Assembly: GCA_049322955.1 (NCBI GenBank)
Contig: JBMOPU010000012.1
Span: forward strand, 211,581-275,580
Reading direction: 5' to 3'
DNA from: Patescibacteria group bacterium
GTDB taxonomy: Bacteria > Patescibacteriota > Microgenomatia > UBA10105 > UBA927
Length of the DNA stretch: 64,000 nucleotides
Both the position numbers and the translations under genes were made by a program. This document shows positions 1-64,000 of this stretch, piece after piece (the first letter of the stretch is position 1; each line of letters opens with the position of its first letter). The notes beneath the pieces are model-generated. The model was not told the origin of the DNA. It made no database searches and saw nothing but the letters and a program-made list of their open reading frames with translations.

Positions 1-8
1 CACAGGAA

Positions 9-3000
9 GTGTTGGCCGCCATTGAGGAAACGGGAAAAATAAACGGCAGCATCACCGACGAATCACAGCGGATAATCGTGATTACCAACGAGAATGCCAA
101 ATTAACGCCGTATATCGAAAGCCAACAGCAACTTACCCGCAAGATAGCCGTACTTGAACAGTCGATTGCGGCAGGAAATACGTTACAGGGAAGAGTGGTG
201 GAGTTTGCCAACCGTGTCTTCCGCGGACAAACCACCGCCGAACAGTTAGCAAATAAGCTCAAACCGGCGCCAAAAGCGGCGCTTGTTCGTAAAATTGCAT
301 CGACCGCCCGTCCCGTTGAAACCCACGACTCGTCGAAGGTTACATCACGAATCGTTGAGGGCGAAAACGGCAAACGCTATGCGCAACTTGATGCCGGAGA
401 AGCAGATCGGACTATACAAAACTATGTCAAAGGGGCAAACGAACGCCTGCAAAAAGTGCAGGAAGAATTAGGTTTCCCGCTCTACACGAAAGACACGCCG
501 AATGCACCACAAGATCAGGTGGGGAATATCCTTTCCGCCGCCACCCGCGGGGATCACAGTATGTGGTTAGTTGCCCCCGGGGGAGCGGGTAAAACCGAAA
601 CCTCCGCCATTACCGCCGCGGAACGGTTCCACTATACCAAGCGGAAGCAAGTGTTGGTGGTGGAATCGGAAGAAGTCATCTTGACGCCTGACAAGCAGGC
701 GACGTTTAAGAAAATCTTTGACGCCGAAGGCGTGAAGTACTTTGAACTGACGGATTCCGTCGGCAGTTTGTCTCCGCAGGATTTCGCCAAACTGATGGAA
801 GCGGATGTTGTCATTTCCACCAACAAAATCGCCTACGAATTCATTGCCGATTACGGCAAAGGATCAGCACACCCCGAGTTCCAAGCACAATTTACCGATA
901 ACCTGCAGTCAGGCAACGGCTTCGAGTTTATCGTTGACGAAGTCAAAACCATCTGGCAACCCGCACTTTCGTTCCAGGTATCGGGCGATAGTCAGGTGTA
1001 TGCCAGGACGCCAAACGGGCAACGCGATGTTGCAGTACTGCAGAAGGCATTGGGATGGAATATCGATGAAAGCGGCGTCATTACCCGGGACGCAAACGCA
1101 AACGGCCCGCTCGTCAAACTGCAACGGTCAGCGCTCGCCCTTCTGGACGGGGGAGCACAGAAGCTTCGGGAACTCTTTGATATAGATATATATAGAAACA
1201 ACGGTGAATTAGTACTTCGCCGGGATATCCGTGCAGAAGCATATCGCGATATTCTGCTTGATCAGGCGGCTCAGCATCCTGAGGCAAAGGCCAACATTGA
1301 TGCGATACTGGGCGAGTTTGTTGACGCCGATGCCTTTACCCGCGCGCTTGGAGATCCGAATGCGCGGGCGGCCATTGATGCCTTTGAACAACGTGTCAAC
1401 GGGATTCGGGAAGCAAACTTCACCAAAGATCCCGTAATGACCGGTATCCGCGATACGGTACTGGAAAATATCGGAGTTATGGAAACACTCGGCAAAGTCT
1501 ACGGTGATGTGGTAGGGAACAGTTATGAACCGGTTGCCCGAATGGGAGTGGATGTCGACGGGAGACCCGTTGAAACGCTTACGGTGGTTCCCAAGGATCG
1601 GAACATCTTTGAAGGGAAGCAAATTTCCGACGGTATGCAAAATCTTGTCTATAACTCCGTCGGAAAAGAGCTCTATGCAAAACTTACCGGCAACGATCAG
1701 ATTGCCTCAAACATCAATGACGTGCAGATGTCGACCAACGCGCAGTCGATAACGATTCTTGAAGTGAACTCGTACGCGAAAAGCACCCAAGGCATGTCGC
1801 TTGAAGCAAATGAAGTAGCCCGCGTGTGGAGCGGGGCTGTCCCTGATGCGCAAACCATCGGTTCGGCAGACGCCGTTGCCGAGATGATGTACGGGATGAC
1901 ATTGCCTGACGGTACGGTAGTAGGACCGAAGCGCACCCTTTCCGCGATTCATGAAGTAAACGGTGTTGAATCCGTGGGTACTCGGCTCAAAACGCAGACA
2001 CAGGCGCTTGCCGACGGAGAAGCGGGAGTGATGGGAGTTAATGCATCAAATAACGGCGCGGCAAATCTTGAGGTGCGCAAGGCCTTCCTCAGCAAATACG
2101 GTGATGCCGATATCCAAATAGTACGAAACAGAAACGATCTGCATCAGATTGAATATTCGTTTGGTGAGACAGCCGCCGACGGTGCTTTAGGCATCCATGC
2201 GCGGGCGGCGGTTCGTTTGCATGTCGAGCCGATCGAAGTGAACGGGCAGATGCGCTTCCAGTTGGTGGAAGAAATAATAAGCCGGGTGGTCAACGGAGAC
2301 GGTACCGTGCGATCCGAAAACGTGACGAGCGTACGGAGAATCGGTGCTCCTGCCGAAAAATCCCCGATCACCCTTGCCGATCTTGATGCCGTCAAACTTG
2401 CCGCCAGAGGAGCGCCGCTTTCCGTTGCTCAAGCCGAAAGTATCGCAAAGCTTAAGGGCTTCGGGTTTGAAGCACGACGGGGGTTCTACACCGATTTCTA
2501 TGACAAAGGAGCGGATATCGGCGTCAACCCGCTGTCGTTTAACAACGAATCTCTTCGGGTATTCGGCGATACGGCAAACAGCAGTTCCGAGTGGAATCAG
2601 GCAATCTTGCGTGCCCGCGGTAACGAGGGTGGAACGAAGCTTGTTTACAGTGATTTTTCACCCGATGCGGAGCTTATCGTTATCGGTGGCCGCAATGCTG
2701 AAATGAGCATGATCGACTTTAAAACCATGGCGGAAACAAACGGTTTCCGCGCAACACAGAAACAGGCGACGCAAACGCGTCTCCAGTTTCTTAACGAATT
2801 TATGGCGGAGAAAATCCGCGAGATTACCTCGTTCCTCCCCGAGGGAGAGGCGCGCACGCAGGCGGAATCACTGCTTGCCGGCGGGCAGAAGCGTCTGAAT
2901 GTACGGGTGGGTGCGGTGGAAGTGGATACCAATGTCGAACTTGCCCGGCAGGCGCGCATCGTCCAGGAAACTATCGAGCAGGTGATCAATATGCCCGATG

Positions 3001-6000
3001 TCCAAAAGCTTGCAAACGGCGGGTTCCTCGGATTGGGAAGAAATCGTGAATTATCCCGCCTGGTCGGTAACCTCACCCGAGCAAACGGCAGATCGATTGC
3101 CTCACAGATTCCCGAGGCCCTTGATTTTTCCAAGCCCGTCGACGCATCAGCAAAGCCCTACACCGAAGCCACCAACGTGTATGAGGTGATAAAGGGGATG
3201 GAAGCGCATACCTACGTCAATCCCGCGGATGATTTGGCGGGAAATGTGTTACCGAAAGTAATCCGCGGTATTAACGAGGTGAAGACGTCATTTACCGCAA
3301 CCAACACTCCGCAGGATATCCAACGGCTTACGAAAGTCGCCGCCGATGCGGTGCCGGATGCGATTCGGATCGCTACCCGCGTGAATCAGGGAGACAGTAT
3401 GACGCCGACCGAGTCATACACGGTAGAACTTGCGCGAAATACCGCGGTTGCGATGCAGGATGGGGTAACGCAGTTGGAAGCCCGACGAGGCACCTTACCG
3501 CGGCTTACCCAGAGCGTGCAACAGCCAAATACGCTTCGTGCAGGGGATGTCATCGTCGGCAAGGACAAAAACGGGGTGGAGGGTGCACAGACCATTCTTT
3601 TGGGCATGCGAGTGTCATGGACGGATGCCTCCGGTGACCACGAGGATCTGATAAACGGTGAATCCACCGTGATAACTTTCCCCGCCGGCACGACGAGTAT
3701 CAGGATTCAAACCAGCGGATCAAGAAGTGAGGTTGAGCTCAGCGGCCCGGACACACAGCTCGTATCTGACCAGAACAAAAACGCACCATCATTTGAAGCA
3801 ACATATCAATTGAACAACGAAATTGCGCAAACTCAGGCGGCAATACAAAAAACATTAGGGAATGCGACGGTCGACACCCTTACTGCGGCGCTCGATCGTG
3901 AAGCAAAACGCAAAGTACAGAATGAGCTGGCACGACTCGGATTAGGGAACCTTCCCGACAGTGAAACCGATGCAATTGCCACCGCGCTTCGTGCGTATGA
4001 GTCAGCAGTGGCAAGAGTAATAAGTCAGCTCAACGACCGCGCGCTCGAGGGAGATCCGCAAACACGCATTGATCGCGAAACAACAACGGAAAAAGCCGCA
4101 TTGCTTCGTGCGTTAAACGCCCTTCTTATAAAACATGCGGGAACGGTGAAAGATGCAAAAATCGCCAAAGCATTCACCAATCTCGGTATTGCCCAAAACG
4201 CCAACGTGAATCAAACGCTTTCCTTCTCCGAAGGGGGATCAGTACGGGTTGTCGATGAAACCCATAAAGGGTTGCTTGTCGATGCCGCCCGAAAACAAAC
4301 CGCACCGACGGTGACGAGTATAGCGGTCAGGCTCTTTGGTACCTATACGGATAACGCGCTTTCTTACCAAAAGAAACAGATAAATCGCGTCATAGCAAGC
4401 GAGAAACCGAACATCTTTGTCCGTGCAATTTCCGGAATACTACCGGCACTTCGCGGGATCGCACGAATACCCGCATCGTTTATGAGTGCAACCCGATTCG
4501 GCAATCTCGTGGATCGCGTTCGTAATTTCTTCGGTAGGACTCCCGTGACTACACCGGAATCACCGCAGGTTGCCCAGGGAATAATCGACGGGCTCATTGC
4601 CGGGGTGAAAAACGGTGCGTATAACGATGCGTATGTCGCGCTTACAAATGCCAGAAATCAGGGGAAGACCGATGATGCAACAAAGCTTGAAACGGCACTC
4701 CGCGAAAGTATTGCCGGACGACTTTCGCAGGCATTGGGAACGACCATTGCGGTGCATCATGACATGGTTACCGCCCTTTTGGCATATGAAGGCGGGTTTG
4801 TGCAGGCGGCAAGCACATGGAATGAAACTCCGGAAGGATTGACGTCGCTTACCTTGTTTGCCGAGGCTATCCAACAGGAAGGCGGTATGGCGGTACTTCA
4901 GCAAGGTGCGATTGATGCGGTCAACGCGTTCCGTCAGGCGACAACACTCACCCGGGATATCACGCCGGAAGCGATTATCGGTGTCGTTACCCAACCAGTT
5001 GTACAGGCAACCTACACGCTTCTTGCCGATGCAAATGCCGCAACATTGGAAGCGGCGGCACAGGAAAAAGCAAATACGCCGGTAGAACGGTTGAAAGCGG
5101 CACTTGCCAAGAAGGATTACCTGACCGCATATACGCTCTTTAATGAGCTCCGTGCCAATGCGGCAAATCATCTTGACGAAATTGCCGAAGCCGATACGGC
5201 GCTCCGTCGGGATGTCGCGACCCGATTGGGCACACAGCTTAACGTCACGCTCGATCCTACAACAATCGAGATTGCCCGAATCGTTGACTACGAAGCAAGT
5301 ATCATTGAGCTCACCAATCGCTCGATATCCGAAAATTCGGTCAACAACTATGAAGAATATTTTGATGCGGCACATCGGGATAGCGAGGTTGTAGCCGCCC
5401 TTGCCGATGCCGAAGCCGCCTTCGATACGCTTGCGGCACCGCTTGGGGTAACCCGTAATAGCTATAACGACGGATTACGGAAAACGATTGATCCGATGAT
5501 GCATTCGGTATGGGATGCCTTAAAGCTTGATGAAAAGATTGCGGCGAGGATTCAGGCAGAGGAAGATGCCCGATATGACATCGGTACCGTGCGAGGATGG
5601 GTGAATATACTCCGCAACACGTTCGGTACCGCATACCGCTATACCTTTGGGGCTAATCCGATTCCCGGCATTCGTGCATTGTTGCAGATGGCGGTAAATA
5701 GAAATAGAGATCTCACACCTGCGGATCGTATCGAAGAATTAATAGCATGGGCGGCATTCCGTATAGCCCCGGCGGCGTCAGGCAATCCGGTAGGCATACT
5801 CACCAGTGCAATATTTTGGGCATGGGATGGGATTCGGATTGCGTCAGCTCCGCTTCGCTCCGTATGGAGCAATCTGGTACATCCTGAACTGGTAACAACC
5901 GCGGTTCAACCGCTTGCGGGTCCTGACATTGCTCCCGATGCCGGCATACCCGCCCGCGGTGTACGCAGGATCATTTATAACAGCAATATCTTTACCAACG

Positions 6001-9000
6001 GGCTTACCGGCGCGGAAGTGGTCAAGCGCGTGCCTATTTATCTTGTTACCCGCGTCTTGTTGCTTGCTTCAACAGGACTCGGTGGCTGGACAGGACCGAT
6101 TGCGGGGTATGTCTTCTATCAGGACATGACATTTGCCTTGCCCGCCCAAACGCGTATCAATATCGCTAACGGTTCCCGCGAAGGCTTCTTTGAGGATTTG
6201 TGGAATGCGCATCCGTTCTTTGGTATCGGTCACAAGCCGTGGAAGCCTATGTATATTGTCCGCGATCCGTTTATTTTCTTTGCCCGGTACTCGATTCCCG
6301 TGGCGGGGCAAATTCTCTTCATGCATGACATGTGGCGAGCGGTGAGTTGGCCGGTGCGGGCAATCATACGGGCAACCCAAACGCCGAGTATTCCTACCGT
6401 TACTCCCGATGCGGAAGCATTCTGGGGTAACGACGGCACCATAACGATTCTCGGCATATCGGTACCCCGTACCTGGATTAACGCGACCCCGAATGATCGT
6501 CCGCTTATGTATGTTGCAACAAGAGTGCTTTCATTGGGCGCATTAACTTCGTATGACTGGCACCGGTTTATTGATGAGGGAGGATGGCGATGGTTGTTTG
6601 CACAGCCTGCCGATCACTGGACAAGGCGGCATGACAATGCCTGGTATCGATACGTTGCCAATCCGCGGCTATGGGGCGGAGGAATAGGGGAGACTGCGGC
6701 ATTTATAGGGACTCGGGTGATACTTAACGCATCATTCGGCGGTTTCGGACTCGTGTATGATGCATTCCGCGCTGTCCGTTGGGTGCGAGAGTCGTTTGCC
6801 GGCGGATATATTCCACAGGGTGCCGCTACGGCAACGGTAACCTCGACCCAATCCCAGAATTCCGCGCAAACAAATGGCATCACTTTGGTTTCCGCAGGAC
6901 TCTACGGGGATCAACAATTCAAAAACGGAGGCATTGTCAAAATAACCTATACCGAACAGGACGGCAGTCAACATACGGTGGACGGAACACTCCGGCTATG
7001 GTCACGTGACGTCAAAGACAGCATTTGGTATGTGGTACTTCCCGACGGGAGACGCGCAGATATTCGGCAAAGTAAGATAGTCAAACTGACGGAAAATATA
7101 ACAAAGAATAACAATCAGAGCACAACGCAAACCGGCACGACGACGCAACAGACCGCAACACAGCAAAAACGTATTTACCGCACCGGGGGTATTTACACGT
7201 TCCTTAACGCGTCTCCCTGGGGACAAGGATGGGGCGGTCTTTTCCGCTACGGTTTGACCCGATACGGCGGGTCGATGCTTATGACGTCAGTCCCTGTTGT
7301 CGGTCCGTTTATCGGTCCGGCATATACCATCGCGCTCGGATTATATGATACCTATCGCGTGCTTGATTGGCTGGCTACAAGCGGCAAATTCCCTAGCTTT
7401 ACCGGCAAGCGGGCGACGCAAACGTCGCAGATATCCCAAACGGGACTGACGCTCCACGCATTACCCGAAGGCATGGTATTGCTTGGCGGCGGAAGATATC
7501 GCAACAACAGTACCAAACAATATATTGTCAGAAATGCTGAGACGGGAAAAACCCGCACGCTTCGGGCAGGGAAAGAGATTACGTTGCGCAATGAAATCAT
7601 CGAGCTTTCTGACGGAACGATGGTGTGGTTCGGTGAAAAAGGGTCGGTGATGCGATTTACGTTAACTCCTTCAACCGACACGCCGCAGGACATAATAAAG
7701 GCAAATACCGCTTTTGACGGCGGATTACTCAAGTCGGGAGTAACGGGAGAAACCCTCTTTGATCCGGGAAAGATTGGTCCTCTGGCGCAATCGCTCCGTG
7801 CGGAGATTAACGGGAAATCCTATACGATTCACATGCCGCAAGACATGAAAGAGGCGGCACGAGAGCTTCAGGATAGACGGGTTTTTGCCGCGGTAACGAT
7901 AGCCGCGTTACTTCAGGCGGAAGAATACCTGGGTGTATCCAATAATTTACCGACCGAGATTCTTGCCGTACCGGACGCGGCGTCGCCGTCACAGGCGGGT
8001 CTTGCAGGCTTTTTCGGAAGCAACAAAACCAAAAACGGCATGTTTGTGGTATTGCAAAAGAACACCGCCGACTACATGGGAATCGTTGCCCATGAATTCA
8101 CGCACGAAACACTCGGTTCCTCACCGCTTGCGGATTTCACCGAAGGGGTCGCCGTGCACATACAACGACGTATCGCGCCGAGTAGCCCTGCGGCCACACA
8201 TTTCTATACCAAGAAACTCGATCCGAAACTTTTGCATTACAACGAAGCGTATGTTCCCGCCACGGCAACGGAACTTTTCGGAAATGATGTCAACAAAGAA
8301 TACCAGGTTGCGTACTCATGGAGCTATGTGACGGGCGCGTTCCTGCTCCAGGCAATTGCCGAACTCTACGGCGATGAGGGCATGGTGAAGTTTATGACAG
8401 CCTATGAGCTGAGTAAGGATCGCTATTATCACGGCGGGTATGAACTTAATATTGCGGATAAAAAGACCGGAAAAACCGTGCGCAATCGCGATGCCATCAG
8501 GACACTTCTCATTGACACCTTTGGCGTACGCGAAACAAACCGCATCATAGGGATGCAGGAAGCCGCGCTCAAAGGCTATGGTGAGCGGTTCCTCAAAGAG
8601 GAGGCCAAAAAACAAAACGCAAACATTGTTGCGGAGCTGACAATCGGGCGACTGGCCGCAAATGACTACCAGACGCCGACATCGAACGATACCATCTCAC
8701 GAAGACATGCGGTGGTAACCCGCACGAGCAGAGGCGGATTATTTATTGCCGATGTAGGGTCGCAAAACGGTACCTGGGTAGAACATAACGGCGTTCGGGA
8801 ACTTTTGACACAGGAAGCAAGAAGGCTGGTTGCCGGTGATACGGTACTCCTCGGCGATCAAAACCGCGGAGAAATCTACACCGTCACGCAAAATACCGCA
8901 GGTGAGCTTACCTTAAAGAAAGGGGACACCGATCTCATGCTTCGTGCCAAAACACCGGCGCAATCTGCCGCGTCCGCCGCAAGGCCCTCCGCCCGGTACA

Positions 9001-12000
9001 AACCGAACGGTTGTTCTTCCTGTCGTGCGGAGTTAATCGTTTTCGAAAAGATTATGGAACGCGTTTTAGGAGCGGCCCAGGCAGAAACGCCGAATATTGC
9101 CGAAGCCAAGCGACTTATCGCGCTCGCCAAGGGTTATTTCTTGCGCTACACCATGGCAAACACGGAATTCCAATCCGTCGCAAAGGCAACGGTTGAGGTG
9201 GCGGAAGCACAGCTTATCAAAAATAGCGCCGAACAAGATGATGCCGTCGTAGCGCTTTCTGATGCGATCCTGCGCATGGAACAACGGACAGATGTTCCCG
9301 AAGAGCTCGTTTCGGAATGGGACGAAGCCATTGCCTATCTTAAGGAGAGAAGGGAAGAGGTGAAGGGTATGGCGGTTATCGAGGCGACGGAAGTCGAACG
9401 GATTCGTGCACAAGTGACAAGCGGATTCTATACGGCACAGGCCGCCTTGGGTGTGTATGTCCCCGTCGGATTGCGGAACGAAGGAGACCAAACTCTTGCC
9501 TCGTTTGGTATTACCCGGCCGACGGACGCGCAGATTGTGGAACAGGCAGTTGCCTCGATTGTCCCTGCGGCGGTTGATGCGGTGCGTATCGCACAGCCGG
9601 ATCTTGCGCAGGAAAATCCCGAAGGGTTTATTGACACGACCATGCAATTTATTCAACAAACGGCCGAATACCAGGAACTGCTGTCGGGGAGAAGTCCCGC
9701 GGTGATCATATCGTCAATCCGCGCGGCATTGGCCGTCGTCGTGCGAAATTCCGTGAATGCAACCACTGAAGGGCAGGCAGTTACCGTTTTTGCCTCCCCG
9801 CAAGAAGCCATTGAAAAACTTCCCCTGCAGAAAACCACGAAAGATACACTCCTTCTTGTTGTAACCAATGAAAATGAAATAACCGATAAACGGTTGGTTA
9901 AGCTTCGCGACTCCAGTGCGTACTATCCGCCGAAACCGGGCAATGCCGCATTAAACGGAGCGACGACCTCGTGGAACTGGTACTCCGAATTCACACAGTC
10001 TGCCGCGTGGGACTCCGTGTATCAGGAAGTTCGTCGGATAATCGCATCGGGTGAATCTGACGTCGTAAAAGCCGTGCAATTGGAAGCGCTTATGAATGTG
10101 ACGGAACGGGAAACCGTGCAAAAAGCCGAAGATGGTGTAGCCAGATTGCGTCGTGCGGTGCGTTTTTGGATAGACGGTTTTACCAATGTGCTGACGGAAG
10201 AGCGGCTTACCCAAGTGCTTGATGATCTTTCGTTCGGCAAGGTATATCAAAGTAAAACAGCGGGCGGGGAGGTACAGCAGGTTATTTTGGTGACGCCGCA
10301 AACCTTCGGCTTAAGCGTCATGAGTGCCTTGGATCGTGCGAAGGTGTATATCGCTTCGTCCGGTTCCAATGCGATTAACAGGGTCAGCACGATGTTTTTT
10401 GCCGAACCTCCCATTGAAGTGACGACCAACGAAAACGGTTCGGAAGTATTGGAACATGTTAGGAAAAATCCCAAGAGTATTATATTGAAGACCCGCTTGC
10501 CGTCGGGTGAAACGGTGACTCCGGAAGAAAAACTGAAAGGATATATCGATGCCATCGAAACAAAAGGCGCACGCAAAGTGTCCTTCACGGTTATTTCTAA
10601 GACGGGGGTACGTGATCAGAAAGTGCTCTCACAACTTGCGGAGTATGTGGCGACATGGAACACGGGGCATCCGGGCGACATCGTGCGTCTTACGGTCGAT
10701 GTGGTGCAGGAGTTCGGACGAGACTCCGATATTGAAGTATTCAAGTGGTTACTGCTTCCCGGCGTACATTCACTGGTGCATAGCGGTTCGAAAGCCGCGG
10801 GCGGGCCTGCTCATGCGGGCTTTATATGGGTTACCGCCTACGGACAGACGTTGGATGGTGCAAATGTTCCGTCGCTTGCACAGAACATCGAATCCCTTAC
10901 CTTTGCCGAACAACTTCGAGTGGTGGGAAATGTTGAAGCGATTATTGCTATGTTTAATCTCCCGTCGGAGTATCGGTTGGACGGGGAAATAGCCCGGGCT
11001 GTTGCCGAAGAAGCGGACGATTTCAACCGATCACTCGGTCTTACGCCGCTTTGGGAGGAGGCGATCGTTTCGGATACGACGCAACCGAAAGGTGATGACG
11101 GAAAATATCCGGAAAAGAAAGTGTTATTAGAGCAAAAGAATAACGAATCCATCCGCTCGTATCGCATCCCGTTGGTGTACCGCGACGGAAAATTAGTGCC
11201 CGAGGTTGACGCAAAAACATTGCTTCGCACATGGGAGGAATCCGGATATATTATGGGCGGCATTTTGGAGGAAACGCCGGATTTGGGGCCCATTCTTCGC
11301 TACGGTATTTCCACCCAACTCATGCGACAACTTTTGAATGAAGGGATAACAACGCCAGAGGACGCCCGGGCTCGCGTGCGGGCGCTATTTGCCGAAAAAC
11401 AGGCTGAGCTGGCAAATAAATATACTGAACAGCGACGTGCAAACGAGGTGCCCGTTACGGTTCAGACCCAAGAGCAACAGGGCTACAATAGGGAGCAATT
11501 TACCGCGGCACACCCATGGCTTGCGGCATTCGGATCGATATTCAACACGACGTTTAACGCGATGTTCTATGCGGGCATCGTCTTTTTGGTTGTTACGAGC
11601 GCAAGTGTAATTGCTCCACTGTTCGCGCCCCTTATTGTTCCCGGATTCGCCTCGATTTTTACCGCCGCATGGATTTTCATCACGGCGGCGCTTCCGTATT
11701 ATTATGTTTTCAAAGATTCCCCGAGTTACGACATAAACAGGGTGCTATATGCCGCTACCGTGCGGTTTGATTCGACAAAGACCGGCACTCTTACCGTTGA
11801 GACCCCCCAAGCCAAAACAGCCGGCATAAGTCAGGAAGCGCGAAGCAATTTCGAGGCGAATCACCCGGTGCGGTACACCGTTGCAAGAATTCTTGATGCG
11901 CTTCTTCCGGGATTAATGATCGGACTTCTGGTGTTATACATGGTTTCCTCCGGTCTCGGGCTTGTCACACTGTATGCGGCGGCATTTGCCCCGTATATAA

Positions 12001-15000
12001 GCGCATCAGCGCTCACCGTTATCTTATCTATTCTTTCTGTTCTGCCGCTTCTTGCAGTGCACAAAGATATTGCGGCGACGACTCAGCAACTGCACGACAG
12101 TATCTACCGCATCATGATGCCCGTAGCTTCGGATGGGGAAGCGGAAAATGATCGCATGCCGTTGCCGACGCCGCCAATTCAAGTAAAACAAGTTGAATTA
12201 CAACCGGAAGGGCAAACATTTCGGATGGGAAATGATCTTGTCGATCCTCTCGAGGAGATATTTACCGAAATGGTACAAAAAAATCATCCTGAGTGGGATG
12301 GAAAATGGGAAACGGTGCGGACGTTCTTCATGCGATATTTATGGGATAAACACTTTACCGTTTCCTACACGCATGACGGCACAAAATATACCTACACCAC
12401 GAGTGATGCAAAAGAAACCTTTGTAATCACTGATGTTGAAGAGTTTATCGATGCGCTCTTTACGTTTGATTCCCTGATAAGCGCAAATAAAGAAAAATCT
12501 CAATGGATTGAAAATCTTACCGTGCAAACAATTTGGGAGCGGGCAACAAGCTATGATTTTGCGCATCCTACCGAGTTTCTTCGTCGATATACGCAACAAT
12601 TCATCGCAGGTCAGATCCCATTTGTTGATTGGGTAACCGTGGGTACGATAACAACGCGGCAGGGCGACGAGCAAGTTCGCGTGCGGTCGGTTGAAGCGAA
12701 GCATTCCTACATGGAAAGTCCATATATATTGGAAATAAGCTCGGTGAAGGATAATGCTGATCCGAACGACCCGGCAAATCAGCTCCACTCACTGCATTAC
12801 GGCATCGATTCAGCCACGCAAGTTTCCCTCTACACAGTACAACTATCATCAATCAATGATGCGTCCAACGGGAAATTCGCGGAATCAGAGGTGTCTATCT
12901 CAATTCGCATGAACCGCATACGGTCATATCTTGAGGAGTTGGGATTGTTAACGAATGCCTCTTTTACGGTTCCCGACTCCGATGTGGATTGGCTGGATTT
13001 GGAGCGCACGCTTGCGGCGCTTGCGCCTGCGGTTGCCGCTCGGGTAGCAGATACGCCCGACACCGATAAACAATACGCGACATTGACCAGGCTGAACGAT
13101 GAAATTAAAAGAGTACAAACCCTGGTAGGTGAATTAATTGTAAAACGAAAAGAAATACCTCAGTTAGAAAAACGTGTTGCCGCGTTAAAACGCTACAACT
13201 CAATGGTCGATGGGGGCGGGGCATCAATGATGAGTTTGGTAACTGCTCTGGCCACCTTGAAACGATTAGGATATACCACTGTGCGGATACCGGTGCTCCT
13301 TAAATACGTACAGCATGTAGGGGTTAACACTGCAGAAATACCCGCATTGTTACGGAGCGATTGGGAAAGAAAAATAAAGTCTCTTACTTCATTTACGGGC
13401 ATCAAACAAGTGTCAACCGATGATCCCGATGTAGTGATGCTTGATTTGTCCGCATGGGATTTTGATCTCACAAAAAACAACACACGAACACGGGATCTCG
13501 CGCCGTTCTTGCAAGATGTGAAGAATATGCCGGTGAAAGAGGCTCCGCTCAATTTTGATGGGAAACCTTCAAGCAACGGGCTGTTTGCGTTTGACCAAGG
13601 CTTCGTACGGTTTATGGGGATGATAGATGCCCTAAAGGCATTTATTGGGCGGCTTATGCGATCGGTACCGTTTGTAAGAACTTCGACAACTCCCGTTGAA
13701 GAGGAATTGAACATGCCGTTGCCGACGCCGCCGATTCGTCCTGCGGAAGGACAAAATACCGATGCCGAAGCGGGTCTTCCCGCCCGAACAGATGAGTTGA
13801 TTGCGGAGATCCCGGCATCTCCCGGCACCGGATTTTTTGCAAGCTCGATGGACTTTCTCATTTATCAGGGACAACAAGCCGATGCGGGTACACGATTTGC
13901 CATCACGATGAATAGGCGAAACGGCAAGCCGTCGGGAGTGTGGGTCATGAACGCATATCCCACCGACGGGCAAACCGTCGTGTTAAACGGCAGACAGGTA
14001 CAACAAGGAGATGCCGTTTATCTTGTTGATAATTCGGTATTTACGCTGGGTAATCGCGAGTATCGGGTTTCCGTCGTCGGTGATTCGCTCCGAATCGTTG
14101 CGGATGCCACAGTCGATGTCGCGTCTAACAATCTCGCAACCGTCGGAGATGCCGTCCGATCAATGCGTGATGAATTACTCGGCTTGCTCACTGATGACCT
14201 TGCCGAATCACTTCGTGATGCGACAATTCAGGACGTCAGCATCGTTGATCTGATCGAATACGCCGTCCCGATCATCACCGGATCGGACGAGTATCAACGC
14301 ATCACGAATGACCGAACGGAAGCGGAGAAGGAAGAAGTTATTCGCTTGCTGAGGAGCATGTTGCCGTCATTCATCATTGAGCAGGTACCCCTTGCTTCTC
14401 CGGAGTTATTGGCGACGCGGCAAGCCAACCGTCGTGTTGAGGCAACACTTTCAAACCCGGGCGGAGATACACTCATAAATGAGAAAATTCCGCTGGAAAT
14501 TGCCGCGATTCAAACGGTAACGGACGTGATTGCGGCACAACTCGCACTTCCGGATTCGGCGCGATTTGCGGTGATGCAGGTGTTAAGTAGGATTCCGGAT
14601 GTCGTTGAATTCCTCACGAGACGATTATTTGACTCTTTACATACGACGGCCCGCGATCCCTTACGTCTTCCCGGCGAGACCATGGCAAAATTTGGGGAAG
14701 GTGAAGCAGACGAATTGCGTCGGGTCGGGATCGGAGCGCAGAGAGTCTGGAGCTCAATCGCGCTTCCGCTCTTCACCTCGCGCGGATATCCGGTTGTTGC
14801 GAGACTTGATGTCAGAAACCTCCGCGGAGCAAACGACGTGGCAGGACAAGGCGGATACACGCCGCTTGGGGACTATCTGCTCAGAAAGTTTGCGGATAGC
14901 GTTTTTGAAGCTCTCGGGCCTGATTATGAGGTTATCCGCGTAGGCGGCGATGAATACATGATACTCGCGCGGCCGGGCGCGGCAACCGACGGCGTACAGC

Positions 15001-18000
15001 AAAGGATTGAGGCGGTATTGGCAACAACCCACATGTTATACAAAACGCCGCAAGGGATAGAAAACCAGCCGATTCGTGTCGAGTTTAAAGCACCTGACGA
15101 ACTGCTTCCTATTGAAGAACGTAATCATGGCGGTGATTGGTTGACGCTGATGGAGAAAGGAATCTATACGGATGATGCCACCATTGATGCAGGTAGTGAT
15201 TTCCATCCGATGCTCGCGTATACGGCACAAATCCTCACTTCCATTCGCGTACCGCTTGCCGGAGAGCTTACCGCATCGCAAATTGCATCGGTGCACGGAG
15301 TAATAAAACGGATCATGGCGGTACTGCTGTTTGATGATGTCCTTCGTGATAGCGCACGGGGCATGCAGGAGTCTTTCCGTGCCAAGAATCCCCGTGCGAC
15401 CGTTGCCGTGTATGAAGATGTGCAGGACTGGATGGAGGCGGTACGTGTTGAGATGCCGCTCGGATTTAAGATTGTCCGGTTCGACCAGCCGGGGATTCTC
15501 AAAATGCTTAACTCGATGAGCAGTCTTTACGGAGATCAGATGATTGTCCGTCAGTTTGAGAAGCTCGCCCGGTTTGCCTTTGAACGTCTCGGTGTCACAA
15601 ACGTGCGTGTGTATCGACGCGCGAACGAATTATACCTTGCCGTTGACCCTTCGGTGACAATCGACACGGAGCAGATGCAGGATGCATTACGCGGGTATGG
15701 CGATAACGCCGCAGGTCTCTTTAAAGAGCTTGCGGTGGTCAGTCAATCGGAAGTGACGCTCGTGCCGACCGGCGTCGACGGTCGCGGCGCGTCGGAAAAT
15801 GTCCGACAACTTAACAGGGCGTTGTCTGAACTAGCAAACGGCATCGTAACGCATACGAATGCAAGCATCTTGGATGAATACGTTCGCAAACCAAACAACA
15901 TACTTACTCGGATACGCAACCGGTTTGCCCGTTCCAGAGAGGTGACTTCCGAAACGCTTGCCGACCGTCAGTTTATCGTCAATTATCTCAATCCGTTCGA
16001 TAAGCGCGGTATAGACCGGATCCAACATATCGGAGCGACACCGGAAGAAATAGAGTCACTTAAACGATTTTATGTGCAGATCGAGCCCGGAGCGGGGAGC
16101 GTGGTACAAGATGATCAGGCGTACGCGACGATTATTACTCTCTTAACGAGAATCAATAGGGACAACAATTGGTTTATCAAGACGTGGAATACGCTTATTG
16201 AACGTATCAAATTTGCCAATCAAGAAGTAAGCAGGATCGGGATTGTTGCCCCGGGTACGAGGGCACTGTTCAGTATGTTTGGCGGAACAGATCATTCCGT
16301 AAATATTACGAACAGTGCGCGCAAAGAACAACATACGGCGATTGCAACCCTGCTATCACGACAATTTACCACTGATAAGTCATTACAGGTGCAACTTATC
16401 GCGCATCTATCGAACGCCAAAAACGCGTTTATCATGGACTTTATCGCGGATCATCTGATGGACGGTTATTTCCAGGAAAGCAGAAAATATATTAATGCAC
16501 GTAAGTTGCCGGGAGTCGGGAGAGAGTTGCAGACGGATCAGGATCAAATTGTTGAGCTTCATAACAACACCGAGTCACCGCAGTCAGTATGGAGTATTCA
16601 TGCAATTCCGTTCCTTCAGGGCTTGGGAGCTCAGGTAATGACGGTCTTTGACGTAGAGCCGCTTCCCGACACGAAACTTGACTCCGCAACGCAGACGGCG
16701 CTTCGTGACTTAGAACTCCGAAGGGTGGTTACCCTGATTCATAACCTGGGAGGCGGCAATTACCAGATTGTACGTCTTAATGACAACCGGTTTGCGGTAA
16801 TGATGATCGGGACGGTGAGTGATTCGGAAAAATGGGAACTTGAGAACAGACTGCAACGGCTGGAAACCTTGGTGGCAAGACCTGATGCGCAGGGGAACGT
16901 TGCGTTTAATCGATCTCGATCACACGTGTTTCCCTTCATTCCGGTTACCCTCAAGTCTGAGGAAGAACTTCGCCGCGAAGGCGAGGAGTTTGCCGCAGGC
17001 ATCAATCTCTTTACGCCGATGACCAAGAAACTCCTGTATCTTGCGACGAAAGGCTTTGCCTACCAGCAGGATGAAGAGATAGCGAAGAAACAGGATGATG
17101 TGCTGACAAACCCCGCGCGTCGGGTGAAACTGCGTGCACAGAACGCAGGTTATGCACAAGTACTTGCCACGCTAGAACAGGACACGATCCTCTATGGTCA
17201 GGCCGACTTTGTCTCCTATATTTCTTCGCTTACCGCAGCCATGGCATCGGATGACGTTTTGGACGGGACGGCCGCCAAACTCGAGGCAAAATATAACAAA
17301 AAAGATCCTGACGTCAAAGTACGGGTATTTGCCGATCTTCCCTCGACACTGAAAGCGGCACGTGCTCAATACGGCGATGAGTTCAGTGTCATTGAAGTAA
17401 ACGTTGACGAGACACTCCGATTAGTCGGAAAGGCACACGGGTACGAACAGGGAGACATCTTGATCCAAACCTTGTTTGAAAAACTCGGCCATCATATTTT
17501 TACCGAATTGAGACTGCAAAATATGATCGTCTATCGCGAGTCGGCGACCAAATACTATGTCGTGTTAAACGTCCACTATCCGCTCGATACGAAACGAATG
17601 CAATCCAAACTGAATGCGGAATATTCGCCGTATCGGGTAGGTGAAAAAGAGTATTTTGTCCTGCCGGTTGTTGCCATGAAGCATATCGGCCTAAACCCCA
17701 GCGTTACGGTGGGAGAGGCGGAACAACAATTTGCCGCCGCACTTATTGAATTGCAAAAATACTCGGAAACGAAGATGCGGGCCGCCATACGGGAACATTT
17801 CGTTAAGGAAACAACGCTTCCTCCGTTCCATTGGGCGTGGTTAATTTCCTATCTTCGTTCCGGCGGTAATGCCGAGGAGGTTCTGGCAAAATTCAGCAAT
17901 AATGCCCGAGATATCAGTGCGGCGGCGCAGGTAACCACCGTTCGTCGTGACGGAAATTATTCGGATATACGACGCGTCATCACAAAACAGACCTCGGAGG

Positions 18001-21000
18001 ATTTAGAGACACTGCGCGAAATCAGCATGGAAGAGACCTCAAATTGGTCGCTATGGTACCAGATGAACAATGAGTTCAAAGGGTTAGTGAATGTTATCGG
18101 GGAATTATTCCTGGGGGGCATGGAGGTGATATTCTCGAAATTCCCGCCAAAACCGTATCTTCGCCCGAATGTTGCCGAGGTTGGAAAAGATAATGAAGAC
18201 GCAAAACAAAATAGTTTTGAAGCACAGCTTTCAACGGTATCGCAACGCAGGAGTGAAAAACGGGCGGTAGCCCAAGTGTTGCCGGTCGGCATTGATCCCG
18301 ATATTTCTGAAGATATCGTGGGTATCAAATCTATGGCGGCGCATTTGGCGTACGCCTACGGTAAAGATTACATCCAGCCGTATCCCGGCGGACAACGATT
18401 GCTTGCCCACTATGATCCCAACATGCCGGGAGCCCGCTATCCGGGGCATCGCGCTATCCCCGTTTCCGTTGCGTTCTATACCCCCGCCGAGGAAAATCGG
18501 TGGACTCGTTTCTTGGATTTCCTGGCGAAGCTTGTGTATATAAATCGCTTTACCGGTACGTGGGAAGTGATGGAAATAACGCCCGCCGAAATCGGCTCTG
18601 CGATGGCGGAATATGAAGCCGCCATGCATACCGTCTATAAATCAAAAGCCGCGGCGACCGAGGCAAGAAACACAGCGTATCAGGCAGGGATTGAAAAGCT
18701 GGAAGCAATCTTAAGCGACAAACACCTTGCGGCAAAAACAAACCCCGTCGCAGTAAGCCAATCACGACCGAGTAACATCGTATTTGCGGTGGTTCGGGGT
18801 ACGACGGGGTCGCTCGCGCAAATCCATGACTGGTTCGGTAAGGTCGGAGCGCCGATTCTTATGGCGTTTAATGACAGTCGCGAACCGGTTGTCATCGACG
18901 ATCATGTGGTGGTCGACGGTAATCCCGGACTTGATGTGCGGGATAATATCATGCGGCAACTCGGAAGTTTGGTGAGCGAAGTACATCAGGTGCCGCAGAT
19001 TATCGAAAACAAAAAGGATCAACGAAAAACCATTCGCGCGGAGGATTTGCCGCGCAATATCCAATACGAAACCATCATGATGGCAGTTGCCTATGCCATG
19101 CGAAAGCAGGGCTTCCCCTCATTGGGAACAACGGTTGCCACGGGCTCCCTTGATGACCGCGTTACCTTGGGAGCGGTATCCCTTCGAGAACCCGTCAAGC
19201 CGCAAGCGATTCGCGTCGCCATAGAACAGGCGCATTCGGAATATGGCTTACTTGATCGTTTGGCACATATATACCGGCATGTAGTGCCTGCATGGTTGGA
19301 ATCGTTTATCACGGCGCTTTCTGAGGTTTTGCCGATCACGCGTGATTTCGTAAAAATTGCCGGGAAAGGACCGTATGTCACCTTTATCCGCCGCGATTAT
19401 ATCGGTGATCCGGGATTACTCACCACCGTGCTTTCCGACATTCCGTTTGATAAGAATGTTCCTACCGTCGTCATCCTGCAGGATAAAAACACCGGGCAAT
19501 CACGCATCGTATTACAGGGGGTCGCCAATGATGCCGTTCGTGAGCAGATGTTGCAGGATATTTTTGAGGAGTTACATCAGCTGGAGCAAGGGATCACACG
19601 TACCGCAAATGATTGGCCGAAGCCGAAATCGCAGATTGTCCGTCAATTTGAATCGCTCGCCATGTATTATCGACGCTTCACGGGAAGATCGGTGCAACGG
19701 GCATCATCATCCTTTGAGAACGCGAAAATCGTCACCAAGAGCACCGCCTATACCACCACCACCAAAGAGCTGGCGACGGTGACGGACACAACGACGCTTC
19801 CCGGTGTAACAATTACCATTGCAGGAGACACGCTGACGATGACCAATGAAGTAATGACGCTAATTTTGGCAAAAGACATGGCTTCTCCCGCAAGTCTGAC
19901 ACCTACGGAAGTAGCGCAACTTCGCGAAACGATTAACACGTACGAACAGAATAAACGCGCATTGGCAAATGTTCCCGACACCTCGACCGGTCTTTCGGTA
20001 CTAAACCTCATCATGCCGTCTCTTTTCGATACGAATAATTCGGCGCGCGAGACGACGAATATCGTGTCACTCCAAATATTCTATGCATCACAGGGCAAAC
20101 TCAAGGCATTTAGTTTGGCACCCCGTGACGATACCATCGTTGATGGGGTAACGACCGATGCTGAAGTGGGTATTGTCGGGAATGCCGACAAATATAAAGT
20201 CATGGACGTACGAAACGGCAAGATGCTGGTCGTGCGAAACGGGCTTGAGAATGACTTGACCGACACGCAGAAAAACGCTTTGGAAGATCTGTTCGTCAAT
20301 GCAAAGACCGTAGAGGAAGCCAACGAGCAGATTCAAACCCTTTTCCAGCAGTGGTTTCCGAACGCGTCCCGATCCGATCAATTTGTCACCCTGATTACCA
20401 TCCCCGCACAGGAAACGGTAGAACGAATCCAGTCTGGGGCAGTACAGCTTCGTTTGGAGCCCGATACGGCGATATTGCGCGATGCGCCGGTTCCCACCCG
20501 CGAAGCACGTCAAAGAGATCCCGGACTTGAGAGTGTTGCCTACCCGGTAACGTTCCGTATCGATGAATCGGGTGCCATTGTTGCCACCTGGGCAAACAAT
20601 GCGCCGATCACGATAAACGGTGAGGAACCGGACGGCACCAGCGCCAAGCTGTTTGTCGGTGACGTCATTCGTTTCGGCAACGACGGCATGGCGTATGAAA
20701 TACTGGTCGACGATACCAACCATGCGGTATTGTCGGTGCAATCACACCCCGAATATACCGTCACCCTGCCGCGCACCGTGATCCCCGAATACGGACTCAT
20801 CAACATGTCACGTTCAACGATGGTGGTGGATGGGGAAATAAACCTTGCCCCTTTAGATATGCTCTGGCCGACAAATACGGCAAACCCGCTCTTTATCGAG
20901 CTTCCCGAGGAACGAGGGACGGCACAAACAAACGGGAGACCGGTAGTTGTCCGCAAAAGGGCGGATATCCGGCTTGCCAACGGACAGGAATCATGGTTAC

Positions 21001-24000
21001 GGGCAATTGTCCTTCCGTATCCCAACGAGGTTGCGCCGGCAATGAAAGCCAACGTTTGGTATCAGGTGAAAAACCAGGCTGGTGATATCGTGGGATCAGT
21101 TCGTAGAATCACGGCAAATAAATTCATGGTCACCTATACCCGCGAGCCTGAACAAAGTCAGACACGATCGCTTCCGTTCCTCCGTCCGTCGCTTCCCGAT
21201 CAATTGCGTACCGACCACCAACGCGCCGTGACAACGACAAGAACATCACCTAATTACGCCGCGGTGGCAACAACGCGCCGGGTCGGGCAGATGGTGCATG
21301 CAACGGGACAGGTCAATCACACAGGCGACAACGCACGACGATTCGGTGCCACGGGAACGCCCGTCAATTGGTCGGTTAAACTCCGCGAAAGTGATATTCC
21401 GTATTTTGACAGTCTATCGGAAACGGAAAGACTTAACTGGATTACCCGGAGAATTCAGGAAGCGGACGAAATCGTGTATGCCCAGCATGGGTTCCAAGCC
21501 GACGGCAGAGTGTACGCAAAACCTATGCAGGAGATACTCCTTCCGTATGCGACTGATGGCAGACGACAGGTGGGCGTAGCACCGTCTCTCATGGGAGCAA
21601 ACGGCACGTATATCGAAAAACAACCGTACCATTATGAAGATGCGCTACAACAATCGATGCACTTCTACACCGCACTTGACGGCTTCTTTGATTTCAGACA
21701 TAAGCGGGTGACGTTTATCGGTCAATCAACGGGAGCACGTATTGTGCTTGAACTTGCCGGGTTATTGTCAGAACAACAGCAATTACCCAAAGATGTACGC
21801 TTCGAGCTTGTCGCCCCGTATATTCTGGGACGCAAACAGCTCAAAATATTCGACGGCGGATGGGGGCTCGGATTCCTCTATGGGTTCGTCAATAATCGCA
21901 ACGTCCCGATGCCGGTACGAAGAACATTCTTATTGCTTGCCAGGTTGCCGATTTTTATCGTCACCACTCCTGACCGGGTGATCGTGAACAACCGGTTAAG
22001 CGGGCTTACGGGAAACCCCGCCATTGCTGATGCAAGCATCATTCATCGGGAAAACCAGCAGGATGTCGCATATTCGACCCGATGGACGGATGTGATTTTG
22101 GGAGTGCCCGCCATTGATTGGGAAGCACTACCGGAGGCGGTTCGCCTTGCCCCGATTCGATTCCACCTGCCGCAAAAAGAAAACATCGTCGATCAAAAAC
22201 AGACGGAGGACTTTATTGAGGAAAAGAACCTGCGAAGTCAACAGGGCTTTGCGGTCGTAACCTACGGCGAAGGGCACTATCCGATCGACAAAGACTGGCA
22301 GAGGGTGGGGGCACACTTAAACGGGATTGCCCAAACCGCGCAGGAGCCCGAAACTCTACAGCCGATGCGACGATTCGGATTTGAAGTTGAAATGCCGCGA
22401 TTGGTGGAGCGCGGAGAGGATCGTCAGCCGCAACCAACGCCGGGTCCTGGAGTACATATCGGCACGAAGCAACAGGGAACCAACCGATTCGTCGAGCCGA
22501 ATAAGACGCTATTTAGCCAATTTGACGTCGATCATGCCAGCGTGCAACCGGAAGGAGAGGGTCTTACGATTACTAATCGTTCACCAAAAGGCACATGGAT
22601 AAACGGGGTGCTTCTGTCGGTAGGGGAATCAAAAGCAATCGCCTTCGGCGATGAGGTAGTGTTCGGACAAAACCCCAATGATCCCGAGGAAACGGAACTA
22701 TGGCGGTATCGCGTAGATATGAGTCCGACGGGCAATGTGGCTCTTGTACGATTCTCGCCGGTTGCTCAAGATAACGAAGCGGATATTTTGTTACCGATAG
22801 TTCTTCCCAACGGGGCCAAAGAAAACTTTGCCAAGAAGGCGGCACTATTTGCTCCCACCGATTCCTTCAGGTTGGCTTCAATTGCCGAACTCCCGTGGCA
22901 ATCGGATGAACGGATCATCATCGAGTATCGGACGGCAAACGGTACCCGGGCATCGTTGTCGGTTCGAGCTACCACGTCAATTTCCGACATTTTGGATCGA
23001 TTGCCGTTTGGTGCCGCAAATGACATGCGTATCTTAAAGAAAGTCACGAAAGGGTATGTCCAGATCGGGACTATGGAGCGGATTCCCACAGGATGGGTGA
23101 AGGTGTTTGGCATAGAAGGCAACGTGCCGGCGGTGGTAGAAACGGGTGTGCCCGAACCGGCGGCGGTGGCGGCAGAAAAGGCCGCCGAGCGTTTGATAAC
23201 CTTTGTCGGAGGTGTAAATCACACTGCTTATCCCACCGAACAGGACGTAAAAACGGCGTTTGCCGAAACCTTGGGCATAGATGCCTCCTATATCGTCGTG
23301 CAGGCCATCACCCCCACCGACTATGCAATCAGCATAGACGCCCCGTCACTGGTGTTTTCCGGTAACGTTATTGAACGGGATAAAGGCGTACGATTCTTTC
23401 ACATCGATACGATAGCGGTTCCCGCCGAGTTCCGAAAAAACGGGGAAACGGCAATGCGTTTTCGCGCAATTGAGGGAATTATCCGATCTCTTTTCAGCGT
23501 CGATCGTGCGGAAGCGGTAAATCAGCCGACCAGTGAGGCCGCGAAGAACTTTTGGAAGTCCGTAGGATTTGCCCCGCAGACGAATTCGGCGCTCAACCAA
23601 ACGTACAAAAAAGATTATCGGACGGTGAGTGCAACTTCACTCTATGCGTTTGACCAGGGTTTTGCCCTGTTCATGAAGATGACCGATGCGATCGGAGATT
23701 GGATAAAGTCGAGGTGGCAGACGGAACAAACGAATTCAGGTGTATCCGTACCGGTACGTGTCGCGCAAACAGAAGTGAATGTTAATGCCAATACGGCAAA
23801 TCCGATATCTCAGGTCGTCGTCGGATTACCGATTGAAGACAGGGCAAAGTTTCTTAATGAAATGGGCTTGCGGGAAGAGCAGGTTATCCCGATTAAAACA
23901 AAAGTAATTTCATTGCATCCTGATACCGCCGATGAGATGAAACAAGCGATTGAACGAGGTGAATATTCGTTCATTGTGATACCGGTTGCACTGAATGCTT

Positions 24001-27000
24001 CTCTTGCCGATAAACTGGCCTCAATTTCCAAAGAAGAGCATCTGTATGCACTTCCCACCCAAGGGAGAGCGATTATTGCCGCGGCAACGCCCCAGATGAT
24101 TGATGGCGTTACCTATTATGACATCAACGTGAAAGGCGTCGGGAATACCGGCAACTCACAATGGGGAGGATTTATTTCTGACGGCGAGTTAGTACCGACG
24201 GGTGGAGGAAGAAATATAAGCGGTTACACGGAAAGATCATGGGAAATGGCTGCGACAGAGAAAGCACGTGAATTTGGTCTGCGTTCTCCTGTCGTGATTG
24301 CAATTACTGAGCCGGAAGAGCTCATATATGAAGGAGAAGTCCAGCCGTTGCAAAATATTTTGCAAAAAAATACCAGCTTGCCTGATGCATTCAAGCCTAT
24401 TCAGATACTTGTTGCATGGAGAAACGCCACGCGCATCATTGATTTGTTCGGGGGTTTTACCCAGAATTCAGAATTAAATCCATTTTCTATGGTCATGGGA
24501 AGCTCGGAACGATATCCCGCTATTACTGATGCGCTTCCGCCGGGCTTTGATGAGCCACTTTTTACAAAAGTTTTTGGTTCACTGAAAAAAACTGCAGAAC
24601 CGCACCTTCTCATCGCGGCAAAACGCCTGAGCATTGAACTTGGAAAAAATTTGAGTATCAGGGACTATCTGACCGAGGTTGACAAACTTCTTATCCAAAA
24701 TTTTCGATTGATGGTACGGCATAATATTTTACAGCACAATCTCACCGCGCAAAATATTTCGCTGGCGGGTGAATTTGGTGATTGGGGAGACGCATTTTCA
24801 TTTAATGGTCAAGTACTGACACCTGAACAGGAGCAGAAAGTTCGGATTTCAGATTTCCATTCATTTTATGAAGCATACGTGATGCTACATCTGGCGGGAG
24901 GTGATAGAAACATCCCGACCATCTCTGAGTTCTATCGTACGGTAATCGCGCAGACGGCGCGTAATACGGCATTTTATCCTGCTACATTCGACCGGTTTAT
25001 CAATGCGGGCGTTAATGAAAATTCCGTCGAGGGAAAAGCAACAATAGCCCGTAATCGTGCAAACGTGCAAAGATACGCACAAAAAATGTCCCGCATACGG
25101 AACGCATACTTTGATACTCCTACTCATAGGATACTTCAGGTCATAGAGTCGATAGGCAAGCGGATGAATCCTCTATGGCTCAGTATCCGGGGAACGATAA
25201 ATAAATTGATTGCGGACGCGCGAAGTGATGTACGCCTCCAACAGAACCGTTTTCGTAATTGGCTCGATGTTATGCGTCTTTACGCGGAACCGTATCCGCA
25301 AAATGACTCATTGGTGCAGATTGCCGAAGAGATAGTCAGAGAAATAGACGGTTCTTTTCCCAATACCGCAGGAAGTGTCCGATCACTTGCCGCACAAAAC
25401 AATCTATCAGAGCTGACGATATACCTCGAAGAACGGGTTGATCAGCTCGAAGACGCGGCGGGCCCCAAATTGGGAAGATATCTCCGAAATCGTATTGATC
25501 GACTGCACTTTTTAGCGACACCTGCTCCATTATGGAGGCAGATAATCAACAGGGTATTACGATGGTGGGGAAATCAGCAGGTTGTGTATTTTGCCGAACC
25601 GACACAGACAAGATTTTGGAACATGGTGGAAGAGAAAATAAACAGCTTAGTCGGCCGCAATACGAATGATGTTTCGCTGTCTCCTCAAGAAGCAGAACAA
25701 AGAGCGGATGCATATTTTGCCTCGGAAGATGCACGGGATATGGCGTCGACTATTTCATTACACATCGAGGCGATGCAGTATCAGGAGCGGTGGTCAGATA
25801 CCGGTATGCCGGAGGAAATATTTCGAGATTTGATAAATGCCGCGCTCGCAAAAGAGCAGGAATACCGGGAATTTCCAACACAAGTGAAGTTGCTTATTAA
25901 TACACGGGTAGAAGCATTTGTTGCGGGCAGAGTCAACAATATGCCTGATCTTCGCCCGTTCACCACGCGTGAGCGTTTAGCTTATCTTTTCCGATCGATC
26001 TTTAACCCTGTGCTCAATCGCTTGGACATTTATCGTTCGCGCTATTATCGGGATAGGGTAACTATCGCATCGCTTTTTGCGCTTCAGCCTGCAATTGATG
26101 ATCGTGAAGCCGACGCGTATTCAAAAGCTGCGGTTGAGCGTTTGAAGAATGCGAGAACAACCACACAACAGCTTGTTCTTGACCAACACAAACAGAAAAT
26201 AGAACGAAGAAATTTTGATTTTACGGCAAGAGACAATGCATTCCGTCGGGCAAAAAACCGTGAACTGAATGCACAGTTGTACCTCTGGTGGCGACGGCCA
26301 TTTTTGCAGTTATCGAAGGCATCTGCCGCGATAAAACTCTATCGTGCGGGAGTGTCAAATCCGATTGCTTTGCTTACGCACCTTGAACGCACGGGGAGTG
26401 ACGATATTTTTTCCTATGATTTTAAAGAAAACGGCGAGCAAATTACCGGTCTTGATTATGCGCGGTGGATAAGAGCAAACACTTATTCGGAAATTCCCTA
26501 TATACGCGTTACGGAACGGCTTTCACAACTATTCACTTTTCCTTCATTGTTCGGTTTTGTTATCCCGGACATAAAGGATGAGCTGAATGAGTTGGGGAGC
26601 TACTCCGATGAAATCTTTCAAACCGTTCTCGCCGAGCTGGATAGGTATCCTTTCTTATCGAACTCATTCACCAGTCCCTATACCTATAGAAACAATGATA
26701 AGTACGGAAGCGGTCATATTGCCTCACCGTCATTCATCTTTTTCCTTCAATTATTACAACAGGGAGGGCTTAGCGAGAATCAAAGACGGATATTCGGTAT
26801 GGCGCAACTTATCAGTGATTACGGCTTCGGAGACGTGCTTCCCGAGATGGGGAATTTGGAACAAAATGAACAGTTGCTTACTGATTTATTGACGGTTATC
26901 GAGAATATCTATGCACACAAGGACATGACGACCCTTCCTGGATTTGGTGGTGGTAACCGTCGTGATTACAATATGGAACGAAATCTTGGACACCTTATTA

Positions 27001-30000
27001 AAACCGGTGACCTTACCATTCTGGCGACACTCATAAAGAGCGGCTACGTGGTGGGATTCCAAACCTGGAAGGATCTTCATGAAAGCTACACGGAAGAGTC
27101 ATTCAAGAATACAAGGCTTGAACAAAAGCTTGAAGCGGCAAAAATGCTTATCGACCCCATAACGGGATTAGTCGATATCAGCAAGATTCGAAGCAGTACG
27201 AGTCAGGCGCCGGAAATCGATACGGTTGATCGTGATGCCGCTTTTCTTCAAATTCAACCCGAGCTGAATGCCTTTATTGACGGATTACCAATCAACGATC
27301 GTGATTATCTCATACGGAATTATTCGGAATTTACTAAAGAAGACAGCAAATGGGTGCCGACAGAGCTCAAGGCAAAAATTAATGCGATTAGCGATGGGGA
27401 TAATATATCCTATCGCGAGATCAAGCAGTACACGATTCGGCGCCTTATGACGGTAAATTCCGTTGTACAAGAGCGATTATTCCGGACGGCATTCCAGCAG
27501 GCGGAGATATCTCAGCAGGACATGGAGGCAATAGCCGAAACGTTTGATGAAGCAGACCGGGATTTTTGGCAAATGGTATTTTCCTATCCGCGGGAGAACC
27601 GCACGAGGCTTGTGATGTTTAAAGACAGTTTCCTTGGTAGTACCAAGGAAAAAATGGTAAGCCAGGGTTCCTACGGTCGGATGTTGGCTGACTATATTTT
27701 GCAGTTAGATAGGTTGGCGAACACCACAATGTTTGAGTTGGAGAGATTTTTGCTTAATCCGAACCTCGAGTTGAGAAAAGAAATTATCGGGTTTGCTTCA
27801 GATAACAACAGCACGCTTCGAGACGCAAAACGAACACTTCTTATTCGACTGCATGATCGAAACCTCAAACCTGAAATCATTCAGTACTTACTGGGGTATA
27901 TCCAGAAAAATGTACAGCGCGATGCGCGGCTCGATTACATCCGCGGTCTCACCAATGTACTGAACGCAAAGGGGATGGAGGGAACAGATCTTGCCGACTG
28001 GAGGCTCCTTATAGAAGATTATATTCCCACTTTTGGATTCCTGGCACAGGAAAATATGATTATTATCCATAGACATTTGGCAAATGGCCGCCCACTTAGG
28101 GGTCCGCATCTGGGTCCTTACCTTTCCGAACCCGGTACATTGCAAGTCACTGAGACGGGAAGAAAAGGGATCGATCAGCTTTCTGCAGCAGTGAAACGGA
28201 TCAGAAACCGCATTTTGTCCGAGAGGACTATTTTCCCGGAAGATGTGGAATCAAATGTCGGAAAAGCGCTGGTGGGCGCAATCACCGGTTTCTCAACCGC
28301 CACCTGGGGGCACGGTTCGTCGAGGGGATTGGATATTGGTGAATTTGTCCGTGAATTCAAAGCACAAGAAGCCGCCGGAAATATTCCCAAACTGGATGAG
28401 GCCTTTGCGGAAGAAGCCGAGTTTAAAGTGCGGTTTTCCAAAAAAGTTGAATATTCCCAGGAAACCACCAGTGTGTATCAGGGATTTGTCTCTCTCATTA
28501 CATCAGCGATGAATGGAGGCAAGAGTGAGGCAACGGTATTTGCCTCAAACAAAGCAAACATACTTTCGCTTCTTGATAAGAAGATTGTCGATCTTACGGC
28601 CGCAATCGCCGCAAAACCATCCGCAAAAGACTTCATTGAAAAGCAAATCGCACAATATCAGACGCTTCGCACCGCCGTTGATGGAGCCACCGATACGATG
28701 ACATTACTCCCTGTTTTAGTGAGTACGCGGGGCATTAAGGTGAACCAGGTTGAAGGACTGCCGCAGGTGATACAGATGATGATGTTTGATCGGGTATTTC
28801 GTTTGTACCCACAGCTTGCGGAAGATTTTAATCAGCTCTTTACCGCAAGTGAAATTACCGTAGGAAGTTTGGCAAAAATGATTGAACTACGAAATGTATT
28901 TATCAAAGACCATTTGCTTGAAAAGGTGGAGGCAAACGCGAAAAAACAATTATTGGATATCATCAACACAAAAGAACTCGAAGATGCCTTAAAGCTGACG
29001 CAGGAAAGCGAAAATCAATCCGTGGTGGTGCGAGTGTTTGCCACCAAAGGCATTTTGGGAGAATTAGCGGGCGATATCGGTAACGCCTGTTATACAAAAC
29101 AATGCAACATCATGAGCCAACCGATAACGGGTCTTATCTTTACGACGGGTGAAGGGGAGGAGCGGGTGCTGATCGGTTCGGCATTGGTGCTCGAAAACAC
29201 CGTAGAGGGCAAGCCGGTACGTATTCTTCGTGCGCTAAATCCCCGTGAAGAATTTGCCGAGCAATTTAATATGAATGACTTTTCGAATGGTGTATTGGCC
29301 TATCTTGAACATGTGACGGGAAAGATAGGCGCCAAAGTGGTAGCGCCGGTGCGTGTAGCGGGTGCGATGTCCAATAGGCCGACGGTGCCCACGGCGCTCA
29401 TTAATTTTATCGATGGTAATCCGAGTATTCTTGATAAACGTGAAGATTTTAACGGATACGACATAACAAACGGAACGTTGCCGATGGCGAGTAAGCCTGA
29501 GGAATTGCAGGGTTTTGCCCTGGGGACTGCGAAGGTAACCCAAACTGCGGAAGAAGTACAACAGAGCAAGGGAATTATTGAAACGCTTACTCAAGCATTC
29601 CGGCAGGTTAATCTTGGATCTTGTTTCTCCATGAGTCCGTTAGTACAGCGCGTCTATGCGGCGGACGATGAGTCAGGGAATACTTGCAGTCCGTTCTTTA
29701 GAGCGCCGTGGAGAGTAGTTTGGGATTGGATAAGAAATACTTTGGGAGCGAATAGTAAAAATGCACCAGCCGTTATCGGGAAAGGAAGGCATACGGAAGC
29801 GGAATTGGTGATACTTCGTGATCGAGTCATGTCGGCATTTCCGGATCTGTGGAAAAACGAAGATGCCATTCTTACTGAATTACCCCAAGAGACCTTGAAT
29901 GATCTTCGCGAAATCATACTTTCAGATGGATTTACCGAGGATTTTCGAAACAGTGTTGCGACGGAGATCAGCAATAATGTAGTGCGGTGGGATTCACCGC

Positions 30001-33000
30001 TTGCGCAACAAATCCTTGCCTTGTCGACACAATTGCTTGATGAGATTAACAACCAGTATCCGAGAGAGATTCCCTGGAGTGATTTTGATACCGTCGGTTC
30101 TATGATCAGTTCTATTGCCGTATTAAATGTCACTCAGTTCCATCGGGTGATGCCCGATAAACGGATAGTTGATCTCATGGGTGAGATATTAACAAAACTT
30201 GACGCCGCCTTGGTTGCGCGAAATAGCAGATTGATCGTGCGGATTCGTCCATCACTTCGTGAAGAAGTAGATATACGGCATCATGAGGAAATTGACTCGG
30301 CGCGACACAAATTCCAAGATATGTTATTTCATACCTTAACCCTCGTTCCGGAAACGGAGCGAGTGGCCTTTTACGAGAAATATATTTTCCCCGGGATGCC
30401 TATATTTGAGGGGCGTATTACGGAAAGCATTGTGAGCATGATGTTCGGTTATATCAACCAGTCTAAGGAGCTTGCAGACATCGGGTTACTTGAACGGTTT
30501 ATCGGAGATATGGGGGAGTATTTGTTCACTGTTTCCGACAATATATATGCGTTTGAGGCCATTGCCACCGCTTACTTGAATACCGTAACCAGCGGATATG
30601 TGTCCGTGAATGATGCACAGGTTAAAAATATTGTTGCCGCAACCAAAGTCATCGAAGCGGCCGAGGATACATTAGACACCGTAAAGTTACGGTGGTACTC
30701 AGATCTATATACGTGGCGGAAAAGACCGGGTATGTACCAAGTCTTTCTGGAGTTATACGGCAAAGATGCCGCAGATGCACTAGTCCATGAGCCGTCCTAT
30801 ATGACAATGGCGCAGTTCAATTCATATCTCAATGTCGTACGTAAAAACGGTATTGACGGGCCGATCACTAAAATGCTTCATGACCTCATGCGTTCGTATG
30901 TATCAGAGAGTCTCGTGCCGAGTTGGATAGACGAAAAGCATAAACCGGCGATAGTCAATTACTTCATGTTGCACCCTGAAGATCGTGCACGGGTGATCGC
31001 AATACTTGCGAATCAGGGCTTCCGCGCCGCTGTAAGCTCCGATCCGGCATTGGAAATGGGCTTAAGCAGTATCTTCCTTTTGGAGAATCGTATTGATCAA
31101 GTTGAGGCGTTGATGCTACAAAACAACTTCACCCGCGAGGCGCTGTTACCGGTATTTCAGGGGGTAACATTTAATTCATATCTGCAAAACAGGCAACAGG
31201 ATTGGCGAGCAGTCTATGATATCACCGGACAAATTACCGGATTACCGGCAAGTACCACGCAGGGTCATGGCGGTATCATACAAAGCATCGGACGAAGAGA
31301 CTATCAAAATTTTGTTGCAGTCATAAAGGTGGGGGATTACGTACGATTTGATATGGCTGATAACGCCTCATACTTGAGTGATGAACATATTGTGCAAGCG
31401 GCACGAGCCCTTATTTCAGCCGGGGTACCGAGAAACTTGTTATGGACGAGGCGTGCCGTTACCGCCGAGGAGAAACCGATAACACTAGAAGACATTGCGT
31501 ATAAAAACGGTTTATCAACTCTATTCTATCCGTATGCCGCCGTATGGGTAGGACAAGATGAAAACGTGCCCATTTCGTGGTCACGCACCACGAGCGGCAA
31601 GCGCGAGCGGAACGTATTTTACCTTGAACAGGGGTTAAATACCGTAACGGTGACCATTCCCGACGGTACGGAAATAGACGTACGAAAGATTGCGCGAATG
31701 CTTATGAAAAGCGGTTTTCCGATTAGTCAGGAAATCACCGTGATAGATGAAAATAAAGGTAACCCGCAGACGTATCCGTACGTACTGAAGCAGGCCGGAG
31801 CATACTATGAAGTCGGCGATGTGTTTGTTGCTCAGGAGACGATGCTAATTCGGGATATCACCCCTGAAACGGTGACATACTCAACCGTTGAGAATGGGAA
31901 AGTAGTCATGCATCAGATGGGTCATGGCGCGTTTGATGCTTCGTTGCTTGATGTCGAGCCATTGAGGATTCCGAAACAGCGCGTAGCATTTACCGATATA
32001 TCTCTTGCATCAAATCCAAATCAGTTTTTGTCGGCATTAACAAGGGATAGTATAGCCGTTATGCGTACGGATGGAGTTGTTGTATTGGCGAATGAAAACA
32101 GAGGGAATCCCATCGGTCACAATACCCTCCGACAGGCGGCATTATTGGAAATTCCCGAGGCAAATCTTCAAATTGTGTACACCCGTGATCAAAATACCAT
32201 GGCAATTTCCGGTGATATTTTGGAAATCCGTCAATTCATGTCGTTACTTCGTAAGGCTGAAAATATTCCGAATATTCGGATGGATATCACCATATTCGGA
32301 TTCGATCCGGGCAATATGAAAGGGCAACTTGCCGATATGCTTGCACACGCCTCGTTGCAGGATATTCCGATTCGTGTACAGACCATAAAGAATGGATCCA
32401 AAAGTGCCATTTTTACCCGATTGGTAACGCCGCTTAACTCGACGGCAGGATTTGTCGGCATTCTTCAAAAGAACGGCGACTTTGTGTGGTCAAGAGAGAC
32501 AAGTTCGTTGGAGTTATTGGAATCCGAATCGCGTATAAATCCCGTCGAGGTTGCCGTACGAATACTTTATTCCCCGGCTGATCATCGTTGGGAGGTTACA
32601 GGTACGGGGGAGGGAATACAAACCTTTATTAATTTTGTCCGCAGTCAGGATCTTCATTTCTCTAATCAATTTACGATTCACTCATCCGATAACGCAGACA
32701 TGAATTTTAACGGCTCACTTCAGGAACTTATGGATTCATCTATCGGGAAAGAACAGACAAGCGCCGCTGAAGCGGCGATAGAGGATGTTCAGGAAATTAT
32801 AATCACAGCGGGAGAAAAGGGGTGTTTCTCCGCAAATCCCTTTGTTTCCCGTGTCTATGCGGCAGATGTTGCCGATAGTGCGGACGAGCTGTTTGAGGGG
32901 AATACCTGTCCGCTTTTCTTACGACCTCCGATGTATGTGCTGAAACAACTTTGGAAATACCGCGGAACGGTCGGAAAGATCCTGTCGCTTGACGCATTTA

Positions 33001-34733
33001 TCCGCTTGGGACTTGGTGCATATCCGTATATTACGAAAGGCTTGGTGTTACCTGCCTACACGGAGCTTCCGCCGCCTCTGGAGCCGGGATTTTGTACCTA
33101 TGGCGGCTGTACAAACGGGTGTGCGACGGGATTTCAATGTAGTGAAACAAGCGGGTGTTGCGAGCCGCAGGAAGGGTATGCGGATTCGATCTGTTCTGCG
33201 GAAGGAAACGCGGAAATACGACGGGTGTTGTCCGGTTCTCTGTATGGTTCTACCGAAACCGTCGGATGTGATGAGCGGGGGTGTGCTAACGGGAAGTGTA
33301 TAGGATACGATTCGGAACAGAAGGATGCCCCGCTTTGCAGTACGCTTCCTCCCGATGAAGACTGGCAGGTTTTAGGGTTTGAGGATGATATCTACTTACC
33401 CGCACAATCCTGCAGAAACGCTGAAGGGGAAATCGAATGGCGATTAGGCATACTTACAAGTGCAAAGGGGGATTATGCATGCAGTGATGACAGGAAATCT
33501 ATCGTCAGTGCTACTACCGGGGAGGCAATCTGGCAATGCGGTGAATTTACCGAGTGTGACGCGTTGGACGGTAACTCTAACTGTATTCCCAAATGGTTTT
33601 TGGCGGATTATATGTGGTCTTCCGAATGCAACCCGTTGCAGACCCGGAATGACGGGTTTGTATGCACCCGTGAGGGGCTTCGGTGTACTCCGGGTCAGAC
33701 GTTACCCAAAACAAACGACATTCGTTGCGACCGCGTTTGCGAGGACGGAACAACGGAGAATACCCCCGTCAAATGGCCGATAGATTGCGCTCCGTATAAA
33801 GAAGATTATTCAGATATTTATTGTGGAACATCTGAATCGGGAAAGGCCGCGGTGTTATATAAAACCATGACACCACTTATAAGTGGCGACGAGCTGTCTC
33901 AGGAGGGGGGAGTTATTCAGATGACTGAGTGTGAAACTAACAGATGTGTGAGTGGTGCGTGCGCCGCATCAGCGAAGGATTCCTGTAGCCCTTATGAAGA
34001 AGGTAAGAACGCGATGAAAGAGGACGGATCCTGTTTATTGACCTGTCGTGACGGAAAGTATGAAGAAACAAGCGTGTGCGGGAAGGATATCAAAATACTT
34101 TCGTATAACAATATCGGGAGACAAAAAATACTTGAGGCATTGTCGTTACTTCCCGAGCATATTTTAGAAGGCGCCAATTATAATACCCTGCGGCATCTAT
34201 GGTATCCGAGGGTAAATGCAACCGGGCATACGGCAGTGGGAACCGCATACTCAATAATCGATCTTGCCAATACCAATACCATGGATTATGGATTCGCCGG
34301 TCAGACGGCAGAAGTGGTGATTCACGAATACATGCATGAATGGGCAACGACGCAAGCCGCTTGGTATCCGCATAATTGGCCGCTTGCGGACATTCTTAAC
34401 GTTGCGCCGCTTGTCACCAATTTCTCCCAACAAGGAATCGCGCCGGCACCCGCAGACTATATGAAAACGATAGGGTGTAAAAAAGAAGACGGGAAATTCT
34501 CCTACGGGTATCAGCCTGTTACCGGATATTCGGGCTTGCCTGTTAATGAAGTTGAATGCGGTGAGGATTTTGCCGATTCGGCCGCCTGGTATGTGACCCG
34601 TGCATGCGACTTGTTGAACGGGGGAGAGTCGGGAGACTATGAGGCAGGGCAAGTCCGGTACGATTACTTCAAGGACACGATCTTTGAGGGGAGAGAATAT
34701 TTACCTCCCGGCGGCTGCGGAAAAGGAGGATAA
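9..34733 (+). CDS. Giant multidomain protein (>=11,574 aa), very probably 5'-truncated by the window edge. Contains P-loop, FHA x4, GGDEF-like, two HExxH motifs, internal TM cluster, Cys-rich C-terminus
   Basis: One uninterrupted frame of 34,725 nt ending at TAA 34731-34733. Recognizable motifs lie in this same frame along its whole length. The ORF track begins at GTG nt 9 with AGGAA directly abutting (no spacer) and only 2 codons of upstream window, so the true start is likely upstream. Antisense ORFs inside are short and junk-like. Confidence 0.85.
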   Translation: MLAAIEETGKINGSITDESQRIIVITNENAKLTPYIESQQQLTRKIAVLEQSIAAGNTLQGRVVEFANRVFRGQTTAEQLANKLKPAPKAALVRKIASTARPVETHDSSKVTSRIVEGENGKRYAQLDAGEADRTIQNYVKGANERLQKVQEELGFPLYTKDTPNAPQDQVGNILSAATRGDHSMWLVAPGGAGKTETSAITAAERFHYTKRKQVLVVESEEVILTPDKQATFKKIFDAEGVKYFELTDSVGSLSPQDFAKLMEADVVISTNKIAYEFIADYGKGSAHPEFQAQFTDNLQSGNGFEFIVDEVKTIWQPALSFQVSGDSQVYARTPNGQRDVAVLQKALGWNIDESGVITRDANANGPLVKLQRSALALLDGGAQKLRELFDIDIYRNNGELVLRRDIRAEAYRDILLDQAAQHPEAKANIDAILGEFVDADAFTRALGDPNARAAIDAFEQRVNGIREANFTKDPVMTGIRDTVLENIGVMETLGKVYGDVVGNSYEPVARMGVDVDGRPVETLTVVPKDRNIFEGKQISDGMQNLVYNSVGKELYAKLTGNDQIASNINDVQMSTNAQSITILEVNSYAKSTQGMSLEANEVARVWSGAVPDAQTIGSADAVAEMMYGMTLPDGTVVGPKRTLSAIHEVNGVESVGTRLKTQTQALADGEAGVMGVNASNNGAANLEVRKAFLSKYGDADIQIVRNRNDLHQIEYSFGETAADGALGIHARAAVRLHVEPIEVNGQMRFQLVEEIISRVVNGDGTVRSENVTSVRRIGAPAEKSPITLADLDAVKLAARGAPLSVAQAESIAKLKGFGFEARRGFYTDFYDKGADIGVNPLSFNNESLRVFGDTANSSSEWNQAILRARGNEGGTKLVYSDFSPDAELIVIGGRNAEMSMIDFKTMAETNGFRATQKQATQTRLQFLNEFMAEKIREITSFLPEGEARTQAESLLAGGQKRLNVRVGAVEVDTNVELARQARIVQETIEQVINMPDVQKLANGGFLGLGRNRELSRLVGNLTRANGRSIASQIPEALDFSKPVDASAKPYTEATNVYEVIKGMEAHTYVNPADDLAGNVLPKVIRGINEVKTSFTATNTPQDIQRLTKVAADAVPDAIRIATRVNQGDSMTPTESYTVELARNTAVAMQDGVTQLEARRGTLPRLTQSVQQPNTLRAGDVIVGKDKNGVEGAQTILLGMRVSWTDASGDHEDLINGESTVITFPAGTTSIRIQTSGSRSEVELSGPDTQLVSDQNKNAPSFEATYQLNNEIAQTQAAIQKTLGNATVDTLTAALDREAKRKVQNELARLGLGNLPDSETDAIATALRAYESAVARVISQLNDRALEGDPQTRIDRETTTEKAALLRALNALLIKHAGTVKDAKIAKAFTNLGIAQNANVNQTLSFSEGGSVRVVDETHKGLLVDAARKQTAPTVTSIAVRLFGTYTDNALSYQKKQINRVIASEKPNIFVRAISGILPALRGIARIPASFMSATRFGNLVDRVRNFFGRTPVTTPESPQVAQGIIDGLIAGVKNGAYNDAYVALTNARNQGKTDDATKLETALRESIAGRLSQALGTTIAVHHDMVTALLAYEGGFVQAASTWNETPEGLTSLTLFAEAIQQEGGMAVLQQGAIDAVNAFRQATTLTRDITPEAIIGVVTQPVVQATYTLLADANAATLEAAAQEKANTPVERLKAALAKKDYLTAYTLFNELRANAANHLDEIAEADTALRRDVATRLGTQLNVTLDPTTIEIARIVDYEASIIELTNRSISENSVNNYEEYFDAAHRDSEVVAALADAEAAFDTLAAPLGVTRNSYNDGLRKTIDPMMHSVWDALKLDEKIAARIQAEEDARYDIGTVRGWVNILRNTFGTAYRYTFGANPIPGIRALLQMAVNRNRDLTPADRIEELIAWAAFRIAPAASGNPVGILTSAIFWAWDGIRIASAPLRSVWSNLVHPELVTTAVQPLAGPDIAPDAGIPARGVRRIIYNSNIFTNGLTGAEVVKRVPIYLVTRVLLLASTGLGGWTGPIAGYVFYQDMTFALPAQTRINIANGSREGFFEDLWNAHPFFGIGHKPWKPMYIVRDPFIFFARYSIPVAGQILFMHDMWRAVSWPVRAIIRATQTPSIPTVTPDAEAFWGNDGTITILGISVPRTWINATPNDRPLMYVATRVLSLGALTSYDWHRFIDEGGWRWLFAQPADHWTRRHDNAWYRYVANPRLWGGGIGETAAFIGTRVILNASFGGFGLVYDAFRAVRWVRESFAGGYIPQGAATATVTSTQSQNSAQTNGITLVSAGLYGDQQFKNGGIVKITYTEQDGSQHTVDGTLRLWSRDVKDSIWYVVLPDGRRADIRQSKIVKLTENITKNNNQSTTQTGTTTQQTATQQKRIYRTGGIYTFLNASPWGQGWGGLFRYGLTRYGGSMLMTSVPVVGPFIGPAYTIALGLYDTYRVLDWLATSGKFPSFTGKRATQTSQISQTGLTLHALPEGMVLLGGGRYRNNSTKQYIVRNAETGKTRTLRAGKEITLRNEIIELSDGTMVWFGEKGSVMRFTLTPSTDTPQDIIKANTAFDGGLLKSGVTGETLFDPGKIGPLAQSLRAEINGKSYTIHMPQDMKEAARELQDRRVFAAVTIAALLQAEEYLGVSNNLPTEILAVPDAASPSQAGLAGFFGSNKTKNGMFVVLQKNTADYMGIVAHEFTHETLGSSPLADFTEGVAVHIQRRIAPSSPAATHFYTKKLDPKLLHYNEAYVPATATELFGNDVNKEYQVAYSWSYVTGAFLLQAIAELYGDEGMVKFMTAYELSKDRYYHGGYELNIADKKTGKTVRNRDAIRTLLIDTFGVRETNRIIGMQEAALKGYGERFLKEEAKKQNANIVAELTIGRLAANDYQTPTSNDTISRRHAVVTRTSRGGLFIADVGSQNGTWVEHNGVRELLTQEARRLVAGDTVLLGDQNRGEIYTVTQNTAGELTLKKGDTDLMLRAKTPAQSAASAARPSARYKPNGCSSCRAELIVFEKIMERVLGAAQAETPNIAEAKRLIALAKGYFLRYTMANTEFQSVAKATVEVAEAQLIKNSAEQDDAVVALSDAILRMEQRTDVPEELVSEWDEAIAYLKERREEVKGMAVIEATEVERIRAQVTSGFYTAQAALGVYVPVGLRNEGDQTLASFGITRPTDAQIVEQAVASIVPAAVDAVRIAQPDLAQENPEGFIDTTMQFIQQTAEYQELLSGRSPAVIISSIRAALAVVVRNSVNATTEGQAVTVFASPQEAIEKLPLQKTTKDTLLLVVTNENEITDKRLVKLRDSSAYYPPKPGNAALNGATTSWNWYSEFTQSAAWDSVYQEVRRIIASGESDVVKAVQLEALMNVTERETVQKAEDGVARLRRAVRFWIDGFTNVLTEERLTQVLDDLSFGKVYQSKTAGGEVQQVILVTPQTFGLSVMSALDRAKVYIASSGSNAINRVSTMFFAEPPIEVTTNENGSEVLEHVRKNPKSIILKTRLPSGETVTPEEKLKGYIDAIETKGARKVSFTVISKTGVRDQKVLSQLAEYVATWNTGHPGDIVRLTVDVVQEFGRDSDIEVFKWLLLPGVHSLVHSGSKAAGGPAHAGFIWVTAYGQTLDGANVPSLAQNIESLTFAEQLRVVGNVEAIIAMFNLPSEYRLDGEIARAVAEEADDFNRSLGLTPLWEEAIVSDTTQPKGDDGKYPEKKVLLEQKNNESIRSYRIPLVYRDGKLVPEVDAKTLLRTWEESGYIMGGILEETPDLGPILRYGISTQLMRQLLNEGITTPEDARARVRALFAEKQAELANKYTEQRRANEVPVTVQTQEQQGYNREQFTAAHPWLAAFGSIFNTTFNAMFYAGIVFLVVTSASVIAPLFAPLIVPGFASIFTAAWIFITAALPYYYVFKDSPSYDINRVLYAATVRFDSTKTGTLTVETPQAKTAGISQEARSNFEANHPVRYTVARILDALLPGLMIGLLVLYMVSSGLGLVTLYAAAFAPYISASALTVILSILSVLPLLAVHKDIAATTQQLHDSIYRIMMPVASDGEAENDRMPLPTPPIQVKQVELQPEGQTFRMGNDLVDPLEEIFTEMVQKNHPEWDGKWETVRTFFMRYLWDKHFTVSYTHDGTKYTYTTSDAKETFVITDVEEFIDALFTFDSLISANKEKSQWIENLTVQTIWERATSYDFAHPTEFLRRYTQQFIAGQIPFVDWVTVGTITTRQGDEQVRVRSVEAKHSYMESPYILEISSVKDNADPNDPANQLHSLHYGIDSATQVSLYTVQLSSINDASNGKFAESEVSISIRMNRIRSYLEELGLLTNASFTVPDSDVDWLDLERTLAALAPAVAARVADTPDTDKQYATLTRLNDEIKRVQTLVGELIVKRKEIPQLEKRVAALKRYNSMVDGGGASMMSLVTALATLKRLGYTTVRIPVLLKYVQHVGVNTAEIPALLRSDWERKIKSLTSFTGIKQVSTDDPDVVMLDLSAWDFDLTKNNTRTRDLAPFLQDVKNMPVKEAPLNFDGKPSSNGLFAFDQGFVRFMGMIDALKAFIGRLMRSVPFVRTSTTPVEEELNMPLPTPPIRPAEGQNTDAEAGLPARTDELIAEIPASPGTGFFASSMDFLIYQGQQADAGTRFAITMNRRNGKPSGVWVMNAYPTDGQTVVLNGRQVQQGDAVYLVDNSVFTLGNREYRVSVVGDSLRIVADATVDVASNNLATVGDAVRSMRDELLGLLTDDLAESLRDATIQDVSIVDLIEYAVPIITGSDEYQRITNDRTEAEKEEVIRLLRSMLPSFIIEQVPLASPELLATRQANRRVEATLSNPGGDTLINEKIPLEIAAIQTVTDVIAAQLALPDSARFAVMQVLSRIPDVVEFLTRRLFDSLHTTARDPLRLPGETMAKFGEGEADELRRVGIGAQRVWSSIALPLFTSRGYPVVARLDVRNLRGANDVAGQGGYTPLGDYLLRKFADSVFEALGPDYEVIRVGGDEYMILARPGAATDGVQQRIEAVLATTHMLYKTPQGIENQPIRVEFKAPDELLPIEERNHGGDWLTLMEKGIYTDDATIDAGSDFHPMLAYTAQILTSIRVPLAGELTASQIASVHGVIKRIMAVLLFDDVLRDSARGMQESFRAKNPRATVAVYEDVQDWMEAVRVEMPLGFKIVRFDQPGILKMLNSMSSLYGDQMIVRQFEKLARFAFERLGVTNVRVYRRANELYLAVDPSVTIDTEQMQDALRGYGDNAAGLFKELAVVSQSEVTLVPTGVDGRGASENVRQLNRALSELANGIVTHTNASILDEYVRKPNNILTRIRNRFARSREVTSETLADRQFIVNYLNPFDKRGIDRIQHIGATPEEIESLKRFYVQIEPGAGSVVQDDQAYATIITLLTRINRDNNWFIKTWNTLIERIKFANQEVSRIGIVAPGTRALFSMFGGTDHSVNITNSARKEQHTAIATLLSRQFTTDKSLQVQLIAHLSNAKNAFIMDFIADHLMDGYFQESRKYINARKLPGVGRELQTDQDQIVELHNNTESPQSVWSIHAIPFLQGLGAQVMTVFDVEPLPDTKLDSATQTALRDLELRRVVTLIHNLGGGNYQIVRLNDNRFAVMMIGTVSDSEKWELENRLQRLETLVARPDAQGNVAFNRSRSHVFPFIPVTLKSEEELRREGEEFAAGINLFTPMTKKLLYLATKGFAYQQDEEIAKKQDDVLTNPARRVKLRAQNAGYAQVLATLEQDTILYGQADFVSYISSLTAAMASDDVLDGTAAKLEAKYNKKDPDVKVRVFADLPSTLKAARAQYGDEFSVIEVNVDETLRLVGKAHGYEQGDILIQTLFEKLGHHIFTELRLQNMIVYRESATKYYVVLNVHYPLDTKRMQSKLNAEYSPYRVGEKEYFVLPVVAMKHIGLNPSVTVGEAEQQFAAALIELQKYSETKMRAAIREHFVKETTLPPFHWAWLISYLRSGGNAEEVLAKFSNNARDISAAAQVTTVRRDGNYSDIRRVITKQTSEDLETLREISMEETSNWSLWYQMNNEFKGLVNVIGELFLGGMEVIFSKFPPKPYLRPNVAEVGKDNEDAKQNSFEAQLSTVSQRRSEKRAVAQVLPVGIDPDISEDIVGIKSMAAHLAYAYGKDYIQPYPGGQRLLAHYDPNMPGARYPGHRAIPVSVAFYTPAEENRWTRFLDFLAKLVYINRFTGTWEVMEITPAEIGSAMAEYEAAMHTVYKSKAAATEARNTAYQAGIEKLEAILSDKHLAAKTNPVAVSQSRPSNIVFAVVRGTTGSLAQIHDWFGKVGAPILMAFNDSREPVVIDDHVVVDGNPGLDVRDNIMRQLGSLVSEVHQVPQIIENKKDQRKTIRAEDLPRNIQYETIMMAVAYAMRKQGFPSLGTTVATGSLDDRVTLGAVSLREPVKPQAIRVAIEQAHSEYGLLDRLAHIYRHVVPAWLESFITALSEVLPITRDFVKIAGKGPYVTFIRRDYIGDPGLLTTVLSDIPFDKNVPTVVILQDKNTGQSRIVLQGVANDAVREQMLQDIFEELHQLEQGITRTANDWPKPKSQIVRQFESLAMYYRRFTGRSVQRASSSFENAKIVTKSTAYTTTTKELATVTDTTTLPGVTITIAGDTLTMTNEVMTLILAKDMASPASLTPTEVAQLRETINTYEQNKRALANVPDTSTGLSVLNLIMPSLFDTNNSARETTNIVSLQIFYASQGKLKAFSLAPRDDTIVDGVTTDAEVGIVGNADKYKVMDVRNGKMLVVRNGLENDLTDTQKNALEDLFVNAKTVEEANEQIQTLFQQWFPNASRSDQFVTLITIPAQETVERIQSGAVQLRLEPDTAILRDAPVPTREARQRDPGLESVAYPVTFRIDESGAIVATWANNAPITINGEEPDGTSAKLFVGDVIRFGNDGMAYEILVDDTNHAVLSVQSHPEYTVTLPRTVIPEYGLINMSRSTMVVDGEINLAPLDMLWPTNTANPLFIELPEERGTAQTNGRPVVVRKRADIRLANGQESWLRAIVLPYPNEVAPAMKANVWYQVKNQAGDIVGSVRRITANKFMVTYTREPEQSQTRSLPFLRPSLPDQLRTDHQRAVTTTRTSPNYAAVATTRRVGQMVHATGQVNHTGDNARRFGATGTPVNWSVKLRESDIPYFDSLSETERLNWITRRIQEADEIVYAQHGFQADGRVYAKPMQEILLPYATDGRRQVGVAPSLMGANGTYIEKQPYHYEDALQQSMHFYTALDGFFDFRHKRVTFIGQSTGARIVLELAGLLSEQQQLPKDVRFELVAPYILGRKQLKIFDGGWGLGFLYGFVNNRNVPMPVRRTFLLLARLPIFIVTTPDRVIVNNRLSGLTGNPAIADASIIHRENQQDVAYSTRWTDVILGVPAIDWEALPEAVRLAPIRFHLPQKENIVDQKQTEDFIEEKNLRSQQGFAVVTYGEGHYPIDKDWQRVGAHLNGIAQTAQEPETLQPMRRFGFEVEMPRLVERGEDRQPQPTPGPGVHIGTKQQGTNRFVEPNKTLFSQFDVDHASVQPEGEGLTITNRSPKGTWINGVLLSVGESKAIAFGDEVVFGQNPNDPEETELWRYRVDMSPTGNVALVRFSPVAQDNEADILLPIVLPNGAKENFAKKAALFAPTDSFRLASIAELPWQSDERIIIEYRTANGTRASLSVRATTSISDILDRLPFGAANDMRILKKVTKGYVQIGTMERIPTGWVKVFGIEGNVPAVVETGVPEPAAVAAEKAAERLITFVGGVNHTAYPTEQDVKTAFAETLGIDASYIVVQAITPTDYAISIDAPSLVFSGNVIERDKGVRFFHIDTIAVPAEFRKNGETAMRFRAIEGIIRSLFSVDRAEAVNQPTSEAAKNFWKSVGFAPQTNSALNQTYKKDYRTVSATSLYAFDQGFALFMKMTDAIGDWIKSRWQTEQTNSGVSVPVRVAQTEVNVNANTANPISQVVVGLPIEDRAKFLNEMGLREEQVIPIKTKVISLHPDTADEMKQAIERGEYSFIVIPVALNASLADKLASISKEEHLYALPTQGRAIIAAATPQMIDGVTYYDINVKGVGNTGNSQWGGFISDGELVPTGGGRNISGYTERSWEMAATEKAREFGLRSPVVIAITEPEELIYEGEVQPLQNILQKNTSLPDAFKPIQILVAWRNATRIIDLFGGFTQNSELNPFSMVMGSSERYPAITDALPPGFDEPLFTKVFGSLKKTAEPHLLIAAKRLSIELGKNLSIRDYLTEVDKLLIQNFRLMVRHNILQHNLTAQNISLAGEFGDWGDAFSFNGQVLTPEQEQKVRISDFHSFYEAYVMLHLAGGDRNIPTISEFYRTVIAQTARNTAFYPATFDRFINAGVNENSVEGKATIARNRANVQRYAQKMSRIRNAYFDTPTHRILQVIESIGKRMNPLWLSIRGTINKLIADARSDVRLQQNRFRNWLDVMRLYAEPYPQNDSLVQIAEEIVREIDGSFPNTAGSVRSLAAQNNLSELTIYLEERVDQLEDAAGPKLGRYLRNRIDRLHFLATPAPLWRQIINRVLRWWGNQQVVYFAEPTQTRFWNMVEEKINSLVGRNTNDVSLSPQEAEQRADAYFASEDARDMASTISLHIEAMQYQERWSDTGMPEEIFRDLINAALAKEQEYREFPTQVKLLINTRVEAFVAGRVNNMPDLRPFTTRERLAYLFRSIFNPVLNRLDIYRSRYYRDRVTIASLFALQPAIDDREADAYSKAAVERLKNARTTTQQLVLDQHKQKIERRNFDFTARDNAFRRAKNRELNAQLYLWWRRPFLQLSKASAAIKLYRAGVSNPIALLTHLERTGSDDIFSYDFKENGEQITGLDYARWIRANTYSEIPYIRVTERLSQLFTFPSLFGFVIPDIKDELNELGSYSDEIFQTVLAELDRYPFLSNSFTSPYTYRNNDKYGSGHIASPSFIFFLQLLQQGGLSENQRRIFGMAQLISDYGFGDVLPEMGNLEQNEQLLTDLLTVIENIYAHKDMTTLPGFGGGNRRDYNMERNLGHLIKTGDLTILATLIKSGYVVGFQTWKDLHESYTEESFKNTRLEQKLEAAKMLIDPITGLVDISKIRSSTSQAPEIDTVDRDAAFLQIQPELNAFIDGLPINDRDYLIRNYSEFTKEDSKWVPTELKAKINAISDGDNISYREIKQYTIRRLMTVNSVVQERLFRTAFQQAEISQQDMEAIAETFDEADRDFWQMVFSYPRENRTRLVMFKDSFLGSTKEKMVSQGSYGRMLADYILQLDRLANTTMFELERFLLNPNLELRKEIIGFASDNNSTLRDAKRTLLIRLHDRNLKPEIIQYLLGYIQKNVQRDARLDYIRGLTNVLNAKGMEGTDLADWRLLIEDYIPTFGFLAQENMIIIHRHLANGRPLRGPHLGPYLSEPGTLQVTETGRKGIDQLSAAVKRIRNRILSERTIFPEDVESNVGKALVGAITGFSTATWGHGSSRGLDIGEFVREFKAQEAAGNIPKLDEAFAEEAEFKVRFSKKVEYSQETTSVYQGFVSLITSAMNGGKSEATVFASNKANILSLLDKKIVDLTAAIAAKPSAKDFIEKQIAQYQTLRTAVDGATDTMTLLPVLVSTRGIKVNQVEGLPQVIQMMMFDRVFRLYPQLAEDFNQLFTASEITVGSLAKMIELRNVFIKDHLLEKVEANAKKQLLDIINTKELEDALKLTQESENQSVVVRVFATKGILGELAGDIGNACYTKQCNIMSQPITGLIFTTGEGEERVLIGSALVLENTVEGKPVRILRALNPREEFAEQFNMNDFSNGVLAYLEHVTGKIGAKVVAPVRVAGAMSNRPTVPTALINFIDGNPSILDKREDFNGYDITNGTLPMASKPEELQGFALGTAKVTQTAEEVQQSKGIIETLTQAFRQVNLGSCFSMSPLVQRVYAADDESGNTCSPFFRAPWRVVWDWIRNTLGANSKNAPAVIGKGRHTEAELVILRDRVMSAFPDLWKNEDAILTELPQETLNDLREIILSDGFTEDFRNSVATEISNNVVRWDSPLAQQILALSTQLLDEINNQYPREIPWSDFDTVGSMISSIAVLNVTQFHRVMPDKRIVDLMGEILTKLDAALVARNSRLIVRIRPSLREEVDIRHHEEIDSARHKFQDMLFHTLTLVPETERVAFYEKYIFPGMPIFEGRITESIVSMMFGYINQSKELADIGLLERFIGDMGEYLFTVSDNIYAFEAIATAYLNTVTSGYVSVNDAQVKNIVAATKVIEAAEDTLDTVKLRWYSDLYTWRKRPGMYQVFLELYGKDAADALVHEPSYMTMAQFNSYLNVVRKNGIDGPITKMLHDLMRSYVSESLVPSWIDEKHKPAIVNYFMLHPEDRARVIAILANQGFRAAVSSDPALEMGLSSIFLLENRIDQVEALMLQNNFTREALLPVFQGVTFNSYLQNRQQDWRAVYDITGQITGLPASTTQGHGGIIQSIGRRDYQNFVAVIKVGDYVRFDMADNASYLSDEHIVQAARALISAGVPRNLLWTRRAVTAEEKPITLEDIAYKNGLSTLFYPYAAVWVGQDENVPISWSRTTSGKRERNVFYLEQGLNTVTVTIPDGTEIDVRKIARMLMKSGFPISQEITVIDENKGNPQTYPYVLKQAGAYYEVGDVFVAQETMLIRDITPETVTYSTVENGKVVMHQMGHGAFDASLLDVEPLRIPKQRVAFTDISLASNPNQFLSALTRDSIAVMRTDGVVVLANENRGNPIGHNTLRQAALLEIPEANLQIVYTRDQNTMAISGDILEIRQFMSLLRKAENIPNIRMDITIFGFDPGNMKGQLADMLAHASLQDIPIRVQTIKNGSKSAIFTRLVTPLNSTAGFVGILQKNGDFVWSRETSSLELLESESRINPVEVAVRILYSPADHRWEVTGTGEGIQTFINFVRSQDLHFSNQFTIHSSDNADMNFNGSLQELMDSSIGKEQTSAAEAAIEDVQEIIITAGEKGCFSANPFVSRVYAADVADSADELFEGNTCPLFLRPPMYVLKQLWKYRGTVGKILSLDAFIRLGLGAYPYITKGLVLPAYTELPPPLEPGFCTYGGCTNGCATGFQCSETSGCCEPQEGYADSICSAEGNAEIRRVLSGSLYGSTETVGCDERGCANGKCIGYDSEQKDAPLCSTLPPDEDWQVLGFEDDIYLPAQSCRNAEGEIEWRLGILTSAKGDYACSDDRKSIVSATTGEAIWQCGEFTECDALDGNSNCIPKWFLADYMWSSECNPLQTRNDGFVCTREGLRCTPGQTLPKTNDIRCDRVCEDGTTENTPVKWPIDCAPYKEDYSDIYCGTSESGKAAVLYKTMTPLISGDELSQEGGVIQMTECETNRCVSGACAASAKDSCSPYEEGKNAMKEDGSCLLTCRDGKYEETSVCGKDIKILSYNNIGRQKILEALSLLPEHILEGANYNTLRHLWYPRVNATGHTAVGTAYSIIDLANTNTMDYGFAGQTAEVVIHEYMHEWATTQAAWYPHNWPLADILNVAPLVTNFSQQGIAPAPADYMKTIGCKKEDGKFSYGYQPVTGYSGLPVNEVECGEDFADSAAWYVTRACDLLNGGESGDYEAGQVRYDYFKDTIFEGREYLPPGGCGKGG
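571..950 (+). other. P-loop NTPase region: Walker A LVAPGGAGKTETS (nt ~571-600) and Walker-B-like FEFIVDEV (nt 921-944) in the giant ORF
   Basis: GxxGxGK[T] motif read directly. A hydrophobic-DE motif follows ~115 aa downstream. Confidence 0.45.
8091..8108 (+). other. HExxH zinc-metallopeptidase-like motif (VAHEFTHETLG) inside the giant ORF
   Basis: Codons cat gaa ttc acg cac gaa = HEFTHE, in frame. Confidence 0.4.
8620..8870 (+). other. FHA domain 1 (…ISRRHAVVTRTSRGGLFIADVGSQNGTWVEHNGV…LVAGDTVLLGD)
   Basis: Classic FHA signature: SR.HA, D.GS.NGT.VNG, GD.v.lG. Confidence 0.65.
11500..12060 (+). other. Cluster of ~5-6 predicted transmembrane helices in the middle of the giant protein
   Basis: Long hydrophobic runs: AAFGSIFNTTFNAMFYAGIVFLVVTSASVIAPLFAPLIVPGFASIFTAAWIFITAALPYYYVF and LLPGLMIGLLVLYMVSSGLGLVTLYAAAFAPYISASALTVILSILSVLPLLAV. 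Confidence 0.55.
12156..12179 (+). repeat. 24-nt near-identical direct repeat, copy 1 (atgccgttgccgacgccgccaatt, encodes MPLPTPPI)
   Basis: Matches nt 13713-13736 at 23/24 positions. Confidence 0.7.
13581..13631 (+). repeat. Protein-level repeated module, copy 1 (GLFAFDQGFVRFMGMIDA)
   Basis: Paired with copy 2 at nt 23639-23690 (SLYAFDQGFALFMKMTDA). Identical AFDQGF..FM.M.DA core, 15/18 nt identity in the core. Confidence 0.6.
13713..13736 (+). repeat. 24-nt near-identical direct repeat, copy 2 (atgccgttgccgacgccgccgatt, encodes MPLPTPPI)
   Basis: Matches nt 12156-12179 at 23/24 positions. Both copies are preceded by an acidic stretch (ENDR / EEELN). Confidence 0.7.
13890..14075 (+). other. 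FHA-like module 2 (…TVVLNGRQVQQGDAVYLVDNSVFTLGNREYRV)
   Basis: C-terminal FHA pattern NG..v..GD.v.l.d...f.lG. The N-terminal half is weak. Confidence 0.35.
14735..15030 (+). other. GGDEF-type diguanylate-cyclase-like domain with GGDEY variant (GGDEY codons 14943-14957)
   Basis: ARLDVRNLRGANDVAGQGGYTPLGDYLLRKFADSVFEAL…EVIRVGGDEYMILAR matches the GGDEF family pattern DlD.FK.iND..GH..GD.vL…R.GGDEF.vl. Confidence 0.6.
17395..17670 (+). other. Degenerate second GGDEF-like module (…VNVDETLRLVGKAHGYEQGDILIQTLFEKL…YRVGEKEYFVL)
   Basis: Same spacing and pattern as the GGDEF core, but GGDEF is replaced by GEKEY. Likely a non-catalytic or allosteric copy. Confidence 0.35.
20548..20705 (+). other. FHA-like module 3 (…WANNAPITINGEEPDGTSAKLFVGDVIRFGNDGMAYEI)
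   Basis: N.tfiNG..…L..GD.I.fG pattern. Confidence 0.4.
22500..22690 (+). other. FHA domain 4 (FDVDHASVQPEGEGLTITNRSPKGTWINGVLLSVGESKAIAFGDEVVFG)
   Basis: HA-containing first block, then S.NGTwiNG, then GDEVvFG. Confidence 0.6.
23639..23690 (+). repeat. Protein-level repeated module, copy 2 (SLYAFDQGFALFMKMTDA)
   Basis: See copy 1. The copies are ~10 kb apart. Confidence 0.6.
29612..29720 (+). repeat. Cys-containing repeated module, copy 1 (GSCFSMSPLVQRVYAADDESGNTCSPFFRAPW)
   Basis: Matches copy 2 at 32818-32935 (GCFSANPFVSRVYAADVADS…GNTCPLFLRPP). Shared nt blocks tgtttctcc and gtctatgcggc. Confidence 0.6.
32818..32935 (+). repeat. Cys-containing repeated module, copy 2
   Basis: See copy 1. 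The two copies bracket a ~3.2-kb (~1070-aa) unit. Confidence 0.6.
33094..34100 (+). other. Cysteine-rich C-terminal domain (~40 Cys in ~330 aa) of the giant protein
   Basis: CTYGGCTNGCATGFQCSETSGCCEPQ…GCDERGCANGKC…CGK. Dense CxnC spacing read directly. Confidence 0.7.
34323..34337 (+). other. Second HExxH motif (VVIHEYMHEW), ~130 aa from the C-terminus
   Basis: Codons cac gaa tac atg cat = HEYMH, in frame. Confidence 0.4.
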
Positions 34734-44386: not shown

Positions 44387-46081
44387 ATGTCATCTTACTC
44401 CTCTCAAAATCGTGATCGGCACGCTGAAGGATTCGTGTGGGGGATAGTGGTGGCGGTGCTCCTGCTATTTTCCTTTGCACCGTCTCTCTACGAGCTTTTG
44501 AGAAAAGCTGATCTTCACAACAACCGCGAATTCGAGTTGGTACATAATTTCCCGACTGATTATAACTTTTATCTCTCGCGTATCCGTGAAGGATTGGAGG
44601 GCAGATGGACGGTGGTGGAACGGTACACGGCTGAACCGCATGACGGATCGTTCATCCATGCGTTTTATCTTTTGTTGGGGAGAGTCGGCGCATGGGTTCG
44701 GGTACCCGTATGGCGGGCGGGTGATGTCTATCATATCGCGCGCCTGGTGCTTTCGGGAACACTCCTTGTCATTATCGTGGCATTGTGTCGGCAGGCATTC
44801 GGGAAAAAAACGTTCCCATGGCAAATTGCCGCGTTTTTGGCGGCAGTTACGGCTTCATCCTGGCCAAAGCTTACTGCGGTGGTAGGGGGGAGCATTGTTC
44901 CCGCAACCTTAGAAAACATTGCCGCATGGCGGTTCGGTGGCTATATGGCATGGTGGTCGGTTATGGACAGTCTCCAGCGAATGAGTTTTATCCCGCACCT
45001 TGTGGCGGGGCAGGCGATGATGGGAGTACTCATTATGGCGGTTACCCGAAAAGCATGGTTGAAAAAAACGTCATTGCTTTTGTTGACGGGTATTCTTGCG
45101 TTCGGACTGGGCATGATTTTCCCGCCGGGACTGCTTTTTATCTATGCCGTTATGGGGTGGTATTTTGTGCTCGCAGGTGAAGACCGAAAGTCACTCCTCG
45201 TTCCGTACGGAGCAATCGTGCTGATGAGTGTTCCGTCGCTTTTATATCTTGCCCTTATGACGAGTATATACCCGTGGAAACGGCTTGCCGAAGTGGATAT
45301 TATCCGTCCGTTACCGTTTGACTACCTCGAGTATGTCAGGGCTTTGGGTCCCGTTTTCCCCTTGGGAATCATGGGCCTGATCGCGGCACTGCTGATGTGG
45401 CAAACCGCACTTCTGCCGCTTATCGCGTGGGTGCTTGCGTGGGGGACACTGCTTCTTGTGTTTAACTATATACCGCAACAGAGTCCGCTTCGGTTTTCCG
45501 AAATGATTCCCCACGTCCCGCTGGGGATCCTTACGGTTTTCTTGTTTTCGATACCCAAGGGTATCGGCAAAAAACTCTCGGTCATCATACTCGTCCTGCT
45601 TATCGGTACGGGGCTGTTTCATATGTATTCATCTCTGCTCTGGCAAAAGGATTTTGTGGATCATAAAATCCGCGCCACCTTACCGCTTGTTCCGACGGGA
45701 AGCTATGTCATGTATCCGCTGAAAGATTTTGTCAGTGCCATCCGCTACCTTGCAGAGGTAACCGGCGGCAAAGGAGTGATTCTGTCGGAAACGACCGCGG
45801 GGAATTACATCCCCGTTATCAGCGGAAATACGGTCTATCTGGGTCACGACAACACGGTGGCGTTTGAAGGGAAGAAGGAAAAAGTGAAAGAATTTTTTAG
45901 CGGGCGTATGACCGATGTCACCGCCCGCGAATGGCTACGGATGACCAGCGCTTCCTATGTGTTTTACGGGCCCCAGGAACGGGAGGATAATGCAGGCAAA
46001 TCTCTTTCGTATCCGTTTTTATCGGAGGTATATAAAAATTCCATGGTGACGGTATATCGCGTGGAGTACGACACCCCATGA
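44387..46081 (+). CDS. Polytopic membrane protein, GT-C-like (paralog family of the 40615 and 49745 genes)
   Basis: TM-rich. Shares the block FPTDYNFYLSRIREG…RYTAEPHDGSFIHAFYLLLGR with the 40615 and 49745 products. Confidence 0.5.
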   Translation: MSSYSSQNRDRHAEGFVWGIVVAVLLLFSFAPSLYELLRKADLHNNREFELVHNFPTDYNFYLSRIREGLEGRWTVVERYTAEPHDGSFIHAFYLLLGRVGAWVRVPVWRAGDVYHIARLVLSGTLLVIIVALCRQAFGKKTFPWQIAAFLAAVTASSWPKLTAVVGGSIVPATLENIAAWRFGGYMAWWSVMDSLQRMSFIPHLVAGQAMMGVLIMAVTRKAWLKKTSLLLLTGILAFGLGMIFPPGLLFIYAVMGWYFVLAGEDRKSLLVPYGAIVLMSVPSLLYLALMTSIYPWKRLAEVDIIRPLPFDYLEYVRALGPVFPLGIMGLIAALLMWQTALLPLIAWVLAWGTLLLVFNYIPQQSPLRFSEMIPHVPLGILTVFLFSIPKGIGKKLSVIILVLLIGTGLFHMYSSLLWQKDFVDHKIRATLPLVPTGSYVMYPLKDFVSAIRYLAEVTGGKGVILSETTAGNYIPVISGNTVYLGHDNTVAFEGKKEKVKEFFSGRMTDVTAREWLRMTSASYVFYGPQEREDNAGKSLSYPFLSEVYKNSMVTVYRVEYDTP

Positions 46082-48117
46082 AAGCGTTTATCAACCGACC
46101 GATGGTGAAAGAAATTGTCGGATACAGCCTGCTCGTCCTGGTGCTTTTCGGACGGGCGATAGTTCCTCCTTCCGATTGGATGCTCTTTGGGGATGACATC
46201 CATCGTGCATATTACTTTTTTCGCGAATTTTTGAACGAGTGGCTTCGCCAGGGAGTGTTTCCTTTGTGGAATCCGTACCTCTTCGGCGGTACACCGTTCC
46301 TTGCCGATCCGATCGTCAACGTGTGGTATCCGGCAAACTGGCTGTTTTTGCTTGTGCCGCTTCCGCTTGCCTATTCCTGGCATGTGGCGTTTCATCTCGT
46401 TTGGGCGGGCACGGGGATGTGTCTGTTGCTCAATCGGCATGTGAATAATCGGGTTGCTTCATGGGCGGGAGGAACCACGTTTATGTTGAGCGGGTTTTTC
46501 ATGGCCAGAACATGGAACGGGCACGTGGATGTCATTGCGGCGGCGTCATTTATGCCGTGGGTGGTTGATGCCTTTCTCCGGCTCATGGGAGAGCAGGAAA
46601 AGCGTCACATCGCGCGAAGGGTAGGTGTTGCCGCAACCGTCTTTTTCTTCCAATTGCTTTCGGGCTATCAGACCATGGCATTTATGACCGTCATCGTTGT
46701 TGGGGTGAGCGGAGTCGTCTCCGCGATACGGGAAAAAACCATACGTCCGATAATTCGGGCGGGGATAGCGGGGGTGTTGGGTATCGGCATTGCCGCATTT
46801 CATTTAGTTCCCGTGCAGGAATTTTTCCGCATGAGTATCAGAACGTATTCCCTCCCATATTCCTGGGTTTCGTACGGTGCTTGGGAAATCCGGAGCCTGG
46901 TTCAGTTTTTTAACCCGTTCTTTTTCGGGGATCAGCGCATGTACGAGGGTCCGCCGCCAAACTTCGGAGAGCACAGCGCGTTTATCGGAAGAACGGGGCT
47001 TATTTTTATCGGTATAGCGCTGTATGCGTTGTTTTTCCGACGCGCAAAACAGCCGCTCCGACACCTGCTTGTTTCCTTTGGCATTGTCTGTGTGATCACG
47101 GCAATACTGGGTATTTGGCTGTCACTGGGGCCCAATGCCGGAATCGATTTGCAGTATATCGCATGGAAACTGCTTCCGATGTATCACTATTTACGCATTC
47201 CCACGCGCCATCTGATTCTTGTCGTATTCGGTCTATCGGCACTTGTCGGTATCGGGATTTCTCGTTTTATGGATCGCTCTCGACTTCCACGGTGGGTGTG
47301 GGGAAGTGTCGTGGGAGTCATGGTTTTCGAAATGCTTTTTTTCGGCAAACACTTTATCGAGCTACAAAAAACGCCGGAAACCCGCCATGAAAAACCGCTG
47401 ATCGAATTGCTCACGGGTGATACCGCACCGTATCGCGTATTACAAAACTTCGGCGTGTGGCTTGATGCGCGAGATGCGCTGGATTTTGACGGCGTCATGT
47501 CGTATGGCATCTCCTCCGCGACGGGATACAGTCCGGGAATTCTTCGGCCGTATTACGAGTACATCGCACGATCAGTGGGACAGCGTGGGGAGCAGGCGAT
47601 GCTTTCCCATGACGTGCAGGTTCCGTATCTGTCGCCGGATCAGGCGGAAACCATTGATTTTCTCAATATAAAATATCTTATTGTGCCTCCCGACCATGAT
47701 CCGTTTGCGGGTAACTCCCGGTACCGCCTTATTTGGGATGATGACGCGAGAAAATACCGTTTGTATGAAAATACGACCGTGTATCCGCGGTTTTTCCTGA
47801 GTGACCGCTCATGCGGAACCGCGGAAGTAAGCCGGTACACTCCCAATGTCATCACGCTTACCGTTGAAAGTTCATGCGATTCGACGCTTATAAGTTCCGA
47901 GGTGTGGTACCCGGGATGGAGCGCGACAGTGAACGGGAAAAAAACTCGTATAGACAAGACAAATGAAGTATTTCGAACAGTTTTTGTTCCCCGGGGAAAA
48001 CACACCGTTACGTATCGGTATATTCCCACGGCATTGCTCCTGGGGCTTTTCGTCAGCGGGACATTTGCCGGATTGTACTGGTACGGCAGGAAAAAACGGT
48101 TCTTCGAACGATGGTAA
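46078..48117 (+). CDS. YfhO-family GT-C membrane glycosyltransferase
   Basis: N-terminus FPLWNPYLFGGTPFLADPIVNVWYPANWLF, C-terminus WYPGWSATVNGKKTRI…VPRGKHTVTYRYIP. Both are YfhO hallmarks. ATGA overlap with the upstream gene. Confidence 0.7.
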   Translation: MKAFINRPMVKEIVGYSLLVLVLFGRAIVPPSDWMLFGDDIHRAYYFFREFLNEWLRQGVFPLWNPYLFGGTPFLADPIVNVWYPANWLFLLVPLPLAYSWHVAFHLVWAGTGMCLLLNRHVNNRVASWAGGTTFMLSGFFMARTWNGHVDVIAAASFMPWVVDAFLRLMGEQEKRHIARRVGVAATVFFFQLLSGYQTMAFMTVIVVGVSGVVSAIREKTIRPIIRAGIAGVLGIGIAAFHLVPVQEFFRMSIRTYSLPYSWVSYGAWEIRSLVQFFNPFFFGDQRMYEGPPPNFGEHSAFIGRTGLIFIGIALYALFFRRAKQPLRHLLVSFGIVCVITAILGIWLSLGPNAGIDLQYIAWKLLPMYHYLRIPTRHLILVVFGLSALVGIGISRFMDRSRLPRWVWGSVVGVMVFEMLFFGKHFIELQKTPETRHEKPLIELLTGDTAPYRVLQNFGVWLDARDALDFDGVMSYGISSATGYSPGILRPYYEYIARSVGQRGEQAMLSHDVQVPYLSPDQAETIDFLNIKYLIVPPDHDPFAGNSRYRLIWDDDARKYRLYENTTVYPRFFLSDRSCGTAEVSRYTPNVITLTVESSCDSTLISSEVWYPGWSATVNGKKTRIDKTNEVFRTVFVPRGKHTVTYRYIPTALLLGLFVSGTFAGLYWYGRKKRFFERW

Positions 48118-48120
48118 GCA

Positions 48121-49761
48121 TCATTGCTTCCAATAGGGAATAATGCAGGGGTCCTCGCCCTGCCACCAGGGGGTCTGGCGGGGGGTTGTGTTTGCCGTAC
48201 GGTTATCAAAAATCCACGTAAGCGGCGTATTTTTAACTGAAATAGTGTGTGCCGGGGTATGGTGCAGAAGATACTCGTACGCGTAAAAAAACCGATAAAG
48301 GAACGATTGTCGGTTCAGCAGGATAACAAAATCCGATTCGTCATACCCGTATCGGTTAAGATTGGTGATGAGGTCGGGACGCAGATATTGACTGGCCACC
48401 GGCGCATTCATCACGATATGCACTCTTGCATTGGTCGGGGCATGCTCGTTGACCCACAGAACCGCCGCTTTCTGCGACGTGCCCCAGTAATCAAGATCGT
48501 ACTTGCCCATTGCGCCCGAAACACCGCCGACGAGGCTATTAAAATAGGAGATCTGATACGGATGATGCGTCACGTTTATTGCCGTAAGCACGACAACTAC
48601 TGCGGCAAGCAGTACAAAACGGAGTTTTTGTGACGATATCCGACCGAGGATCCATTCCATACCGATTGCCGCCAGTGCCGCGATAGGAAAGAGTACTTCT
48701 TCGAAATGACGAATCCCGTCTATGACACCTACTTTGGGAATAACATATCGGGTGAGCGGAAGAAACAGCCACAGAAGTAAGAGGAGCGAGAGTGTAGCAG
48801 GTGTTTTTTGTGCGCGAAAAAGCGCAATCCCCGCCAACACACCTCCGACGATAAACGGAATGAAAATAATAAGCGGGGTGGTGATTGCAAGATACCAATA
48901 GGGGTAATACCAGGGAACCGTCGAACCGGAGCAATACCATTTGCCGTCAAGCAATACCTCGATGTTGTTTGTACCGATACCGAAAGTGGAAAACGCGTGC
49001 CATAACTGCGCCACGGGATTGGGCCAGAACACCCACCAGAGCAAAAAAGCAAACACGGGAGCGGCAAGCGGATACCAGGCAAAAAATCGCGGTACCGCTT
49101 TTTTGGTATTAAGCGGTACGAGCACGTAGAGCGCCGTAAAAATCGCGGGGATAAAAATGCTATTCACTTTGATGTTAAACGCGATGGCAAACGCGACACA
49201 TGAAAGGATGAGGTCAATGACGCGTTTTTTTGTAAAAAGCCGGTAAATTGCCCACATATTCACGGCGAAAATGACGCTTGAGGGTATATCCTTCATATTG
49301 TTATGAAGATCGCCGAAATACCGGGGGGTGAGTGATAAAAACAGCATGCCGATGACGGCACCCGTTGTCCCGAGGGTCGGGCGAAGCAACACAAAGAGCA
49401 CAACGCTTCCCAGAATGCCCCACAACACGATCGGAAGATGATAGGCGACGTCCGGGGCAAGGATCGGAACGGTTTTGGTAAAAAACAGGTACGATGCCAC
49501 GGGCGGGATACTCATGATTGCCCCGTACGGCAAAGACACCGCGCGACGAGGGTCAGGTTCCATAAACGGGAGTGCCCGCGGTTCAAGTGTTTCGGGGCGG
49601 ATGCCGAGTAACGCGCCGCCGCCGAAAAAGTGGTAATGAAAATCCCACGTAAAGCCATACGAACCCATGATCGATAGATGTGCTACAAGAAGACCGAGCG
49701 CTATCAAAACGCCGGAATACCGGGAAACCCGGGACAGCAGTGATTTAGCGGATAACTTCAT
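48121..49761 (-). CDS. PMT_2/ArnT-like (GT39/GT83-type) GT-C membrane glycosyltransferase
   Basis: First loop WDFHYHFFGG…PFMEPDPRRAVSLPYG, followed by 12 or more TM helices. Start trimmed from the track's 49869 to Met37 (nt 49761), so overlap with the upstream gene drops to 17 nt. Confidence 0.6.
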   Translation of the reverse strand: MKLSAKSLLSRVSRYSGVLIALGLLVAHLSIMGSYGFTWDFHYHFFGGGALLGIRPETLEPRALPFMEPDPRRAVSLPYGAIMSIPPVASYLFFTKTVPILAPDVAYHLPIVLWGILGSVVLFVLLRPTLGTTGAVIGMLFLSLTPRYFGDLHNNMKDIPSSVIFAVNMWAIYRLFTKKRVIDLILSCVAFAIAFNIKVNSIFIPAIFTALYVLVPLNTKKAVPRFFAWYPLAAPVFAFLLWWVFWPNPVAQLWHAFSTFGIGTNNIEVLLDGKWYCSGSTVPWYYPYWYLAITTPLIIFIPFIVGGVLAGIALFRAQKTPATLSLLLLLWLFLPLTRYVIPKVGVIDGIRHFEEVLFPIAALAAIGMEWILGRISSQKLRFVLLAAVVVVLTAINVTHHPYQISYFNSLVGGVSGAMGKYDLDYWGTSQKAAVLWVNEHAPTNARVHIVMNAPVASQYLRPDLITNLNRYGYDESDFVILLNRQSFLYRFFYAYEYLLHHTPAHTISVKNTPLTWIFDNRTANTTPRQTPWWQGEDPCIIPYWKQ

Positions 49762-51394
49762 AGATTGCGGCTTTGCCGTTTTGGAACGTTTCCCGAAGGA
49801 ACGGATACGGAGGGTACGGCTTTGCGGTAGCGTGTGCATACACCACCTTGCCGATGGTATGATCGGCAAGAAATTTTTGCGCTTCGGCGCTTGTCATCTG
49901 TCCGCTAAAAAATCTGGTTCGCAACTGTTCTTTGGTGGAACCGTACAAGGTGTGTATCGGATGCCCGGTGAAAGAAATCTTTCCCGCAATCGCGGGAATC
50001 ATCACGTCATAGGGAAGGGCGGGATCCGTCAGCACCACTGCAGATTCGGGCATTCGCGCAAGGGCGGTAAGGATCGCCATGTCTTCTTGGGGTACATAAT
50101 TTAACGGACTCGAAAGCACCGGGATCATTCGTGACTGCACCTGTTGAATAATCGCGGGTACGGTGAGGAGACAGTAGAGGCACAAGAGAACATTCATAAT
50201 CACCGTCATCAGCGTTGTTTTTTCAAGCGTAGGCAACCGTCGATGCATCGTATCGGTAAGCTGTCTTGACAGTATGAGCAAACCCTCCGCCGCGATCAGG
50301 TAATACATAAGCAGGGATGCGGGGTGTATCCATCGGATAGGACTGGTGTGAAGAAGCGTTGGAACGGGCGAAACAAACACCGCAAGAGACAACCCTCCGT
50401 AAAGAAGGAACACGAGTTTTATGGGTGATAGCGTGCGAACAAATGCGGGCACGCCAAACGGCAGGAAAAAAATGACCGGTCCCATGGCAAGCAGTATTGC
50501 GGGCAGTGATACGCTCACTCGTTGGGCGGCCTCCCAATTTTTTGCGGCCGCATACACCGGTGAGGCGTCAAACGAAGCGTTCACAAGGTACGCACCGATT
50601 CCCGCAGTCATAAGGCTTGCACCGATACTCAATAGACCTTTTGGTGACGGTCTTTGGATTATCGTCGTCAGGAGTATAGCCGCGCAAAGAAGCAACAATT
50701 GTATCGGCGAAAGCGTTGCGGCAAGAAAACAAAGCAACGGAAGCGCAAGAAATGCCCGGCCGGAATGTTTTGGTTGTCCTTTTGCCGTCACCACACGCTC
50801 AAAGAGCAAAATAACGCTAAGGATAAGTACGGTCTGGAAGGCCTGATGGGGAACCCCTCCCAGTCGGTTCAGCGCCGGGGTGGGGGAGAACCACATGTCA
50901 CGCCAGAGGGTGAGCGTCCCGGTTTTGAATAATGATGGGAGCGAAATAAAATTAGATGCGGTAACGGCAAACAAAAATCCGATGACACGGGCAAGCGGGT
51001 TTGTGGGATACAGGTGCTTGGTGACCGCATAGATGAGAAAAAGTAACGTTATGATCAGGAGAAATAAACTGGCGCTGTACGAAGAAAATGCCGAAAGTCC
51101 CGTCATGCTCCCGAGATTGCCGATAAGTACGTTGGGCCAGTAGACCCAGGTTGCGGCAACGGGTTCGTTGGTAAAAAGGCTTCGCGATACGAAGATGTTT
51201 CCCCGTATGCCTTCGGCTATTTGGGATGCGTAGAGAAAATAATCAGCATAATAATGCGCAATCCACGTAAAGTATGTTCCGGGAGGCTTGGCAATCCATG
51301 AAACGAGAACATGCCAGAAGTTCGCAATAATAATCCCTGCGGCTATCATGCCGATGAGTATCGTCTCAGTTCGCTTTGCCGTCATATCTCTCAT
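49745..51394 (-). CDS. Polytopic membrane protein, GT-C-like; paralog of the 40615 gene
   Basis: See 40615..42213. Confidence 0.5.
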   Translation of the reverse strand: MRDMTAKRTETILIGMIAAGIIIANFWHVLVSWIAKPPGTYFTWIAHYYADYFLYASQIAEGIRGNIFVSRSLFTNEPVAATWVYWPNVLIGNLGSMTGLSAFSSYSASLFLLIITLLFLIYAVTKHLYPTNPLARVIGFLFAVTASNFISLPSLFKTGTLTLWRDMWFSPTPALNRLGGVPHQAFQTVLILSVILLFERVVTAKGQPKHSGRAFLALPLLCFLAATLSPIQLLLLCAAILLTTIIQRPSPKGLLSIGASLMTAGIGAYLVNASFDASPVYAAAKNWEAAQRVSVSLPAILLAMGPVIFFLPFGVPAFVRTLSPIKLVFLLYGGLSLAVFVSPVPTLLHTSPIRWIHPASLLMYYLIAAEGLLILSRQLTDTMHRRLPTLEKTTLMTVIMNVLLCLYCLLTVPAIIQQVQSRMIPVLSSPLNYVPQEDMAILTALARMPESAVVLTDPALPYDVMIPAIAGKISFTGHPIHTLYGSTKEQLRTRFFSGQMTSAEAQKFLADHTIGKVVYAHATAKPYPPYPFLRETFQNGKAAIYEVIR

Positions 51395-51424
51395 TGTAGG
51401 GGAAATACCGGTAATGTTAAATTG

Positions 51425-52957
51425 ATGAGCAGTATGGGAACGGAAAACGATCGGGTCATACGTTTGTCTTCGCTTATTATTTTTTTCGGCGTTGTTGCGT
51501 TATTTTTGCTCCTTTGGGCAAAAATGCAGTTGGGGCAAATACGATATTTTGATGCGGACGAGCTGGCATATCTTCATTGGGCACATAATGTATTCGACGG
51601 TAAATTACCGTATCGGGACTTTCTTTCGTATGTGCCGCCGCTCTTTTACGCCGTGTTGTCAGTGCTTTTTACCGTAGTGGAAGGAGTGGGGATATTAAGT
51701 GGGGCGCGGTTTTTTTCGTTTTTCATTTTTGTATTGCTTTGCGCCTGTTTGGTTTGGCTGTTTTCCCGGGCACGCACCGCGACGTATGCCGTGTATGCGG
51801 CGGTGTTTCTGGCTTTTTTGCCGATGCCTGCAGACAAGCTTATCGAAGTTCGCCCGGATACCATGGCGATGCTTGTGGCCCTTGTCGCTATGGTGCTTCA
51901 CGGCATTGCGCTTACGGGAAGCCGTCGCACCTCGCTTTGGGCGGTTTCGGGGTTTCTGTATGGCGTTTCGGTATTGATTCTTCCCAAAACGGTGCCGCAG
52001 GTAGCGGTTGCGGGTCTGGTGACAGTGTTGTGGCGATTGTTTGCGCCCGGTGATGCGAAGGGAAAAAACCGCCTGCTCTCCGCGTTTCTTTTCGGCGGCA
52101 TCATTCCGTTCATTTGTTTCGGGATATGGGTATTGTTCCGGTTGGGGGTAAATAGCGTTGATACGGTTATCTATTCTTTAGTCAGATTACCCCTTGAGGT
52201 GAACCGTCTGGGAATCCAATTTCCCCTGCAACCCGATCTTTTTTTCTATCCCAACACGGTGTTGTACGGACAGGAAGGATGGGGAGCAGGTCTCATTGTC
52301 ACGCATATTCTTTGGATCATCGGTATCGGTACTGCCAGCATGCGGCTGGTTACCCCCTTCATACCGGGCGGAAAAAAAGAAGCGTATCGGGAGCTTTTGA
52401 TTGCCGGCTCGTTTTTTGCCTATGTCGTCACGTTTATTTACGGCTATCCGATGCGACATTCGCAATACCTTATCCCGATCGCGGTGTTCGTTGCGTTCTA
52501 TACGGCGGATTTTTTGAGTATCGTGATGTCCCGGCTCAATACATCGCGCCTGGGGAGAATCGTCGGTATTGTATTCCTGTTCGGTATGCTCATTGGTGCG
52601 GTGCATCTTACCCGGCAAACCACCGGGGTGAAGATGGGCTATACCAATGCGGAAGATTATGCCGTGCTCTCGTATGCGCTCCGAACGATTCCCAAAAACG
52701 CATATGTTTTTGATCTCGTGGGATCGACGATTTACTTTCGGGATCCGTTTTATGTTTCCGCTGTGCCGTTCGGGCAGTGGATGCCGTATGTTACCCGACC
52801 GTTCGGCTCCGTGGTTACCGCGCTGGAAACAACAAACACACGGTATATTTATGAAGGTCGACTTGCAAGGGTAGAAAGCCTGCCCGCCGCAACAACGGCG
52901 CACATCCGGCGACTCTATGCTCCGGTGCCGGGGATCCCGGGAATGCTCCGTCAGTGA
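51425..52957 (+). CDS. PMT_2/ArnT-like GT-C membrane glycosyltransferase
   Basis: Loop-1 DE motif FDADELAYLHWAHNVFDGKLPYRDF, then many TM helices. Start trimmed to ATG 51425 (MSSMGTEN…), which avoids overlap with the divergent gene. Confidence 0.5.
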   Translation: MSSMGTENDRVIRLSSLIIFFGVVALFLLLWAKMQLGQIRYFDADELAYLHWAHNVFDGKLPYRDFLSYVPPLFYAVLSVLFTVVEGVGILSGARFFSFFIFVLLCACLVWLFSRARTATYAVYAAVFLAFLPMPADKLIEVRPDTMAMLVALVAMVLHGIALTGSRRTSLWAVSGFLYGVSVLILPKTVPQVAVAGLVTVLWRLFAPGDAKGKNRLLSAFLFGGIIPFICFGIWVLFRLGVNSVDTVIYSLVRLPLEVNRLGIQFPLQPDLFFYPNTVLYGQEGWGAGLIVTHILWIIGIGTASMRLVTPFIPGGKKEAYRELLIAGSFFAYVVTFIYGYPMRHSQYLIPIAVFVAFYTADFLSIVMSRLNTSRLGRIVGIVFLFGMLIGAVHLTRQTTGVKMGYTNAEDYAVLSYALRTIPKNAYVFDLVGSTIYFRDPFYVSAVPFGQWMPYVTRPFGSVVTALETTNTRYIYEGRLARVESLPAATTAHIRRLYAPVPGIPGMLRQ

Positions 52958-53001
52958 TTCTCCTTGTCTGTCCCGTCAAAACGTCGTACTATAACTTCGA
53001 A

Positions 53002-53733
53002 ATGAGCAGGCCCGTGGAATTATCACTTATCCTTCCTTGCTATAACGAGGCGGGGTTATTTGAAGACAGTGTTTCCCGTATTACCCGTGTCCTTGATGCG
53101 ACACGATTTTCCTACGAAATTATCTTTGTTGACGATGCCAGTCGTGATAATACGCCGCTCCTTATTTCCCGGTTCCTCAAAAAACAGGGAAACCGCCGAG
53201 TGTATCGGGCTATTTTTCATTCCGCTAACCTCGGACGAGGAAGAACGGTCACGGACGGTATCCGTGCGGCGAAAGGCATGGTCGTGGGATATATCGATAT
53301 CGATTGTGAGGTGGATCCCGTCTATATCCCGATGATGGCTGACATACTACGCAAAAATGAAGCTGATGTCGTCATCGGCAAGCGATTTTATCGCACCAGC
53401 CCCCAAGCGATAGTGAGAGAGGTGTTAAGCCGCGGCTATCAATGGTTAGCGGATTATGCTATCGGTACCGGACGCATGGACACCGAAACCGGCTATAAAT
53501 TTTTTTCCCGAAAAAAAATTCTTCCCGTGCTGACGAAAGCGACGCACCCCGGTTGGTTCTGGGATACCGAGATAATGGTGTATGCCAAACATGCAAAGCT
53601 TCGGATCGTTGAGGTTCCCGTATTGTTCCTCAGAAGGTTTGATAAGCAGTCGTCAGTTCATATTGTTCGCGATACGCTAGACTATATGAAGGAGTTATTG
53701 CTGTTTCGACGACGATTACATAAAAAACTATGA
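53002..53733 (+). CDS. GT2 polyprenyl-phosphate sugar synthase (DPM1/GtrB-like)
   Basis: LILPCYNEAG…IIFVDDASRDNT…GYIDIDCE (GT-A DxD). Start trimmed to MSRPVELS. Confidence 0.7.
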   Translation: MSRPVELSLILPCYNEAGLFEDSVSRITRVLDATRFSYEIIFVDDASRDNTPLLISRFLKKQGNRRVYRAIFHSANLGRGRTVTDGIRAAKGMVVGYIDIDCEVDPVYIPMMADILRKNEADVVIGKRFYRTSPQAIVREVLSRGYQWLADYAIGTGRMDTETGYKFFSRKKILPVLTKATHPGWFWDTEIMVYAKHAKLRIVEVPVLFLRRFDKQSSVHIVRDTLDYMKELLLFRRRLHKKL

Positions 53734-54293
53734 AAGCGCTTGCGGCAATCGGGATAAAAAAAGCGATACGATATGTGTGGTACACCTGGTATGCATGGCT
53801 TATCCACGTGTCGCTTCCGCCGGTTCGGGTCTTCCTCATGCGGCTTGCAGGATGTCGGGTCGGCAACGATACCGTGATCGGTGATGTCCGGTTCATTAAT
53901 CTGTATCATTACGGATTTTCGCGGCTTCGTATAGGAAACCGCTGTTTTCTCGGCGATGAGGTGCTTCTTGACGTAAGAGGCGGTATTACGCTCCAAGATG
54001 ACGCAACACTTTCACATCGGGTGAATATTGTTACGCACATAAACGTCGGGTATGCGGATCACCCGTTACAAAAACACTTTCCGACAAAAGAAGCGCCGGT
54101 GACGGTTGCTGAAGGAGTGTATATCGGAACGGGTGCCATTGTCCTTCCCGGCGTGACGTTGGGTGAAAAAAGCACTATCGGTGCGGGGTCGGTCGTTACG
54201 AAGTCACTTCCGTCGTCAGTGGTTGCAGTAGGTGTGCCCGCACGGGTGATACGAAAGATCGGTTACTCCGCAGGGGCCGCCAAATCCGCATAA
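53730..54293 (+). CDS. Left-handed beta-helix (hexapeptide-repeat) acyl/acetyltransferase
   Basis: Repeating [LIV]G..xx[IV] hexads: VGNDTVIGDV…VYIGTGAIVLPGVTLGEKSTIGAGSVV. Confidence 0.75.
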   Translation: MKALAAIGIKKAIRYVWYTWYAWLIHVSLPPVRVFLMRLAGCRVGNDTVIGDVRFINLYHYGFSRLRIGNRCFLGDEVLLDVRGGITLQDDATLSHRVNIVTHINVGYADHPLQKHFPTKEAPVTVAEGVYIGTGAIVLPGVTLGEKSTIGAGSVVTKSLPSSVVAVGVPARVIRKIGYSAGAAKSA

Positions 54294-54498
54294 CCGTTGA
54301 CACAGCCGGCCGGTATGACGGTGAGCGAAATGTCCTCACGTACGGCGGCTTCCCGTGTAGGACGCGTGCCTTGTTTATTCTCCAGACCTGCAATGCGGCA
54401 GACGTTTCCCATGATCTTTCTTGCGGAACACTCTCTACAAACAGACATATTCCGTTGCGGCGCGGTGTGTCGGCGTGAGGGATCGGTTTCCGGGAGCG

Positions 54499-54516
54499 CC
54501 ATAACGTGAGTTATGG
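54499..54516 (+). other. Hairpin CCATAAC-gtga-GTTATGG (7-bp stem, GNRA-type loop) in the 286-bp intergenic spacer
   Basis: Read directly. No convincing U-tract follows. Confidence 0.2.
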
Positions 54517-54534
54517 TACGAATATGCCTCTTTC

Positions 54535-54563
54535 TTGTCAAATGTACCCGCACTCGTTATGAT
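54535..54563 (+). promoter_or_regulatory. Sigma70-like promoter candidate upstream of the aminotransferase gene
   Basis: TTGTCA (54535-54540), 17 nt spacer, TATGAT (54558-54563), then GGAGG RBS (54568-54572) and ATG 54580. Confidence 0.3.
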
Positions 54564-54579
54564 CTCCTGGAGGTTATCT

Positions 54580-55716
54580 ATGCATATCCCACTTCATAAA
54601 CCGTTATGGGGCAAAAAAGCGGAACGGGCGGTGCTTTCGGCACTTCGTACCGGGGTCGGTACGGCGGACGGTCCGTACACCCGTGCGATGCGTGAAAAAC
54701 TGAAACTGCTTACCAAGACGTCAGCCGCTATCCCGGTAACTTCCTGTACCCATGCGATGGAAACTGCCGTAGCCTGTTTGGGAGCAAAAACCGGGGACGA
54801 AATTATTGTACCGAGTTTTACGTTGGCTTCTACGGCAACCGCCGTGATGATTCGGGGAGCCACCCCCGTGTTTGCCGATATCGATCCCGTATCGTACAGC
54901 CTGGATCCGCAGTCGGTTGCAAAGCGTATTACCAAGCGCACCGTGGGTATTATCACGGTGCATTATGCCGGAATGGCGGGCGGGTATTTTGATTCGCTCC
55001 TTGGTTTGGCCAAACAACATAACCTATGGTTGGTTGAAGACGCCGCCCATTGCATCGGCTCCGTGTACAAAAAAAAGCATCTGGGCACCTTTGGGACGGC
55101 CGGTGCCCTCAGCTTTCATGGGACCAAAAATGTGGCGGCAGGTGAAGGCGGGGCAATTCTTACCGACGATGCACGGCTCGCCGATGCAATGGAAGTGTTC
55201 CGATCGATCGGTACCGACCGCATGCAGTTTTTGGCAGGAAAAGTGTCGGCATATAGTTGGGTAGGAGAAGGGAGTAGTTATATGCTTTCTGATATACTCG
55301 CCGCATTGGTAAATATACAACTGGATCAAATTGATAGAATAAATAAAAATCGAAGTCGAATAGCATCAGAATATACCAAGTTTTGGAGTACGTATGCGGA
55401 CAAAGTGCAATTGCCCGTGCTCCCCAAGGGAATGACCGTACCGAATTGGCATATCTACGCACTCAAATTCCGTTCTCCTCAGCTTACCACGAAATTTATC
55501 ACGGCTATGCGCAAAAAACACATAGAAGTGTCCTCGCATTACCTGCCGCTCCACCTTGCGCCGATGGGAAGACGTATAGGAGTAAATACGCCGTCGTTGC
55601 CGGTAACCGTCGATGTTGCATCCACGATCGTCCGAATGCCCATTTATGCCGGGATGACTTCACTCGAACGGGAATACGTCATTACGACGGCAGGAAAGGT
55701 GTTGCGTACCCTGTGA
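54580..55716 (+). CDS. DegT/DnrJ/EryC1/StrS-family (ArnB-like) PLP-dependent sugar aminotransferase
   Basis: …VHYAGMAGGYFDSLLGLAKQHNLWLVEDAAHCIGS…SFHGTKNVAAGEGG. Start placed at ATG 54580 behind the GGAGG RBS. Confidence 0.85.
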   Translation: MHIPLHKPLWGKKAERAVLSALRTGVGTADGPYTRAMREKLKLLTKTSAAIPVTSCTHAMETAVACLGAKTGDEIIVPSFTLASTATAVMIRGATPVFADIDPVSYSLDPQSVAKRITKRTVGIITVHYAGMAGGYFDSLLGLAKQHNLWLVEDAAHCIGSVYKKKHLGTFGTAGALSFHGTKNVAAGEGGAILTDDARLADAMEVFRSIGTDRMQFLAGKVSAYSWVGEGSSYMLSDILAALVNIQLDQIDRINKNRSRIASEYTKFWSTYADKVQLPVLPKGMTVPNWHIYALKFRSPQLTTKFITAMRKKHIEVSSHYLPLHLAPMGRRIGVNTPSLPVTVDVASTIVRMPIYAGMTSLEREYVITTAGKVLRTL

Positions 55717-55724
55717 GATCAGCC

Positions 55725-56777
55725 ATGAAACCGTATTTGTCCGTTATCATCCCGTATCATAATGCTCCCGACGATTTGGAACGGCTCATTTCGAGTATTC
55801 AAAAAAGCCGGATGACGCTTCCGTTTGAAGTGATCGTTGTCGATGACGGCAGTGAAAAAGCGTGCATGGTGGACTCCGCATGGCTGAAAGAAAGGAACAT
55901 AACCCGACACACAACGAATTTTGCACTGCGCACGGTTCGGCTTTCGAAAAATTGCGGCCCGGCTATTGCCAGAAACAGGGGAGTGGATCATGCGAAAGGG
56001 GAGTTTGTGGTGTTTCTTGACGGCGATGTCGAGGTGTTTCCCGATACGCTCAAGAATATTTGCCGGATATTTCGTGACGATCCCGATGTTGTGGCGCTCA
56101 CCGGGGTGTGGGTCAAGGAACAGCGGTCCGATAGCTTTTTCCCCAACTTTAAGGCGCTCCGGGACTGGAGTTACTGGATCAATGAGCGGGACAAGAGCGG
56201 CTATTATTTTCTGTTCTCTACGCGTATTGCGGCCATCAAACGCGCGGTGTTTTTGCGGCTCGGGGGATTTAACGAGGAATATCCGGCACCGCTTGTCGAG
56301 GATATTGAGCTTACTTATCGGATAGCACGTCGTTACGCGATCATTTTTGCTCCCGAAGTACGGGTTCGACACGAATTCGAAACATTTTGGCCGATCGCGA
56401 AAAAATATTTCCTCCGTGCGTATTACTGGACAAAATTGTATGCCAGACGAAAAAAATTCGATCCGGTTGCCACAACCCTCCAGGAAGCCGTAACGGCTAT
56501 CAGCGGCGTGGGAGTCGCGGCGACGGCAATGATAAGTACGGCGGCGCTTCTTGCTACCCGGGGGATACTCACCCCGGTTACGGGTGTATTTGTCATGTTA
56601 TTTGCCGTTTCTCTCCTGCTCCATACATTGTTGGTCGCGAAATTTTTGGCGTTTGTGTATCGCGAAAAAGGGCTTATGTTTATGCTGAAAAGTTTTGTTA
56701 CGGGGATTGTCCTGTATTGTTTTATTTTCGGAGGTGCCGCCGCGGGGCGCATAACACATGGAAAAACCGGAGTATGA
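55725..56777 (+). CDS. GT2 with C-terminal TM helices (GtrB/ArnC-like polyprenyl-phosphate glycosyltransferase)
   Basis: LSVIIPYHNAPDDL…VIVVDDGSE…FLDGDV, plus two C-terminal TM segments. Start trimmed from 55383 to ATG 55725, 8 nt after the aminotransferase TGA. Confidence 0.75.
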   Translation: MKPYLSVIIPYHNAPDDLERLISSIQKSRMTLPFEVIVVDDGSEKACMVDSAWLKERNITRHTTNFALRTVRLSKNCGPAIARNRGVDHAKGEFVVFLDGDVEVFPDTLKNICRIFRDDPDVVALTGVWVKEQRSDSFFPNFKALRDWSYWINERDKSGYYFLFSTRIAAIKRAVFLRLGGFNEEYPAPLVEDIELTYRIARRYAIIFAPEVRVRHEFETFWPIAKKYFLRAYYWTKLYARRKKFDPVATTLQEAVTAISGVGVAATAMISTAALLATRGILTPVTGVFVMLFAVSLLLHTLLVAKFLAFVYREKGLMFMLKSFVTGIVLYCFIFGGAAAGRITHGKTGV

Positions 56778-57564
56778 GGCGATGTATCGCGTGGAGGATA
56801 CTCATTGGTGGTTTGTATGCCGCCGACGGTTTGTACGACGGTTATTTGCCCGCATGGGAATCGTGAGTACGGGGGAGAAAAAAAAGAATCGACGTATCGC
56901 CGATATCGGGGCGGGAACGGGGGGCATGATCCGTGTGCTTGAAGAATACGGCACTCCTTTTGGCATAGAGCCGAACCCTGAAGGCAGATTCTATGCCAAA
57001 AAGCGCGGCATTACGCTGAAGGACGGGAACGCTACCCGAACGGGTCTTGCGGCAAACAGCATGGATATCGTCTGTTTTTTTGATGTGCTGTACCATCGGG
57101 GAATCGATGAACAAAAAGCGCTTGCGGAAGCGAAACGTATCTTAAAACCCGGCGGAATACTTTGTATCACCGACTGTGCCTTACCGATCCTTCGCGGTCC
57201 GCATGATCGCGCCGTTTCAGGCGGCAAACGATATACGCGGGAAAGCATGGTTTCCGGTATCACGCGTGCGGGTTTTGTGCCCGTGTATGCAACCTACACC
57301 TATTTTCTGCTGTTGCCGCTCGTTGCGATCAAACGGCTTGTTGACCGATTGGTGATGCCCTCGGCCGTTAACCGCTCCGATGTCCGACCGGTGCACCCGA
57401 TACTCAACGCACTGTTTGCCAATGTCACACTTCTTGAGGAGCTGGGAATCGGGAAAGTGACGTATCCGTGGGGATCATCGTTGCTGGTGGCGGCCCGAAA
57501 GGACGATGTGACTCGCACCAAACAACTTGTACCGCGACGCAAAGAGAGAAAGGGTAAGGTATGA
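56758..57564 (+). CDS. Class I SAM-dependent methyltransferase
   Basis: Motif I IADIGAGTGGM. Also DIVCFFDVLYH and ILKPGGILCITD. Confidence 0.7.
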   Translation: MEKPEYEAMYRVEDTHWWFVCRRRFVRRLFARMGIVSTGEKKKNRRIADIGAGTGGMIRVLEEYGTPFGIEPNPEGRFYAKKRGITLKDGNATRTGLAANSMDIVCFFDVLYHRGIDEQKALAEAKRILKPGGILCITDCALPILRGPHDRAVSGGKRYTRESMVSGITRAGFVPVYATYTYFLLLPLVAIKRLVDRLVMPSAVNRSDVRPVHPILNALFANVTLLEELGIGKVTYPWGSSLLVAARKDDVTRTKQLVPRRKERKGKV

Positions 57565-58889
57565 GGACAGGCATCAAAACCGCGGCGCGACACCTACTCC
57601 GGCGGGTGTCACATCCGCGCGGGTTTGATCCGCAAACGTTTCCCCGGCGCCCGCTTTCGACTACGGTTATCCGGGCACGTCTTGCCGATGTCGGATGGAA
57701 TCTCGCCGACCGGCCGATCGGTTATAACATGGGGTCACTCTACACTTCACCGCATCCGCTCTCGGTTCATGCCTATCGGACCCTTGTTCACGCAAATCCC
57801 GGTCATTTGGGATCGTATGACGAAACCTCCCTGCGCTATGCCGACACGACGACGATGGAATATGAAGTGATCCGGAAAATGGCGGATTTATACAACGCCC
57901 CGCGGGATGTCACGGGATATATCACTTCAGGAGGAACGGAGGGAAATCTGTATGCGTTTTGGCAGGGTCAATCCTTCGTCGCGCCAAGGGGTAAGAGTTG
58001 TTTGTTGGTCACGCCGCTCACGCATTATTCGGTAAAAAAGGCGGGAGCGATTGCGGCAAAAGACACCTATGCCGTCGCGCTTGAGCAGGATACATGGGGG
58101 ATGAATGCGGAAGATTTCCGTCGCCGGGTACTCACCTTGTATCGTCGCGGGTATCGGGGATTTATCGTATGCCTTACGGAAGGATACAGTACCACGGGTA
58201 CCGGGGATAATACGACGGCGATAACCCGAGAGGCAAAGAAGCTCCGAAGTTCACTTCGGGGAATCGAATTTTATTTTTGGATTGACGCGGCATTAAACGG
58301 ATTGGTACTGCCGTTTCGTGAACGCGGGTTTTCCCCTTTTGCAAACCCTGAAATAGCGGCGGTAGTCGTTGATTTCCATAAATTCGGATTGGCGCCGTAT
58401 CCTGCCGGTATAGTGTTGTATCGCAACAAATTCATGCGGGGCATCAGTTCTCCGATCGATTACTTGCCGCAACGGGATACGACCGTTTCCGGTTCACGTT
58501 CGGGTATTCCCGCCGCGGCGGTTTGGGCGGGCATCCATGCCGTCGGGGCGCGTGGTCTGAAGGATATCGTTTCCCGACAAACGGCGAACAAACAATGGTG
58601 CATAACGCATCTTGCTATCGCAGGAGACGCGATACGGATCATCACCGATGCGGGGAGTGTTACCATGGGAATGATGTTTCCTACGCTATCCAACGGAAGA
58701 TTACCCCGATGGCTGGAGCAGAAATATTGGCTCTATGCCGGACGGACGGATTCCTACGGCCTGCCCGATATGCAGAAGTCTTTGTACAAAGTCTTTTTCC
58801 TCCCGCACCTCACCCGACGTGTCGTATCCGAATTTACCCGTGATATCCTCTCCGTGGTGGCAACGACGAAAAATGCCTCAAAAAAATAA
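57561..58889 (+). CDS. Group II PLP-dependent decarboxylase-like enzyme
   Basis: TSGGTEGNLYAF (compare SGGTEAN in this family) and the PLP-lysine block VDFHKFGLAPYPAGIVLYR. Confidence 0.6.
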   Translation: MRTGIKTAARHLLRRVSHPRGFDPQTFPRRPLSTTVIRARLADVGWNLADRPIGYNMGSLYTSPHPLSVHAYRTLVHANPGHLGSYDETSLRYADTTTMEYEVIRKMADLYNAPRDVTGYITSGGTEGNLYAFWQGQSFVAPRGKSCLLVTPLTHYSVKKAGAIAAKDTYAVALEQDTWGMNAEDFRRRVLTLYRRGYRGFIVCLTEGYSTTGTGDNTTAITREAKKLRSSLRGIEFYFWIDAALNGLVLPFRERGFSPFANPEIAAVVVDFHKFGLAPYPAGIVLYRNKFMRGISSPIDYLPQRDTTVSGSRSGIPAAAVWAGIHAVGARGLKDIVSRQTANKQWCITHLAIAGDAIRIITDAGSVTMGMMFPTLSNGRLPRWLEQKYWLYAGRTDSYGLPDMQKSLYKVFFLPHLTRRVVSEFTRDILSVVATTKNASKK

Positions 58890-58932
58890 GCGGTTTTTAT
58901 GTCAGTACCGGAGATTCACCGTGATGTCAGTC

Positions 58933-58947
58933 CGTTGCGTTTGAACA
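58933..58947. promoter_or_regulatory. Perfect 15-bp palindrome TGAACAagcTGTTCA, 25 bp upstream of the 58973 gene
   Basis: Read directly. Possible operator or small hairpin. Confidence 0.25.
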
Positions 58948-58972
58948 AGCTGTTCATGTACGATAGCGGGGT

Positions 58973-59704
58973 ATGATCCATGCGTTTCGCGAATCAGTGC
59001 TGTCAATGTACGAATCGGTACGTCTCACGGTGTTCGGATTCATCTATGATCTCCTGGCGAAGCCGACGCTTTTTCAATCAACCTTCGGTAGAAGACTGAT
59101 TCGCAACTACAGCGGTGATGCCGGGCAACATACGGACACGGTTACGGGTTTTACGGGCTACGGTCTGATTCATTATGCGATGGTTCGCAACCTCCGCCCC
59201 GCACGCATTCTCTGTATCGGGTCACGGAAAGGATTCATACCGGGAATCCTTGCGCTTGCCGCGCGTGACAATGCCGTGGGGCATGTGGATTTTGTCGATC
59301 CCGGGTTTGACCGCGCCGGCCATCCCGGCAAAAGCTGGGGAGGCGTGGGATTTTGGAAGAAAGGGGTGGCTCAAGCGCATTTTGCAAAGTTGGGAGTCGG
59401 GTCCCGGATCACGCATTATCCGATGACTAGCCGTGCGTTTGCAAAACAATATCCGCGAAGAAAATACGGCTATATATACATTGACGGAGACCATTCATAT
59501 ACGGGGGTTTCTACCGATTACCGGATGTTTTGGCCGCGCCTTGTCCGCGGAGGCTTGATGGTGTTTCACGATATTGCGGCACACGGAAAACTGGAAGGGG
59601 GTATCTTTGGCGTGCATACGCTGTGGAAGAATATACCGGTCGAACAAAAAATCTGTTTTCCTGTTCCCCGCGAGTCCGGTCTCGGTATCGTACAAAAGCC
59701 GTAG
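58973..59704 (+). CDS. Class I SAM-dependent methyltransferase (Methyltransf_24/TylF-CmcI-like)
   Basis: ILCIGSRKGFIPGILALAARDN…YIYIDGDHSYTGVSTDYRMFWPRLVRGGLMVFHDI. Confidence 0.6.
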   Translation: MIHAFRESVLSMYESVRLTVFGFIYDLLAKPTLFQSTFGRRLIRNYSGDAGQHTDTVTGFTGYGLIHYAMVRNLRPARILCIGSRKGFIPGILALAARDNAVGHVDFVDPGFDRAGHPGKSWGGVGFWKKGVAQAHFAKLGVGSRITHYPMTSRAFAKQYPRRKYGYIYIDGDHSYTGVSTDYRMFWPRLVRGGLMVFHDIAAHGKLEGGIFGVHTLWKNIPVEQKICFPVPRESGLGIVQKP

Positions 59705-59727
59705 GGGAGAGTATCGCACCGGGTGCG

Positions 59728-60660
59728 TCAGCCGGGCAGATGAAACGCGGAAATTTCAGGATCTTTTCGGATGAGGCGAACAACCCGCGGATCAGGTGAC
59801 CAAAGACCGATACAGTTCCGATGCCATAGGAGGAATCGCATACCGGGGAGTGCATCGGCGAAGCGCTCAAGCGGTATGGGCACTATACCGAAATTGACGA
59901 TAACGATGCCGTGCGAAGAAATACGTTTTCGGAGAGCGGAAAAAAACGTGTCGGCCGCGACATCTTCGGCAAGACGAACTCCGACAAACATATCAACGAT
60001 GGCGACATCGTAGATACCCCGTGCAGTTCGGAGGAATCGCATCGCTCCCGTTTGGTGCCACGTCATCTTGGGTATGACCTTTGTGGGGACAAAGTACCGT
60101 CGTGCCGCCTGTATGATGGTTTCCGACGGTTCCACCAGATCGACCGAGTCGGCAAGCCGGTGGGTGATGAGCCCGATGCCGATTGATCCGGTACCGCCGC
60201 CCAATATCAGTGCGCGACGCCTCGTACCGGTCGGTCGTCGTATAGCAAGGAGAATACTCCGCACCACATCAAGGTATGCCCATGTATCGCCGGGTGTTCG
60301 ATGCACCATTGATTGTATGCCGCCGTCCGCACAATCCCTGAGGATACGTTTATTTTCGCGAGGGCGTACGGGAAGAAAAAAATCAACGATATCAAAATCA
60401 ATGCCGTGCGCCGTCAGCCGATTTCTTCTGATCCAGAAACCGCCGGTTACGGCAAGGAGTACGGTGAATCCGTACATTGAGAGCAATACGCCGATAAGCA
60501 GGTGTCCCGCAGTCGTGTATCGCGAAAGAAATGCGGCCGTCCCAAGAACAAGCGTGAGAGTAAGCAATACTTTGCTCCCGAAGGGGAGCGTATGAAGCCA
60601 GATCGAGAATCGGACGTTCTGCATGGATATGGGTGAATGAGTTGGGTGTGGTGTCGTCAT
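59728..60660 (-). CDS. Membrane-anchored spermidine-synthase-fold (aminopropyl/methyl-transferase-like) protein
   Basis: Two N-terminal TM helices, then ALILGGGTGSIGIGL…VDLVEPSE…DVAIVDMF…GIVIVN. ATGA overlap with the upstream GT2 gene. Confidence 0.55.
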   Translation of the reverse strand: MTTPHPTHSPISMQNVRFSIWLHTLPFGSKVLLTLTLVLGTAAFLSRYTTAGHLLIGVLLSMYGFTVLLAVTGGFWIRRNRLTAHGIDFDIVDFFLPVRPRENKRILRDCADGGIQSMVHRTPGDTWAYLDVVRSILLAIRRPTGTRRRALILGGGTGSIGIGLITHRLADSVDLVEPSETIIQAARRYFVPTKVIPKMTWHQTGAMRFLRTARGIYDVAIVDMFVGVRLAEDVAADTFFSALRKRISSHGIVIVNFGIVPIPLERFADALPGMRFLLWHRNCIGLWSPDPRVVRLIRKDPEISAFHLPG

Positions 60661-61577
60661 ACGGGTTGGGGAACACGGGTGAACGTATGTATATGATACC
60701 CTCCGGACTTTGCCGCGGCCATAGCCGCGTGAAACAGGAATATCCCGGCTTTTTCGGCGGGAGTGACGCCCCGATACAGTGCAGGGAGGGTAGCAGACTC
60801 AATGCTACGGGATGAAAGAAGTCCATAATTGTTTATAAACGTCGGATCGTGCAGATACATCCTTTCAAGCAGTGCCTTTGTCCTGCCATACAGGTATGCC
60901 TGTCGGAGCAAGGTACCGAGCGGCGCGTTTTTTTTCTCATGGGTCACCGCCGCCGTATGGACATAGAAGAGGGGAATATGGTGCCGAATAAGGCGACAGG
61001 CAAGTTCCTGATCTTCTCCGATAAACGGAAATACATCGGCAAGAAACGGTTCGGGAAATCGGGATAGTGTGGCGCGGTAGGTAAAAATGTTGGCGACGAT
61101 AAGCGCGGTAAGTTTCGGAAACGGAGGAGTCGGTCGCATGCCGAGAGCGGTTGTCTCCCGGTGAAATTGAGACAATCTGACACGTTCGGCTAATCCGTCG
61201 GTTTCATACCGTTGGCGAATAGCCCCTTGATACACCGCATCGGGAACGCTTGTCTTTCTTCGGGAAAGCGTGCTCCGGACGACGGCGAGCCATCGGGGAG
61301 AAACCATACTGTCATCGTCGATGAATGCTATACCTTCCCGCGAGGCAATACGTGCTCCCGTATTGCGACAGTGCGATGCGCCCCTGCGGGTCTCGACGCG
61401 GTAGAGAATGCGATACCGTTTCCCGAATCCGTCGACGATTTGTTTGGTATCGTCTGTGCTGTCATTGTCAACCACGATGACTTCATCGGTGCGGGTGAGT
61501 TGGGGAACCAGACGCTTGAGGCATCGGGCGAGGGTTGCCGCCCTGTTTTTGGTTGGAATGACGATGGAAACATTCAT
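60657..61577 (-). CDS. GT2 (GT-A fold) glycosyltransferase
   Basis: MNVSIVIPTKNRAATL…VIVVDNDSTDDT…FIDDDSMV. Its start ATG overlaps the PqqD-like TGA (ATGA). Confidence 0.75.
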   Translation of the reverse strand: MNVSIVIPTKNRAATLARCLKRLVPQLTRTDEVIVVDNDSTDDTKQIVDGFGKRYRILYRVETRRGASHCRNTGARIASREGIAFIDDDSMVSPRWLAVVRSTLSRRKTSVPDAVYQGAIRQRYETDGLAERVRLSQFHRETTALGMRPTPPFPKLTALIVANIFTYRATLSRFPEPFLADVFPFIGEDQELACRLIRHHIPLFYVHTAAVTHEKKNAPLGTLLRQAYLYGRTKALLERMYLHDPTFINNYGLLSSRSIESATLPALYRGVTPAEKAGIFLFHAAMAAAKSGGYHIHTFTRVPQPV

Positions 61578-61858
61578 GAAACAATCATAAGCAGTCCGTC
61601 ACGAAGGTATTGCCGTATAAATCCGATAACATCATGTTCGGCAACGCGTTCAGGGATAGAAAACTTTGCGGCCAATCCGCGGACAAGTGATGAAACGGGT
61701 ACCGCCCTGGTTGTTTTTGCCCAAAGAAACCCCGCGGTTTCGTTGAGTTTTCTGACGTATTGTTTGTTGGGTTCCAGGATCACCCACTCGGTTCCGACGC
61801 GCTTGCTGACGATACCGGAACCTCTCACAACACGAGCTCCAAGAAGATCAGCGCTCAT
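61574..61858 (-). CDS. PqqD-family (RiPP recognition element-like) small protein, 94 aa
   Basis: …WVILEPNKQYVRKLNETAGFLWAKTT…DVIGFIRQYLRDGLLM matches the PqqD pattern (y.LN.tga.iW…Dv..fl..L.~gl). Confidence 0.6.
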   Translation of the reverse strand: MSADLLGARVVRGSGIVSKRVGTEWVILEPNKQYVRKLNETAGFLWAKTTRAVPVSSLVRGLAAKFSIPERVAEHDVIGFIRQYLRDGLLMIVS

Positions 61859-61912
61859 GGGTATATGCTTTCTTCGTGCGATAAACGTAAAGAGTCATCA
61901 CACGATCAGTCG

Positions 61913-61984
61913 TTAGGCACTTTCAACCAACACCACCTCGATCTTGACTCGGCGATCCGCCGGTTTCCGATAGGTCATAGACAT
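61913..61984 (-). CDS. Candidate small ORF (MSMTYRKPADRRVKIEVVLVESA) upstream of the PqqD-like gene. Not in the ORF track. PqqA-like?
   Basis: GGAGG RBS (revcomp at 61988-61992), ATGs at 61984 and 61978, TAA at 61915-61913. RKPA plus IEVVLV resembles the PqqA leader and core (KKPAF…LEVTLY). Confidence 0.25.
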   Translation of the reverse strand: MSMTYRKPADRRVKIEVVLVESA

Positions 61985-61999
61985 ATTCCTCCAAGACCC

Positions 62000-62029
62000 A
62001 TGCTATCGTATTGTCGCTTTGAGTGTCAA
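62000..62029 (-). promoter_or_regulatory. Sigma70-like promoter candidate for the small ORF / PqqD-GT2 operon
   Basis: Minus strand: TTGACA (62029-62024), 18 nt spacer, TAGCAT (62005-62000). It overlaps the stop codon of the peptidase gene. Confidence 0.25.
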
Positions 62030-63558
62030 TATTCGTTGAATAACGGTTGTAACGCTTCGGCGATATGTCGTGCCACGGTGGAATTAGCGTCGGGAATCAC
62101 GTGACATTCGTCGATAAAAATCGGCGTGTCGGTTTCTTTCTTGAAGATGGTGCTCATATTGATAAAGTTGGGGATAGGGGTTTGCGCAAACCGTTGGTTG
62201 GCAAGGTCATGTGCCGAACGAATGACCGGATCGGTTTTGGGAAAGCGCCGTTCTTCTTCGGTCAGGGACTTACCGTATATGGTAGGTTGCCAAAGCAACA
62301 GGTAGCGGAATCCGTATCCGCGGGAGAGCGCATCGATAACATTGGCATTTTTTCGATAATTTTCTACGGCATGTGCGGCTATTTCGGCATCGGTAGGCGG
62401 TAACGGAGCCTTGTGCACGGGCAAATTCCGCAATCGTTTTATGACCGGAGAGAGGATTTGCCGGGAATACTGGATTATTTTAACGCGATCGACAATGGAT
62501 CGTCCCCAGTCGTTGAGGAGACCGGGAAACGTTCGATAGGCGAGTGACGCTTTCGGGAATACGATAGCATTCATGTCGCCGAGCATATCCCGTACGGTCT
62601 GTTCGTTACGAACAAGTTCCGGCGACGTGCGCAAATCATTGCACCCGTCATAAAAAACCACGATATCCGGTCGTTTACCTTCCTTAAGGAGGAGAAGCAG
62701 ATACATAAGTTCCTGATTGCTGTTATAGGAAATATGCCCGTAATTGACGACCGTTGCCCGCGGTTTATTTTTATTGAGTATTTGACTTACCCGGGAGGGA
62801 ATTGTTTCTTCATCTTTTGCGTATATACCCCAGGTGGTGGATCCGCCAAAAAACCAGATTACCGGGAGCGCTTCCTCCTTTGGGTTGCCGATAGTCCGTC
62901 GTGCCATATCGGGTTCAGTGTTGACATAGGGAGTCTGCATGCCGTTATATGTCCAACCAAGGAACGGGTGATAACGGGAGGTAAGCGTCGCATCAATCGT
63001 TGATGTCCATGCACTGCGTGCGTCGGTTGCATACCAGTCTTGCGCCTGTCGTTTGGCCCTCCCGATCGCGACAAAATAGCGTGATACGTCAACTAACTGA
63101 AACAGGAGTTCGAAGCAGAGCAGAAACAGGCCGATGACGACGATGCGGGTACCCCATGCGGACGGTTCCGTTACGGGTCGGGCTTTGCCTAAAACATGGC
63201 GGGGGTGCGTCGTATAGGGATCGCGCCGGTCGAGCCGATCGCCTTTTGTCACAAATTGCATCCCCGACGGCGCTATACGTTTCTCAATAACGCGGTGCAC
63301 GAGGATACCTTTCTTATCAGGGCGGACATACGCGATGATGTCGTTTTCCCGTATCGTATCGACGGGTACCCGGGTAATGCGTACTTTTTGACCGACACGG
63401 ATCGTGGGGGTCATGCTATCCGTTTTCGCATGCGCGATCACCGATGAACCGTAGGGAAGCCGTTTGACTAATGCATACACCGTACGGGAGGTATTTGCCC
63501 GATTTGTTTTATCGCGCTGTTTTTTTTCGGTTGACATACGCAGAGCAGAGTATATCAT
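62026..63558 (-). CDS. Fusion protein: Sec11/SipW-type (S26B, Ser/His) signal-peptidase-like domain, TM helix, then SGNH-hydrolase-like domain
   Basis: N-terminal part: TDSMTPTI (Ser box), VHRVIEK (His in the Lys-box position), TKGDRLDRRD. Then TM IVVIGLFLLCFELLF. Then FFGGSTTWG / DGCNDL / DECH (SGNH blocks I, III, V). Confidence 0.5.
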   Translation of the reverse strand: MIYSALRMSTEKKQRDKTNRANTSRTVYALVKRLPYGSSVIAHAKTDSMTPTIRVGQKVRITRVPVDTIRENDIIAYVRPDKKGILVHRVIEKRIAPSGMQFVTKGDRLDRRDPYTTHPRHVLGKARPVTEPSAWGTRIVVIGLFLLCFELLFQLVDVSRYFVAIGRAKRQAQDWYATDARSAWTSTIDATLTSRYHPFLGWTYNGMQTPYVNTEPDMARRTIGNPKEEALPVIWFFGGSTTWGIYAKDEETIPSRVSQILNKNKPRATVVNYGHISYNSNQELMYLLLLLKEGKRPDIVVFYDGCNDLRTSPELVRNEQTVRDMLGDMNAIVFPKASLAYRTFPGLLNDWGRSIVDRVKIIQYSRQILSPVIKRLRNLPVHKAPLPPTDAEIAAHAVENYRKNANVIDALSRGYGFRYLLLWQPTIYGKSLTEEERRFPKTDPVIRSAHDLANQRFAQTPIPNFINMSTIFKKETDTPIFIDECHVIPDANSTVARHIAEALQPLFNEY

Positions 63559-63667
63559 GGGCTCTATGCGGAAAGCCCGATCGCATCGGCATGCTCCCCA
63601 TCAACAATCCAAGCTCACTTCATTGCTGGAGTCATACCTTTCCCGGAGACGCGGGTACGTTTTTCGT

Positions 63668-64000
63668 ATGCCGAAGGAACAATCACCCGTGGTGCTGATG
63701 CTTTCGGGCGGTATGGATTCCGCGGTCGCGTGGCACGCCCTGATCCGGACCTATCGTCTCATTCCTTACCCGTTGGTCGTCGGACGCGGGAGGTGGGATC
63801 CGCAGGTGCGGGCCGTTCATGCGATATCGGACGAAATCAGACAACGGTTTCCCGACGTGTGGCGTCCGCCGCACGTCGTATATACAAAGGACGCGTTACG
63901 GTCCGTATATCCGTCCCGTGACCCGCGTCGTATGGACCCACAGGAGATTTTGGAGCAATACAGTACCGCAAACGATTTCCTTTCCAATCCTCGATTATGG
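63668..64000 (+). CDS. PP-loop ATP-pyrophosphatase family protein (QueC-like?), 3'-truncated by the window end. Not in the ORF track
   Basis: Frame 2 is open from ATG 63557 (or 63668) to the window end. PVVLMLSGGMDSAVAWHAL contains the SGGxDS PP-loop. Confidence 0.5.
   Translation, partial: MPKEQSPVVLMLSGGMDSAVAWHALIRTYRLIPYPLVVGRGRWDPQVRAVHAISDEIRQRFPDVWRPPHVVYTKDALRSVYPSRDPRRMDPQEILEQYSTANDFLSNPRLW

Follow-up and report, generated by a model that had tools for sequence, protein, structure and literature searches.

A non-repetitive giant gene of a Microgenomates-group Patescibacteria bacterium encodes a ~13.3-kaa protein with predicted membrane helices and a divergent, probably SecA-like ATPase

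Introduction

Giant membrane proteins with divergent SecA-like ATPases have been described in Omnitrophota and Actinobacteriota. These proteins contain many membrane helices and a divergent SecA_DEAD domain without the scaffold/wing domain, and the actinobacterial examples contain GGDEF domains as well (bioRxiv 10.1101/2023.11.21.568195). Size thresholds differ between studies, i.e., >30,000 aa in the work cited above and a tier of at least 10,000 aa in another, in which the proteins of that tier have a mean of 22 membrane helices (10.64898/2026.06.07.730766). Canonical SecA and SecA2 proteins, in turn, are recognised by a match to the family models together with the architecture NBD1-PPXD-NBD2-HSD-HWD, and are about 800-950 aa long.

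With genomes of about 1 Mb, members of the CPR/Patescibacteria are believed to spend their lives attached to host cells, and the molecules that mediate this attachment are largely unknown. This study concerns a window of 64,000 nt (the whole stretch of DNA that was analysed), the first 34.7 kb of which are filled by one open reading frame. The proteins encoded on its flanks match a metagenome-assembled (MAG) contig of 990,597 bp, labelled 'Patescibacteria group bacterium' at NCBI, that is probably close to a whole genome; the giant gene (~40 kb) takes up ~4% of it. The gene is chromosomal, and its host is a Microgenomates-group Patescibacteria (CPR) bacterium. An original prediction, made from the letters of the window, did not recognise the encoded protein as any described family. 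This stands at the level of sequence families, where an exhaustive HMMER search of 1.84 billion representatives returned five family fragments, but not for the general kind of protein, which has been described (bioRxiv 10.1101/2023.11.21.568195). The novelty is smaller than had been implied, since giant membrane proteins with divergent SecA-like ATPases are known.

Results

The giant gene is continuous and under purifying selection

In a six-frame scan, the plus frame was free of stops over 11,576 sense codons, up to a TAA at 34731-34733, and the runner-up in the whole window measured 765 codons. Because stops make up about 3 of the 64 codons, chance can effectively be ruled out as the source of so long a run. 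The ORF listing gives the same track as 9..34733 (11,574 aa) with a GTG start. As had been predicted, the frame runs past the 5' edge of the window and the protein exceeds 11.5 kaa: the Logan contig SRR32167788_6211, which matches 17,285 nt of the window at 100% identity, carries the giant gene as a 13,322-aa call with ~1 kb of contig remaining upstream, and the homologous frame in the relatives L005, L006, and L007 extends upstream of QEVLAAIE, the residues with which the window begins, by 1,992, 1,781, and 1,026 codons, respectively. It follows that the GTG at nt 9 lies inside the gene. The full gene comprises ~13,322 codons, of which ~1,746 N-terminal ones lie upstream of the window, with the start ~5.2 kb upstream of it. 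The features of the part within the window are listed in Table 1.

Table 1. Features of the giant gene in the window (nucleotide positions of the window; aa, residues of the windowed frame)
Feature	Position	Strand	Basis
3' 87% of the giant gene	3..34733	+	Stop-free frame, 13,322-aa call, dN/dS 0.09-0.16, uniform codon-position GC
SF2-type P-loop ATPase region, aa 140-900, probably SecA-like	420..2702	+	
Walker A, GGAGKT, aa 193-198	579..596	+	Sequence
Walker B/'DEV' motif, VDEVKT, aa 311-316, then ..VSG; resembles a stretch of SecA	933..950	+	Sequence, alignments
First HExxH module, HEFTHE at aa 2697-2702 (HEFTH, nt 8091-8105)	7800..8582	+	Motif scan
FHA (phosphothreonine-binding) domain, aa 2880-2951	8640..8855	+	Pfam PF00498, E = 3e-12, 47.2 bits; NCBIfam FHA models
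Four to six hydrophobic membrane helices in two blocks, aa 3846-3903 and 3963-4019	11538..12059	+	Kyte-Doolittle
GGDEF-like module 1, aa 4853-5296	14559..15890	+	Pfam GGDEF, NCBIfam DgcN/DgcS, PHROG 11823, sequence
GGDEF-like module 2, aa 5461-5936	16383..17810	+	phmmer on 400-aa windows, E = 8e-15; alignment
Second, degenerate FHA-like stretch, aa 7511-7555	22533..22667	+	Pfam FHA, 18.6 bits, below the 20.7 cut-off
Small Cys-pair module, aa 9850-9915, Cys 9874/9895	29550..29747	+	phmmer, E = 2e-6
Second Cys-pair copy, aa 10917-10991, Cys 10941/10969, paralogue of aa 9850-9915	32751..32975	+	
Cys-rich C-terminal region, aa 11028-11576, 34 Cys, with second HExxH, HEYMHE (HEYMH, nt 34323-34337)	33084..34730	+	

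The gene is real, intact, continuous, non-repetitive, and under purifying selection. Besides the Logan contig named above, three assemblies match the window, namely, SRR29476910_1862 (99.98%), SRR34420820 (99.98%), and JGI 3300009873 (99.2%). The coding-like composition that had been claimed for one frame throughout is indeed uniform, with GC1 > GC3 > GC2 in every 500-codon block. No tandem repeats were found in the DNA of the gene, its only dispersed repeat is imperfect and 50 nt long, and the protein gave no BLASTP matches to itself; collapsed or chimeric repeats thus cannot explain the open frame. Pfam likewise yielded no Ig-like, cadherin, RTX, or beta-helix domains, and membership in the repetitive giant adhesins was rejected on these grounds. 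Pairwise Nei-Gojobori dN/dS values were 0.13 over 2,279 codons and 0.11 for aa 3252-3730 against L005, 0.11 and 0.09 for aa 3261-7264 against L061, and 0.16 for the last 524 codons against L004. That the long frame is an artefact, i.e., an assembly chimera, a set of genes fused through sequencing errors, or a decaying pseudogene, is almost certainly wrong. A 1-nt deletion in L061 (WBZO01005381.1), which breaks the frame at the equivalent of window nt 12713, and the stop and restart within the L006 gene could be read in this way. However, the break in L061 belongs to a different strain and amounts to one base missing from a pair of Gs (GG), and an artefact is difficult to reconcile with zero stops in the windowed codons, with matching by four other assemblies at 99.2-100%, one of them bearing the full-length call, with flanking proteins that sit on the 990,597-bp contig, with the absence of repeats able to collapse, and with a low dN/dS in all comparable regions.

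The ATPase region is probably a very divergent relative of SecA

Best conserved of all parts of the protein is the ATPase region, with 46-92% identity in relatives. When the 801-aa segment was scanned alone, Pfam DEAD (PF00270; 27.9 bits, cut-off 26) and ResIII (PF04851; 24.4 bits, cut-off 22.5) both scored above gathering, and within the family ResIII matches 5 of 5 members and DEAD 4 of 5. Together with the Walker A and B motifs, these matches identify an SF2 helicase-like P-loop NTPase and confirm the P-loop that had been read from the sequence. In family alignment A3 the GG.GKT core of Walker A is invariant, the Ala at aa 195 being Gly in L007, and VDEV of Walker B (aa 311-314) is invariant across the family. 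The second RecA-like lobe is poorly modelled and matched no helicase_C model; it contains the stretch RARGNEGG, a candidate motif VI that is invariant in the family.

Several comparisons point to SecA as the closest, distant affinity. In hhalign against a 29-sequence SecA profile, aa 194-283 aligned from Walker A through the TNNEFGFDYLRD motif with a score of 33.4, which was reached by none of 150 column shuffles (mean 19.1, sd 3.1, max 29.5). With depth-matched profiles of five sequences, SecA scored 34.7 over 85 columns versus 23.9 over 8 columns for E. coli DEAD-box proteins. The sub-regions beyond NBD1 each gave P = 0.2-0.56 against SecA, and the top local matches of the later ones are collinear on the SecA motifs IVDefTGR..GRRxSDGLHQA, RGTDI, and QLRGRxGRQG. 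The hhalign probability against the diverse SecA profile was only 7-14%. Nothing significant was obtained with the family profile against PDB sequences, with hhalign against E. coli SecA alone, with an enterobacterial SecA HMM, or with Smith-Waterman alignment and shuffles (z <= 2.1). Pfam SecA_DEAD (PF07517), SecA_PP_bind, and SecA_SW gave no match even at E = 10, the NCBIfam SecA models gave none either, and PF07516 or any other SecA C-terminal domain is absent from the entire protein. Two AlphaFold models were of low confidence (pLDDT 43 and 53), and the top, weak Foldseek matches were RIG-I, the Type ISP restriction enzyme LlaGI, PriA, and DEAD-box domain 1, with SecA not on top.

Canonical SecA/SecA2 membership was rejected, as no family model matched and the ATPase domain is embedded in a 13-kaa chain instead of forming a protein of SecA size. 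Like SecA/SecA2, the domain has Walker A and B motifs, with TN.EF..DY following motif Ia and VDEV...(I/V)SG following Walker B; then come a long insertion, a hairpin, an SDG(L/M)(H/Q) motif, and, in the second lobe, motifs resembling RGTDI and RxRGxxG, in collinear order throughout. The differences are that the insertion is predicted to be helical, unlike a typical preprotein-crosslinking domain, that scaffold, wing, and C-terminal linker domains are missing, and that the domain lies ~1,900 residues into its chain. SecA itself is much nearer to DEAD-box helicases (hhalign 83) than the ATPase domain of the giant protein is to either. The evidence is weak but convergent, and the ATPase is probably SecA-like and very divergent.

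Membrane helices and cysteines divide the chain

A hydropathy scan located the helices of the membrane cluster, which had been predicted and is present at aa 3846-4019, with 19-residue Kyte-Doolittle means of 1.5-2.4 and no charged residues. From aa 4019 to the C-terminus the scan showed no strongly hydrophobic segment. For the tail to be external, therefore, either the cluster must contain an odd number of helices, with the GGDEF-like modules then also lying outside the cell, or export must be post-translational. The N-terminus lies upstream of the window and was seen in relatives only; in L005 it consists of a signal anchor followed by Pro/Thr-rich and Cys-rich segments.

Cysteine is strongly depleted: eight residues occur in 11,000, versus 0.69% Cys in 23 neighbouring genes (binomial P = 3e-23), and they fall in close pairs. 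The final 576 residues, by comparison, hold 34 Cys, in line with the Cys-rich tail of the original prediction. Their spacing looks like that of disulfide-type cysteines, and no Pfam or NCBIfam family covers the region. The Gottesmanbacteria fragment P0002 is ~81% identical to it and retains the HExxH motif and most Cys.

HExxH, FHA, and GGDEF-like modules are few

Recognisable parts are few, and >90% of the protein is without a detectable domain. Two HExxH motifs had been reported; both exist (aa 2697 and 11441) and are conserved in relatives, and neither region matches a peptidase family, even at E = 5. The first lies in a module that is ~50% identical in L006, with conserved HE(F/Y)THE..GSSPL.DFTEG, and that is possibly a zincin-like domain, judging from its motif; another cassette stands in its place in L005. 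The 'multiple FHA' domains of the prediction come down to one solid domain at aa 2880-2951, in which the GR...SRxH...NGT residues typical of FHA domains are present and conserved in L006, and a second stretch that stays below the Pfam cut-off. The GGDEF claim is likewise borne out in part. The Pfam-matching stretch of module 1 (aa 4933-5013) contains RVGGDEYMIL at aa 4979-4988, which reads GGDEY, and two NCBIfam diguanylate-cyclase models match weakly, but its score against PF00990 is 17.2 bits, below the 23.8 cut-off. This module terminates in a second, degenerate palm-like stretch (VYRRANELY). Module 2 is a diverged paralogue with the degenerate motif RLNDNRF. A Pfam HMM check had been recommended, and in it DEAD, ResIII, and the first FHA domain lie above their cut-offs whereas GGDEF and the second FHA-like stretch lie below. 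By phmmer on 400-aa windows only three internal paralogies were found, all weak and distant.

Relatives exchange cassettes, and the genomic context is chromosomal

The relatives carry the labels Gottesmanbacteria and Woesebacteria and bear no annotation beyond 'DEAD/DEAH box helicase family protein' or 'hypothetical'. In L005, genes for Rho and a LysM-M23 peptidase precede the giant gene; downstream of the giant gene lies an envelope-glycosylation cluster. A tblastn search of phages and plasmids gave no match to the protein, IMG/VR contained no relatives, and PHROG 11823 on the GGDEF stretch was the sole PHROG match. With no phage or plasmid location, no phage-family domains (MuF, methylase, SNF2), and chromosomal flanks, membership in the polyvalent proteins of phages or conjugative elements was rejected. 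The evolution of the gene is modular, with cassettes exchanged among relatives: in L005, a different cassette of 1,787 aa replaces aa 2291-3251, and dS is mosaic across the gene, from 0.06 to >3, which suggests recombination.

Discussion

The best explanation, to which we assign a probability of roughly one half, is that the protein is a patescibacterial counterpart of the giant SecA-like-ATPase membrane proteins known from Omnitrophota and Actinobacteriota, that it sits in the cell membrane, and that it probably serves contact with a host cell. Its layout would start with an N-terminal signal-anchor helix and the Pro/Thr-rich and Cys-rich segments known from relatives, followed by an SF2 ATPase that is strongly conserved over ~750 residues and is nearest, if weakly, to the SecA motor, the HExxH and FHA module, the cluster of four to six membrane helices, the GGDEF-like modules, ~6,000 residues without a recognisable domain, and the Cys-rich tail with the second HExxH. 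The ATPase would act on the cytoplasmic face and spend ATP to export, insert, or remodel the extracytoplasmic parts of the protein itself, namely, the Cys-rich ends and possibly also the long Cys-free stretch, and these parts would touch the surface of the presumed host cell that carries the ultra-small bacterium. The FHA and GGDEF-like modules might couple this activity to Ser/Thr phosphorylation and nucleotide signalling, and the HExxH modules may serve to process either the chain itself or the surface of the host.

The described giants are likened to the present protein by published description, not by sequence homology. Shared are a single polypeptide of >10 kaa in an ultra-small bacterium presumed to be host-dependent, membrane helices, an ATPase that has features of SecA but lacks the scaffold/wing domain, GGDEF-type modules (reported for the actinobacterial giants, GGDEF-like here), a length that mostly lacks detectable domains, and a peptidoglycan hydrolase gene nearby (here the LysM-M23 gene of L005). 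The differences are the phylum (Patescibacteria, Gottesman-/Woesebacteria group), an ATPase that is missed by the SecA_DEAD model by which theirs are defined, ~5-7 membrane helices (including the N-terminal anchor) as against the mean of 22, the lack of dockerin, glycosyl hydrolase, C39 peptidase, NUDIX, and methyltransferase domains, and a length of 13.3 kaa, which reaches the 10-kaa tier and stays below the 30-kaa 'giant' threshold.

It is unlikely, though worth weighing, that the chain is instead a polyprotein or polymorphic effector, whose modules are cut by its own HExxH proteases and/or delivered unfolded into the host as in MARTX toxins, so that the ATPase, FHA, and GGDEF-like modules act in the bacterium's own or the host cytoplasm and not as one machine. 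Such a chain would fit the extreme scarcity of Cys and the pairing of the few that remain, as expected where proteins must travel unfolded, and also the two conserved HExxH motifs, the replaced cassette of L005, the mosaic dS, and the natural split of the L006 chain, so that modules can work as separate proteins; proteolytic processing was also proposed by the authors of the Omnitrophota study (bioRxiv 10.1101/2023.11.21.568195). The protein is like MARTX, polymorphic toxins, and polyvalent effectors in the great length and low Cys content of its chain, in carrying several enzymatic modules unrelated to one another along with putative protease motifs inside the chain, and in the swapping of modules between relatives. 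Nevertheless, toxin, peptidase, secretion-signal, and immunity-gene matches were absent in Pfam, NCBIfam, and PHROGs, as were the RTX or other repeats, known effectors, and autoprocessing (CPD) components of those toxins. The neighbourhood contains no secretion system, dN/dS is uniformly low (~0.1) and not diversifying, the C-terminal region is conserved in P0002, unlike the hypervariable tips of polymorphic toxins, and the membrane-helix cluster is internal.

Quite improbable, in our view, is a giant surface fibre or adhesin that lies almost wholly outside the cell after its signal anchor and in which the cytoplasmic-type domains are degenerate structural relics. The anchor and Pro/Thr-rich linkers of relatives, a scarcity of Cys close to absence that recalls Gram-positive surface proteins, the degeneration of most GGDEF-like and one FHA-like stretch, the neighbouring genes for cell-envelope glycans, and the frequency of adhesins among giant proteins elsewhere agree with it. 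The repetitive giant adhesins (SiiE, LapA/Bap-type proteins, and the 36,805-aa protein of Chlorobium chlorochromatii) resemble the protein in size class, low Cys, and a likely role at the cell-cell interface in symbiosis, but they are wholly extracellular and built of tandem Ig-like, cadherin-like, or beta-helix repeats, whereas repeats are absent here and ATPase, FHA, and GGDEF-like modules are present. Conservation is highest in the ATPase, with Walker A and B kept family-wide, which argues for a working, ATP-using, and hence cytoplasmic domain; the first FHA retains its phosphothreonine-binding residues, the membrane cluster has several helices within the chain, and no sortase or other wall-anchor signal was evident on reading the C-terminus. 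The ATPase might also be an ordinary nucleic-acid helicase or translocase of a DNA/RNA system, be it defence or a polyvalent protein of a mobile element. DEAD and ResIII as the sole above-threshold Pfam matches, the best Foldseek matches, and the NCBI annotation of relatives lean that way, yet we hold this very doubtful: the depth-matched profiles favour SecA, the 11.6 kaa contain no nuclease, methylase, or other nucleic-acid domain, phages, plasmids, and IMG/VR lack relatives, and the flanks are housekeeping and envelope genes.

A bolder reading, which we regard as a long shot, is that a single self-exporting polypeptide forms the complete cell-contact machine of Microgenomates-group CPR bacteria, independent of known secretion systems and, by descent, of the Omnitrophota giants. 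A SecA-derived motor would thread ~7,500 residues devoid of Cys, together with an end rich in disulfides and tipped by a metalloprotease, through the membrane-helix cluster of the same chain and out to the host cell, with the FHA (phospho-threonine) and nucleotide-cyclase modules as built-in control, and whole-cassette exchange between lineages would retool the machine. If true, a single gene would here encode a new type of apparatus for export and attachment.

That the organism devotes ~4% of a 990-kb contig to one intact gene under strong purifying selection, with no recognisable domain in >90% of its product, argues that the protein is central to its biology. If the ATPase is SecA-derived, the theme of a giant with its own export motor would spread from Omnitrophota and Actinobacteriota to a third, unrelated ultra-small group, suggesting that episymbiosis rests on convergent or ancient solutions. 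The family is tractable, with a defined ~750-residue motor with conserved Walker motifs, natural swapped-cassette variants, and one split-gene relative, and the natural variants can be used to ask why such proteins are single chains. In the split-gene relative, L006, a module boundary carries a stop and then 'AAAGAG ATG', so that the gene consists of two or more ORFs, and no equivalent of aa 3285-4598 is present; covalent continuity and the membrane cluster at 3846-4019 are thus not obligatory.

The open reading frame and its full size

A six-frame scan of the window revealed a forward frame that is free of stops from nt 3 to the TAA at 34731-34733, i.e., 11,576 sense codons; the runner-up stop-free run comprises 765 codons. 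The original prediction that one ORF spans the first 34.7 kb was thus borne out. In the ORF listing, the same frame appears as 9..34733, with 11,574 aa and a GTG start. The amino acid composition of the translated ORF is ordinary, cysteine excepted. Four further assemblies with the same locus were found by look-up of the flanking PIG-L protein. Over 17,285 nt, Logan contig SRR32167788_6211 matches the window at 100% identity; two more Logan contigs (SRR29476910, SRR34420820) show 99.98% identity to the window, and a JGI contig (3300009873) 99.2%.

On the 48,343-nt contig SRR32167788_6211, the gene is called with 13,322 residues, with ~1 kb of contig beyond its start, which implies that ~1,746 N-terminal codons are missing from the window. 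The window opens with QEVLAAIE, residues that are internal in related loci, where the frame stays open 5' of them for 1,992 codons in the closest relative (L005, CAYUZE010000006.1), 1,781 codons in L006 (JACRMP010000002.1), and 1,026 codons in L007. The suspected extension of the gene upstream of the window is hereby confirmed, as are the doubts about the GTG at nt 9, which, judged from these relatives, is not the start codon. Exact look-ups of the flanking proteins (MFZ5534785-803, locus tags ACOY3M_013xx) led to a 990,597-bp contig of an NCBI MAG named 'Patescibacteria group bacterium', of which the giant gene makes up about 4%.

A real gene under selection

Collapsed repeats, named in the original prediction as a possible cause of the long frame, were sought with Tandem Repeats Finder, a dispersed-repeat search, and a BLASTP self-comparison, and none was found that is able to explain the frame. 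There is no tandem repeat in window 1-34800, and the protein has no BLASTP match to itself. The sole dispersed DNA repeat in the gene is a 50-nt pair (13581-13630 and 23640-23689, 74% identity) that encodes the conserved peptide L(F/Y)AFDQGF..FM.M.DA at aa 4527 and 7880, inside two weakly paralogous stretches, aa 4498-4549 and 7855-7902. Given one such imperfect pair and the absence of tandem repeats and self-matches, a collapsed-repeat artefact was rejected; a repetitive adhesin was rejected on the latter two grounds.

The giant ORF is a real gene under selection. GC1 > GC3 > GC2 holds in all 500-codon blocks, and Nei-Gojobori dN/dS values were calculated region by region. Against L005, dN/dS is 0.13 for 2,279 aligned codons in aa 1-2290 (88% aa identity) and 0.11 for aa 3252-3730; against L061 (WBZO01005381.1, 90% nt identity), it is 0.11 for aa 3261-4237 and 0.09 for aa 4238-7264; and for the last 524 codons it is 0.16 against L004 (JGI contig). 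Over its C-terminal 650 residues, the protein shares 81% identity with P0002, a fragment from Gottesmanbacteria. For aa ~7265-10925, outside which the compared relatives fall, the coding case consists of the open frame and composition alone. A pseudogene was rejected in view of the 11,576 codons without a stop and the dN/dS of 0.09-0.16 in the regions compared.

At position 3218 of L061 (window nt 12713), a 1-nt deletion in a two-G run shifts the frame at aa 4238; apart from this, 979 and 3,027 codons are open. The deletion may reflect either a sequencing error or a true lesion of that strain, and was read as strain- or assembly-specific, saying nothing about the window.

Domain anatomy

The N-terminus upstream of the window part could be followed in L005. 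It starts with a basic segment, one strong membrane helix, and Pro/Thr-rich linkers, followed by a Cys-rich region (~30 Cys within residues 1-1,000 of the open frame, mostly in the first 750) and a long stretch, helical-looking by eye, with weakly hydrophobic Ala/Gly/Ser-rich segments. No Pfam or NCBIfam domain was found in these 1,992 aa. The features of the window part are listed below.

Features of the giant protein and of the downstream region. Residue numbers refer to the window part; ~1,746 are to be added for the full protein.
Feature	Position	Remarks
ATPase region	aa 140-900	Best-conserved region, 46-92% identity in five lineages; Pfam DEAD and ResIII barely over cut-offs; Walker A GGAGKT, Walker B VDEV
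HEFTHE module, then FHA domain	aa 2600-2951	FHA E = 3e-12; both kept in L006
Membrane helices, 4-6	aa 3846-4019	Two blocks of uncharged hydrophobic sequence
Paralogous module pair, diverged	aa 4853-5296 and 5461-5936	phmmer E = 8e-15; GGDEF match under Pfam cut-off in the first copy, second copy degenerate
Degenerate FHA-like stretch	aa 7511-7555	
Envelope-glycosylation island	window 34745-64000	PIG-L, NPCBM, PMT_2, YfhO-like, several GT2, DegT, hexapeptide transferase, methyltransferases, PLP decarboxylase, GDSL lipase; PMT_2 and YfhO-like are GT-C enzymes
At least five island ORFs of 530-760 aa	35552-37843, 40615-42213, 44387-46081, 49745-51394, 51311-52957	No Pfam match

Several elements of the original prediction were recovered in full, namely the P-loop, the two HExxH motifs (HEFTHE and HEYMHE), the membrane cluster, and the Cys-rich tail, and others only in part. 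Of the multiple FHA domains proposed, one is clear and keeps its phosphothreonine-binding residues, the second being only FHA-like. The GGDEF assignment stands as far as the motif RVGGDEYMIL is concerned, and is weakened by the sub-threshold Pfam match and the degenerate second module.

Cysteine is very scarce mid-protein and abundant at both ends. The first 11,000 residues contain 8 Cys only, all as close pairs (mean of the 23 neighbouring genes, 0.69% Cys; binomial P = 3e-23 for the depletion), and the last 576 contain 34 as well as HEYMHE, which is kept in P0002 together with most of the tail Cys. For more than 90% of the chain, no match was obtained from Pfam, NCBIfam, PHROGs, or the sequences in the PDB. 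Pfam scans at relaxed thresholds yielded noise only for the HExxH, Cys-rich, CxxC, and membrane-helix segments, and three protein chunks gave no match to PDB chain sequences.

The ATPase and its probable relation to SecA

By eye, the motifs of the ATPase region are collinear with the signature motifs of SecA, and this order was taken as a lead for testing. The pairs (giant versus SecA) are, in sequence, GAGKT and GEGKT; STN.IAYEFIADY and GTNNEFGFDYLRD; VDEVKTIW..VSG and a 20-residue stretch; VVPKDRNIFEGKQISDGMQNLV and a 23-residue stretch; SITILE..GMS and SITFQN..GMTGT; KGADIG and RGTDI; and LRARGNEGG and LRGRSGRQGD.

Several comparisons did not recover this likeness. Pfam SecA models gave no match to the giant protein, E = 10 included, and the ATPase family profile gave none to PDB sequences. 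Neither hhalign against E. coli SecA alone nor Smith-Waterman alignment with shuffles (z <= 2.1) was significant. With an enterobacterial SecA HMM, built from sequences at least 90% identical to E. coli SecA, the giant scored no higher than shuffled sequences, and a search of viral contigs with the enterobacterial SecA alignment returned no related locus.

A more diverse SecA profile was composed of 29 sequences (40-61% identical to E. coli SecA) from IMG/VR contigs, recovered via the DEARTPLII codon pattern in viral contigs. Against this profile, hhalign placed aa 194-283 on SecA Walker A through TNNEFGFDYLRD with a score of 33.4, which was reached by none of 150 column shuffles (mean 19.1, sd 3.1, max 29.5). 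When profiles were matched at five sequences each, giant versus SecA scored 34.7 over 85 columns, versus 23.9 over 8 columns, the Walker A motif only, for giant versus five E. coli DEAD-box helicases. The best local matches of three later sub-regions fall in order on SecA motifs and are singly not significant (P = 0.2-0.56). As a control, SecA and DEAD-box helicases score 83 with each other, indicating that the giant's domain is far more divergent from both than these two are from one another. AlphaFold models of aa 100-900 reached a pLDDT of 43 with a 2-sequence alignment and 53 with 5 sequences, too low for a firm fold, and Foldseek gave no PDB match at E <= 1e-3, with RIG-I and other SF2 helicases preferred. 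Taken together, aa 140-900 is certainly an SF2-type P-loop ATPase, and the probability that it derives from SecA is estimated at about two in three.

Distribution and modular evolution

An exhaustive HMMER search with the ATPase profile against 1.84 billion cluster representatives returned five proteins, all fragments of the giant's family, and the family was found at four loci in the genome scan and one in the metagenome scan. The family is therefore rare and, as far as labels go, restricted to Gottesman-/Woesebacteria within the CPR. Queries with 1,200 N-terminal and 900 C-terminal aa gave one close fragment each. Two related loci (L006, L008) and two protein fragments (P0001, P0002) are labelled Candidatus Gottesmanbacteria, and L007 is labelled Woesebacteria; the label 'uncultured Gammaproteobacteria' of L005 probably reflects a mislabelled bin.

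Comparison of these loci shows that the family evolves by modules. In L005, aa 2291-3251 (HExxH and FHA) are replaced by an unrelated 1,787-aa cassette (16561-21921), which bears its own hydrophobic helices and has no Pfam or NCBIfam match. L006, at 70% identity, is without an equivalent of aa 3285-4598, membrane cluster included. In addition, its giant frame stops at a TAA within 17100-17300; an ATG preceded by AAAGAG follows 4 nt later, and the new ORF resumes homology at window aa ~5241. What is a single chain in the window thus corresponds to at least two genes in L006, and the break coincides with a module boundary, just past the second palm-like stretch.

Between window 3-6872 and L005 9685-16560, dS is mosaic, adjacent blocks differing between 0.06 and above 3 (codons 1-1000, 0.5-0.85; codons 1001-1250, 0.06; codons 1751-2000, above 3). 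GC3 falls by ~0.1 after aa 8000, from 0.53-0.58 to 0.43-0.50 (window 24000-33000, aa ~8000-11000). In the last third of the gene, overall GC drops from ~0.52 to 0.45-0.48, compared with ~0.50-0.53 in the genes on either side. The mosaic dS and the GC3 fall suggest recombination, the former within the gene, and the lower GC suggests a separate recombination or transfer history of its C-terminal third.

Known analogues and proposed function

Proteins of at least 10 kaa are known in thousands (>3,600, with a 20-protein SecA_DEAD architecture cluster; 10.64898/2026.06.07.730766), as are giant multi-domain membrane proteins with SecA-like ATPases. The latter, from Omnitrophota and Actinobacteriota, have divergent SecA_DEAD and preprotein-binding domains but no scaffold/wing domain, plus GGDEF domains in actinobacterial members; their authors propose self-export and attachment to and degradation of prey surfaces (bioRxiv 10.1101/2023.11.21.568195). 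The present protein has membrane helices too, though far fewer, and candidate GGDEF-like modules, but no Pfam SecA match. The original prediction of no described family therefore holds for the family itself, on which no paper was found, nor on any giant protein in Microgenomates-group CPR, but not for the wider type. In public records, relatives bear no other name than 'DEAD/DEAH box helicase family protein, partial' or 'hypothetical protein'. Four points make the protein noteworthy: the phylum, a gene that fills ~4% of a ~1-Mb contig, a sequence wholly devoid of repeats, and how large its domain-free portion is.

At the sequence level, the analysis demonstrated that the ATPase is conserved and keeps its nucleotide-binding motifs, that the FHA domain retains its binding residues, and that membrane helices are present. 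Since the Omnitrophota/Actinobacteriota giants are the closest described analogues, the protein is proposed to be a patescibacterial variant of them, i.e., an ATP-driven, membrane-embedded mega-protein whose exposed parts would engage the host cell. The FHA and GGDEF-like modules would act as controls, and the HExxH modules might serve in processing or attack. Modules that depend on ATP, phosphothreonine, or nucleotides are expected to face the cytoplasm. Outside the cell should lie the Cys-rich N-terminal part with its Pro/Thr linkers and, to judge from how its cysteines are spaced, the C-terminal tail.

Topology is the main weakness of this host-contact proposal. Hydrophobicity along the chain shows no strong hydrophobic segment after aa 4019, so an external tail requires an odd helix count or post-translational export, and an odd count in the membrane cluster would place the GGDEF-like modules outside the cell. 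The chief rival reading takes the giant for a polyprotein or a carrier of effectors. It agrees with the Cys depletion, the HExxH motifs, the swapped cassettes, and the fact that the gene is split in L006; however, no toxin, immunity, or secretion-system evidence was found, and the C-terminus is not variable but conserved.

Genomic neighbourhood

In L005, a Rho termination factor and a LysM and peptidase M23 cell-wall hydrolase are encoded 5' of the giant gene (80-2999); the hydrolase might work jointly with the giant protein. A phage or plasmid origin of the giant gene was rejected, as tblastn of the protein gave no match in phages and plasmids, IMG/VR contained no relatives, and PHROGs matched at the GGDEF stretch only. 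No tRNA or Rfam elements were found in the neighbourhood. Downstream, the glycosylation island begins convergent to the giant gene, after a gap of 11 nt. Within the island, the start codon of ORF 49745-51394 (-), which overlaps both neighbours, is uncertain. The same applies to the GT2 ORF 55383-56777 (+), which overlaps the DegT gene (54535-55716, +) by 334 nt; its GT2 Pfam domain begins at residue 118, and the true start is probably well 3' of 55383.

Follow-up and report, generated by a model that had tools for sequence, protein, structure and literature searches.

The window analysed here, a stretch of DNA of 64,000 nucleotides, holds a giant ORF whose product is, in what we judge with guarded confidence to be the best explanation as a whole, a mosaic giant with one competent FHA domain (FHA1) in a swappable cassette and two degenerate modules (FHA2 and FHA3). 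The original prediction had placed four FHA modules on this chain and had seen in it a phospho-dependent scaffold or signalling hub. The six FHA motifs that it cited do exist where they were placed (Table 1), all on the same polypeptide, encoded by one uninterrupted ORF; of the four modules themselves, one proved to be genuine, one degenerate and one doubtful.

Table 1. Features of the giant ORF and its product (all on the + strand; residue 1 corresponds to nt 9)
Feature	Window position (nt)	Residues (aa)	Strand	Basis or remark
Giant ORF	3..34733		+	Open at the window's left edge
P-loop helicase-like module	519..947	171-313	+	Pfam DEAD 28.2 bits, ResIII 24.3 bits, both marginal
HExxH module	7341..8588		+	AHEFTHE, aa 2695-2699, nt 8091-8105; directly upstream of FHA1
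FHA1, canonical FHA domain	8613..8861	2869-2951	+	Pfam, PDB, local HMM, hhalign, NCBIfam
Cited FHA1 motifs	8697; 8757; 8835	2897 (SRRHA)	+	SRRHA; GSQNGTWV; GDTVLLG
Block A, best-conserved module of the protein family	9795..11381	3263-3791	+	Common to many relatives
Block A core, predicted PLP-dependent fold-type I large domain	10266..10928	3420-3640	+	AF2, Foldseek
Transmembrane (TM) cluster	11514..12059	3836-4017	+	Hydropathy alone; only strong TM cluster in the window part
Divergent GGDEF-like (palm) module	14775..15053	4923-5015	+	GGDEY motif; Pfam below cutoff, PDB, NCBIfam
FHA3 candidate, possible C-terminal-half FHA remnant	20550..20687	6848-6893	+	ATWANNAPITINGEE...LFVGDVIRFG; HMM, hhalign, conservation
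Block C, alpha/beta-hydrolase-like	21342..22370	7112-7454	+	HGF motif, GQSTG nucleophile elbow; between FHA3 and FHA2
FHA2, degenerate FHA-like module	22503..22679	7499-7557	+	Pfam, local HMM, hhalign, L005 orthologue
Cited FHA2 motifs	22527; 22581; 22647		+	VDHASV; SPKGTWING; GDEVVFG
Block D	27765..29699	9253-9897	+	Common to the 7,662-aa protein P0003/L007
C-terminal Cys-rich region and second HExxH motif	33093..34337		+	Composition, motif

The ORF is readable from nt 9 to 34733, its frame meeting no stop up to the window's left edge, and places 11,576 codons inside the window. The full-length protein measures between ~13,322 aa, as called on L001, and ~13,500 aa, as read from the ORF in L009. 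Its gene neighbours include cell-envelope and glycan genes and a LysM-M23 peptidase gene. It is extremely improbable that the ORF arose by misassembly or is a pseudogene in decay, with modules that do not belong to one functional chain. In L005, the closest divergent relative (~87% identical), a single frame change near locus nt 17.9-18.1 kb divides the ORF, and a family match is absent for >90% of the protein, both of which would suit such a reading. Against it, the locus is 99.2-100% identical across four independent metagenome samples, the frame stays open for >34.7 kb in the window and extends further upstream in L009, and Block A is predicted to fold with high confidence (AF2 with MSA A1, pLDDT 92.6). 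Moreover, with a dN/dS of 0.137 over 5,320 codons in comparison with L005, the giant protein is evolving under purifying selection.

FHA1 is a bona fide FHA domain. A search with Pfam PF00498, which had been proposed as a check, recovers it at E=4e-12 (46.7 bits, cutoff 20.7); it scores 78.6 bits with a local FHA HMM and 99.7% in hhalign, its PDB matches are bacterial FHA domains (CT664, EmbR, OdhI/GarA) and its NCBIfam matches are the FHA domains of TagH, GltG, FipA and OdhI. PF16697 (Yop-YscD_cpl) also matches weakly. All the residues that contact phosphothreonine (pThr) are kept (G2880, R2881, S2897, H2900 and N2920), as is every key residue of FHA1 in L009, and from these alignments we incline to the view that FHA1 is the single pThr-competent FHA of the giant protein. 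It lies ~4,800 aa into the ~13,400-aa chain, in the order conserved HExxH module, FHA1, PLP-fold module, TM hairpins, and the succession of HExxH module and FHA is preserved in the homologous fragments P0005, P0006 and P0014 and in L009. FHA1 sits inside a ~960-aa cassette which is retained by a 92%-identical strain and swapped for unrelated sequence in L005, a lineage that keeps FHA2 and FHA3. Because the cassette is replaced there, pThr reading would not be core to this protein family.

Of the two full FHA signatures originally described, that of FHA1 therefore stands with its contacts intact, whereas FHA2 reaches only 20.3 bits with PF00498, just under the 20.7 cutoff, over model positions 22-67 only, and is not matched in a tile scan. 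Its alignments place Asp7506 and Lys7527 where the pThr-contacting Ser and Asn would be, and the Gly-Arg pair becomes Gly7485-Thr7486, as judged by eye only. Two further modules had been said to carry the C-terminal half of the signature. One can be located, the FHA3 candidate, and the other cannot, since no fourth site rises above background in a scan of 287 sliding windows. In that scan FHA3 ranks third (score 27 versus a background of <=19.5). L005 matches its core at 100% identity, L008 conserves it as well, its dN/dS is 0.05, and hhalign gives about 47-51%; on HMM scoring it obtains -0.7 bits, a value reached by 7 of 300 shuffles (2.3%), and as a remnant it remains ambiguous. It is conceivable, if unlikely, that FHA1 is the sole FHA and that FHA2 and FHA3 are small beta modules unrelated to it that share only a common strand-turn pattern, 'NG...L..GD.h.hG'. 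Both match the C-terminal half of the FHA model only, they have no detectable mutual similarity (hhalign 5%), 2.3% of shuffles reach the score of FHA3, and FHA2 has PDB phmmer matches at noise level and no NCBIfam match in its tile. What tells against this reading is that none of 300 shuffles reaches the 13.4 bits of FHA2 with the local HMM (maximum 5.9), that hhalign aligns FHA2 at 93.5% over 54-55 columns with the SxxH His included, that its orthologue in L005 (about 93% identical) scores higher still, at 18.2 bits, and that FHA1, FHA2 and FHA3 are the only sites above background among the 287 windows. These scores and alignments indicate that FHA2, whose dN/dS is 0.22, is a real but degenerate FHA-like module without the pThr-contacting Arg, Ser and Asn. 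The pLDDT of 35 obtained with single-sequence AF2 on FHA2/FHA3 counts against our preferred explanation of two degenerate FHA modules.

The remainder of the chain, in which no internal repeats were detected, is equally varied: the giant protein is a non-repetitive mosaic of many different modules, probably anchored in the membrane. The original view that it is not a simple adhesin is borne out by this lack of repeats and by the presence of enzyme-like and signalling-type modules, among them the canonical FHA and a GGDEF-like module. The P-loop module has a Walker A motif (APGGAGKT, aa 189-196) and IVDEV at aa 308-312, with no phmmer match in PDB. The core of Block A, which has no Pfam match, carries an invariant Lys (SGSK) and Asp (VDxVQ), and its predicted structure retrieves NifS-like, AEPT, SepCysS, IscS and similar folds in Foldseek (816 matches at E<=1e-3); on this modelling it is a new Pfam-less PLP fold-type-I domain. 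For Block C, which FHA2 and FHA3 flank, a PDB profile search yields 17 matches, 14 of them to lipases, esterases or thioesterases in which the motifs line up; the best E value is 0.003. In Block D, aa 9491-9580 weakly suggest an SDR-type Rossmann fold. Modules of the giant protein recur in shuffled order in other proteins of 6,000-7,700 aa, and its blocks, differently arranged, are found in P0001, P0002, P0003, P0012 and L006-L008: Block A in P0001, P0002, P0003, P0012 and many 500-700-aa proteins, and Block C in P0002 and L008. Recombination would fit the dS of Block A, which at 1.46 is roughly threefold that of the flanking sequence.

The hub reading, in which three or four FHA modules would read several pThr marks and a GGDEF module would add c-di-GMP signalling, is distinctly improbable. 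One canonical FHA and two FHA-like modules do share a chain, and multi-FHA chains are a real architecture, since unrelated database proteins have 4-6 bona fide FHA domains. The GGDEF module is plausible, with GGDEY, four of four PDB matches to GGDEF-domain (diguanylate-cyclase-type) proteins, weak matches to six NCBIfam diguanylate-cyclase models and a dN/dS of 0.035, yet it stays below the Pfam cutoff (16 versus 23.8 bits). Also against the hub are the loss of contacts in FHA2, the lack of significance of FHA3 and the dispensability in L005 of the sole competent FHA. The proposed check for Ser/Thr kinase and phosphatase genes likewise went against the hub: over ~74 kb (the window plus 10 kb upstream in L009) it revealed neither a Ser/Thr kinase nor a PP2C phosphatase, and the giant protein itself contains no kinase motif. 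With only one genuine FHA, and that in a strain-variable cassette, the protein is not a multi-FHA signalling hub.

The missing kinase or phosphatase partner also counts against our own explanation, as do topology cues. At the N-terminus, a signal anchor precedes Pro/Thr-rich linkers that contain 29 Cys. Two blocks without charged residues, one of about 51-66 aa and the other of 54 aa, make up the TM cluster; each probably forms a helical hairpin, giving ~4 TM helices in all; a similar pair of 45/46-aa uncharged blocks lies near the N-terminus of P0002/L006. About 30 Cys, none with CxxC spacing, occupy aa 11029-11357 and are followed by the second HExxH motif (IHEYMHE, aa 11439-11443). With a signal anchor, ends rich in Pro, Thr and Cys and what appears to be an even number of TM helices, both lobes, FHA1, the P-loop and the GGDEF-like module included, would be extracytoplasmic, where pThr, ATP and GTP are not available. 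A further possibility, which we regard as rather unlikely, is a delivered multi-effector, both its lobes exported via the N-terminal anchor, its TM hairpins acting as anchor or pore and its cytoplasm-type modules (FHA1, P-loop, PLP-fold, GGDEF-like and hydrolase) working in a host or prey cell; FHA1 would target that cell's phosphoproteins, and the swapping of cassettes would be the outcome of an arms race of the kind seen with MARTX and polymorphic toxins. The topology cues, the cassette replaced between close relatives, the shuffled blocks and the adjoining envelope-related genes all agree with this. No export mechanism is known for a chain of about 13,000 aa, which argues against delivery, as does the failure to detect a secretion signal, autoprocessing protease, RTX-type repeats or toxin domain in the giant protein; moreover, hydropathy is the sole basis of the TM count. 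An epibiont lifestyle, which would suit delivery, has been inferred for CPR bacteria, and their surface proteins are large and evolve fast (PMC11809585, PMC8080830); one relative (L007) is labelled Candidatus Woesebacteria, but the labels of the relatives disagree (Woesebacteria versus 'uncultured Gammaproteobacteria').

Our current working model remains the mosaic with one competent FHA. FHA1 would dock onto a pThr peptide, whether borne by a partner protein or by another part of the giant chain, and docking would recruit or gate the adjoining enzyme-like modules. FHA2 and FHA3, their pThr contacts lost, would most likely be phospho-independent beta-sandwich spacers or interaction modules. 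The HExxH module upstream of FHA1 counts against this model, as it has no Pfam or PDB match and no detectable peptidase homology.

Like other bacterial FHA domains (PF00498; OdhI/GarA, EmbR, FhaB/FipA, TagH, Chlamydia CT664), FHA1 exceeds the threshold and has the Gly-Arg, Ser-x-x-His and Asn-Gly-Thr positions. Unlike them, it is buried deep in a giant chain, where it follows an HExxH module in a cassette that varies between strains, with no Hanks-type kinase or PP2C found nearby and with companions, FHA2 and FHA3, that lack binding residues. Among secretion-system proteins, degenerate FHA domains that act phospho-independently include the cytoplasmic domains of T3SS YscD/EscD (PF16697) and those at the N-terminus of T7SS EssC. 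FHA2 resembles these in having FHA-like strand patterns without pThr-contact residues, whereas no secretion-system context was found around the giant protein and FHA2/FHA3, as predicted from sequence, flank a hydrolase-like module, not a secretion ATPase or ring component. In MARTX and polymorphic multi-effector toxins, recombination makes the internal cassettes of a modular chain differ between close strains. The giant protein shares with them swappable internal cassettes and an alpha/beta-hydrolase-type module; it is about three times larger, and RTX/glycine-rich repeats, a cysteine-protease autoprocessing domain and a T1SS context were not detected here.

Giant multi-domain proteins have been described in uncultivated bacteria, namely the Omnitrophota 'Archaeovorin'/Dockerin types and actinobacterial giants (West-Roberts et al. 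2023, bioRxiv 10.1101/2023.11.21.568195), and giants with TM regions and helicase-like and GGDEF domains are among those on record there. Our protein is comparable in its enormous size, its TM regions, helicase-like P-loop and GGDEF domain, its mostly unannotatable, highly divergent domains and its nearby glycan-related genes. It differs in having few TM helices as against numerous ones and only generic DEAD/ResIII similarity (about 25-28 bits), with neither SecA_DEAD nor SecA preprotein-binding domains detected; FHA has no occurrence in that preprint, and none of the sequence relatives found is tied to Omnitrophota. Domain reshuffling has been described in large patescibacterial proteins (PMC11809585), and the published proteins of Patescibacteria/CPR that exceed 5,000 aa and evolve fast are described as FhaB-type (filamentous haemagglutinin) adhesins with repeated domains (PMC11809585; PMC8080830). 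Here too full-length homologues are absent, domains turn up in other places in related proteins and recombination or reshuffling may be at work, whereas the giant protein differs in being free of repeats and in carrying enzyme-like modules.

The interval to which four FHA modules had been assigned (nt 8620–22690) lies wholly within a single plus-strand ORF that ends at nt 34733 and has no in-frame stop as far back as the left edge of the window, and the six FHA motifs quoted in the original prediction were all found in place within it. The same locus is present in four other metagenome samples (L001–L004) at 99.2–100 % nucleotide identity, with a gene call of 13,322 aa on L001, and the missing 5′ end is provided by L009, a strain of 92 % nucleotide identity in which the frame runs on without a stop for as many as 1,933 more codons, so that the complete protein is about 13,300–13,500 aa long, according to which start codon is used. 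The start is ambiguous (L009 4196–4760): the L001 call begins at a GTG that lies 187 codons inside this open frame, which would leave out a basic stretch and a strongly hydrophobic anchor (aa 52–70) that earlier starts retain. Because dN/dS for the giant gene against the ~87 %-identical lineage L005 is 0.137 (5,320 aligned codons), the ORF is a genuine coding gene on which purifying selection acts; an assembly artefact is rejected, and we attach next to no probability to its being an artefact or a pseudogene. The L005 ORF shifts frame once (~17900–18100), giving a 6,021-aa ORF followed by one of 1,207 aa, both homologous to the window protein, and the cause is a true frameshift or else an error in sequencing or assembly. 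No family match was obtained over more than 90 % of the giant protein, and self-BLAST revealed no internal repeats, an absence seldom seen in proteins of this size and one that speaks against a repetitive adhesin, as had been anticipated in the statement that this is not a simple adhesin.

The number of FHA modules was tested in four ways: by Pfam, applied to the entire chain as well as to 1,000-aa tiles; by sequence search of the PDB; by a local HMM made from 322 FHA segments of proteins from a HMMER search, run with every filter disabled and calibrated against 300 shuffled versions of the protein; and by hhalign comparison of the alignment behind that HMM with 287 overlapping 130-aa windows spanning the whole protein. 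The four tests agree on one definite module and one probable degenerate module, and reduce the remaining two of the four predicted modules to one possible remnant and no fourth. The definite module, FHA1, matches PF00498 over model positions 2–67 of 67 (E=4e-12, 46.7–48.2 bits against a cutoff of 20.7), scores 78.6 bits with the local HMM and 99.7 % in hhalign, and has CT664, EmbR and OdhI/GarA as its PDB matches. At conserved columns of the local HMM it retains G2880-R2881 in the β3–4 loop, S2897-x-x-H2900 in the β4–5 loop and N2920-G-T in the β6–7 loop, which from established knowledge of the FHA family we take to be the phosphothreonine (pThr) contacts, and L009 retains all of these key residues. 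Judged by its sequence, FHA1 is an unambiguous and ordinary member of PF00498 that would be expected to bind pThr, and it would be the single pThr reader of the giant protein.

The same Pfam model did not bear out the other sites. FHA2 reaches 20.3 bits, short of the 20.7 cutoff, over model positions 22–67 only (the C-terminal two-thirds), and is lost in the tile scan; the FHA3 candidate has no Pfam or NCBIfam match. With the local HMM, FHA2 scores 13.4 bits over model positions 30–79 of 81, a value reached by none of the 300 shuffles (maximum 5.9), and hhalign gives 93.5 % over 54–55 columns. The ‘full signature’ ascribed to it does not hold, as in the HMM and hhalign alignments the pThr-contact Ser and Asn are replaced by Asp7506 and Lys7527, His7509 being retained, and the Gly-Arg pair is Gly7485-Thr7486 (by eye only). 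We class FHA2 as FHA-like rather than as a functional FHA domain because it falls below the Pfam threshold and fails at the binding residues; it is probably a real but degenerate relative. The FHA3 candidate scores −0.7 bits with the HMM, reached by seven of 300 shuffles, and 47–51 % in hhalign, also when a divergent orthologue is added, and yet ranks third among all sites in the protein (score 27, all other windows of the 287 scoring at most 19.5). The same windows yielded no fourth site above background, and GANGTYI at aa 7196, SRSHV at aa 5636 and aa ~2517–2555 were rejected as FHA modules since they are at background level in hhalign. Single-sequence AF2 modelling of aa 6801–7600 placed β strands at both the FHA2 and FHA3 sites, but with a mean pLDDT of 35 the model is unusable. 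That FHA1 is the only FHA domain here, and that FHA2 and FHA3 are look-alikes, would suit the match of FHA2 to only part of the FHA model and the scores of FHA3 and is harder to reconcile with the shuffle calibration of FHA2; we consider it unlikely.

Modules and blocks of the giant protein (aa 1 is window nt 9; P numbers are homologous proteins or fragments, L006–L008 the loci of more distant relatives)
Feature	aa	Window nt	Strand	Description
P-loop helicase-like module	171–313			Walker A APGGAGKT; marginal DEAD (28 bits) and ResIII (24 bits)
HExxH 1	2695–2699	8091–8105		AHEFTHE; Glu 12 residues past second His; AHEHVHN in P0005
FHA1	2869–2951	8613–8861	+	Canonical FHA domain, PF00498
Block A	3263–3791	9795–11381	+	Common to P0001, P0002, P0003, P0012 and many standalone 500–700-aa proteins
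Block A core	3420–3640	10266–10928		Predicted PLP-dependent fold-type I large domain (AF2 and Foldseek)
Block B	4864–5355			Contains GGDEF-like stretch; recurs in P0002/L006 and L008 at other relative position
GGDEF-like module	4923–5015			GGDEY motif; within block B
FHA3 candidate	6848–6893	20550–20687	+	...ATWANNAPITINGEE...LFVGDVIRFG; ambiguous
Block C	7112–7454	21342–22370		Recurs in P0002/L006 and L008 at other relative position
FHA2	7499–7557	22503–22679	+	Degenerate FHA-like module
Block D	9253–9897			Recurs in P0003/L007
HExxH 2	11439–11443	34323–34337		Near C-terminus, after Cys-rich region

The giant protein is a mosaic. Relatives were found by an exhaustive HMMER search (aa 2601–3800), local BLAST and a genome-collection scan with alignment A2; a GTDB genome scan with aa 2801–3400 gave none. 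The four named proteins that share block A are themselves huge (5,978–7,662 aa), and no FHA domain was found in the large relatives that share blocks A–D. Three fragments (P0005, P0006 and P0014) span aa ~2445–2950 and keep the order of an HExxH-containing module followed by FHA. The database labels of the relatives disagree, three MAGs being labelled ‘uncultured Gammaproteobacteria bacterium’ and one ‘Candidatus Woesebacteria bacterium’. The closest divergent relative is the L005 protein, 86–88 % identical over aa 756–2288 and 4535–7771, in which aa 2289–3249 (nt ~6873–9755), comprising the HExxH module and FHA1, are swapped for ~1,790 aa of unrelated sequence with no FHA and no Pfam match; L005 also has no counterpart of aa 3829–4534 (nt ~11493–13610), which include the transmembrane (TM) cluster. 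Block A sits between these two differences, and its dS against L005 of 1.46, about three times that of the flanks (0.44–0.59), suggests a recombinant region. L009 keeps the FHA1 cassette. FHA2 is kept in L005 (18.2 bits, ~93 % identical), as is FHA3, its core being 100 % identical, and the FHA3 segment is also conserved in the distant relative L008 (43 % identical). Since the FHA1 cassette is replaced in L005 and FHA2 and FHA3 are kept, the canonical FHA domain is an accessory, exchangeable module, and the conserved unit, as read from these alignments, is the series FHA3-like, block C, FHA2-like.

Several of the other modules resemble enzymes. The core of block A carries the motifs VDAVQ.FGR and HSGSKA.GGPAHAGF, which resemble those of class-V aminotransferases and cysteine desulfurases (NifS/IscS), and a PDB profile search found PvdN (E=0.013); Pfam, including its aminotransferase families, gave no recurring family when all members of the alignment were scanned. 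Modelled by AF2 with a 19-sequence alignment of block A (pLDDT 92.6), the core matched fold-type I PLP-dependent enzymes in all 50 of the Foldseek matches listed (NifS-like, AEP transaminase/AEPT, SepCysS, IscS; best E=9e-8, with 816 hits at E≤1e-3). K176 (SGSK) and D145 (VDxVQ) are invariant in the alignment and are, by motif resemblance, candidates for the Schiff-base Lys and the pyridine-N Asp. The model thus identifies the core as a Pfam-less family with a predicted PLP-dependent fold. Block C is probably an α/β-hydrolase: it has HGF and GQSTG motifs, 14 of its 17 PDB profile matches are lipases, esterases or thioesterases with these motifs in register (best E=0.003), and there are invariant candidates for Ser, Asp and His.

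The GGDEF module of the original prediction survives as a divergent one, its motif being GGDEY and all four of its PDB matches being GGDEF-domain (diguanylate-cyclase-type) proteins, but it falls below the Pfam cutoff (PF00990, 15.8–16.3 bits against 23.8, model positions 35–114 of 161). TIGR00254 gives 13.8 bits against 37.4, and six NCBIfam diguanylate-cyclase models match weakly. VGGDEY and LDVRNLRGAND align with the GGDEF-type motif and the D...ND region (metal-binding Asp) of PDB 3icl and 4zve; with a dN/dS of 0.035, the module is probably a true, if divergent, palm domain. For the P-loop helicase-like region there was no PDB match, and a SecA_DEAD identity was rejected, no SecA family appearing in Pfam even at E≤1. 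Neither HExxH region has a Pfam or PDB match, a PDB profile search with the first HExxH module returning only noise, and ‘metallopeptidase’ is for this module a guess at the level of the motif. Inside block D, aa 9491–9580 (window 28479–28748) are weakly matched by three NCBIfam SDR-family models (E 0.004–0.008) and appear Rossmann-like. The C-terminal region contains ~30 Cys, none in CxxC spacing (window 33093–34079).

Hydropathy, on which all of the TM assignments are based, indicates one strong N-terminal anchor after basic residues, followed by ~750 aa rich in Pro, Thr and Cys (29 Cys) in the L009 extension (4196–10000). Apart from the anchor, strong hydrophobicity is confined to two uncharged blocks, of ~51–66 and 54 aa, at window aa 3836–4017 (nt 11514–12059), each long enough for a helical hairpin, which would give a cluster of ~4 helices. 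A similar pair of uncharged blocks (45–54 aa, ~60–70 aa apart) recurs near the N-terminus of the distant relative P0002/L006 (aa ~489–647), and this paired TM-hairpin module looks like another mobile cassette. An anchor and four helices would place both giant lobes outside the cytoplasm, which the Cys-rich ends would fit. FHA1-, P-loop- and GGDEF-type modules normally need cytoplasmic ligands, namely pThr, ATP and GTP. There is thus a topology paradox, in that modules of a cytoplasmic type (FHA, P-loop, GGDEF-like) are apparently outside the cell; the conflict would disappear if weakly hydrophobic segments served as extra helices, if the number of helices were odd, or if the modules functioned inside another cell.

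Our current working hypothesis is that the giant protein combines enzyme-like modules with interaction modules in a membrane-anchored mosaic in which FHA1, as sole pThr reader, would dock either on a partner protein that is phosphorylated or on some phosphorylated part of the giant chain itself, and so recruit or gate the adjacent HExxH and PLP-fold modules, and in which FHA2 and FHA3 are proposed to be phospho-independent β modules bracketing the hydrolase-like block C. We hold this to be somewhat better than an even proposition, and confidence in the mechanism is limited because the topology rests on hydropathy. What the sequences show directly is which domains are there, how they are conserved, the mosaic structure and the swapped cassette; pThr binding, regulation and placement relative to the membrane are inferred. 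The original prediction of a phospho-dependent scaffold or signalling hub with multiple FHA modules drew on motifs that are indeed there, but the contact residues of FHA2 are substituted, the ~74 kb surveyed yielded neither a Ser/Thr kinase nor a PP2C phosphatase, and the giant protein itself has no kinase motif; we regard such a hub as very improbable.

Upstream of the ORF in L009 are Rho, which marks the organism as a bacterium, a LysM-M23 peptidase and a small ORF without known function, and downstream (window 34745–63558) is a glycan and cell-envelope cluster that includes a PIG-L deacetylase, an NPCBM-domain protein, a HAD protein, a dTDP-sugar epimerase, YfhO, several family-2 glycosyltransferases, a WecE-like aminotransferase, a WcaF-like acetyltransferase, a PLP decarboxylase and a 510-aa protein with an archaeal/SipW-type signal peptidase domain; several downstream ORFs of 500–760 aa have no family match. 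That the giant is instead a delivered multi-effector protein would accommodate the predicted placement of its lobes, itself a matter of hydropathy, and seems to us rather unlikely. In its most explicit form, a ~13,400-aa exported or delivered ‘mega-effector’ would have both lobes outside the producer's cytoplasm, its FHA1, P-loop, PLP-fold, GGDEF-like and hydrolase modules would act in a host or prey, and cassettes such as HExxH-FHA1 would be exchanged between strains as in an arms race; this we judge a little more doubtful still, and if it were true FHA1 would be a reader of another cell's phosphoproteome. A polyvalent MGE protein or an anti-phage defence system was also considered and dropped, as tblastn of aa 1–3000 gave no match in phages or plasmids, no block A relatives were found on IMG/VR viral contigs and PADLOC returned only a 15-bit Cas3-like match, at the P-loop.

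Once checked, the FHA claim is modest, amounting to one ordinary FHA domain and degenerate relics, and chains with four to six genuine FHA domains exist elsewhere in the database, so that a chain with several FHA domains would in itself be no novelty. The object that contains them is of more interest: a repeat-free protein of ~13,400 aa under purifying selection, its modules shuffled among giants and swapped between close strains. A great many domains still without annotation reside in proteins of this kind, and one of them, the Pfam-less family with a predicted PLP-dependent fold, is resolved here. This new family, the documented cassette exchange in a 13-kaa mosaic and the topology paradox should be of specialist interest, and if the cytoplasm-type modules are truly outside the membrane, this would speak for uncultivated bacteria making a delivered multi-enzyme effector of a new kind.

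Among known systems, the protein differs from MARTX/RTX multi-effector toxins in having neither glycine-rich RTX repeats nor a cysteine-protease autoprocessing domain (self-BLAST, Pfam, NCBIfam). It resembles the giants described by West-Roberts et al. (bioRxiv 10.1101/2023.11.21.568195) in having TM regions, modules of helicase-like and GGDEF or GGDEF-like type and a chain most of which cannot be annotated. Unlike the Omnitrophota-type giants of that study, it has no SecA_DEAD or SecA preprotein-binding domain by Pfam. Those giants have numerous TM regions; for this protein hydropathy suggests one N-terminal anchor and a cluster of ~4 helices. FHA is nowhere mentioned in that paper. In a study of large patescibacterial proteins (PMC11809585), in which ‘FhaB’ denotes filamentous haemagglutinin and not forkhead-associated, full-length homologues were absent and domains were reshuffled, and the giant protein fits this pattern as well.

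What the first reader, a model, noticed from the sequence alone, without database searches (positions are those of the whole stretch)
14735..17670. GGDEF-like module with GGDEY active-site variant, plus a degenerate second copy
The region 14735-15030 matches the diguanylate cyclase core (RLDVRNL…NDVAGQGGYTPLGDYLL…RVGGDEYMIL). The Phe-to-Tyr change in GGDEF is unusual, and no PAS/REC/EAL partner is visible. A second segment (17395-17670) keeps the scaffold but has GEKEY in place of GGDEF, so it is likely non-catalytic. Embedding a nucleotide-cyclase fold in a >11-kaa protein is rare.
Basis: partly seen in the sequence, partly recalled or inferred. Interest (0 to 1): 0.55.

Follow-up and report, generated by a model that had tools for sequence, protein, structure and literature searches.

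The report
GGDEF-like modules in giant protein
A giant protein (over 11,500 residues) of a tiny-genome Patescibacteria bacterium contains four domains with the fold of the enzyme that makes the bacterial signal c-di-GMP, and only one of them keeps an intact catalytic motif; this is an unusual variant of a well-known domain, not a new kind of system.

Summary
The motif is real. RVGGDEY (nt 14937-14957) sits on the beta2-beta3 hairpin of a GGDEF-fold domain. The metal-binding Asp, the guanine-binding Asn and Asp, the Arg and the GGDE residues are all present. There is no RxxD I-site.

Pfam PF00990 alone is below threshold (19.2 bits against 23.8). Profile-profile comparison (E 7e-15) and Foldseek on an AlphaFold2 model (top hits almost all diguanylate cyclases) establish homology.

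It is a ~515-aa unit made of an N-terminal helix, GGDEF domain D1, a linker, a degenerate GGDEF domain D2 and a helical tail with NPFDKRG. The unit occurs twice in tandem: unit A at nt 14595-16139 and unit B at nt 16413-17855 (E 4e-17).

The same unit exists as standalone ~500-aa proteins in Patescibacteria and inside other giant proteins of that phylum.

My best reading is that A-D1 is a GTP-binding, possibly catalytic half-site and the other three domains are non-catalytic. GGDEF domains in giant proteins have already been reported in Omnitrophota and Actinobacteria. Interest is moderate.

The parts
9..34733 (+). Giant ORF, 11,574 codons within the window and open at the left edge. It is called as 13,322 aa on an identical public contig. 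It hosts all the features below.
   Evidence: The window's neighbouring proteins are NCBI MFZ55347xx, 'Patescibacteria group bacterium', on a contig of 990,597 bp.
14595..16139 (+). Unit A (aa 4863-5377): a full-length copy of the ~500-aa tandem GGDEF-like unit, made of N-helix, D1, linker, D2 and helical tail.
   Evidence: An HMM built from 14 standalone homologues scores 186 bits, E 2e-57, over HMM positions 41-508. AF2 model: pLDDT 76.7, pTM 0.74. Foldseek top hits are almost all DGCs.
14793..15086 (+). A-D1: GGDEF-fold domain with an intact catalytic core (D4934, R4939, N4942, D4955, R4977, G4979-G-D-E-Y4983).
14943..14957 (+). GGDEY motif on the beta2-beta3 hairpin of A-D1.
   Evidence: Conserved as GGDEY in orthologues at 43-85% identity (L009, P0001, L006, L008, L017).
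15462..15758 (+). A-D2: degenerate GGDEF-fold domain. Its hairpin is YRRANEL (nt 15612-15632) where the family consensus is RRGGDF[FY].
   Evidence: hhalign of the D1 profile against the D2 profile gives 93.6% probability, E 2e-7, in register.
15990..16010 (+). NPFDKRG: the family-defining motif in the C-terminal helical tail of unit A.
   Evidence: P, K, R and G are invariant or nearly so in alignment A1.
16413..17855 (+). Unit B (aa 5469-5949): a degenerate tandem duplicate of unit A that lacks the NPxDKRG tail.
   Evidence: BLASTP of A against B gives E 4e-17 at 23% identity. The unit HMM scores 48.9 bits, E 9e-16. AF2 model: pLDDT 75.6, pTM 0.69. Foldseek gives 49 hits at E<=1e-3, all GGDEF proteins. 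The A+B arrangement is also present in P0001, L009 and P0005.
16629..16919 (+). B-D1: degenerate GGDEF-fold domain. Its hairpin is RLNDNRF (nt 16773-16793).
   Evidence: Poorly conserved: 34% identity to P0001.
17379..17690 (+). The true hairpin is RESATKY (nt 17535-17555). GEKEY (nt 17640-17654) lies after alpha3.
   Evidence: Well conserved: 68% identity to P0001 and 99% to L009.
11538..12059 (+). The only strongly hydrophobic cluster in the protein, about 4 predicted transmembrane helices (aa 3844-4017). It lies between the DEAD/FHA region and the GGDEF units.
   Evidence: Kyte-Doolittle scan. This is a prediction only.

Best explanation
Shown:
- nt 14595-17855 encode two tandem copies of a ~500-aa unit specific to Patescibacteria. 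Each unit holds two GGDEF-fold (palm) domains in cis followed by a helical tail.
- In unit A the first domain (A-D1, GGDEY) keeps every core residue a diguanylate cyclase half-site uses in the beta1-beta3 region: the beta1 Asp for Mg2+, a basic residue at the K332 position (PleD numbering), the Asn and Asp that read guanine, the Arg before the hairpin, and GGDE.
- A-D2, B-D1 and B-D2 keep the fold but have lost the hairpin acids.

Inferred mechanism:
- A-D1 binds GTP and Mg2+ and is the only site in this region that could be catalytic.
- The three degenerate domains act as non-catalytic partners, either a pseudo-dimer scaffold or a regulatory surface. Degenerate GGDEF domains of FimX and LapD, and the inactive palm of two-palm enzymes, work this way.
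- Making c-di-GMP needs two active half-sites. Product formation would therefore require two giant proteins, or A-D1 plus a standalone family member, to pair. Otherwise the site only binds or senses GTP.
- The unit was probably captured from the standalone gene family, then duplicated and partly degenerated inside the giant gene.
For: Homology and fold:
- Searches (E 7e-15; 23 PDB hits, all GGDEF proteins), 53 and 57 for unit A.
- for unit B.

Unit structure and duplication:
- (E 4e-17).
- D1 and D2 profiles match each other at E 2e-7.

Family:
- A full HMMER search of 1.84e9 representative proteins found 40 hits. They include standalone proteins of 485-624 aa, other giant proteins, and canonical DGCs that match only the core.
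- The standalone proteins pass the Pfam GGDEF threshold.
- Source names are Patescibacteria, Microgenomates and Roizmanbacteria; one standalone protein is annotated 'diguanylate cyclase'.

Selection on the catalytic residues:
- GGDEY, the beta1 Asp, Asn and GD are kept in orthologues down to 43% identity.
- Paralogous domains in the same protein lost these residues.
- A-D1 is 73% identical to P0001, against 25-40% for the flanks.

Substrate: the guanine-reading Asn and Asp are present, so GTP is the expected nucleotide. This rests on established knowledge of PleD N335 and D344.

Topology: the DEAD-like and FHA domains and the GGDEF units are separated by an even number (~4) of predicted TM helices. 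That fits a cytoplasmic location with access to GTP.
Against: - Sequence similarity to canonical GGDEF covers only beta1-beta3 (Pfam positions 35-114 of 161).
- The N-terminal wide turn and the C-terminal Lys/Arg (PleD K442, R446) cannot be identified.
- PF00990 is below its gathering score.
- There is only one intact half-site per chain.
- The family's D2 consensus RRGGDF, and the linker motif RxxRLxxxHPE conserved in the standalone proteins, are lost in this clade.
- One orthologue has GGDTF, and other giant proteins have SGDEH, KGDKY or VGDTY. Catalysis is therefore not universally required in giant-embedded copies.
- No PilZ, EAL or HD-GYP domain was seen in the window or next to standalone members.
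- The first 11,000 residues are almost free of Cys. This could mean the protein is exported, where GTP is absent.
- There is no experimental data for any family member.
Confidence: 0.5

Rival explanations
1. The whole region is non-catalytic. All four GGDEF-fold domains, including A-D1, act only as nucleotide-binding, regulatory or structural modules. Known precedents are GTP-binding degenerate GGDEF domains that control neighbouring domains, and protein-protein scaffolds. The intact motif would be kept for ligand binding, not for chemistry.
For: - Three of the four domains are clearly dead, yet A-D2 and B-D2 are as conserved as A-D1 (68-70% against 73%). Selection in this region therefore does not need catalysis.
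- Giant-embedded copies elsewhere carry SGDEH, KGDKY, VGDTY or GGDTF.
- The C-terminal catalytic Lys/Arg is not identifiable.
- No c-di-GMP receptors or phosphodiesterases were seen nearby.
- Foldseek hits for unit B include the degenerate GGDEF domains of FimX (3hva) and LapD (6pwk).
Against: Ligand binding alone rarely needs the full set D...N...GD...R-GGDE. Exactly this set is kept in A-D1 across orthologues at 43-85% identity, while the paralogues in the same chain lost it.
Confidence: 0.35
2. The unit is a single-chain, two-palm nucleotidyl cyclase or oligomerase. D1 and D2 would form an intramolecular pseudo-dimer, as in Cas10 Palm1/Palm2 or adenylyl cyclase C1/C2. The product would differ from c-di-GMP, for example linear pppGpG or another signal nucleotide. 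The conserved KRG of the NPxDKRG tail would supply the missing phosphate-binding basic residues.
For: - Two palm domains sit in cis with helical domains after each. pTM values of 0.74 and 0.69 indicate a defined mutual arrangement.
- In the standalone proteins D2 keeps the Lys, Asn, GD and RRGGD residues but lacks the second acid.
- NPxDKRG is invariant or nearly so.
- Weak Foldseek matches over more than 400 columns to type III-D Cas10 (8s9x_C) and to a class III cyclase-like protein (6yii).
Against: - The Cas10 and class III matches have TM scores of about 0.18-0.20 and are far weaker than the GGDEF matches.
- No PADLOC defence family matches.
- In the window's own protein D2 has lost RRGGD (it reads RRANEL), so the hypothesis applies at best to the standalone proteins.
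- I could not inspect model coordinates to see whether the hairpins face each other.
Confidence: 0.1
3. The resemblance to GGDEF is a chance motif match in a long, compositionally ordinary ORF.
For: - Pfam is below threshold.
- Both profile-less word-index searches returned nothing.
Against: - Profile-profile E 7e-15.
- 23 PDB hits that are all GGDEF proteins.
- Two independent AF2 models give Foldseek top hits that are all or almost all GGDEF proteins.
- The motif is conserved in orthologues.
Confidence: 0.02

Closest known systems
Canonical GGDEF diguanylate cyclase domains (PF00990; e.g. PleD 2v0n, DosC 4zvf, T. maritima TM1788 4urg)
   Same: - Same fold: Foldseek probability 1.0, TM about 0.5-0.6 normalised to the target.
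- Same beta1 Asp, Asn, GD and R-x-GGDE on the beta2-beta3 hairpin.
- Guanine-specifying residues are present.
   Different: - Sequence similarity is confined to beta1-beta3.
- No DxLTGLxNR wide turn.
- The C-terminal Lys/Arg cannot be recognised.
- No RxxD I-site.
- Tyr replaces Phe.
- A 4-residue insertion (QGGY) lies before GD.
- Below the Pfam gathering score.
- No sensory N-terminal domain; instead fused in cis to a degenerate GGDEF domain.
Degenerate GGDEF domains used as receptors or scaffolds (FimX 3hva, LapD 6pwk)
   Same: A-D2, B-D1 and B-D2 keep the GGDEF fold without the catalytic hairpin and are still conserved. These structures appear among the Foldseek hits for unit B.
   Different: - No EAL partner.
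- No evidence of c-di-GMP binding.
- The arrangement here is GGDEF-GGDEF in tandem.
Uncurated Patescibacteria family of ~500-aa tandem GGDEF-like proteins (e.g. MBI3620245.1, annotated 'diguanylate cyclase', Ca. Roizmanbacteria; P0010, 'GGDEF domain-containing protein')
   Same: Unit A matches the family end to end (186 bits): N-helix FLxxRLFD, D1 with GGDE[FY], D2, and the NPxDKRG tail.
   Different: - Here the unit is embedded in a protein of more than 11,500 aa, not free-standing.
- It is duplicated.
- D2 has RRANEL instead of RRGGDF.
- The linker motif RxxRLxxxHPE is lost.
GGDEF domains reported in giant proteins of Omnitrophota and Actinobacteria (West-Roberts et al., bioRxiv 10.1101/2023.11.21.568195)
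   Same: A giant, mostly unannotatable protein with transmembrane helices, a DEAD-like ATPase and GGDEF homology, in an ultra-small bacterium that probably depends on a host.
   Different: - Different phylum (Patescibacteria).
- No pilZ genes downstream; the neighbours are envelope-sugar genes.
- The GGDEF homology here belongs to a distinct tandem unit not described in that paper.
Two-palm enzymes (Cas10 Palm1/Palm2; mammalian adenylyl cyclase C1/C2)
   Same: One active-looking and one degenerate palm domain in a single chain.
   Different: - Only weak structural matches (TM about 0.18).
- No HD domain, GGDD motif or CARF context.
- The intact motif is on the first palm, not the second.

Membership tests
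Pfam PF00990 GGDEF / diguanylate cyclase | HMM score at or above the gathering threshold (23.8 bits) | tested here: not met
   A-D1 scores 16.4-19.2 bits, E 0.001-0.008, over profile positions 35-114 of 161. A-D2, B-D1 and B-D2 give no hit. Standalone relatives do pass, at up to 45.6 bits.
Pfam PF00990 GGDEF / diguanylate cyclase | GGDEF (palm) fold | tested here: met
   AF2 models of units A and B (pLDDT 76.7 and 75.6). Foldseek top hits are all or almost all DGCs, probability 1.0, TM 0.5-0.6 normalised to the target.
Pfam PF00990 GGDEF / diguanylate cyclase | GG[DE]EF on the beta2-beta3 hairpin, with both acidic residues | tested here: met
   A-D1 has G4979-G-D-E-Y4983 on the hairpin. This is not met in A-D2 (RRANEL), B-D1 (LNDNRF) or B-D2 (RESATKY).
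Pfam PF00990 GGDEF / diguanylate cyclase | beta1 metal-binding Asp and guanine-reading Asn and Asp (PleD D327, N335, D344) | tested here: met
   D4934, N4942 and D4955 align with these positions in HMMER and hhalign alignments to DGCs.
Pfam PF00990 GGDEF / diguanylate cyclase | C-terminal phosphate-binding Lys/Arg (PleD K442, R446) and N-terminal wide turn | tested here: inconclusive
   Alignments stop after beta3. Foldseek covers about 146-157 columns of ~161-165-residue targets, but I could not inspect the coordinates.
Pfam PF00990 GGDEF / diguanylate cyclase | RxxD inhibitory site five residues before GGDEF (common but not obligatory) | tested here: not met
   The positions read G-P-D-Y (LGPDYEVIRVGGDEY).
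Pfam PF00990 GGDEF / diguanylate cyclase | Synthesis of c-di-GMP from 2 GTP by a dimer | not testable with these tools
   Needs an enzyme assay.
Patescibacteria tandem GGDEF-like unit (uncurated) | End-to-end match to an HMM of the standalone ~500-aa proteins | tested here: met
   Unit A: 186 bits, E 2e-57, HMM positions 41-508. Unit B: 48.9 bits, E 9e-16, HMM positions 37-459.
Patescibacteria tandem GGDEF-like unit (uncurated) | D2 hairpin RRGGDF[FY] | tested here: not met
   Unit A has YRRANELY and unit B has YRESATKY.
Patescibacteria tandem GGDEF-like unit (uncurated) | C-terminal NPxDKRG motif | tested here: met
   NPFDKRG at aa 5328-5334 in unit A. It is absent from unit B.
Cas10 / mCpol-type defence cyclases | Match to defence-system models, a GGDD motif, and a CRISPR or CARF context | tested here: not met
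   PADLOC gives no hit at E<=0.1. Foldseek matches to Cas10 are weak, with TM about 0.18. The neighbours are envelope-sugar genes.

The most novel reading that the evidence does not exclude
The tandem unit may be a Patescibacteria-specific single-chain two-palm nucleotide synthase. In the almost cysteine-free giant protein, which may be exported or delivered to a host, the intact A-D1 site would make a guanine-based signal nucleotide inside or at the surface of the host bacterium and so manipulate host c-di-GMP-controlled behaviour. That would make it an effector of episymbiosis, not a house-keeping signalling enzyme.
Probability: 0.07. Interest if true: 0.8.

Novelty: new variant of a known kind. 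Interest (0 to 1): 0.4.

Why it matters
- Patescibacteria (CPR) have genomes of about 1 Mb, and this one gene takes about 4% of such a genome. Almost nothing in the protein can be annotated.
- Recognising a conserved, duplicated tandem GGDEF-like unit gives one of the few experimentally tractable handles on these giant proteins. Unit A or a standalone homologue can be expressed and assayed.
- The analysis defines an uncurated family (GGDEF domain, degenerate GGDEF domain, NPxDKRG tail) that current databases either miss or label simply 'diguanylate cyclase'.
- If A-D1 is active, second-messenger chemistry is built into a CPR giant protein. If it is not, this is a clear case of GGDEF-fold domains kept for non-catalytic roles.

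Tried and rejected
- DNA similarity to plasmid and phage collections: no match.
- Word-index protein searches with unit A and with the family alignment returned nothing. With P0014 the search found only 5 relatives. The full HMMER scan was the search that found the family.
I replaced it with a degenerate DNA pattern for [LF]NP[FY]DKRGxxR. It gave 15 loci, 9 of them true family members by HMM.
- PDB phmmer of the DEAD-like N-terminal region: nothing.
- hhalign of A1+B1 against A2+B2 with only two sequences each was not significant (E 0.25). With family-wide profiles it became significant.
- PADLOC defence models: none, so I rejected a Cas10, mCpol or CBASS-type reading.
- A literature search for 'GGDEY' found no paper on cyclases.
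- Searches for c-di-GMP or GGDEF in CPR found nothing specific.
- Chance match: rejected (see rival explanations).
I reran it without that row.

Full report
**The observation**

The finding lies inside one ORF, window 9..34733 (+), of 11,574 codons. No stop codon precedes position 9, so the ORF is open at the window edge. A public contig 100% identical to window 24745-42029 carries the gene called as 13,322 aa. Exact matches of neighbouring proteins are NCBI MFZ55347xx, 'Patescibacteria group bacterium', on a contig of 990,597 bp. The gene would therefore be about 4% of that genome.

In frame, nt 14802-14966 read RLDVRNLRGANDVAGQGGYTPLGDYLLRKFADSVFEALGPDYEVIRVGGDEYMIL.

**Is the first module a GGDEF domain?**

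Single-model tests are weak but all point the same way:
- PF00990 scores 16.4 bits in a 4,000-aa chunk and 19.2 bits (E 0.0011) for the isolated domain. Both are below the gathering score of 23.8, and both cover only profile positions 35-114 of 161.
- The NCBIfam DgcN, DgcS and TIGR00254 models give E 2.7e-5 to 8e-3.
- phmmer against PDB finds six diguanylate cyclases, with a best E of 0.003.

Deeper tests are decisive:
- A full HMMER scan of 1.84 billion representative proteins with aa 4800-5970 gave 40 hits.
- A profile of the D1 domain from these relatives aligns with canonical GGDEF sequences at 98.4% probability, E 7e-15.
- The family profile hits 23 PDB sequences, all GGDEF proteins, down to E 1e-7.
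- An AlphaFold2 model of aa 4850-5390 has pLDDT 76.7 and pTM 0.74. In Foldseek its top 50 PDB matches are almost all diguanylate cyclases, with probability 1.0 and TM about 0.5 normalised to single-domain targets.
- GGDEY (nt 14943-14957) lies exactly on the beta2-beta3 hairpin.
- Aligned to DGCs, the residues D4934 (metal), R4939 (PleD K332 position), N4942 and D4955 (guanine), R4977 and G-G-D-E 4979-4982 are all present.
- The RxxD I-site is absent; the positions read GPDY.
- The wide turn and the C-terminal Lys/Arg cannot be identified by sequence.

**The real architecture**

Self-comparison shows that a unit of about 470 aa is duplicated. Residues 4865-5294 match 5475-5934 with E 4e-17 at 23% identity.

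An HMM built from 14 standalone homologues (518 columns) matches two regions:
- aa 4863-5377: 186 bits, E 2e-57, end to end.
- aa 5469-5949: 48.9 bits, E 9e-16.

The unit has these parts, in order:
- an N-terminal helix, FLxxRLFD;
- PVxSS..P.L..GY;
- D1, reading D....ANxV..GDxLLR...LVRxGGDEF;
- a helical linker;
- D2, reading LxRxExPGxLKxINDxxGYxxGD...RRGGDF[FY];
- a helical tail with NPxDKRG.

The D1 and D2 profiles are homologous in register (93.6% probability, E 2e-7). Each unit is therefore an ancient tandem of two GGDEF-fold domains, and in D2 the second hairpin acid is replaced by Phe.

In the window the four domains look like this:

| Domain | Hairpin | State |
|---|---|---|
| A-D1 | RVGGDEY | intact |
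| A-D2 | YRRANEL | degenerate |
| B-D1 | RLNDNRF | degenerate |
| B-D2 | RESATKY | degenerate |

Unit A keeps NPFDKRG (nt 15990-16010). Unit B lacks it.

nt 17395-17670 lies within B-D2. It is the paralogue of A-D2, not of the GGDEY domain.

The AF2 model of unit B has pLDDT 75.6 and pTM 0.69. It places RESATKY (nt 17535-17555) at the beta2-beta3 hairpin and GEKEY (nt 17640-17654) after helix alpha3. The claim 'GEKEY in place of GGDEF' is therefore a register error, although 'non-catalytic' is right.

Foldseek of this model gives 49 hits at E<=1e-3. All are GGDEF proteins, including the degenerate domains of FimX and LapD.

**Relatives and distribution**

- Orthologous giant proteins carry the same A+B arrangement: L009 (85% identity), P0001 (56%; MCL4200211.1, Patescibacteria) and P0005 (27%).
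- L006 (Ca. Gottesmanbacteria, 50-63% identity) is also an orthologue, but its fetched locus ends within unit A, so unit B could not be checked there.
- Other giant proteins carry one unit: P0004 (Microgenomates), P0009, P0037, P0013, L008, L017 and L018.
- Standalone members of 485-624 aa pass the Pfam GGDEF threshold. Where they are named, they are called 'diguanylate cyclase [Ca. Roizmanbacteria]' or 'GGDEF domain-containing protein'.
- Their genes sit in housekeeping neighbourhoods: beside transketolase in 3 of 6 cases, beside transaldolase in 1, and inside the hrcA-grpE-dnaK...dnaJ-clpB cluster in 1. No PilZ, EAL or HD-GYP gene was nearby.
- No Pfam, NCBIfam or PADLOC model covers the whole unit.

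**Selection**

- GGDEY plus the Asp, Asn and GD residues are retained in the window's protein and in L009, P0001, L006, L008 and L017 (orthologues at 43-85% identity).
- L018 has GGDTF. More distant giant proteins have SGDEF, SGDEH, KGDKY or VGDTY.
- Against P0001 the units are islands of conservation. A-D1 is 73% identical, A-D2 70% and B-D2 68%, against 25-40% in the flanks and 34% in B-D1.
- Both the intact domain and two of the dead ones are therefore under constraint.

**Mechanism**

Shown:
- There are four GGDEF-fold domains.
- One has a complete beta1-beta3 catalytic and guanine-binding set.
- There is no I-site.
- There is no sensory partner other than the degenerate GGDEF domain in cis.

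Inferred:
- A-D1 binds GTP and Mg2+ and is the only candidate catalytic half-site.
- c-di-GMP synthesis would need pairing with a second active half-site, either another copy of the giant protein or a standalone paralogue. Otherwise the site acts only as a nucleotide sensor.
- The degenerate domains serve as pseudo-dimer, scaffold or regulatory partners.

I give about 0.5 to a catalytically competent site and about 0.35 to a purely non-catalytic role. A single-chain two-palm synthase with a different product gets about 0.1, and chance about 0.02.

Topology is uncertain:
- The only strong hydrophobic cluster (about 4 helices, aa 3844-4017) lies between the DEAD/FHA region and the units. That suggests the same, cytoplasmic, side.
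- Residues 1-11,000 hold only 8 Cys (0.07%, against 0.62% in neighbouring genes), while the last 574 residues hold 34 Cys and an HExxH motif. This pattern is typical of exported proteins and remains unexplained.

**Comparison with what is known**

GGDEF domains in giant proteins of Omnitrophota and Actinobacteria have been reported (bioRxiv 10.1101/2023.11.21.568195; 10.64898/2026.06.04.730025). The general idea is therefore not new.

I did not find three things described in the papers I could search:
- the Patescibacteria tandem unit;
- its duplication and differential decay inside a giant protein;
- the NPxDKRG tail.

Phe-to-Tyr is a minor, clade-specific substitution at a position that varies in this family.

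**Verdict**

This is a real feature and a new variant of a known kind, of moderate interest.

Noticed in passing
window 9-33008 versus 33009-34730: Strong cysteine exclusion. Residues 1-11,000 of the giant protein contain only 8 Cys (0.07%, in four close pairs), against 0.62% in 22 neighbouring ORFs. The last 574 residues contain 34 Cys and an HExxH motif (nt 34323-34337). The same Cys-rich, HExxH, '...EYLPxGGCxN' C-terminus occurs in P0001, P0004 and P0005. This suggests an exported or disulfide-bonded C-terminal domain. The implications for where the GGDEF units sit are unresolved.
   Followed up: partly
window 1-9 (left edge): The giant ORF is open at the window's left end. On an identical Logan contig (SRR32167788_6211, 48,343 bp) the gene is called as 13,322 aa. 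That is about 4% of the 990,597-bp contig that carries the neighbouring genes.
   Followed up: partly
window 13302-13736 and 23382-23816; 29550-29747 and 32751-32975: Two further internal protein repeats in the giant ORF: aa 4432-4576 matches 7792-7936 (E 8e-5), and aa 9848-9913 matches 10915-10989 (E 1e-7). No family could be assigned to either.
   Followed up: no
window 519-941, 8640-8855, 8091-8105, 11538-12059: The only other recognisable features of the giant protein are a DEAD/ResIII-like ATPase (aa 171-311, near threshold), an FHA domain (aa 2878-2949, E 4e-12), a second HExxH (aa 2695) and a cluster of about 4 hydrophobic helices (aa 3844-4017). More than 90% of the protein has no Pfam match.
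   Followed up: partly
L005, L008, L009, L017, L018 (genome contigs): Five MAGs titled 'uncultured Gammaproteobacteria bacterium' (binchicken / TPA assemblies) carry family members. Four (L008, L009, L017, L018) carry giant-protein orthologues 40-85% identical to this Patescibacteria protein, and L005 carries a split standalone member. The taxonomic labels look wrong.
   Followed up: partly
L020, L023, L027 (transketolase); L022 (transaldolase); L025/L026 (dnaK cluster): Standalone tandem GGDEF-like genes recur next to pentose-phosphate genes: divergent from transketolase in 3 of 6 contexts, and 13 bp downstream of transaldolase in one. One sits between dnaK and dnaJ. This could be lineage synteny or a functional link.
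   Followed up: partly
P0021 (789 aa) N-terminus: In P0021 an intein/Hint-like segment (…NHPYLTKNGW…VYDIEVEGTHNFVAGH…) lies upstream of the tandem unit, separated from it by about 90 residues. Its close relative P0037 is a 2,884-aa protein.
   Followed up: no
window 24001-34000: GC content falls to 0.45-0.48 in the last third of the giant gene, against 0.51-0.54 elsewhere in the window.
   Followed up: no
window 34745-63558: The downstream neighbourhood is rich in cell-envelope glycan genes: PIG-L deacetylase, an NPCBM protein, a HAD hydrolase, a dTDP-sugar epimerase, YfhO-like and PMT_2 glycosyltransferases, GT2, a hexapeptide acyltransferase, a DegT aminotransferase and methyltransferases. 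No PilZ, EAL or HD-GYP domain is detectable.
   Followed up: partly

Follow-up and report, generated by a model that had tools for sequence, protein, structure and literature searches.

Several bacterial pathways are known in which a short ribosomally made peptide is recognized by a protein of the PqqD family, called a RiPP recognition element (RRE), and then processed. The closest to the locus analyzed here is the LPP (linear polyphosphorylated peptide) family of Bacillota, which was described in May 2026 (Popov et al., Nat Commun 2026, PMC13381572) and whose clusters encode LppA/B/S/K/N/D. In this system, the discrete RRE LppB binds a YxxP leader motif, and LppS, a soluble archaeal-type (SipW-like) signal peptidase I with a Ser/His/Asp triad (S29/H68/D93), has been shown experimentally to be an RRE-dependent leader peptidase. 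LPP clusters also include a kinase, an NTP-transferase and an MsbA-type pump. In lasso peptide pathways, a [Y/W]xxP leader is bound by the B1 RRE, while B2 is a cysteine protease and the cyclase C is an asparagine-synthetase-type PP-loop enzyme that activates an Asp/Glu carboxylate. In the PQQ (PqqA-E) and mycofactocin (MftA-F) pathways, a very short peptide is bound by a PqqD-family RRE and a peptidase releases a very small C-terminal product, which in mycofactocin is glycosylated by the family-2 glycosyltransferase (GT2) MftF. In fact, [W/Y]xxP is a recognition motif that many RREs bind (PMC12710340).

Here, we analyzed a stretch of 64,000 nucleotides (hereafter, the window) from a Patescibacteria group bacterium with a 0.99-Mb genome (GCA_049322955.1, contig JBMOPU010000012.1, positions 211,581 to 275,580), in which an unannotated short ORF lies next to a PqqD-family gene inside a cell-surface sugar locus. 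Related loci from other lineages were fetched for comparison and are designated below by L numbers, and related proteins by P numbers. The features of the window are the following:

62000..62029 (-), promoter-like site TTGACA-18 nt-TAGCAT (10 of 12 consensus matches) in front of the short ORF; its -35 hexamer overlaps the stop codon of the upstream peptidase gene
61988..61992 (-), GGAGG ribosome-binding site
61913..61984 (-), short precursor-like ORF, 23 aa from the first ATG, MSMTYRKPADRRVKIEVVLVESA
61574..61858 (-), discrete RRE of the PqqD family, 94 aa (MFZ5534807.1)
60657..61577 (-), GT2, 306 aa (MFZ5534806.1)
59728..60660 (-), membrane protein with N-terminal hydrophobic helices and a spermidine-synthase/methyltransferase-fold (SpeE-like) domain, 310 aa, the last gene of the coupled operon
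62026..63558 (-), 510-aa fusion of an N-terminal SipW-like signal peptidase I domain (about aa 27-127, nt 63178-63480), one hydrophobic helix and a C-terminal SGNH/GDSL hydrolase domain
63698..64000 (+), start of a divergently transcribed QueC-like PP-loop ATPase gene, cut off by the end of the window (full gene in L001 at 7343-8161, from which the coordinates were mapped)
58973..59704 (+), Methyltransf_24 class I methyltransferase, a conserved neighbor transcribed convergently with the operon
57561..58889 (+), PLP-dependent group II decarboxylase, 442 aa, a conserved neighbor

The short ORF as a conserved gene

The original prediction described the short ORF, the PqqD-family gene, the GT2, the overlap between these last two genes, the promoter and the ribosome-binding site, and each of these features was found on the minus strand where it had been placed, so that the observation is confirmed. 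The gap between the stop codon of the short ORF and the start of the RRE gene is 54 nt. One correction concerns the initiation codon, as GGAGG is 9 nt upstream of the second ATG (61978) but only 3 nt upstream of the first (61984) and, in addition, four strain variants (L001, L002, L005 and L006) have ACG in place of the first ATG. The likely product is therefore the 21-aa form, MTYRKPADRRVKIEVVLVESA, which contains a YxxP recognition motif (Y-R-K-P), a conserved K-I-E-V-V-L stretch and a variable tail of four residues, VESA.

Eleven related short ORFs were read in ten other lineages, all of them beside the RRE gene or in its gene cluster. They share a fixed spacing (Tyr1, Pro4, Asp/Glu/Ser/Leu6, Ile/Leu/Val11 and Val/Ala13) and stop 4-8 residues after position 13, and only 2-6 variable residues follow the conserved motif. 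In L098 there are two tandem copies with different tails, a typical pattern for precursor genes. When a loose motif, Y..P.[DES]....[IL].[VA], was searched in the six-frame translation of 1.04 Mb of fetched DNA, every PqqD-adjacent short ORF read up to that point was recovered. Although nine other hits were obtained, one of them the chance match that brought in L013, none of these nine lies beside a PqqD gene in an ORF that stops 4-8 residues later. Among the five closest orthologues (the window, L007, L010, L011 and L012), differences at codon positions 1/2/3 are 37/38/92, and synonymous codon differences number 71 as opposed to 42 non-synonymous ones. The same five share a perfect TTGACA, an 18-nt spacer, a TAnnAT -10 box and a purine-rich Shine-Dalgarno-like site, which is GGAGG in four of the five.

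It could be argued that an ORF of only 21-23 codons, not called by gene finders, is a chance open frame in an intergenic promoter region. In fact, its exact sequence is absent from a 15-billion-protein collection, and no accession number is left free for it between the neighboring proteins in the NCBI record. However, this possibility is refuted by the conservation of the amino acid sequence with synonymous drift across lineages whose GT2s are only 43-49% identical, together with the fixed motif spacing, the conserved promoter and ribosome-binding site and the exclusive placement beside the RRE gene. Lack of conservation of the short ORF in syntenic loci had been set beforehand as a reason to discard the prediction, and the opposite was observed.

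The RRE, the peptidase and the neighboring enzymes

The 94-aa protein passes the PqqD profile (PF05402, E=2.7e-11, 44 bits against a cutoff of 23.4), as had been predicted. However, its closest solved relatives do not include PqqD itself. The best solved relative of the family profile is LppB (9x8z_B, E=1.7e-13), and the lasso-peptide protein TbiB1 (E=6.6e-11) is also close, while PqqD is much more distant (E=8e-4). The best structural match of the AF2 model (pLDDT 90.8) is the TbiB1-leader complex, with TM 0.80/0.85. The residues that bind Tyr and Pro of the leader in the LppB crystal structure (PMC13381572), L32, N33, W40, D70 and F74, correspond to L38, N39, W46, D76 and F80 in the window, which are invariant or nearly so in an alignment of the RREs with LppB.

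The upstream protein was given little weight in the original prediction, but it is the key link to the LPP family. Its peptidase domain matches TIGR02228 (E=1.6e-13), and its C-terminal domain matches PF13472. The predicted catalytic residues S48, H88 and D113 are invariant in 10 lineages, and their spacing (40 residues from S to H and 25 from H to D) is close to that of LppS (39 and 25). The peptidase domain is present in every related locus that covers the region. It stands alone in L007, L010, L011 and L012, while in L014 and L016 it is fused to a Wzt-type polysaccharide-export ATPase. A related GDSL protein stands alone in L098 and L016.

The GT2 (PF00535, E=4e-24) is translationally coupled to the RRE by an ATGA stop/start overlap at 61574-61577, and a second ATGA at 60657-60660 couples it to the SpeE-like gene. 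It has no predicted membrane span and carries a conserved aromatic-rich, amphipathic C-terminal helix. Its best NCBIfam match is MftF, but with 98.9 bits against a cutoff of 280, and its AF2 model (pLDDT 93.4) shows a generic GT-A fold with no close solved relative (TM about 0.55). The four orthologues found as proteins (P0003-P0006, 43-49% identity) all have an RRE directly upstream and, more generally, a GT2 lies within 87 nt downstream of the RRE in 9 lineages. However, L014, L016 and L098 have the peptide, RRE and QueC-like genes but no adjacent GT2, and the GT2s next to RREs in the three locus types (A, B and C; the window is of the A type) are not each other's nearest relatives.

The other neighbors are also recurrent. 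The SpeE-like protein (PF01564, E=4.6e-9) has orthologues in L007 and L012, and a Spermine_synth-annotated gene lies between the ABC ATPase and permease genes in L012 and in the P0054 locus. Although the 101-aa fragment of the QueC-like protein inside the window gives no Pfam hit on its own, a family HMM finds this gene in all A-type loci that cover the region. In L040, a QueC-like enzyme is fused to an RRE domain next to a YxxP short ORF, which is the only RRE fusion found within this family, while a more distant PqqD relative, P0139, is fused to an NTP-transferase domain. Orthologues of the methyltransferase (PF13578, E=6e-18) occur in L007, L010, L011, L014, L016 and L098. Those of the decarboxylase (PF00282, with histidine/tyrosine decarboxylase-like NCBIfam matches below cutoff) occur in L011, L014 and L016, the last with two copies.

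Possible roles of the peptide

The interpretation in the original prediction, that is, glycosylation of a PqqA-like peptide guided by the RRE, is only partly supported. It holds that a conserved gene, inferred from its sequence to be translated, is paired with a PqqD-family RRE in syntenic loci, that pqqB, pqqC and pqqE are absent from the window and that the SipW-like peptidase and the SpeE-fold membrane enzyme belong to the conserved set. By contrast, the likeness to PqqA is limited to the shared [W/Y]xxP motif, and the proposed LEVTLY-like core is in fact part of the conserved motif.

We consider it likely that the locus encodes a minimal RiPP pathway with the recognition and processing logic of lasso peptides and LPPs. 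While the peptide gene and the recurrence of its neighbors are shown by the sequence comparisons, the rest of this model is inferred, as no product has been observed and nothing here shows that any enzyme touches the peptide. From homology to solved complexes, it is inferred that a strong dedicated promoter drives a 21-aa peptide whose YxxP motif is bound by the RRE. By analogy to LppB/LppS, the RRE would present the peptide to the soluble peptidase domain and, if cleavage occurs at the LPP position, a C-terminal piece of 1-5 residues would be released. This position is extrapolated from a distantly related system, and a core of 2-6 residues is unusually short for a RiPP. From gene coupling, co-occurrence and one gene fusion, the RRE would also deliver the peptide to tailoring enzymes. 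The first candidate is the GT2, whose likely target would be the Ser, Thr or Tyr that sits in the short tail wherever a GT2 is present, and the second is the QueC-like ATPase, whose likely target would be a carboxylate of the acidic residue (Asp or Glu) found in every A-type tail. The methyltransferase, the decarboxylase and the SpeE-like enzyme are further candidates. These correlations between tails and enzyme sets rest, however, on about 12 peptides that are not phylogenetically independent. Finally, the fusions of the peptidase to the Wzt-type ATPase in two lineages and to a membrane-anchored SGNH hydrolase in this genome, together with the constant placement of the module inside a surface-glycan locus, suggest that the product ends up at, or is attached to, the cell envelope.

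Glycosylation of the peptide by the GT2 is plausible but unproven. Although it is favored by the hydroxyl residues in the tails and by the adjacency of RRE and GT2 in three GT2 subgroups, the generic fold, the lack of a single clade and the only RRE fusion found in the family being to the QueC-like enzyme count against it, and the GT2 could simply be a glycan-building enzyme of the surrounding locus. In a more tentative alternative, which seems less likely, the peptide, RRE, peptidase and PP-loop enzyme would form the real peptide-modifying unit, while the GT2 would work on a lipid-linked or free glycan. In this view, the PP-loop enzyme would activate a carboxylate of the tail and join it to an amine, either of an amino sugar of the glycan or of a decarboxylase-derived compound, the peptide stub would decorate or cap the exported polysaccharide and the leader would be cut off at the Wzt exporter. 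The QueC-like::RRE fusion, the presence of QueC-like genes in A-type loci where the GT2 is absent next to the RRE, the acidic A-type tails, the peptidase-Wzt fusions, the helix of the GT2, which suggests membrane-surface work, and the occurrence of Bac_transf, Wzm/Wzt, Wzy_C and DegT aminotransferase genes in the loci agree with this alternative. By contrast, the tight ATGA coupling of RRE and GT2 and the recurrence of a GT2 immediately after the RRE in 9 lineages are hard to explain if the two never act together, no PP-loop enzyme of the QueC type is known to ligate peptides to glycans and there is no direct evidence for any peptide-glycan linkage.

It is unlikely, although possible, that the peptide is a small regulator or adaptor that, bound to the RRE, switches the GT2 or the exporter on or off, or a translated upstream ORF that tunes expression of the operon. 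The peptide is almost entirely leader and sits directly upstream of the operon with its own promoter and, moreover, LppB was insoluble unless co-expressed with its peptide, which shows that leader peptides can act as stabilizing ligands. Nevertheless, the invariant triad of the peptidase and the fusions of RRE domains to enzymes point to processing, and the tandem copies in L098 fit substrates better than regulators. In addition, the RNA hairpin between the short ORF and the RRE gene is no more stable than shuffled sequence (z=-0.62), and no riboswitch or leader RNA was found in a search for such elements. A redox cofactor pathway, in which the short ORF would be an analogue of PqqA or MftA, is very unlikely. 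The peptide is as short as PqqA and has a [W/Y]xKP motif, MftF is the best match of the GT2, and the B-type relatives end in LEVYTYL and sit next to a B12-radical SAM enzyme. However, no radical SAM, PqqB, PqqC or MftC/D/E homologue was found in the window, the PqqD equivalog model scores 20.9 bits against a cutoff of 46, and the RRE is much closer to LppB and lasso-peptide B1 proteins than to PqqD.

Comparison with described systems

The module shares with LPP clusters the discrete RRE with conserved Tyr/Pro-contacting residues, the SipW-like peptidase, the location in a surface-polysaccharide locus and a precursor that starts with a short Lys-rich N-terminus followed by Y-x-[K/R]-P. Furthermore, the B-type and C-type relatives (L015, L017, L099 and L040) also carry an HprK/ScmC-like kinase, and the B-type loci carry a PF14907 NTP-transferase. 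In the window, however, there is no kinase, no NTP-transferase and no MsbA-type pump, and the conserved partners are instead the coupled GT2, the QueC-like ATPase, Methyltransf_24, the decarboxylase, the SpeE-like enzyme and, in relatives, Wzm/Wzt exporters. The precursors are 20-30 aa long (36 aa in the B type) as opposed to 35-200 aa, the 2-6 residues after the motif contrast with a 45-aa core, and the extended LPP consensus, YxxPxVLxHQxIxFETxxS, is not matched beyond YxxP. The peptidase domains and the RREs are distant relatives of their LPP counterparts (local identities of 23-39% and 22-29%, respectively; best E-values of 1e-5 to 1e-13), well short of the 1e-23 network edge used by Popov et al., and the host is a member of Patescibacteria instead of Bacillota.

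Lasso peptide pathways, for example TbiB1/TbiA and paeninodin-type clusters, share the RRE fold, the knobs-into-holes binding of a [Y/W]xxP leader, here inferred from homology, and the company of a PP-loop ATPase, which here is QueC-like. No B2 cysteine protease was found, its place being taken by the serine signal-peptidase-type protease, and no asparagine-synthetase-like cyclase was found either, while the tail of 2-6 residues is too short to form a 7-9-residue macrolactam ring with a threaded tail. The PQQ and mycofactocin pathways resemble the inferred module in the very short peptide bound by a PqqD-family RRE, the release of a very small C-terminal product by a peptidase and, in mycofactocin, the GT2. 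Nevertheless, no PqqE/MftC, PqqB, PqqC, MftD or MftE homologue was found in the window, the equivalog models for PqqD and MftF are far below their cutoffs and the cross-linked residues (Glu/Tyr in PqqA and Val-Tyr in MftA) are absent.

Finally, in L014 and L016 the fusion of the leader-peptidase-like domain to the exporter ATPase would couple cleavage to export as in the C39-domain peptidase-containing ABC exporters (PCATs) of RiPPs and bacteriocins, and the domain occupies the C-terminal position where some Wzt O-antigen exporters carry their glycan-cap-binding module. The fused peptidase is, however, of the S26 signal-peptidase type and not C39, and the exporter is of the ABC-2 Wzm/Wzt polysaccharide or teichoic-acid type, while in the window genome this fusion is not present and the peptidase is fused to an SGNH hydrolase instead.

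A compact gene set around a short, conserved ORF

The gene set lies on the minus strand, and the features originally predicted from the sequence are accurately described. In the direction of transcription, it consists of:

62026-63558, minus strand: a 510-aa protein with an N-terminal archaeal-type signal peptidase I region and a C-terminal GDSL/SGNH domain
62029-62000, minus strand: a promoter-like TTGACA-18-TAGCAT
61988-61992, minus strand: GGAGG
61913-61984, minus strand: the short ORF
61574-61858, minus strand: a 94-aa PqqD-family gene (MFZ5534807.1), 54 nt downstream of the short ORF
60657-61577, minus strand: a 306-aa GT2 (MFZ5534806.1), whose ATG overlaps the PqqD stop codon (ATGA)
59728-60660, minus strand: a 310-aa membrane protein with a predicted spermidine-synthase fold, overlapping the GT2 stop codon in the same ATGA fashion

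These assignments were confirmed by Pfam and NCBIfam, with PF05402 at E=2.7e-11 for the PqqD-family protein (44 bits against a gathering cutoff of 23.4), PF00535 at E=4e-24 for the GT2, Spermine_synth at E=4.6e-9 for the membrane protein and TIGR02228 at E=1.6e-13 for the signal peptidase region. One refinement concerns the start codon, as the second ATG (61978) has the proper 9-nt spacing from GGAGG and four of six strain variants of the same species (L001, L002, L005 and L006) have ACG in place of the first ATG, at the position equivalent to 61983, while the rest of the ORF is unchanged. This argues that translation starts at the second ATG, and the product is most likely the 21-mer MTYRKPADRRVKIEVVLVESA. 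In the NCBI record, on a 990,597-bp contig, the accession numbers of the neighbouring proteins that were identified leave none free for the short ORF.

The surrounding 30 kb is a cell-surface glycan locus containing a DegT aminotransferase, several GT2s, a hexapeptide acyltransferase, PMT_2- and YfhO-type membrane glycosyltransferases, a PIG-L deacetylase, a sugar epimerase and, just beyond the window, a Wzy_C gene. The stretches at 37850-39709 (minus), 46078-48117 (plus), 48121-49869 (minus) and 49745-52957 hold an NPCBM-domain protein, the YfhO- and PMT_2-type glycosyltransferases and two large ORFs without any Pfam match (49745-51394 on the minus strand and 51311-52957 on the plus strand) that overlap head to head by 84 nt. 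Additionally, a single open reading frame of 11,574 codons (9-34733, plus strand) fills more than half of the window and may begin upstream of it. In its first 9,800 residues, Pfam finds only an FHA domain (aa 2878-2949) and a weak DEAD-helicase-like stretch (aa 178-288), and the rest has no recognisable domain.

The four GT2 orthologues found as proteins (43-49% identity) were traced to their contigs (loci L007, L010, L011 and L012), and all of them have a PqqD gene directly upstream. In all four, a short ORF upstream of that PqqD gene encodes a clearly related peptide. A word-index search with the 94-aa protein found only the same species, but a full HMMER scan of representatives gave 209 relatives at E no greater than 1e-3, and more distant PqqD relatives led to further loci with the same kind of ORF.

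Peptides encoded by short ORFs related to that of the window
L007 (GT2 orthologue locus): MKKKKITYQKPADIRRRIEVACKTLETF
L010 (GT2 orthologue locus): MKKQTRKAAVKYQKPADVRTKITVVLAETY
L011 (GT2 orthologue locus): MAFKKKRVIKYQKPADVRTKIEVVAVAISD
L012 (GT2 orthologue locus): MKVHKKKVMKYTKPADVRTKIEVVSIATSD
L014 (more distant locus): MKKKYVRPSSKRNKIMACLEIM
L016 (more distant locus): MKRYQPPKDKKIALKVVLLE
L098 (more distant locus), copy 1: MKKKKAYCKPRDACLPIVALLTTE
L098, copy 2: MKKKKNYQAPYDRCTKITVALWWWDDW
L015 and L017 (more distant loci): 36-mers ending KKEY[HR][ST]PEE[RK]VEKLEVYTYL
L040 (more distant locus): MKRAKATPGYKKPALKEKKVKVKVWTMSY

All of these share Tyr1, Pro4, an Asp/Glu/Ser/Leu at position 6, an aliphatic residue at 11 and Val/Ala at 13, and all stop 4-8 residues after position 13. 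In L098, the two tandem precursor-like ORFs (3388-3552, plus strand) lie between the QueC-like gene and the RRE gene, and they share a leader but have different tails (LLTTE and LWWWDDW), while the RRE is followed by a membrane-anchored GDSL protein instead of a GT2.

Three lines of evidence show that the short ORF is not a chance open frame, and its conservation, which had been proposed beforehand as a test, was predicted correctly. When a loose regular expression for the pattern was searched in six frames across 1.04 Mb of fetched DNA, it found all the PqqD-adjacent ORFs read up to that point and gave nine other hits, none of which lies beside a PqqD gene in an ORF that ends 4-8 residues later. 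Among the five closest versions, differences fall 37/38/92 on codon positions 1/2/3, and synonymous codon differences outnumber non-synonymous ones, 71 to 42. The same five share a perfect TTGACA, an 18-nt spacer, a TAnnAT box and a purine-rich Shine-Dalgarno-like site, which is GGAGG in four of them. By contrast, a strict back-translated peptide pattern gave a single hit in the representative genomes of 185,579 species, in a Betaproteobacteria MAG (L013, 7411-7448, minus strand; one of the nine other hits of the loose expression is the chance match that brought in this locus). As that hit has no start codon and no RRE and lies in front of an ArsC-like gene, we judged it to be chance. In its strict form the family is therefore absent from those genomes, among which the organism studied here is apparently not represented. 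None of the six A-type peptide sequences that were looked up (type A is the locus type of the window, see below) is present in a collection of 15 billion proteins. An attenuator or terminator between the peptide and RRE genes was also considered, but the hairpin there is not better than shuffled sequence, and Rfam finds nothing in the window.

The RRE and the signal-peptidase-type domain

A profile of the PqqD-like family matches solved structures in the order listed below, with LppB as the best match and true PqqD as the most distant of the five.

Matches of the family profile to solved structures
9x8z_B, LppB: E=1.7e-13
5v1u, TbiB1: E=6.6e-11
9x90_B, PbaB1: E=3.4e-10
6jx3, TfuB1: E=1.8e-6
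3g2b, true PqqD: E=8e-4

The AF2 model of the window protein (pLDDT 90.8) superposes on TbiB1 bound to its leader peptide with TM 0.80/0.85, in agreement with the winged-helix RRE fold. In the LppB crystal structure (Popov et al. 2026, PMC13381572), D70 hydrogen-bonds the leader Tyr, N33 fixes the kink at the leader Pro, F74 stacks on the Pro and L32 lines the second hydrophobic pocket. When nine RREs of this family were aligned with LppB and two LppB-like proteins from the supplement of that paper, the equivalent positions, L38, N39, W46 and D76 of the window protein, were invariant, and F80 was nearly so. This is strong indirect evidence that the protein binds the YxxP motif of the adjacent peptide as LppB and the lasso-peptide B1 proteins bind theirs.

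The signal-peptidase-type domain, whose importance had been overlooked in the original prediction, is key to placing the system. A small HMM built from the N-terminal domain of the 510-aa protein, whose gene lies directly upstream of the peptide gene, and from the small ORFs upstream of the other peptide genes finds this domain in every related locus that covers the region. It stands alone, at about 112-166 aa, in L007, L010, L011 and L012, and it is a 132-152-aa protein in the B-type loci. By contrast, in L014 (8237-9259, minus strand) and L016 (5301-6320, plus strand) it is fused, with its catalytic Ser/His/Asp, to the C-terminus of the Wzt/TagH-type polysaccharide-export ABC ATPase (E=1.5e-19 and 1.6e-17). 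We are not aware of a described exporter with an S26-type peptidase fused to it. In an alignment of 10 lineages, S48, M49, P51, H88, R89, K105-G106-D107 and D113 are invariant, which is the Ser/His/Asp signature of archaeal/ER-type signal peptidases. The spacing is 40 residues from S to H and 25 from H to D, close to the 39 and 25 of LppS (S29/H68/D93). Popov et al. showed experimentally that LppS is the leader peptidase of LPP precursors and that it needs the RRE LppB to cleave, and they also noted that such clusters sit inside capsule loci and that the final product could not be identified.

Locus types and candidate tailoring enzymes

Three locus types may be distinguished. Type A comprises the window, L007, L010, L011, L012, the P0054 locus (that of another relative), L014, L016 and L098, which carry the peptide, RRE, peptidase, a QueC-like PP-loop ATPase and Methyltransf_24, while a PLP-dependent decarboxylase, a SpeE-like membrane enzyme, GDSL, a carbamoyltransferase, sulfation genes and Wzm/Wzt are often present too. 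Type B comprises L015, L017 and L099, which carry a ScmC/HprK-like kinase, RRE and GT2 in one operon, together with a PF14907 NTP-transferase. L015 and L017 also carry a B12-binding radical SAM enzyme next to the 36-aa peptide (L015 10651-10761 and L017 12854-12964, both minus strand), whose Glu-Val-Tyr-Thr-Tyr ending is closer to the cross-linked motif of PqqA than the window peptide is. Type C is represented by L040 (459-5204 of contig JAANMU010003768.1), where a ScmC/HprK-like kinase overlaps a GT2, followed by a 29-aa YxxP ORF (2165-2254, MKRAKATPGYKKPALKEKKVKVKVWTMSY), an oxidase-like 463-aa protein and a 426-aa fusion of a QueC-like PP-loop domain with a C-terminal PqqD/RRE domain. Type B is architecturally the closest to LPP. 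Additionally, P0139 (498 aa), a relative of the window RRE found among the representatives, has a PF14907 NTP-transferase domain with the RRE at the C-terminus, which is another Rosetta-stone link, between this RRE group and the paeninodin/LPP-type tailoring enzymes. In L007, L011, L012, L016, L098 and the P0054 locus, a carbamoyltransferase (NodU/CmcH type), sulfotransferase-like proteins, APS kinase/ATP sulfurylase, methyltransferases and an ABC-2 exporter whose ATPase also matches NodI are combined in a set that resembles the decoration and export genes of rhizobial Nod factors.

Regarding the enzymes that might use the RRE, the GT2 is supported by the ATGA coupling in the window, by the presence of a GT2 within 87 nt downstream of the RRE in nine lineages and, in type C, by the GT2 that overlaps the kinase gene next to the peptide gene. 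Moreover, eight of eight peptides from GT2-containing loci have Ser, Thr or Tyr in the residues after position 15, while only one of four peptides from loci without an adjacent GT2 does (Fisher's exact test on a hand count, p of about 0.02, although the lineages are not independent). However, these observations do not allow a firm conclusion. Although confidence in the GT2 model is high, structure, fold and PDB sequence searches found only generic GT-A relatives, from which the acceptor cannot be inferred. With regard to polyprenyl-phosphate sugar synthases of the DPMS/GtrB type, in which a GT-A domain is followed by C-terminal transmembrane helices, DPMS (5mlz) matches at E=1.8e-9 over the first 92 residues only, PcManGT and the hyaluronan synthases (TM about 0.6) rank by fold among generic GT2s such as WrtF, AvpGT, K4CP, TarS and ppGalNAcT, and the model shows long C-terminal helices but no clear membrane span. 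The RRE-linked GT2s of types A, B and C are not each other's closest relatives, and the nearest non-B relatives of the B-type GT2s are GT2s with no RRE in the DNA available, so that a single clade of RRE-linked GT2s was rejected. A metagenome scan with the GT2 alignment keyed on generic GT2 motifs and, of 80 loci, only L018 (a truncated orthologue) and L040 belong to the system, which does show that ordinary GT2s of 26-45% identity are not RRE-linked.

The QueC-like enzyme is present in all type A loci that cover the region, lies immediately next to the peptide gene in L014, L016 and L098, and is fused to an RRE domain in L040, and every type A tail contains Asp or Glu. PP-loop enzymes such as QueC, asparagine synthetase and the lasso cyclase activate carboxylates by adenylation. 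A modification of a tail carboxylate, such as amidation, nitrile formation or ligation to an amine, is therefore a reasonable guess, but it is only a guess.

Three fusions or couplings tie the module to glycan assembly or export: peptidase::Wzt in L014 and L016, peptidase::TM::SGNH in the window, and the RRE-GT2-SpeE-like translational coupling in the window, in addition to which a Spermine_synth-annotated gene sits between the ABC ATPase and permease genes in L012 and in the P0054 locus. Considered as gene fusions, peptidase::Wzt, peptidase::SGNH and QueC-like::RRE are three independent, testable links between peptide processing and the assembly or export of surface glycans, a connection that the LPP authors raised but could not resolve. 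The ties to glycan assembly or export motivate the second-ranked explanation, in which a peptide stub would be attached to a glycan, and a more speculative proposal, which we consider unlikely although it is not excluded, in which a ribosomal peptide would serve in these ultra-small Patescibacteria as the handle for building or capping a cell-surface glycan. In this view, the RRE would hold the 21-mer by its YxxP motif, and either the GT2 would start a sugar chain on the Ser/Thr of the tiny tail or the PP-loop enzyme would join the carboxylate of the tail to an amino sugar. The decorated chain would then be passed to a Wzm/Wzt exporter, where the signal-peptidase-type domain, physically fused to Wzt in some lineages, would cut off the leader. 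The result would be a surface polymer carrying a genetically encoded 1-5-residue peptide stub, a hybrid of RiPP and polysaccharide biosynthesis that has not been described.

Taken together, the existence and conservation of the short ORF, the family assignments and the gene fusions are shown by the analysis, while the binding of the peptide by the RRE, its cleavage and its modification are inferred from homology, gene order and analogy. We have high confidence that the peptide, RRE and peptidase form a functional unit, whereas glycosylation of the peptide by the GT2 remains tentative. The original interpretation, which proposed an RRE-guided glycosylation of a PqqA-like peptide or of another RRE-recognised substrate, is only partly supported.

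Comparison with known systems

The readings of the locus as a PQQ, mycofactocin or lasso-peptide pathway, and of the GT2 as a glycocin glycosyltransferase, were not supported. The PqqD equivalog model (TIGR03859) scores 20.9 bits against a cutoff of 46, there is no Tyr after the Glu in the window peptide, unlike the Glu-x3-Tyr pair of PqqA, and no radical SAM, PqqB or PqqC domain was found in the window, so that the PqqA-like reading was rejected. The best family match of the GT2, MftF (TIGR03965), is far below its cutoff (98.9 bits against 280), and no MftC-like radical SAM enzyme was found. Against the SunS family of glycocin S/O-glycosyltransferases (TIGR04195), the GT2 scores 23 bits against a cutoff of 350, and SunS structures match only its N-terminal nucleotide-binding part (E about 3e-6). 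As for lasso peptides, neither a B2 transglutaminase-type leader protease nor an asparagine-synthetase-like macrolactam cyclase appears in the Pfam or NCBIfam scans of the window ORFs, the PP-loop enzyme present is QueC-like, and the 2-6 residues that follow the conserved motif are too few for a 7-9-residue ring plus a threaded tail (15 residues or more, with Asp/Glu at position 7-9), so that the lasso-peptide reading was rejected.

The LPP family (PMC13381572) is the only characterised example of RRE plus signal-peptidase-type RiPP systems. The window shares with it the LppB-related discrete RRE that keeps the residues which hold the leader Tyr and Pro, and the signal peptidase domain with its invariant triad. 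However, our peptidase domains and RREs are only distant relatives of the published ones. The best BLASTP E-values of the peptidase domains to cluster 1 and cluster 3 sequences from Supplementary Data 1 are 1e-5 to 1e-13 (only 2.6e-5 for the window domain, to a cluster 3 member), short of the edge of 1e-23 used in the similarity network of that paper, so that they do not belong to its cluster 1, although they do sit closer to the RRE-associated clusters 1 and 3 than to genuine SipW. For the window RRE and most of its relatives, the best E-value against the LppB-like RREs is about 1e-6. Of the extended leader consensus YxxPxVLxHQxIxFETxxS, only Y1 and P4 and, loosely, a hydrophobic residue near position 11-12 are shared, and our peptides are 20-36 aa with 2-6 residues after the conserved block, against LPP precursors of 35-200 aa with a long variable core. 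The HprK-like kinase (LppK), which installs the class-defining polyphosphate on the core Ser, was searched for with an HMM built from the ScmC/HprK-like proteins of L015, L017 and L099, which finds nothing in the window or in the 8 kb beyond its end that L001 covers, although the kinase is present in B-type and C-type relatives. Similarly, no ORF resembling the PF14907 NTP-transferase (LppN) was found in the window or in L001, and no ABC transporter domain that could correspond to the MsbA-like exporter (LppD) was found in any window ORF scanned.

The pairing of an RRE with a signal-peptidase-type leader protease was first reported in May 2026, and only for Bacillota. The present finding extends it to Patescibacteria (CPR), organisms with genomes of about 1 Mb that keep few dispensable genes, with a GT2, a QueC-like PP-loop ATPase, a decarboxylase and methyltransferases in place of the kinase and NTP-transferase, and with precursors that are among the shortest known and are missed by gene callers. 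The system offers a compact set of genes for heterologous reconstitution and, possibly, a new peptide modification by a QueC-type enzyme. As the window lacks the kinase, the NTP-transferase and the pump and does not match the leader consensus or the network cluster, the system is not a member of the LPP family as defined. It is best described as a Patescibacteria variant of the RRE plus signal-peptidase-type RiPP systems, with a different tailoring set and exceptionally short precursors, that by inference would work like the LPP and lasso systems at the level of recognition and processing.
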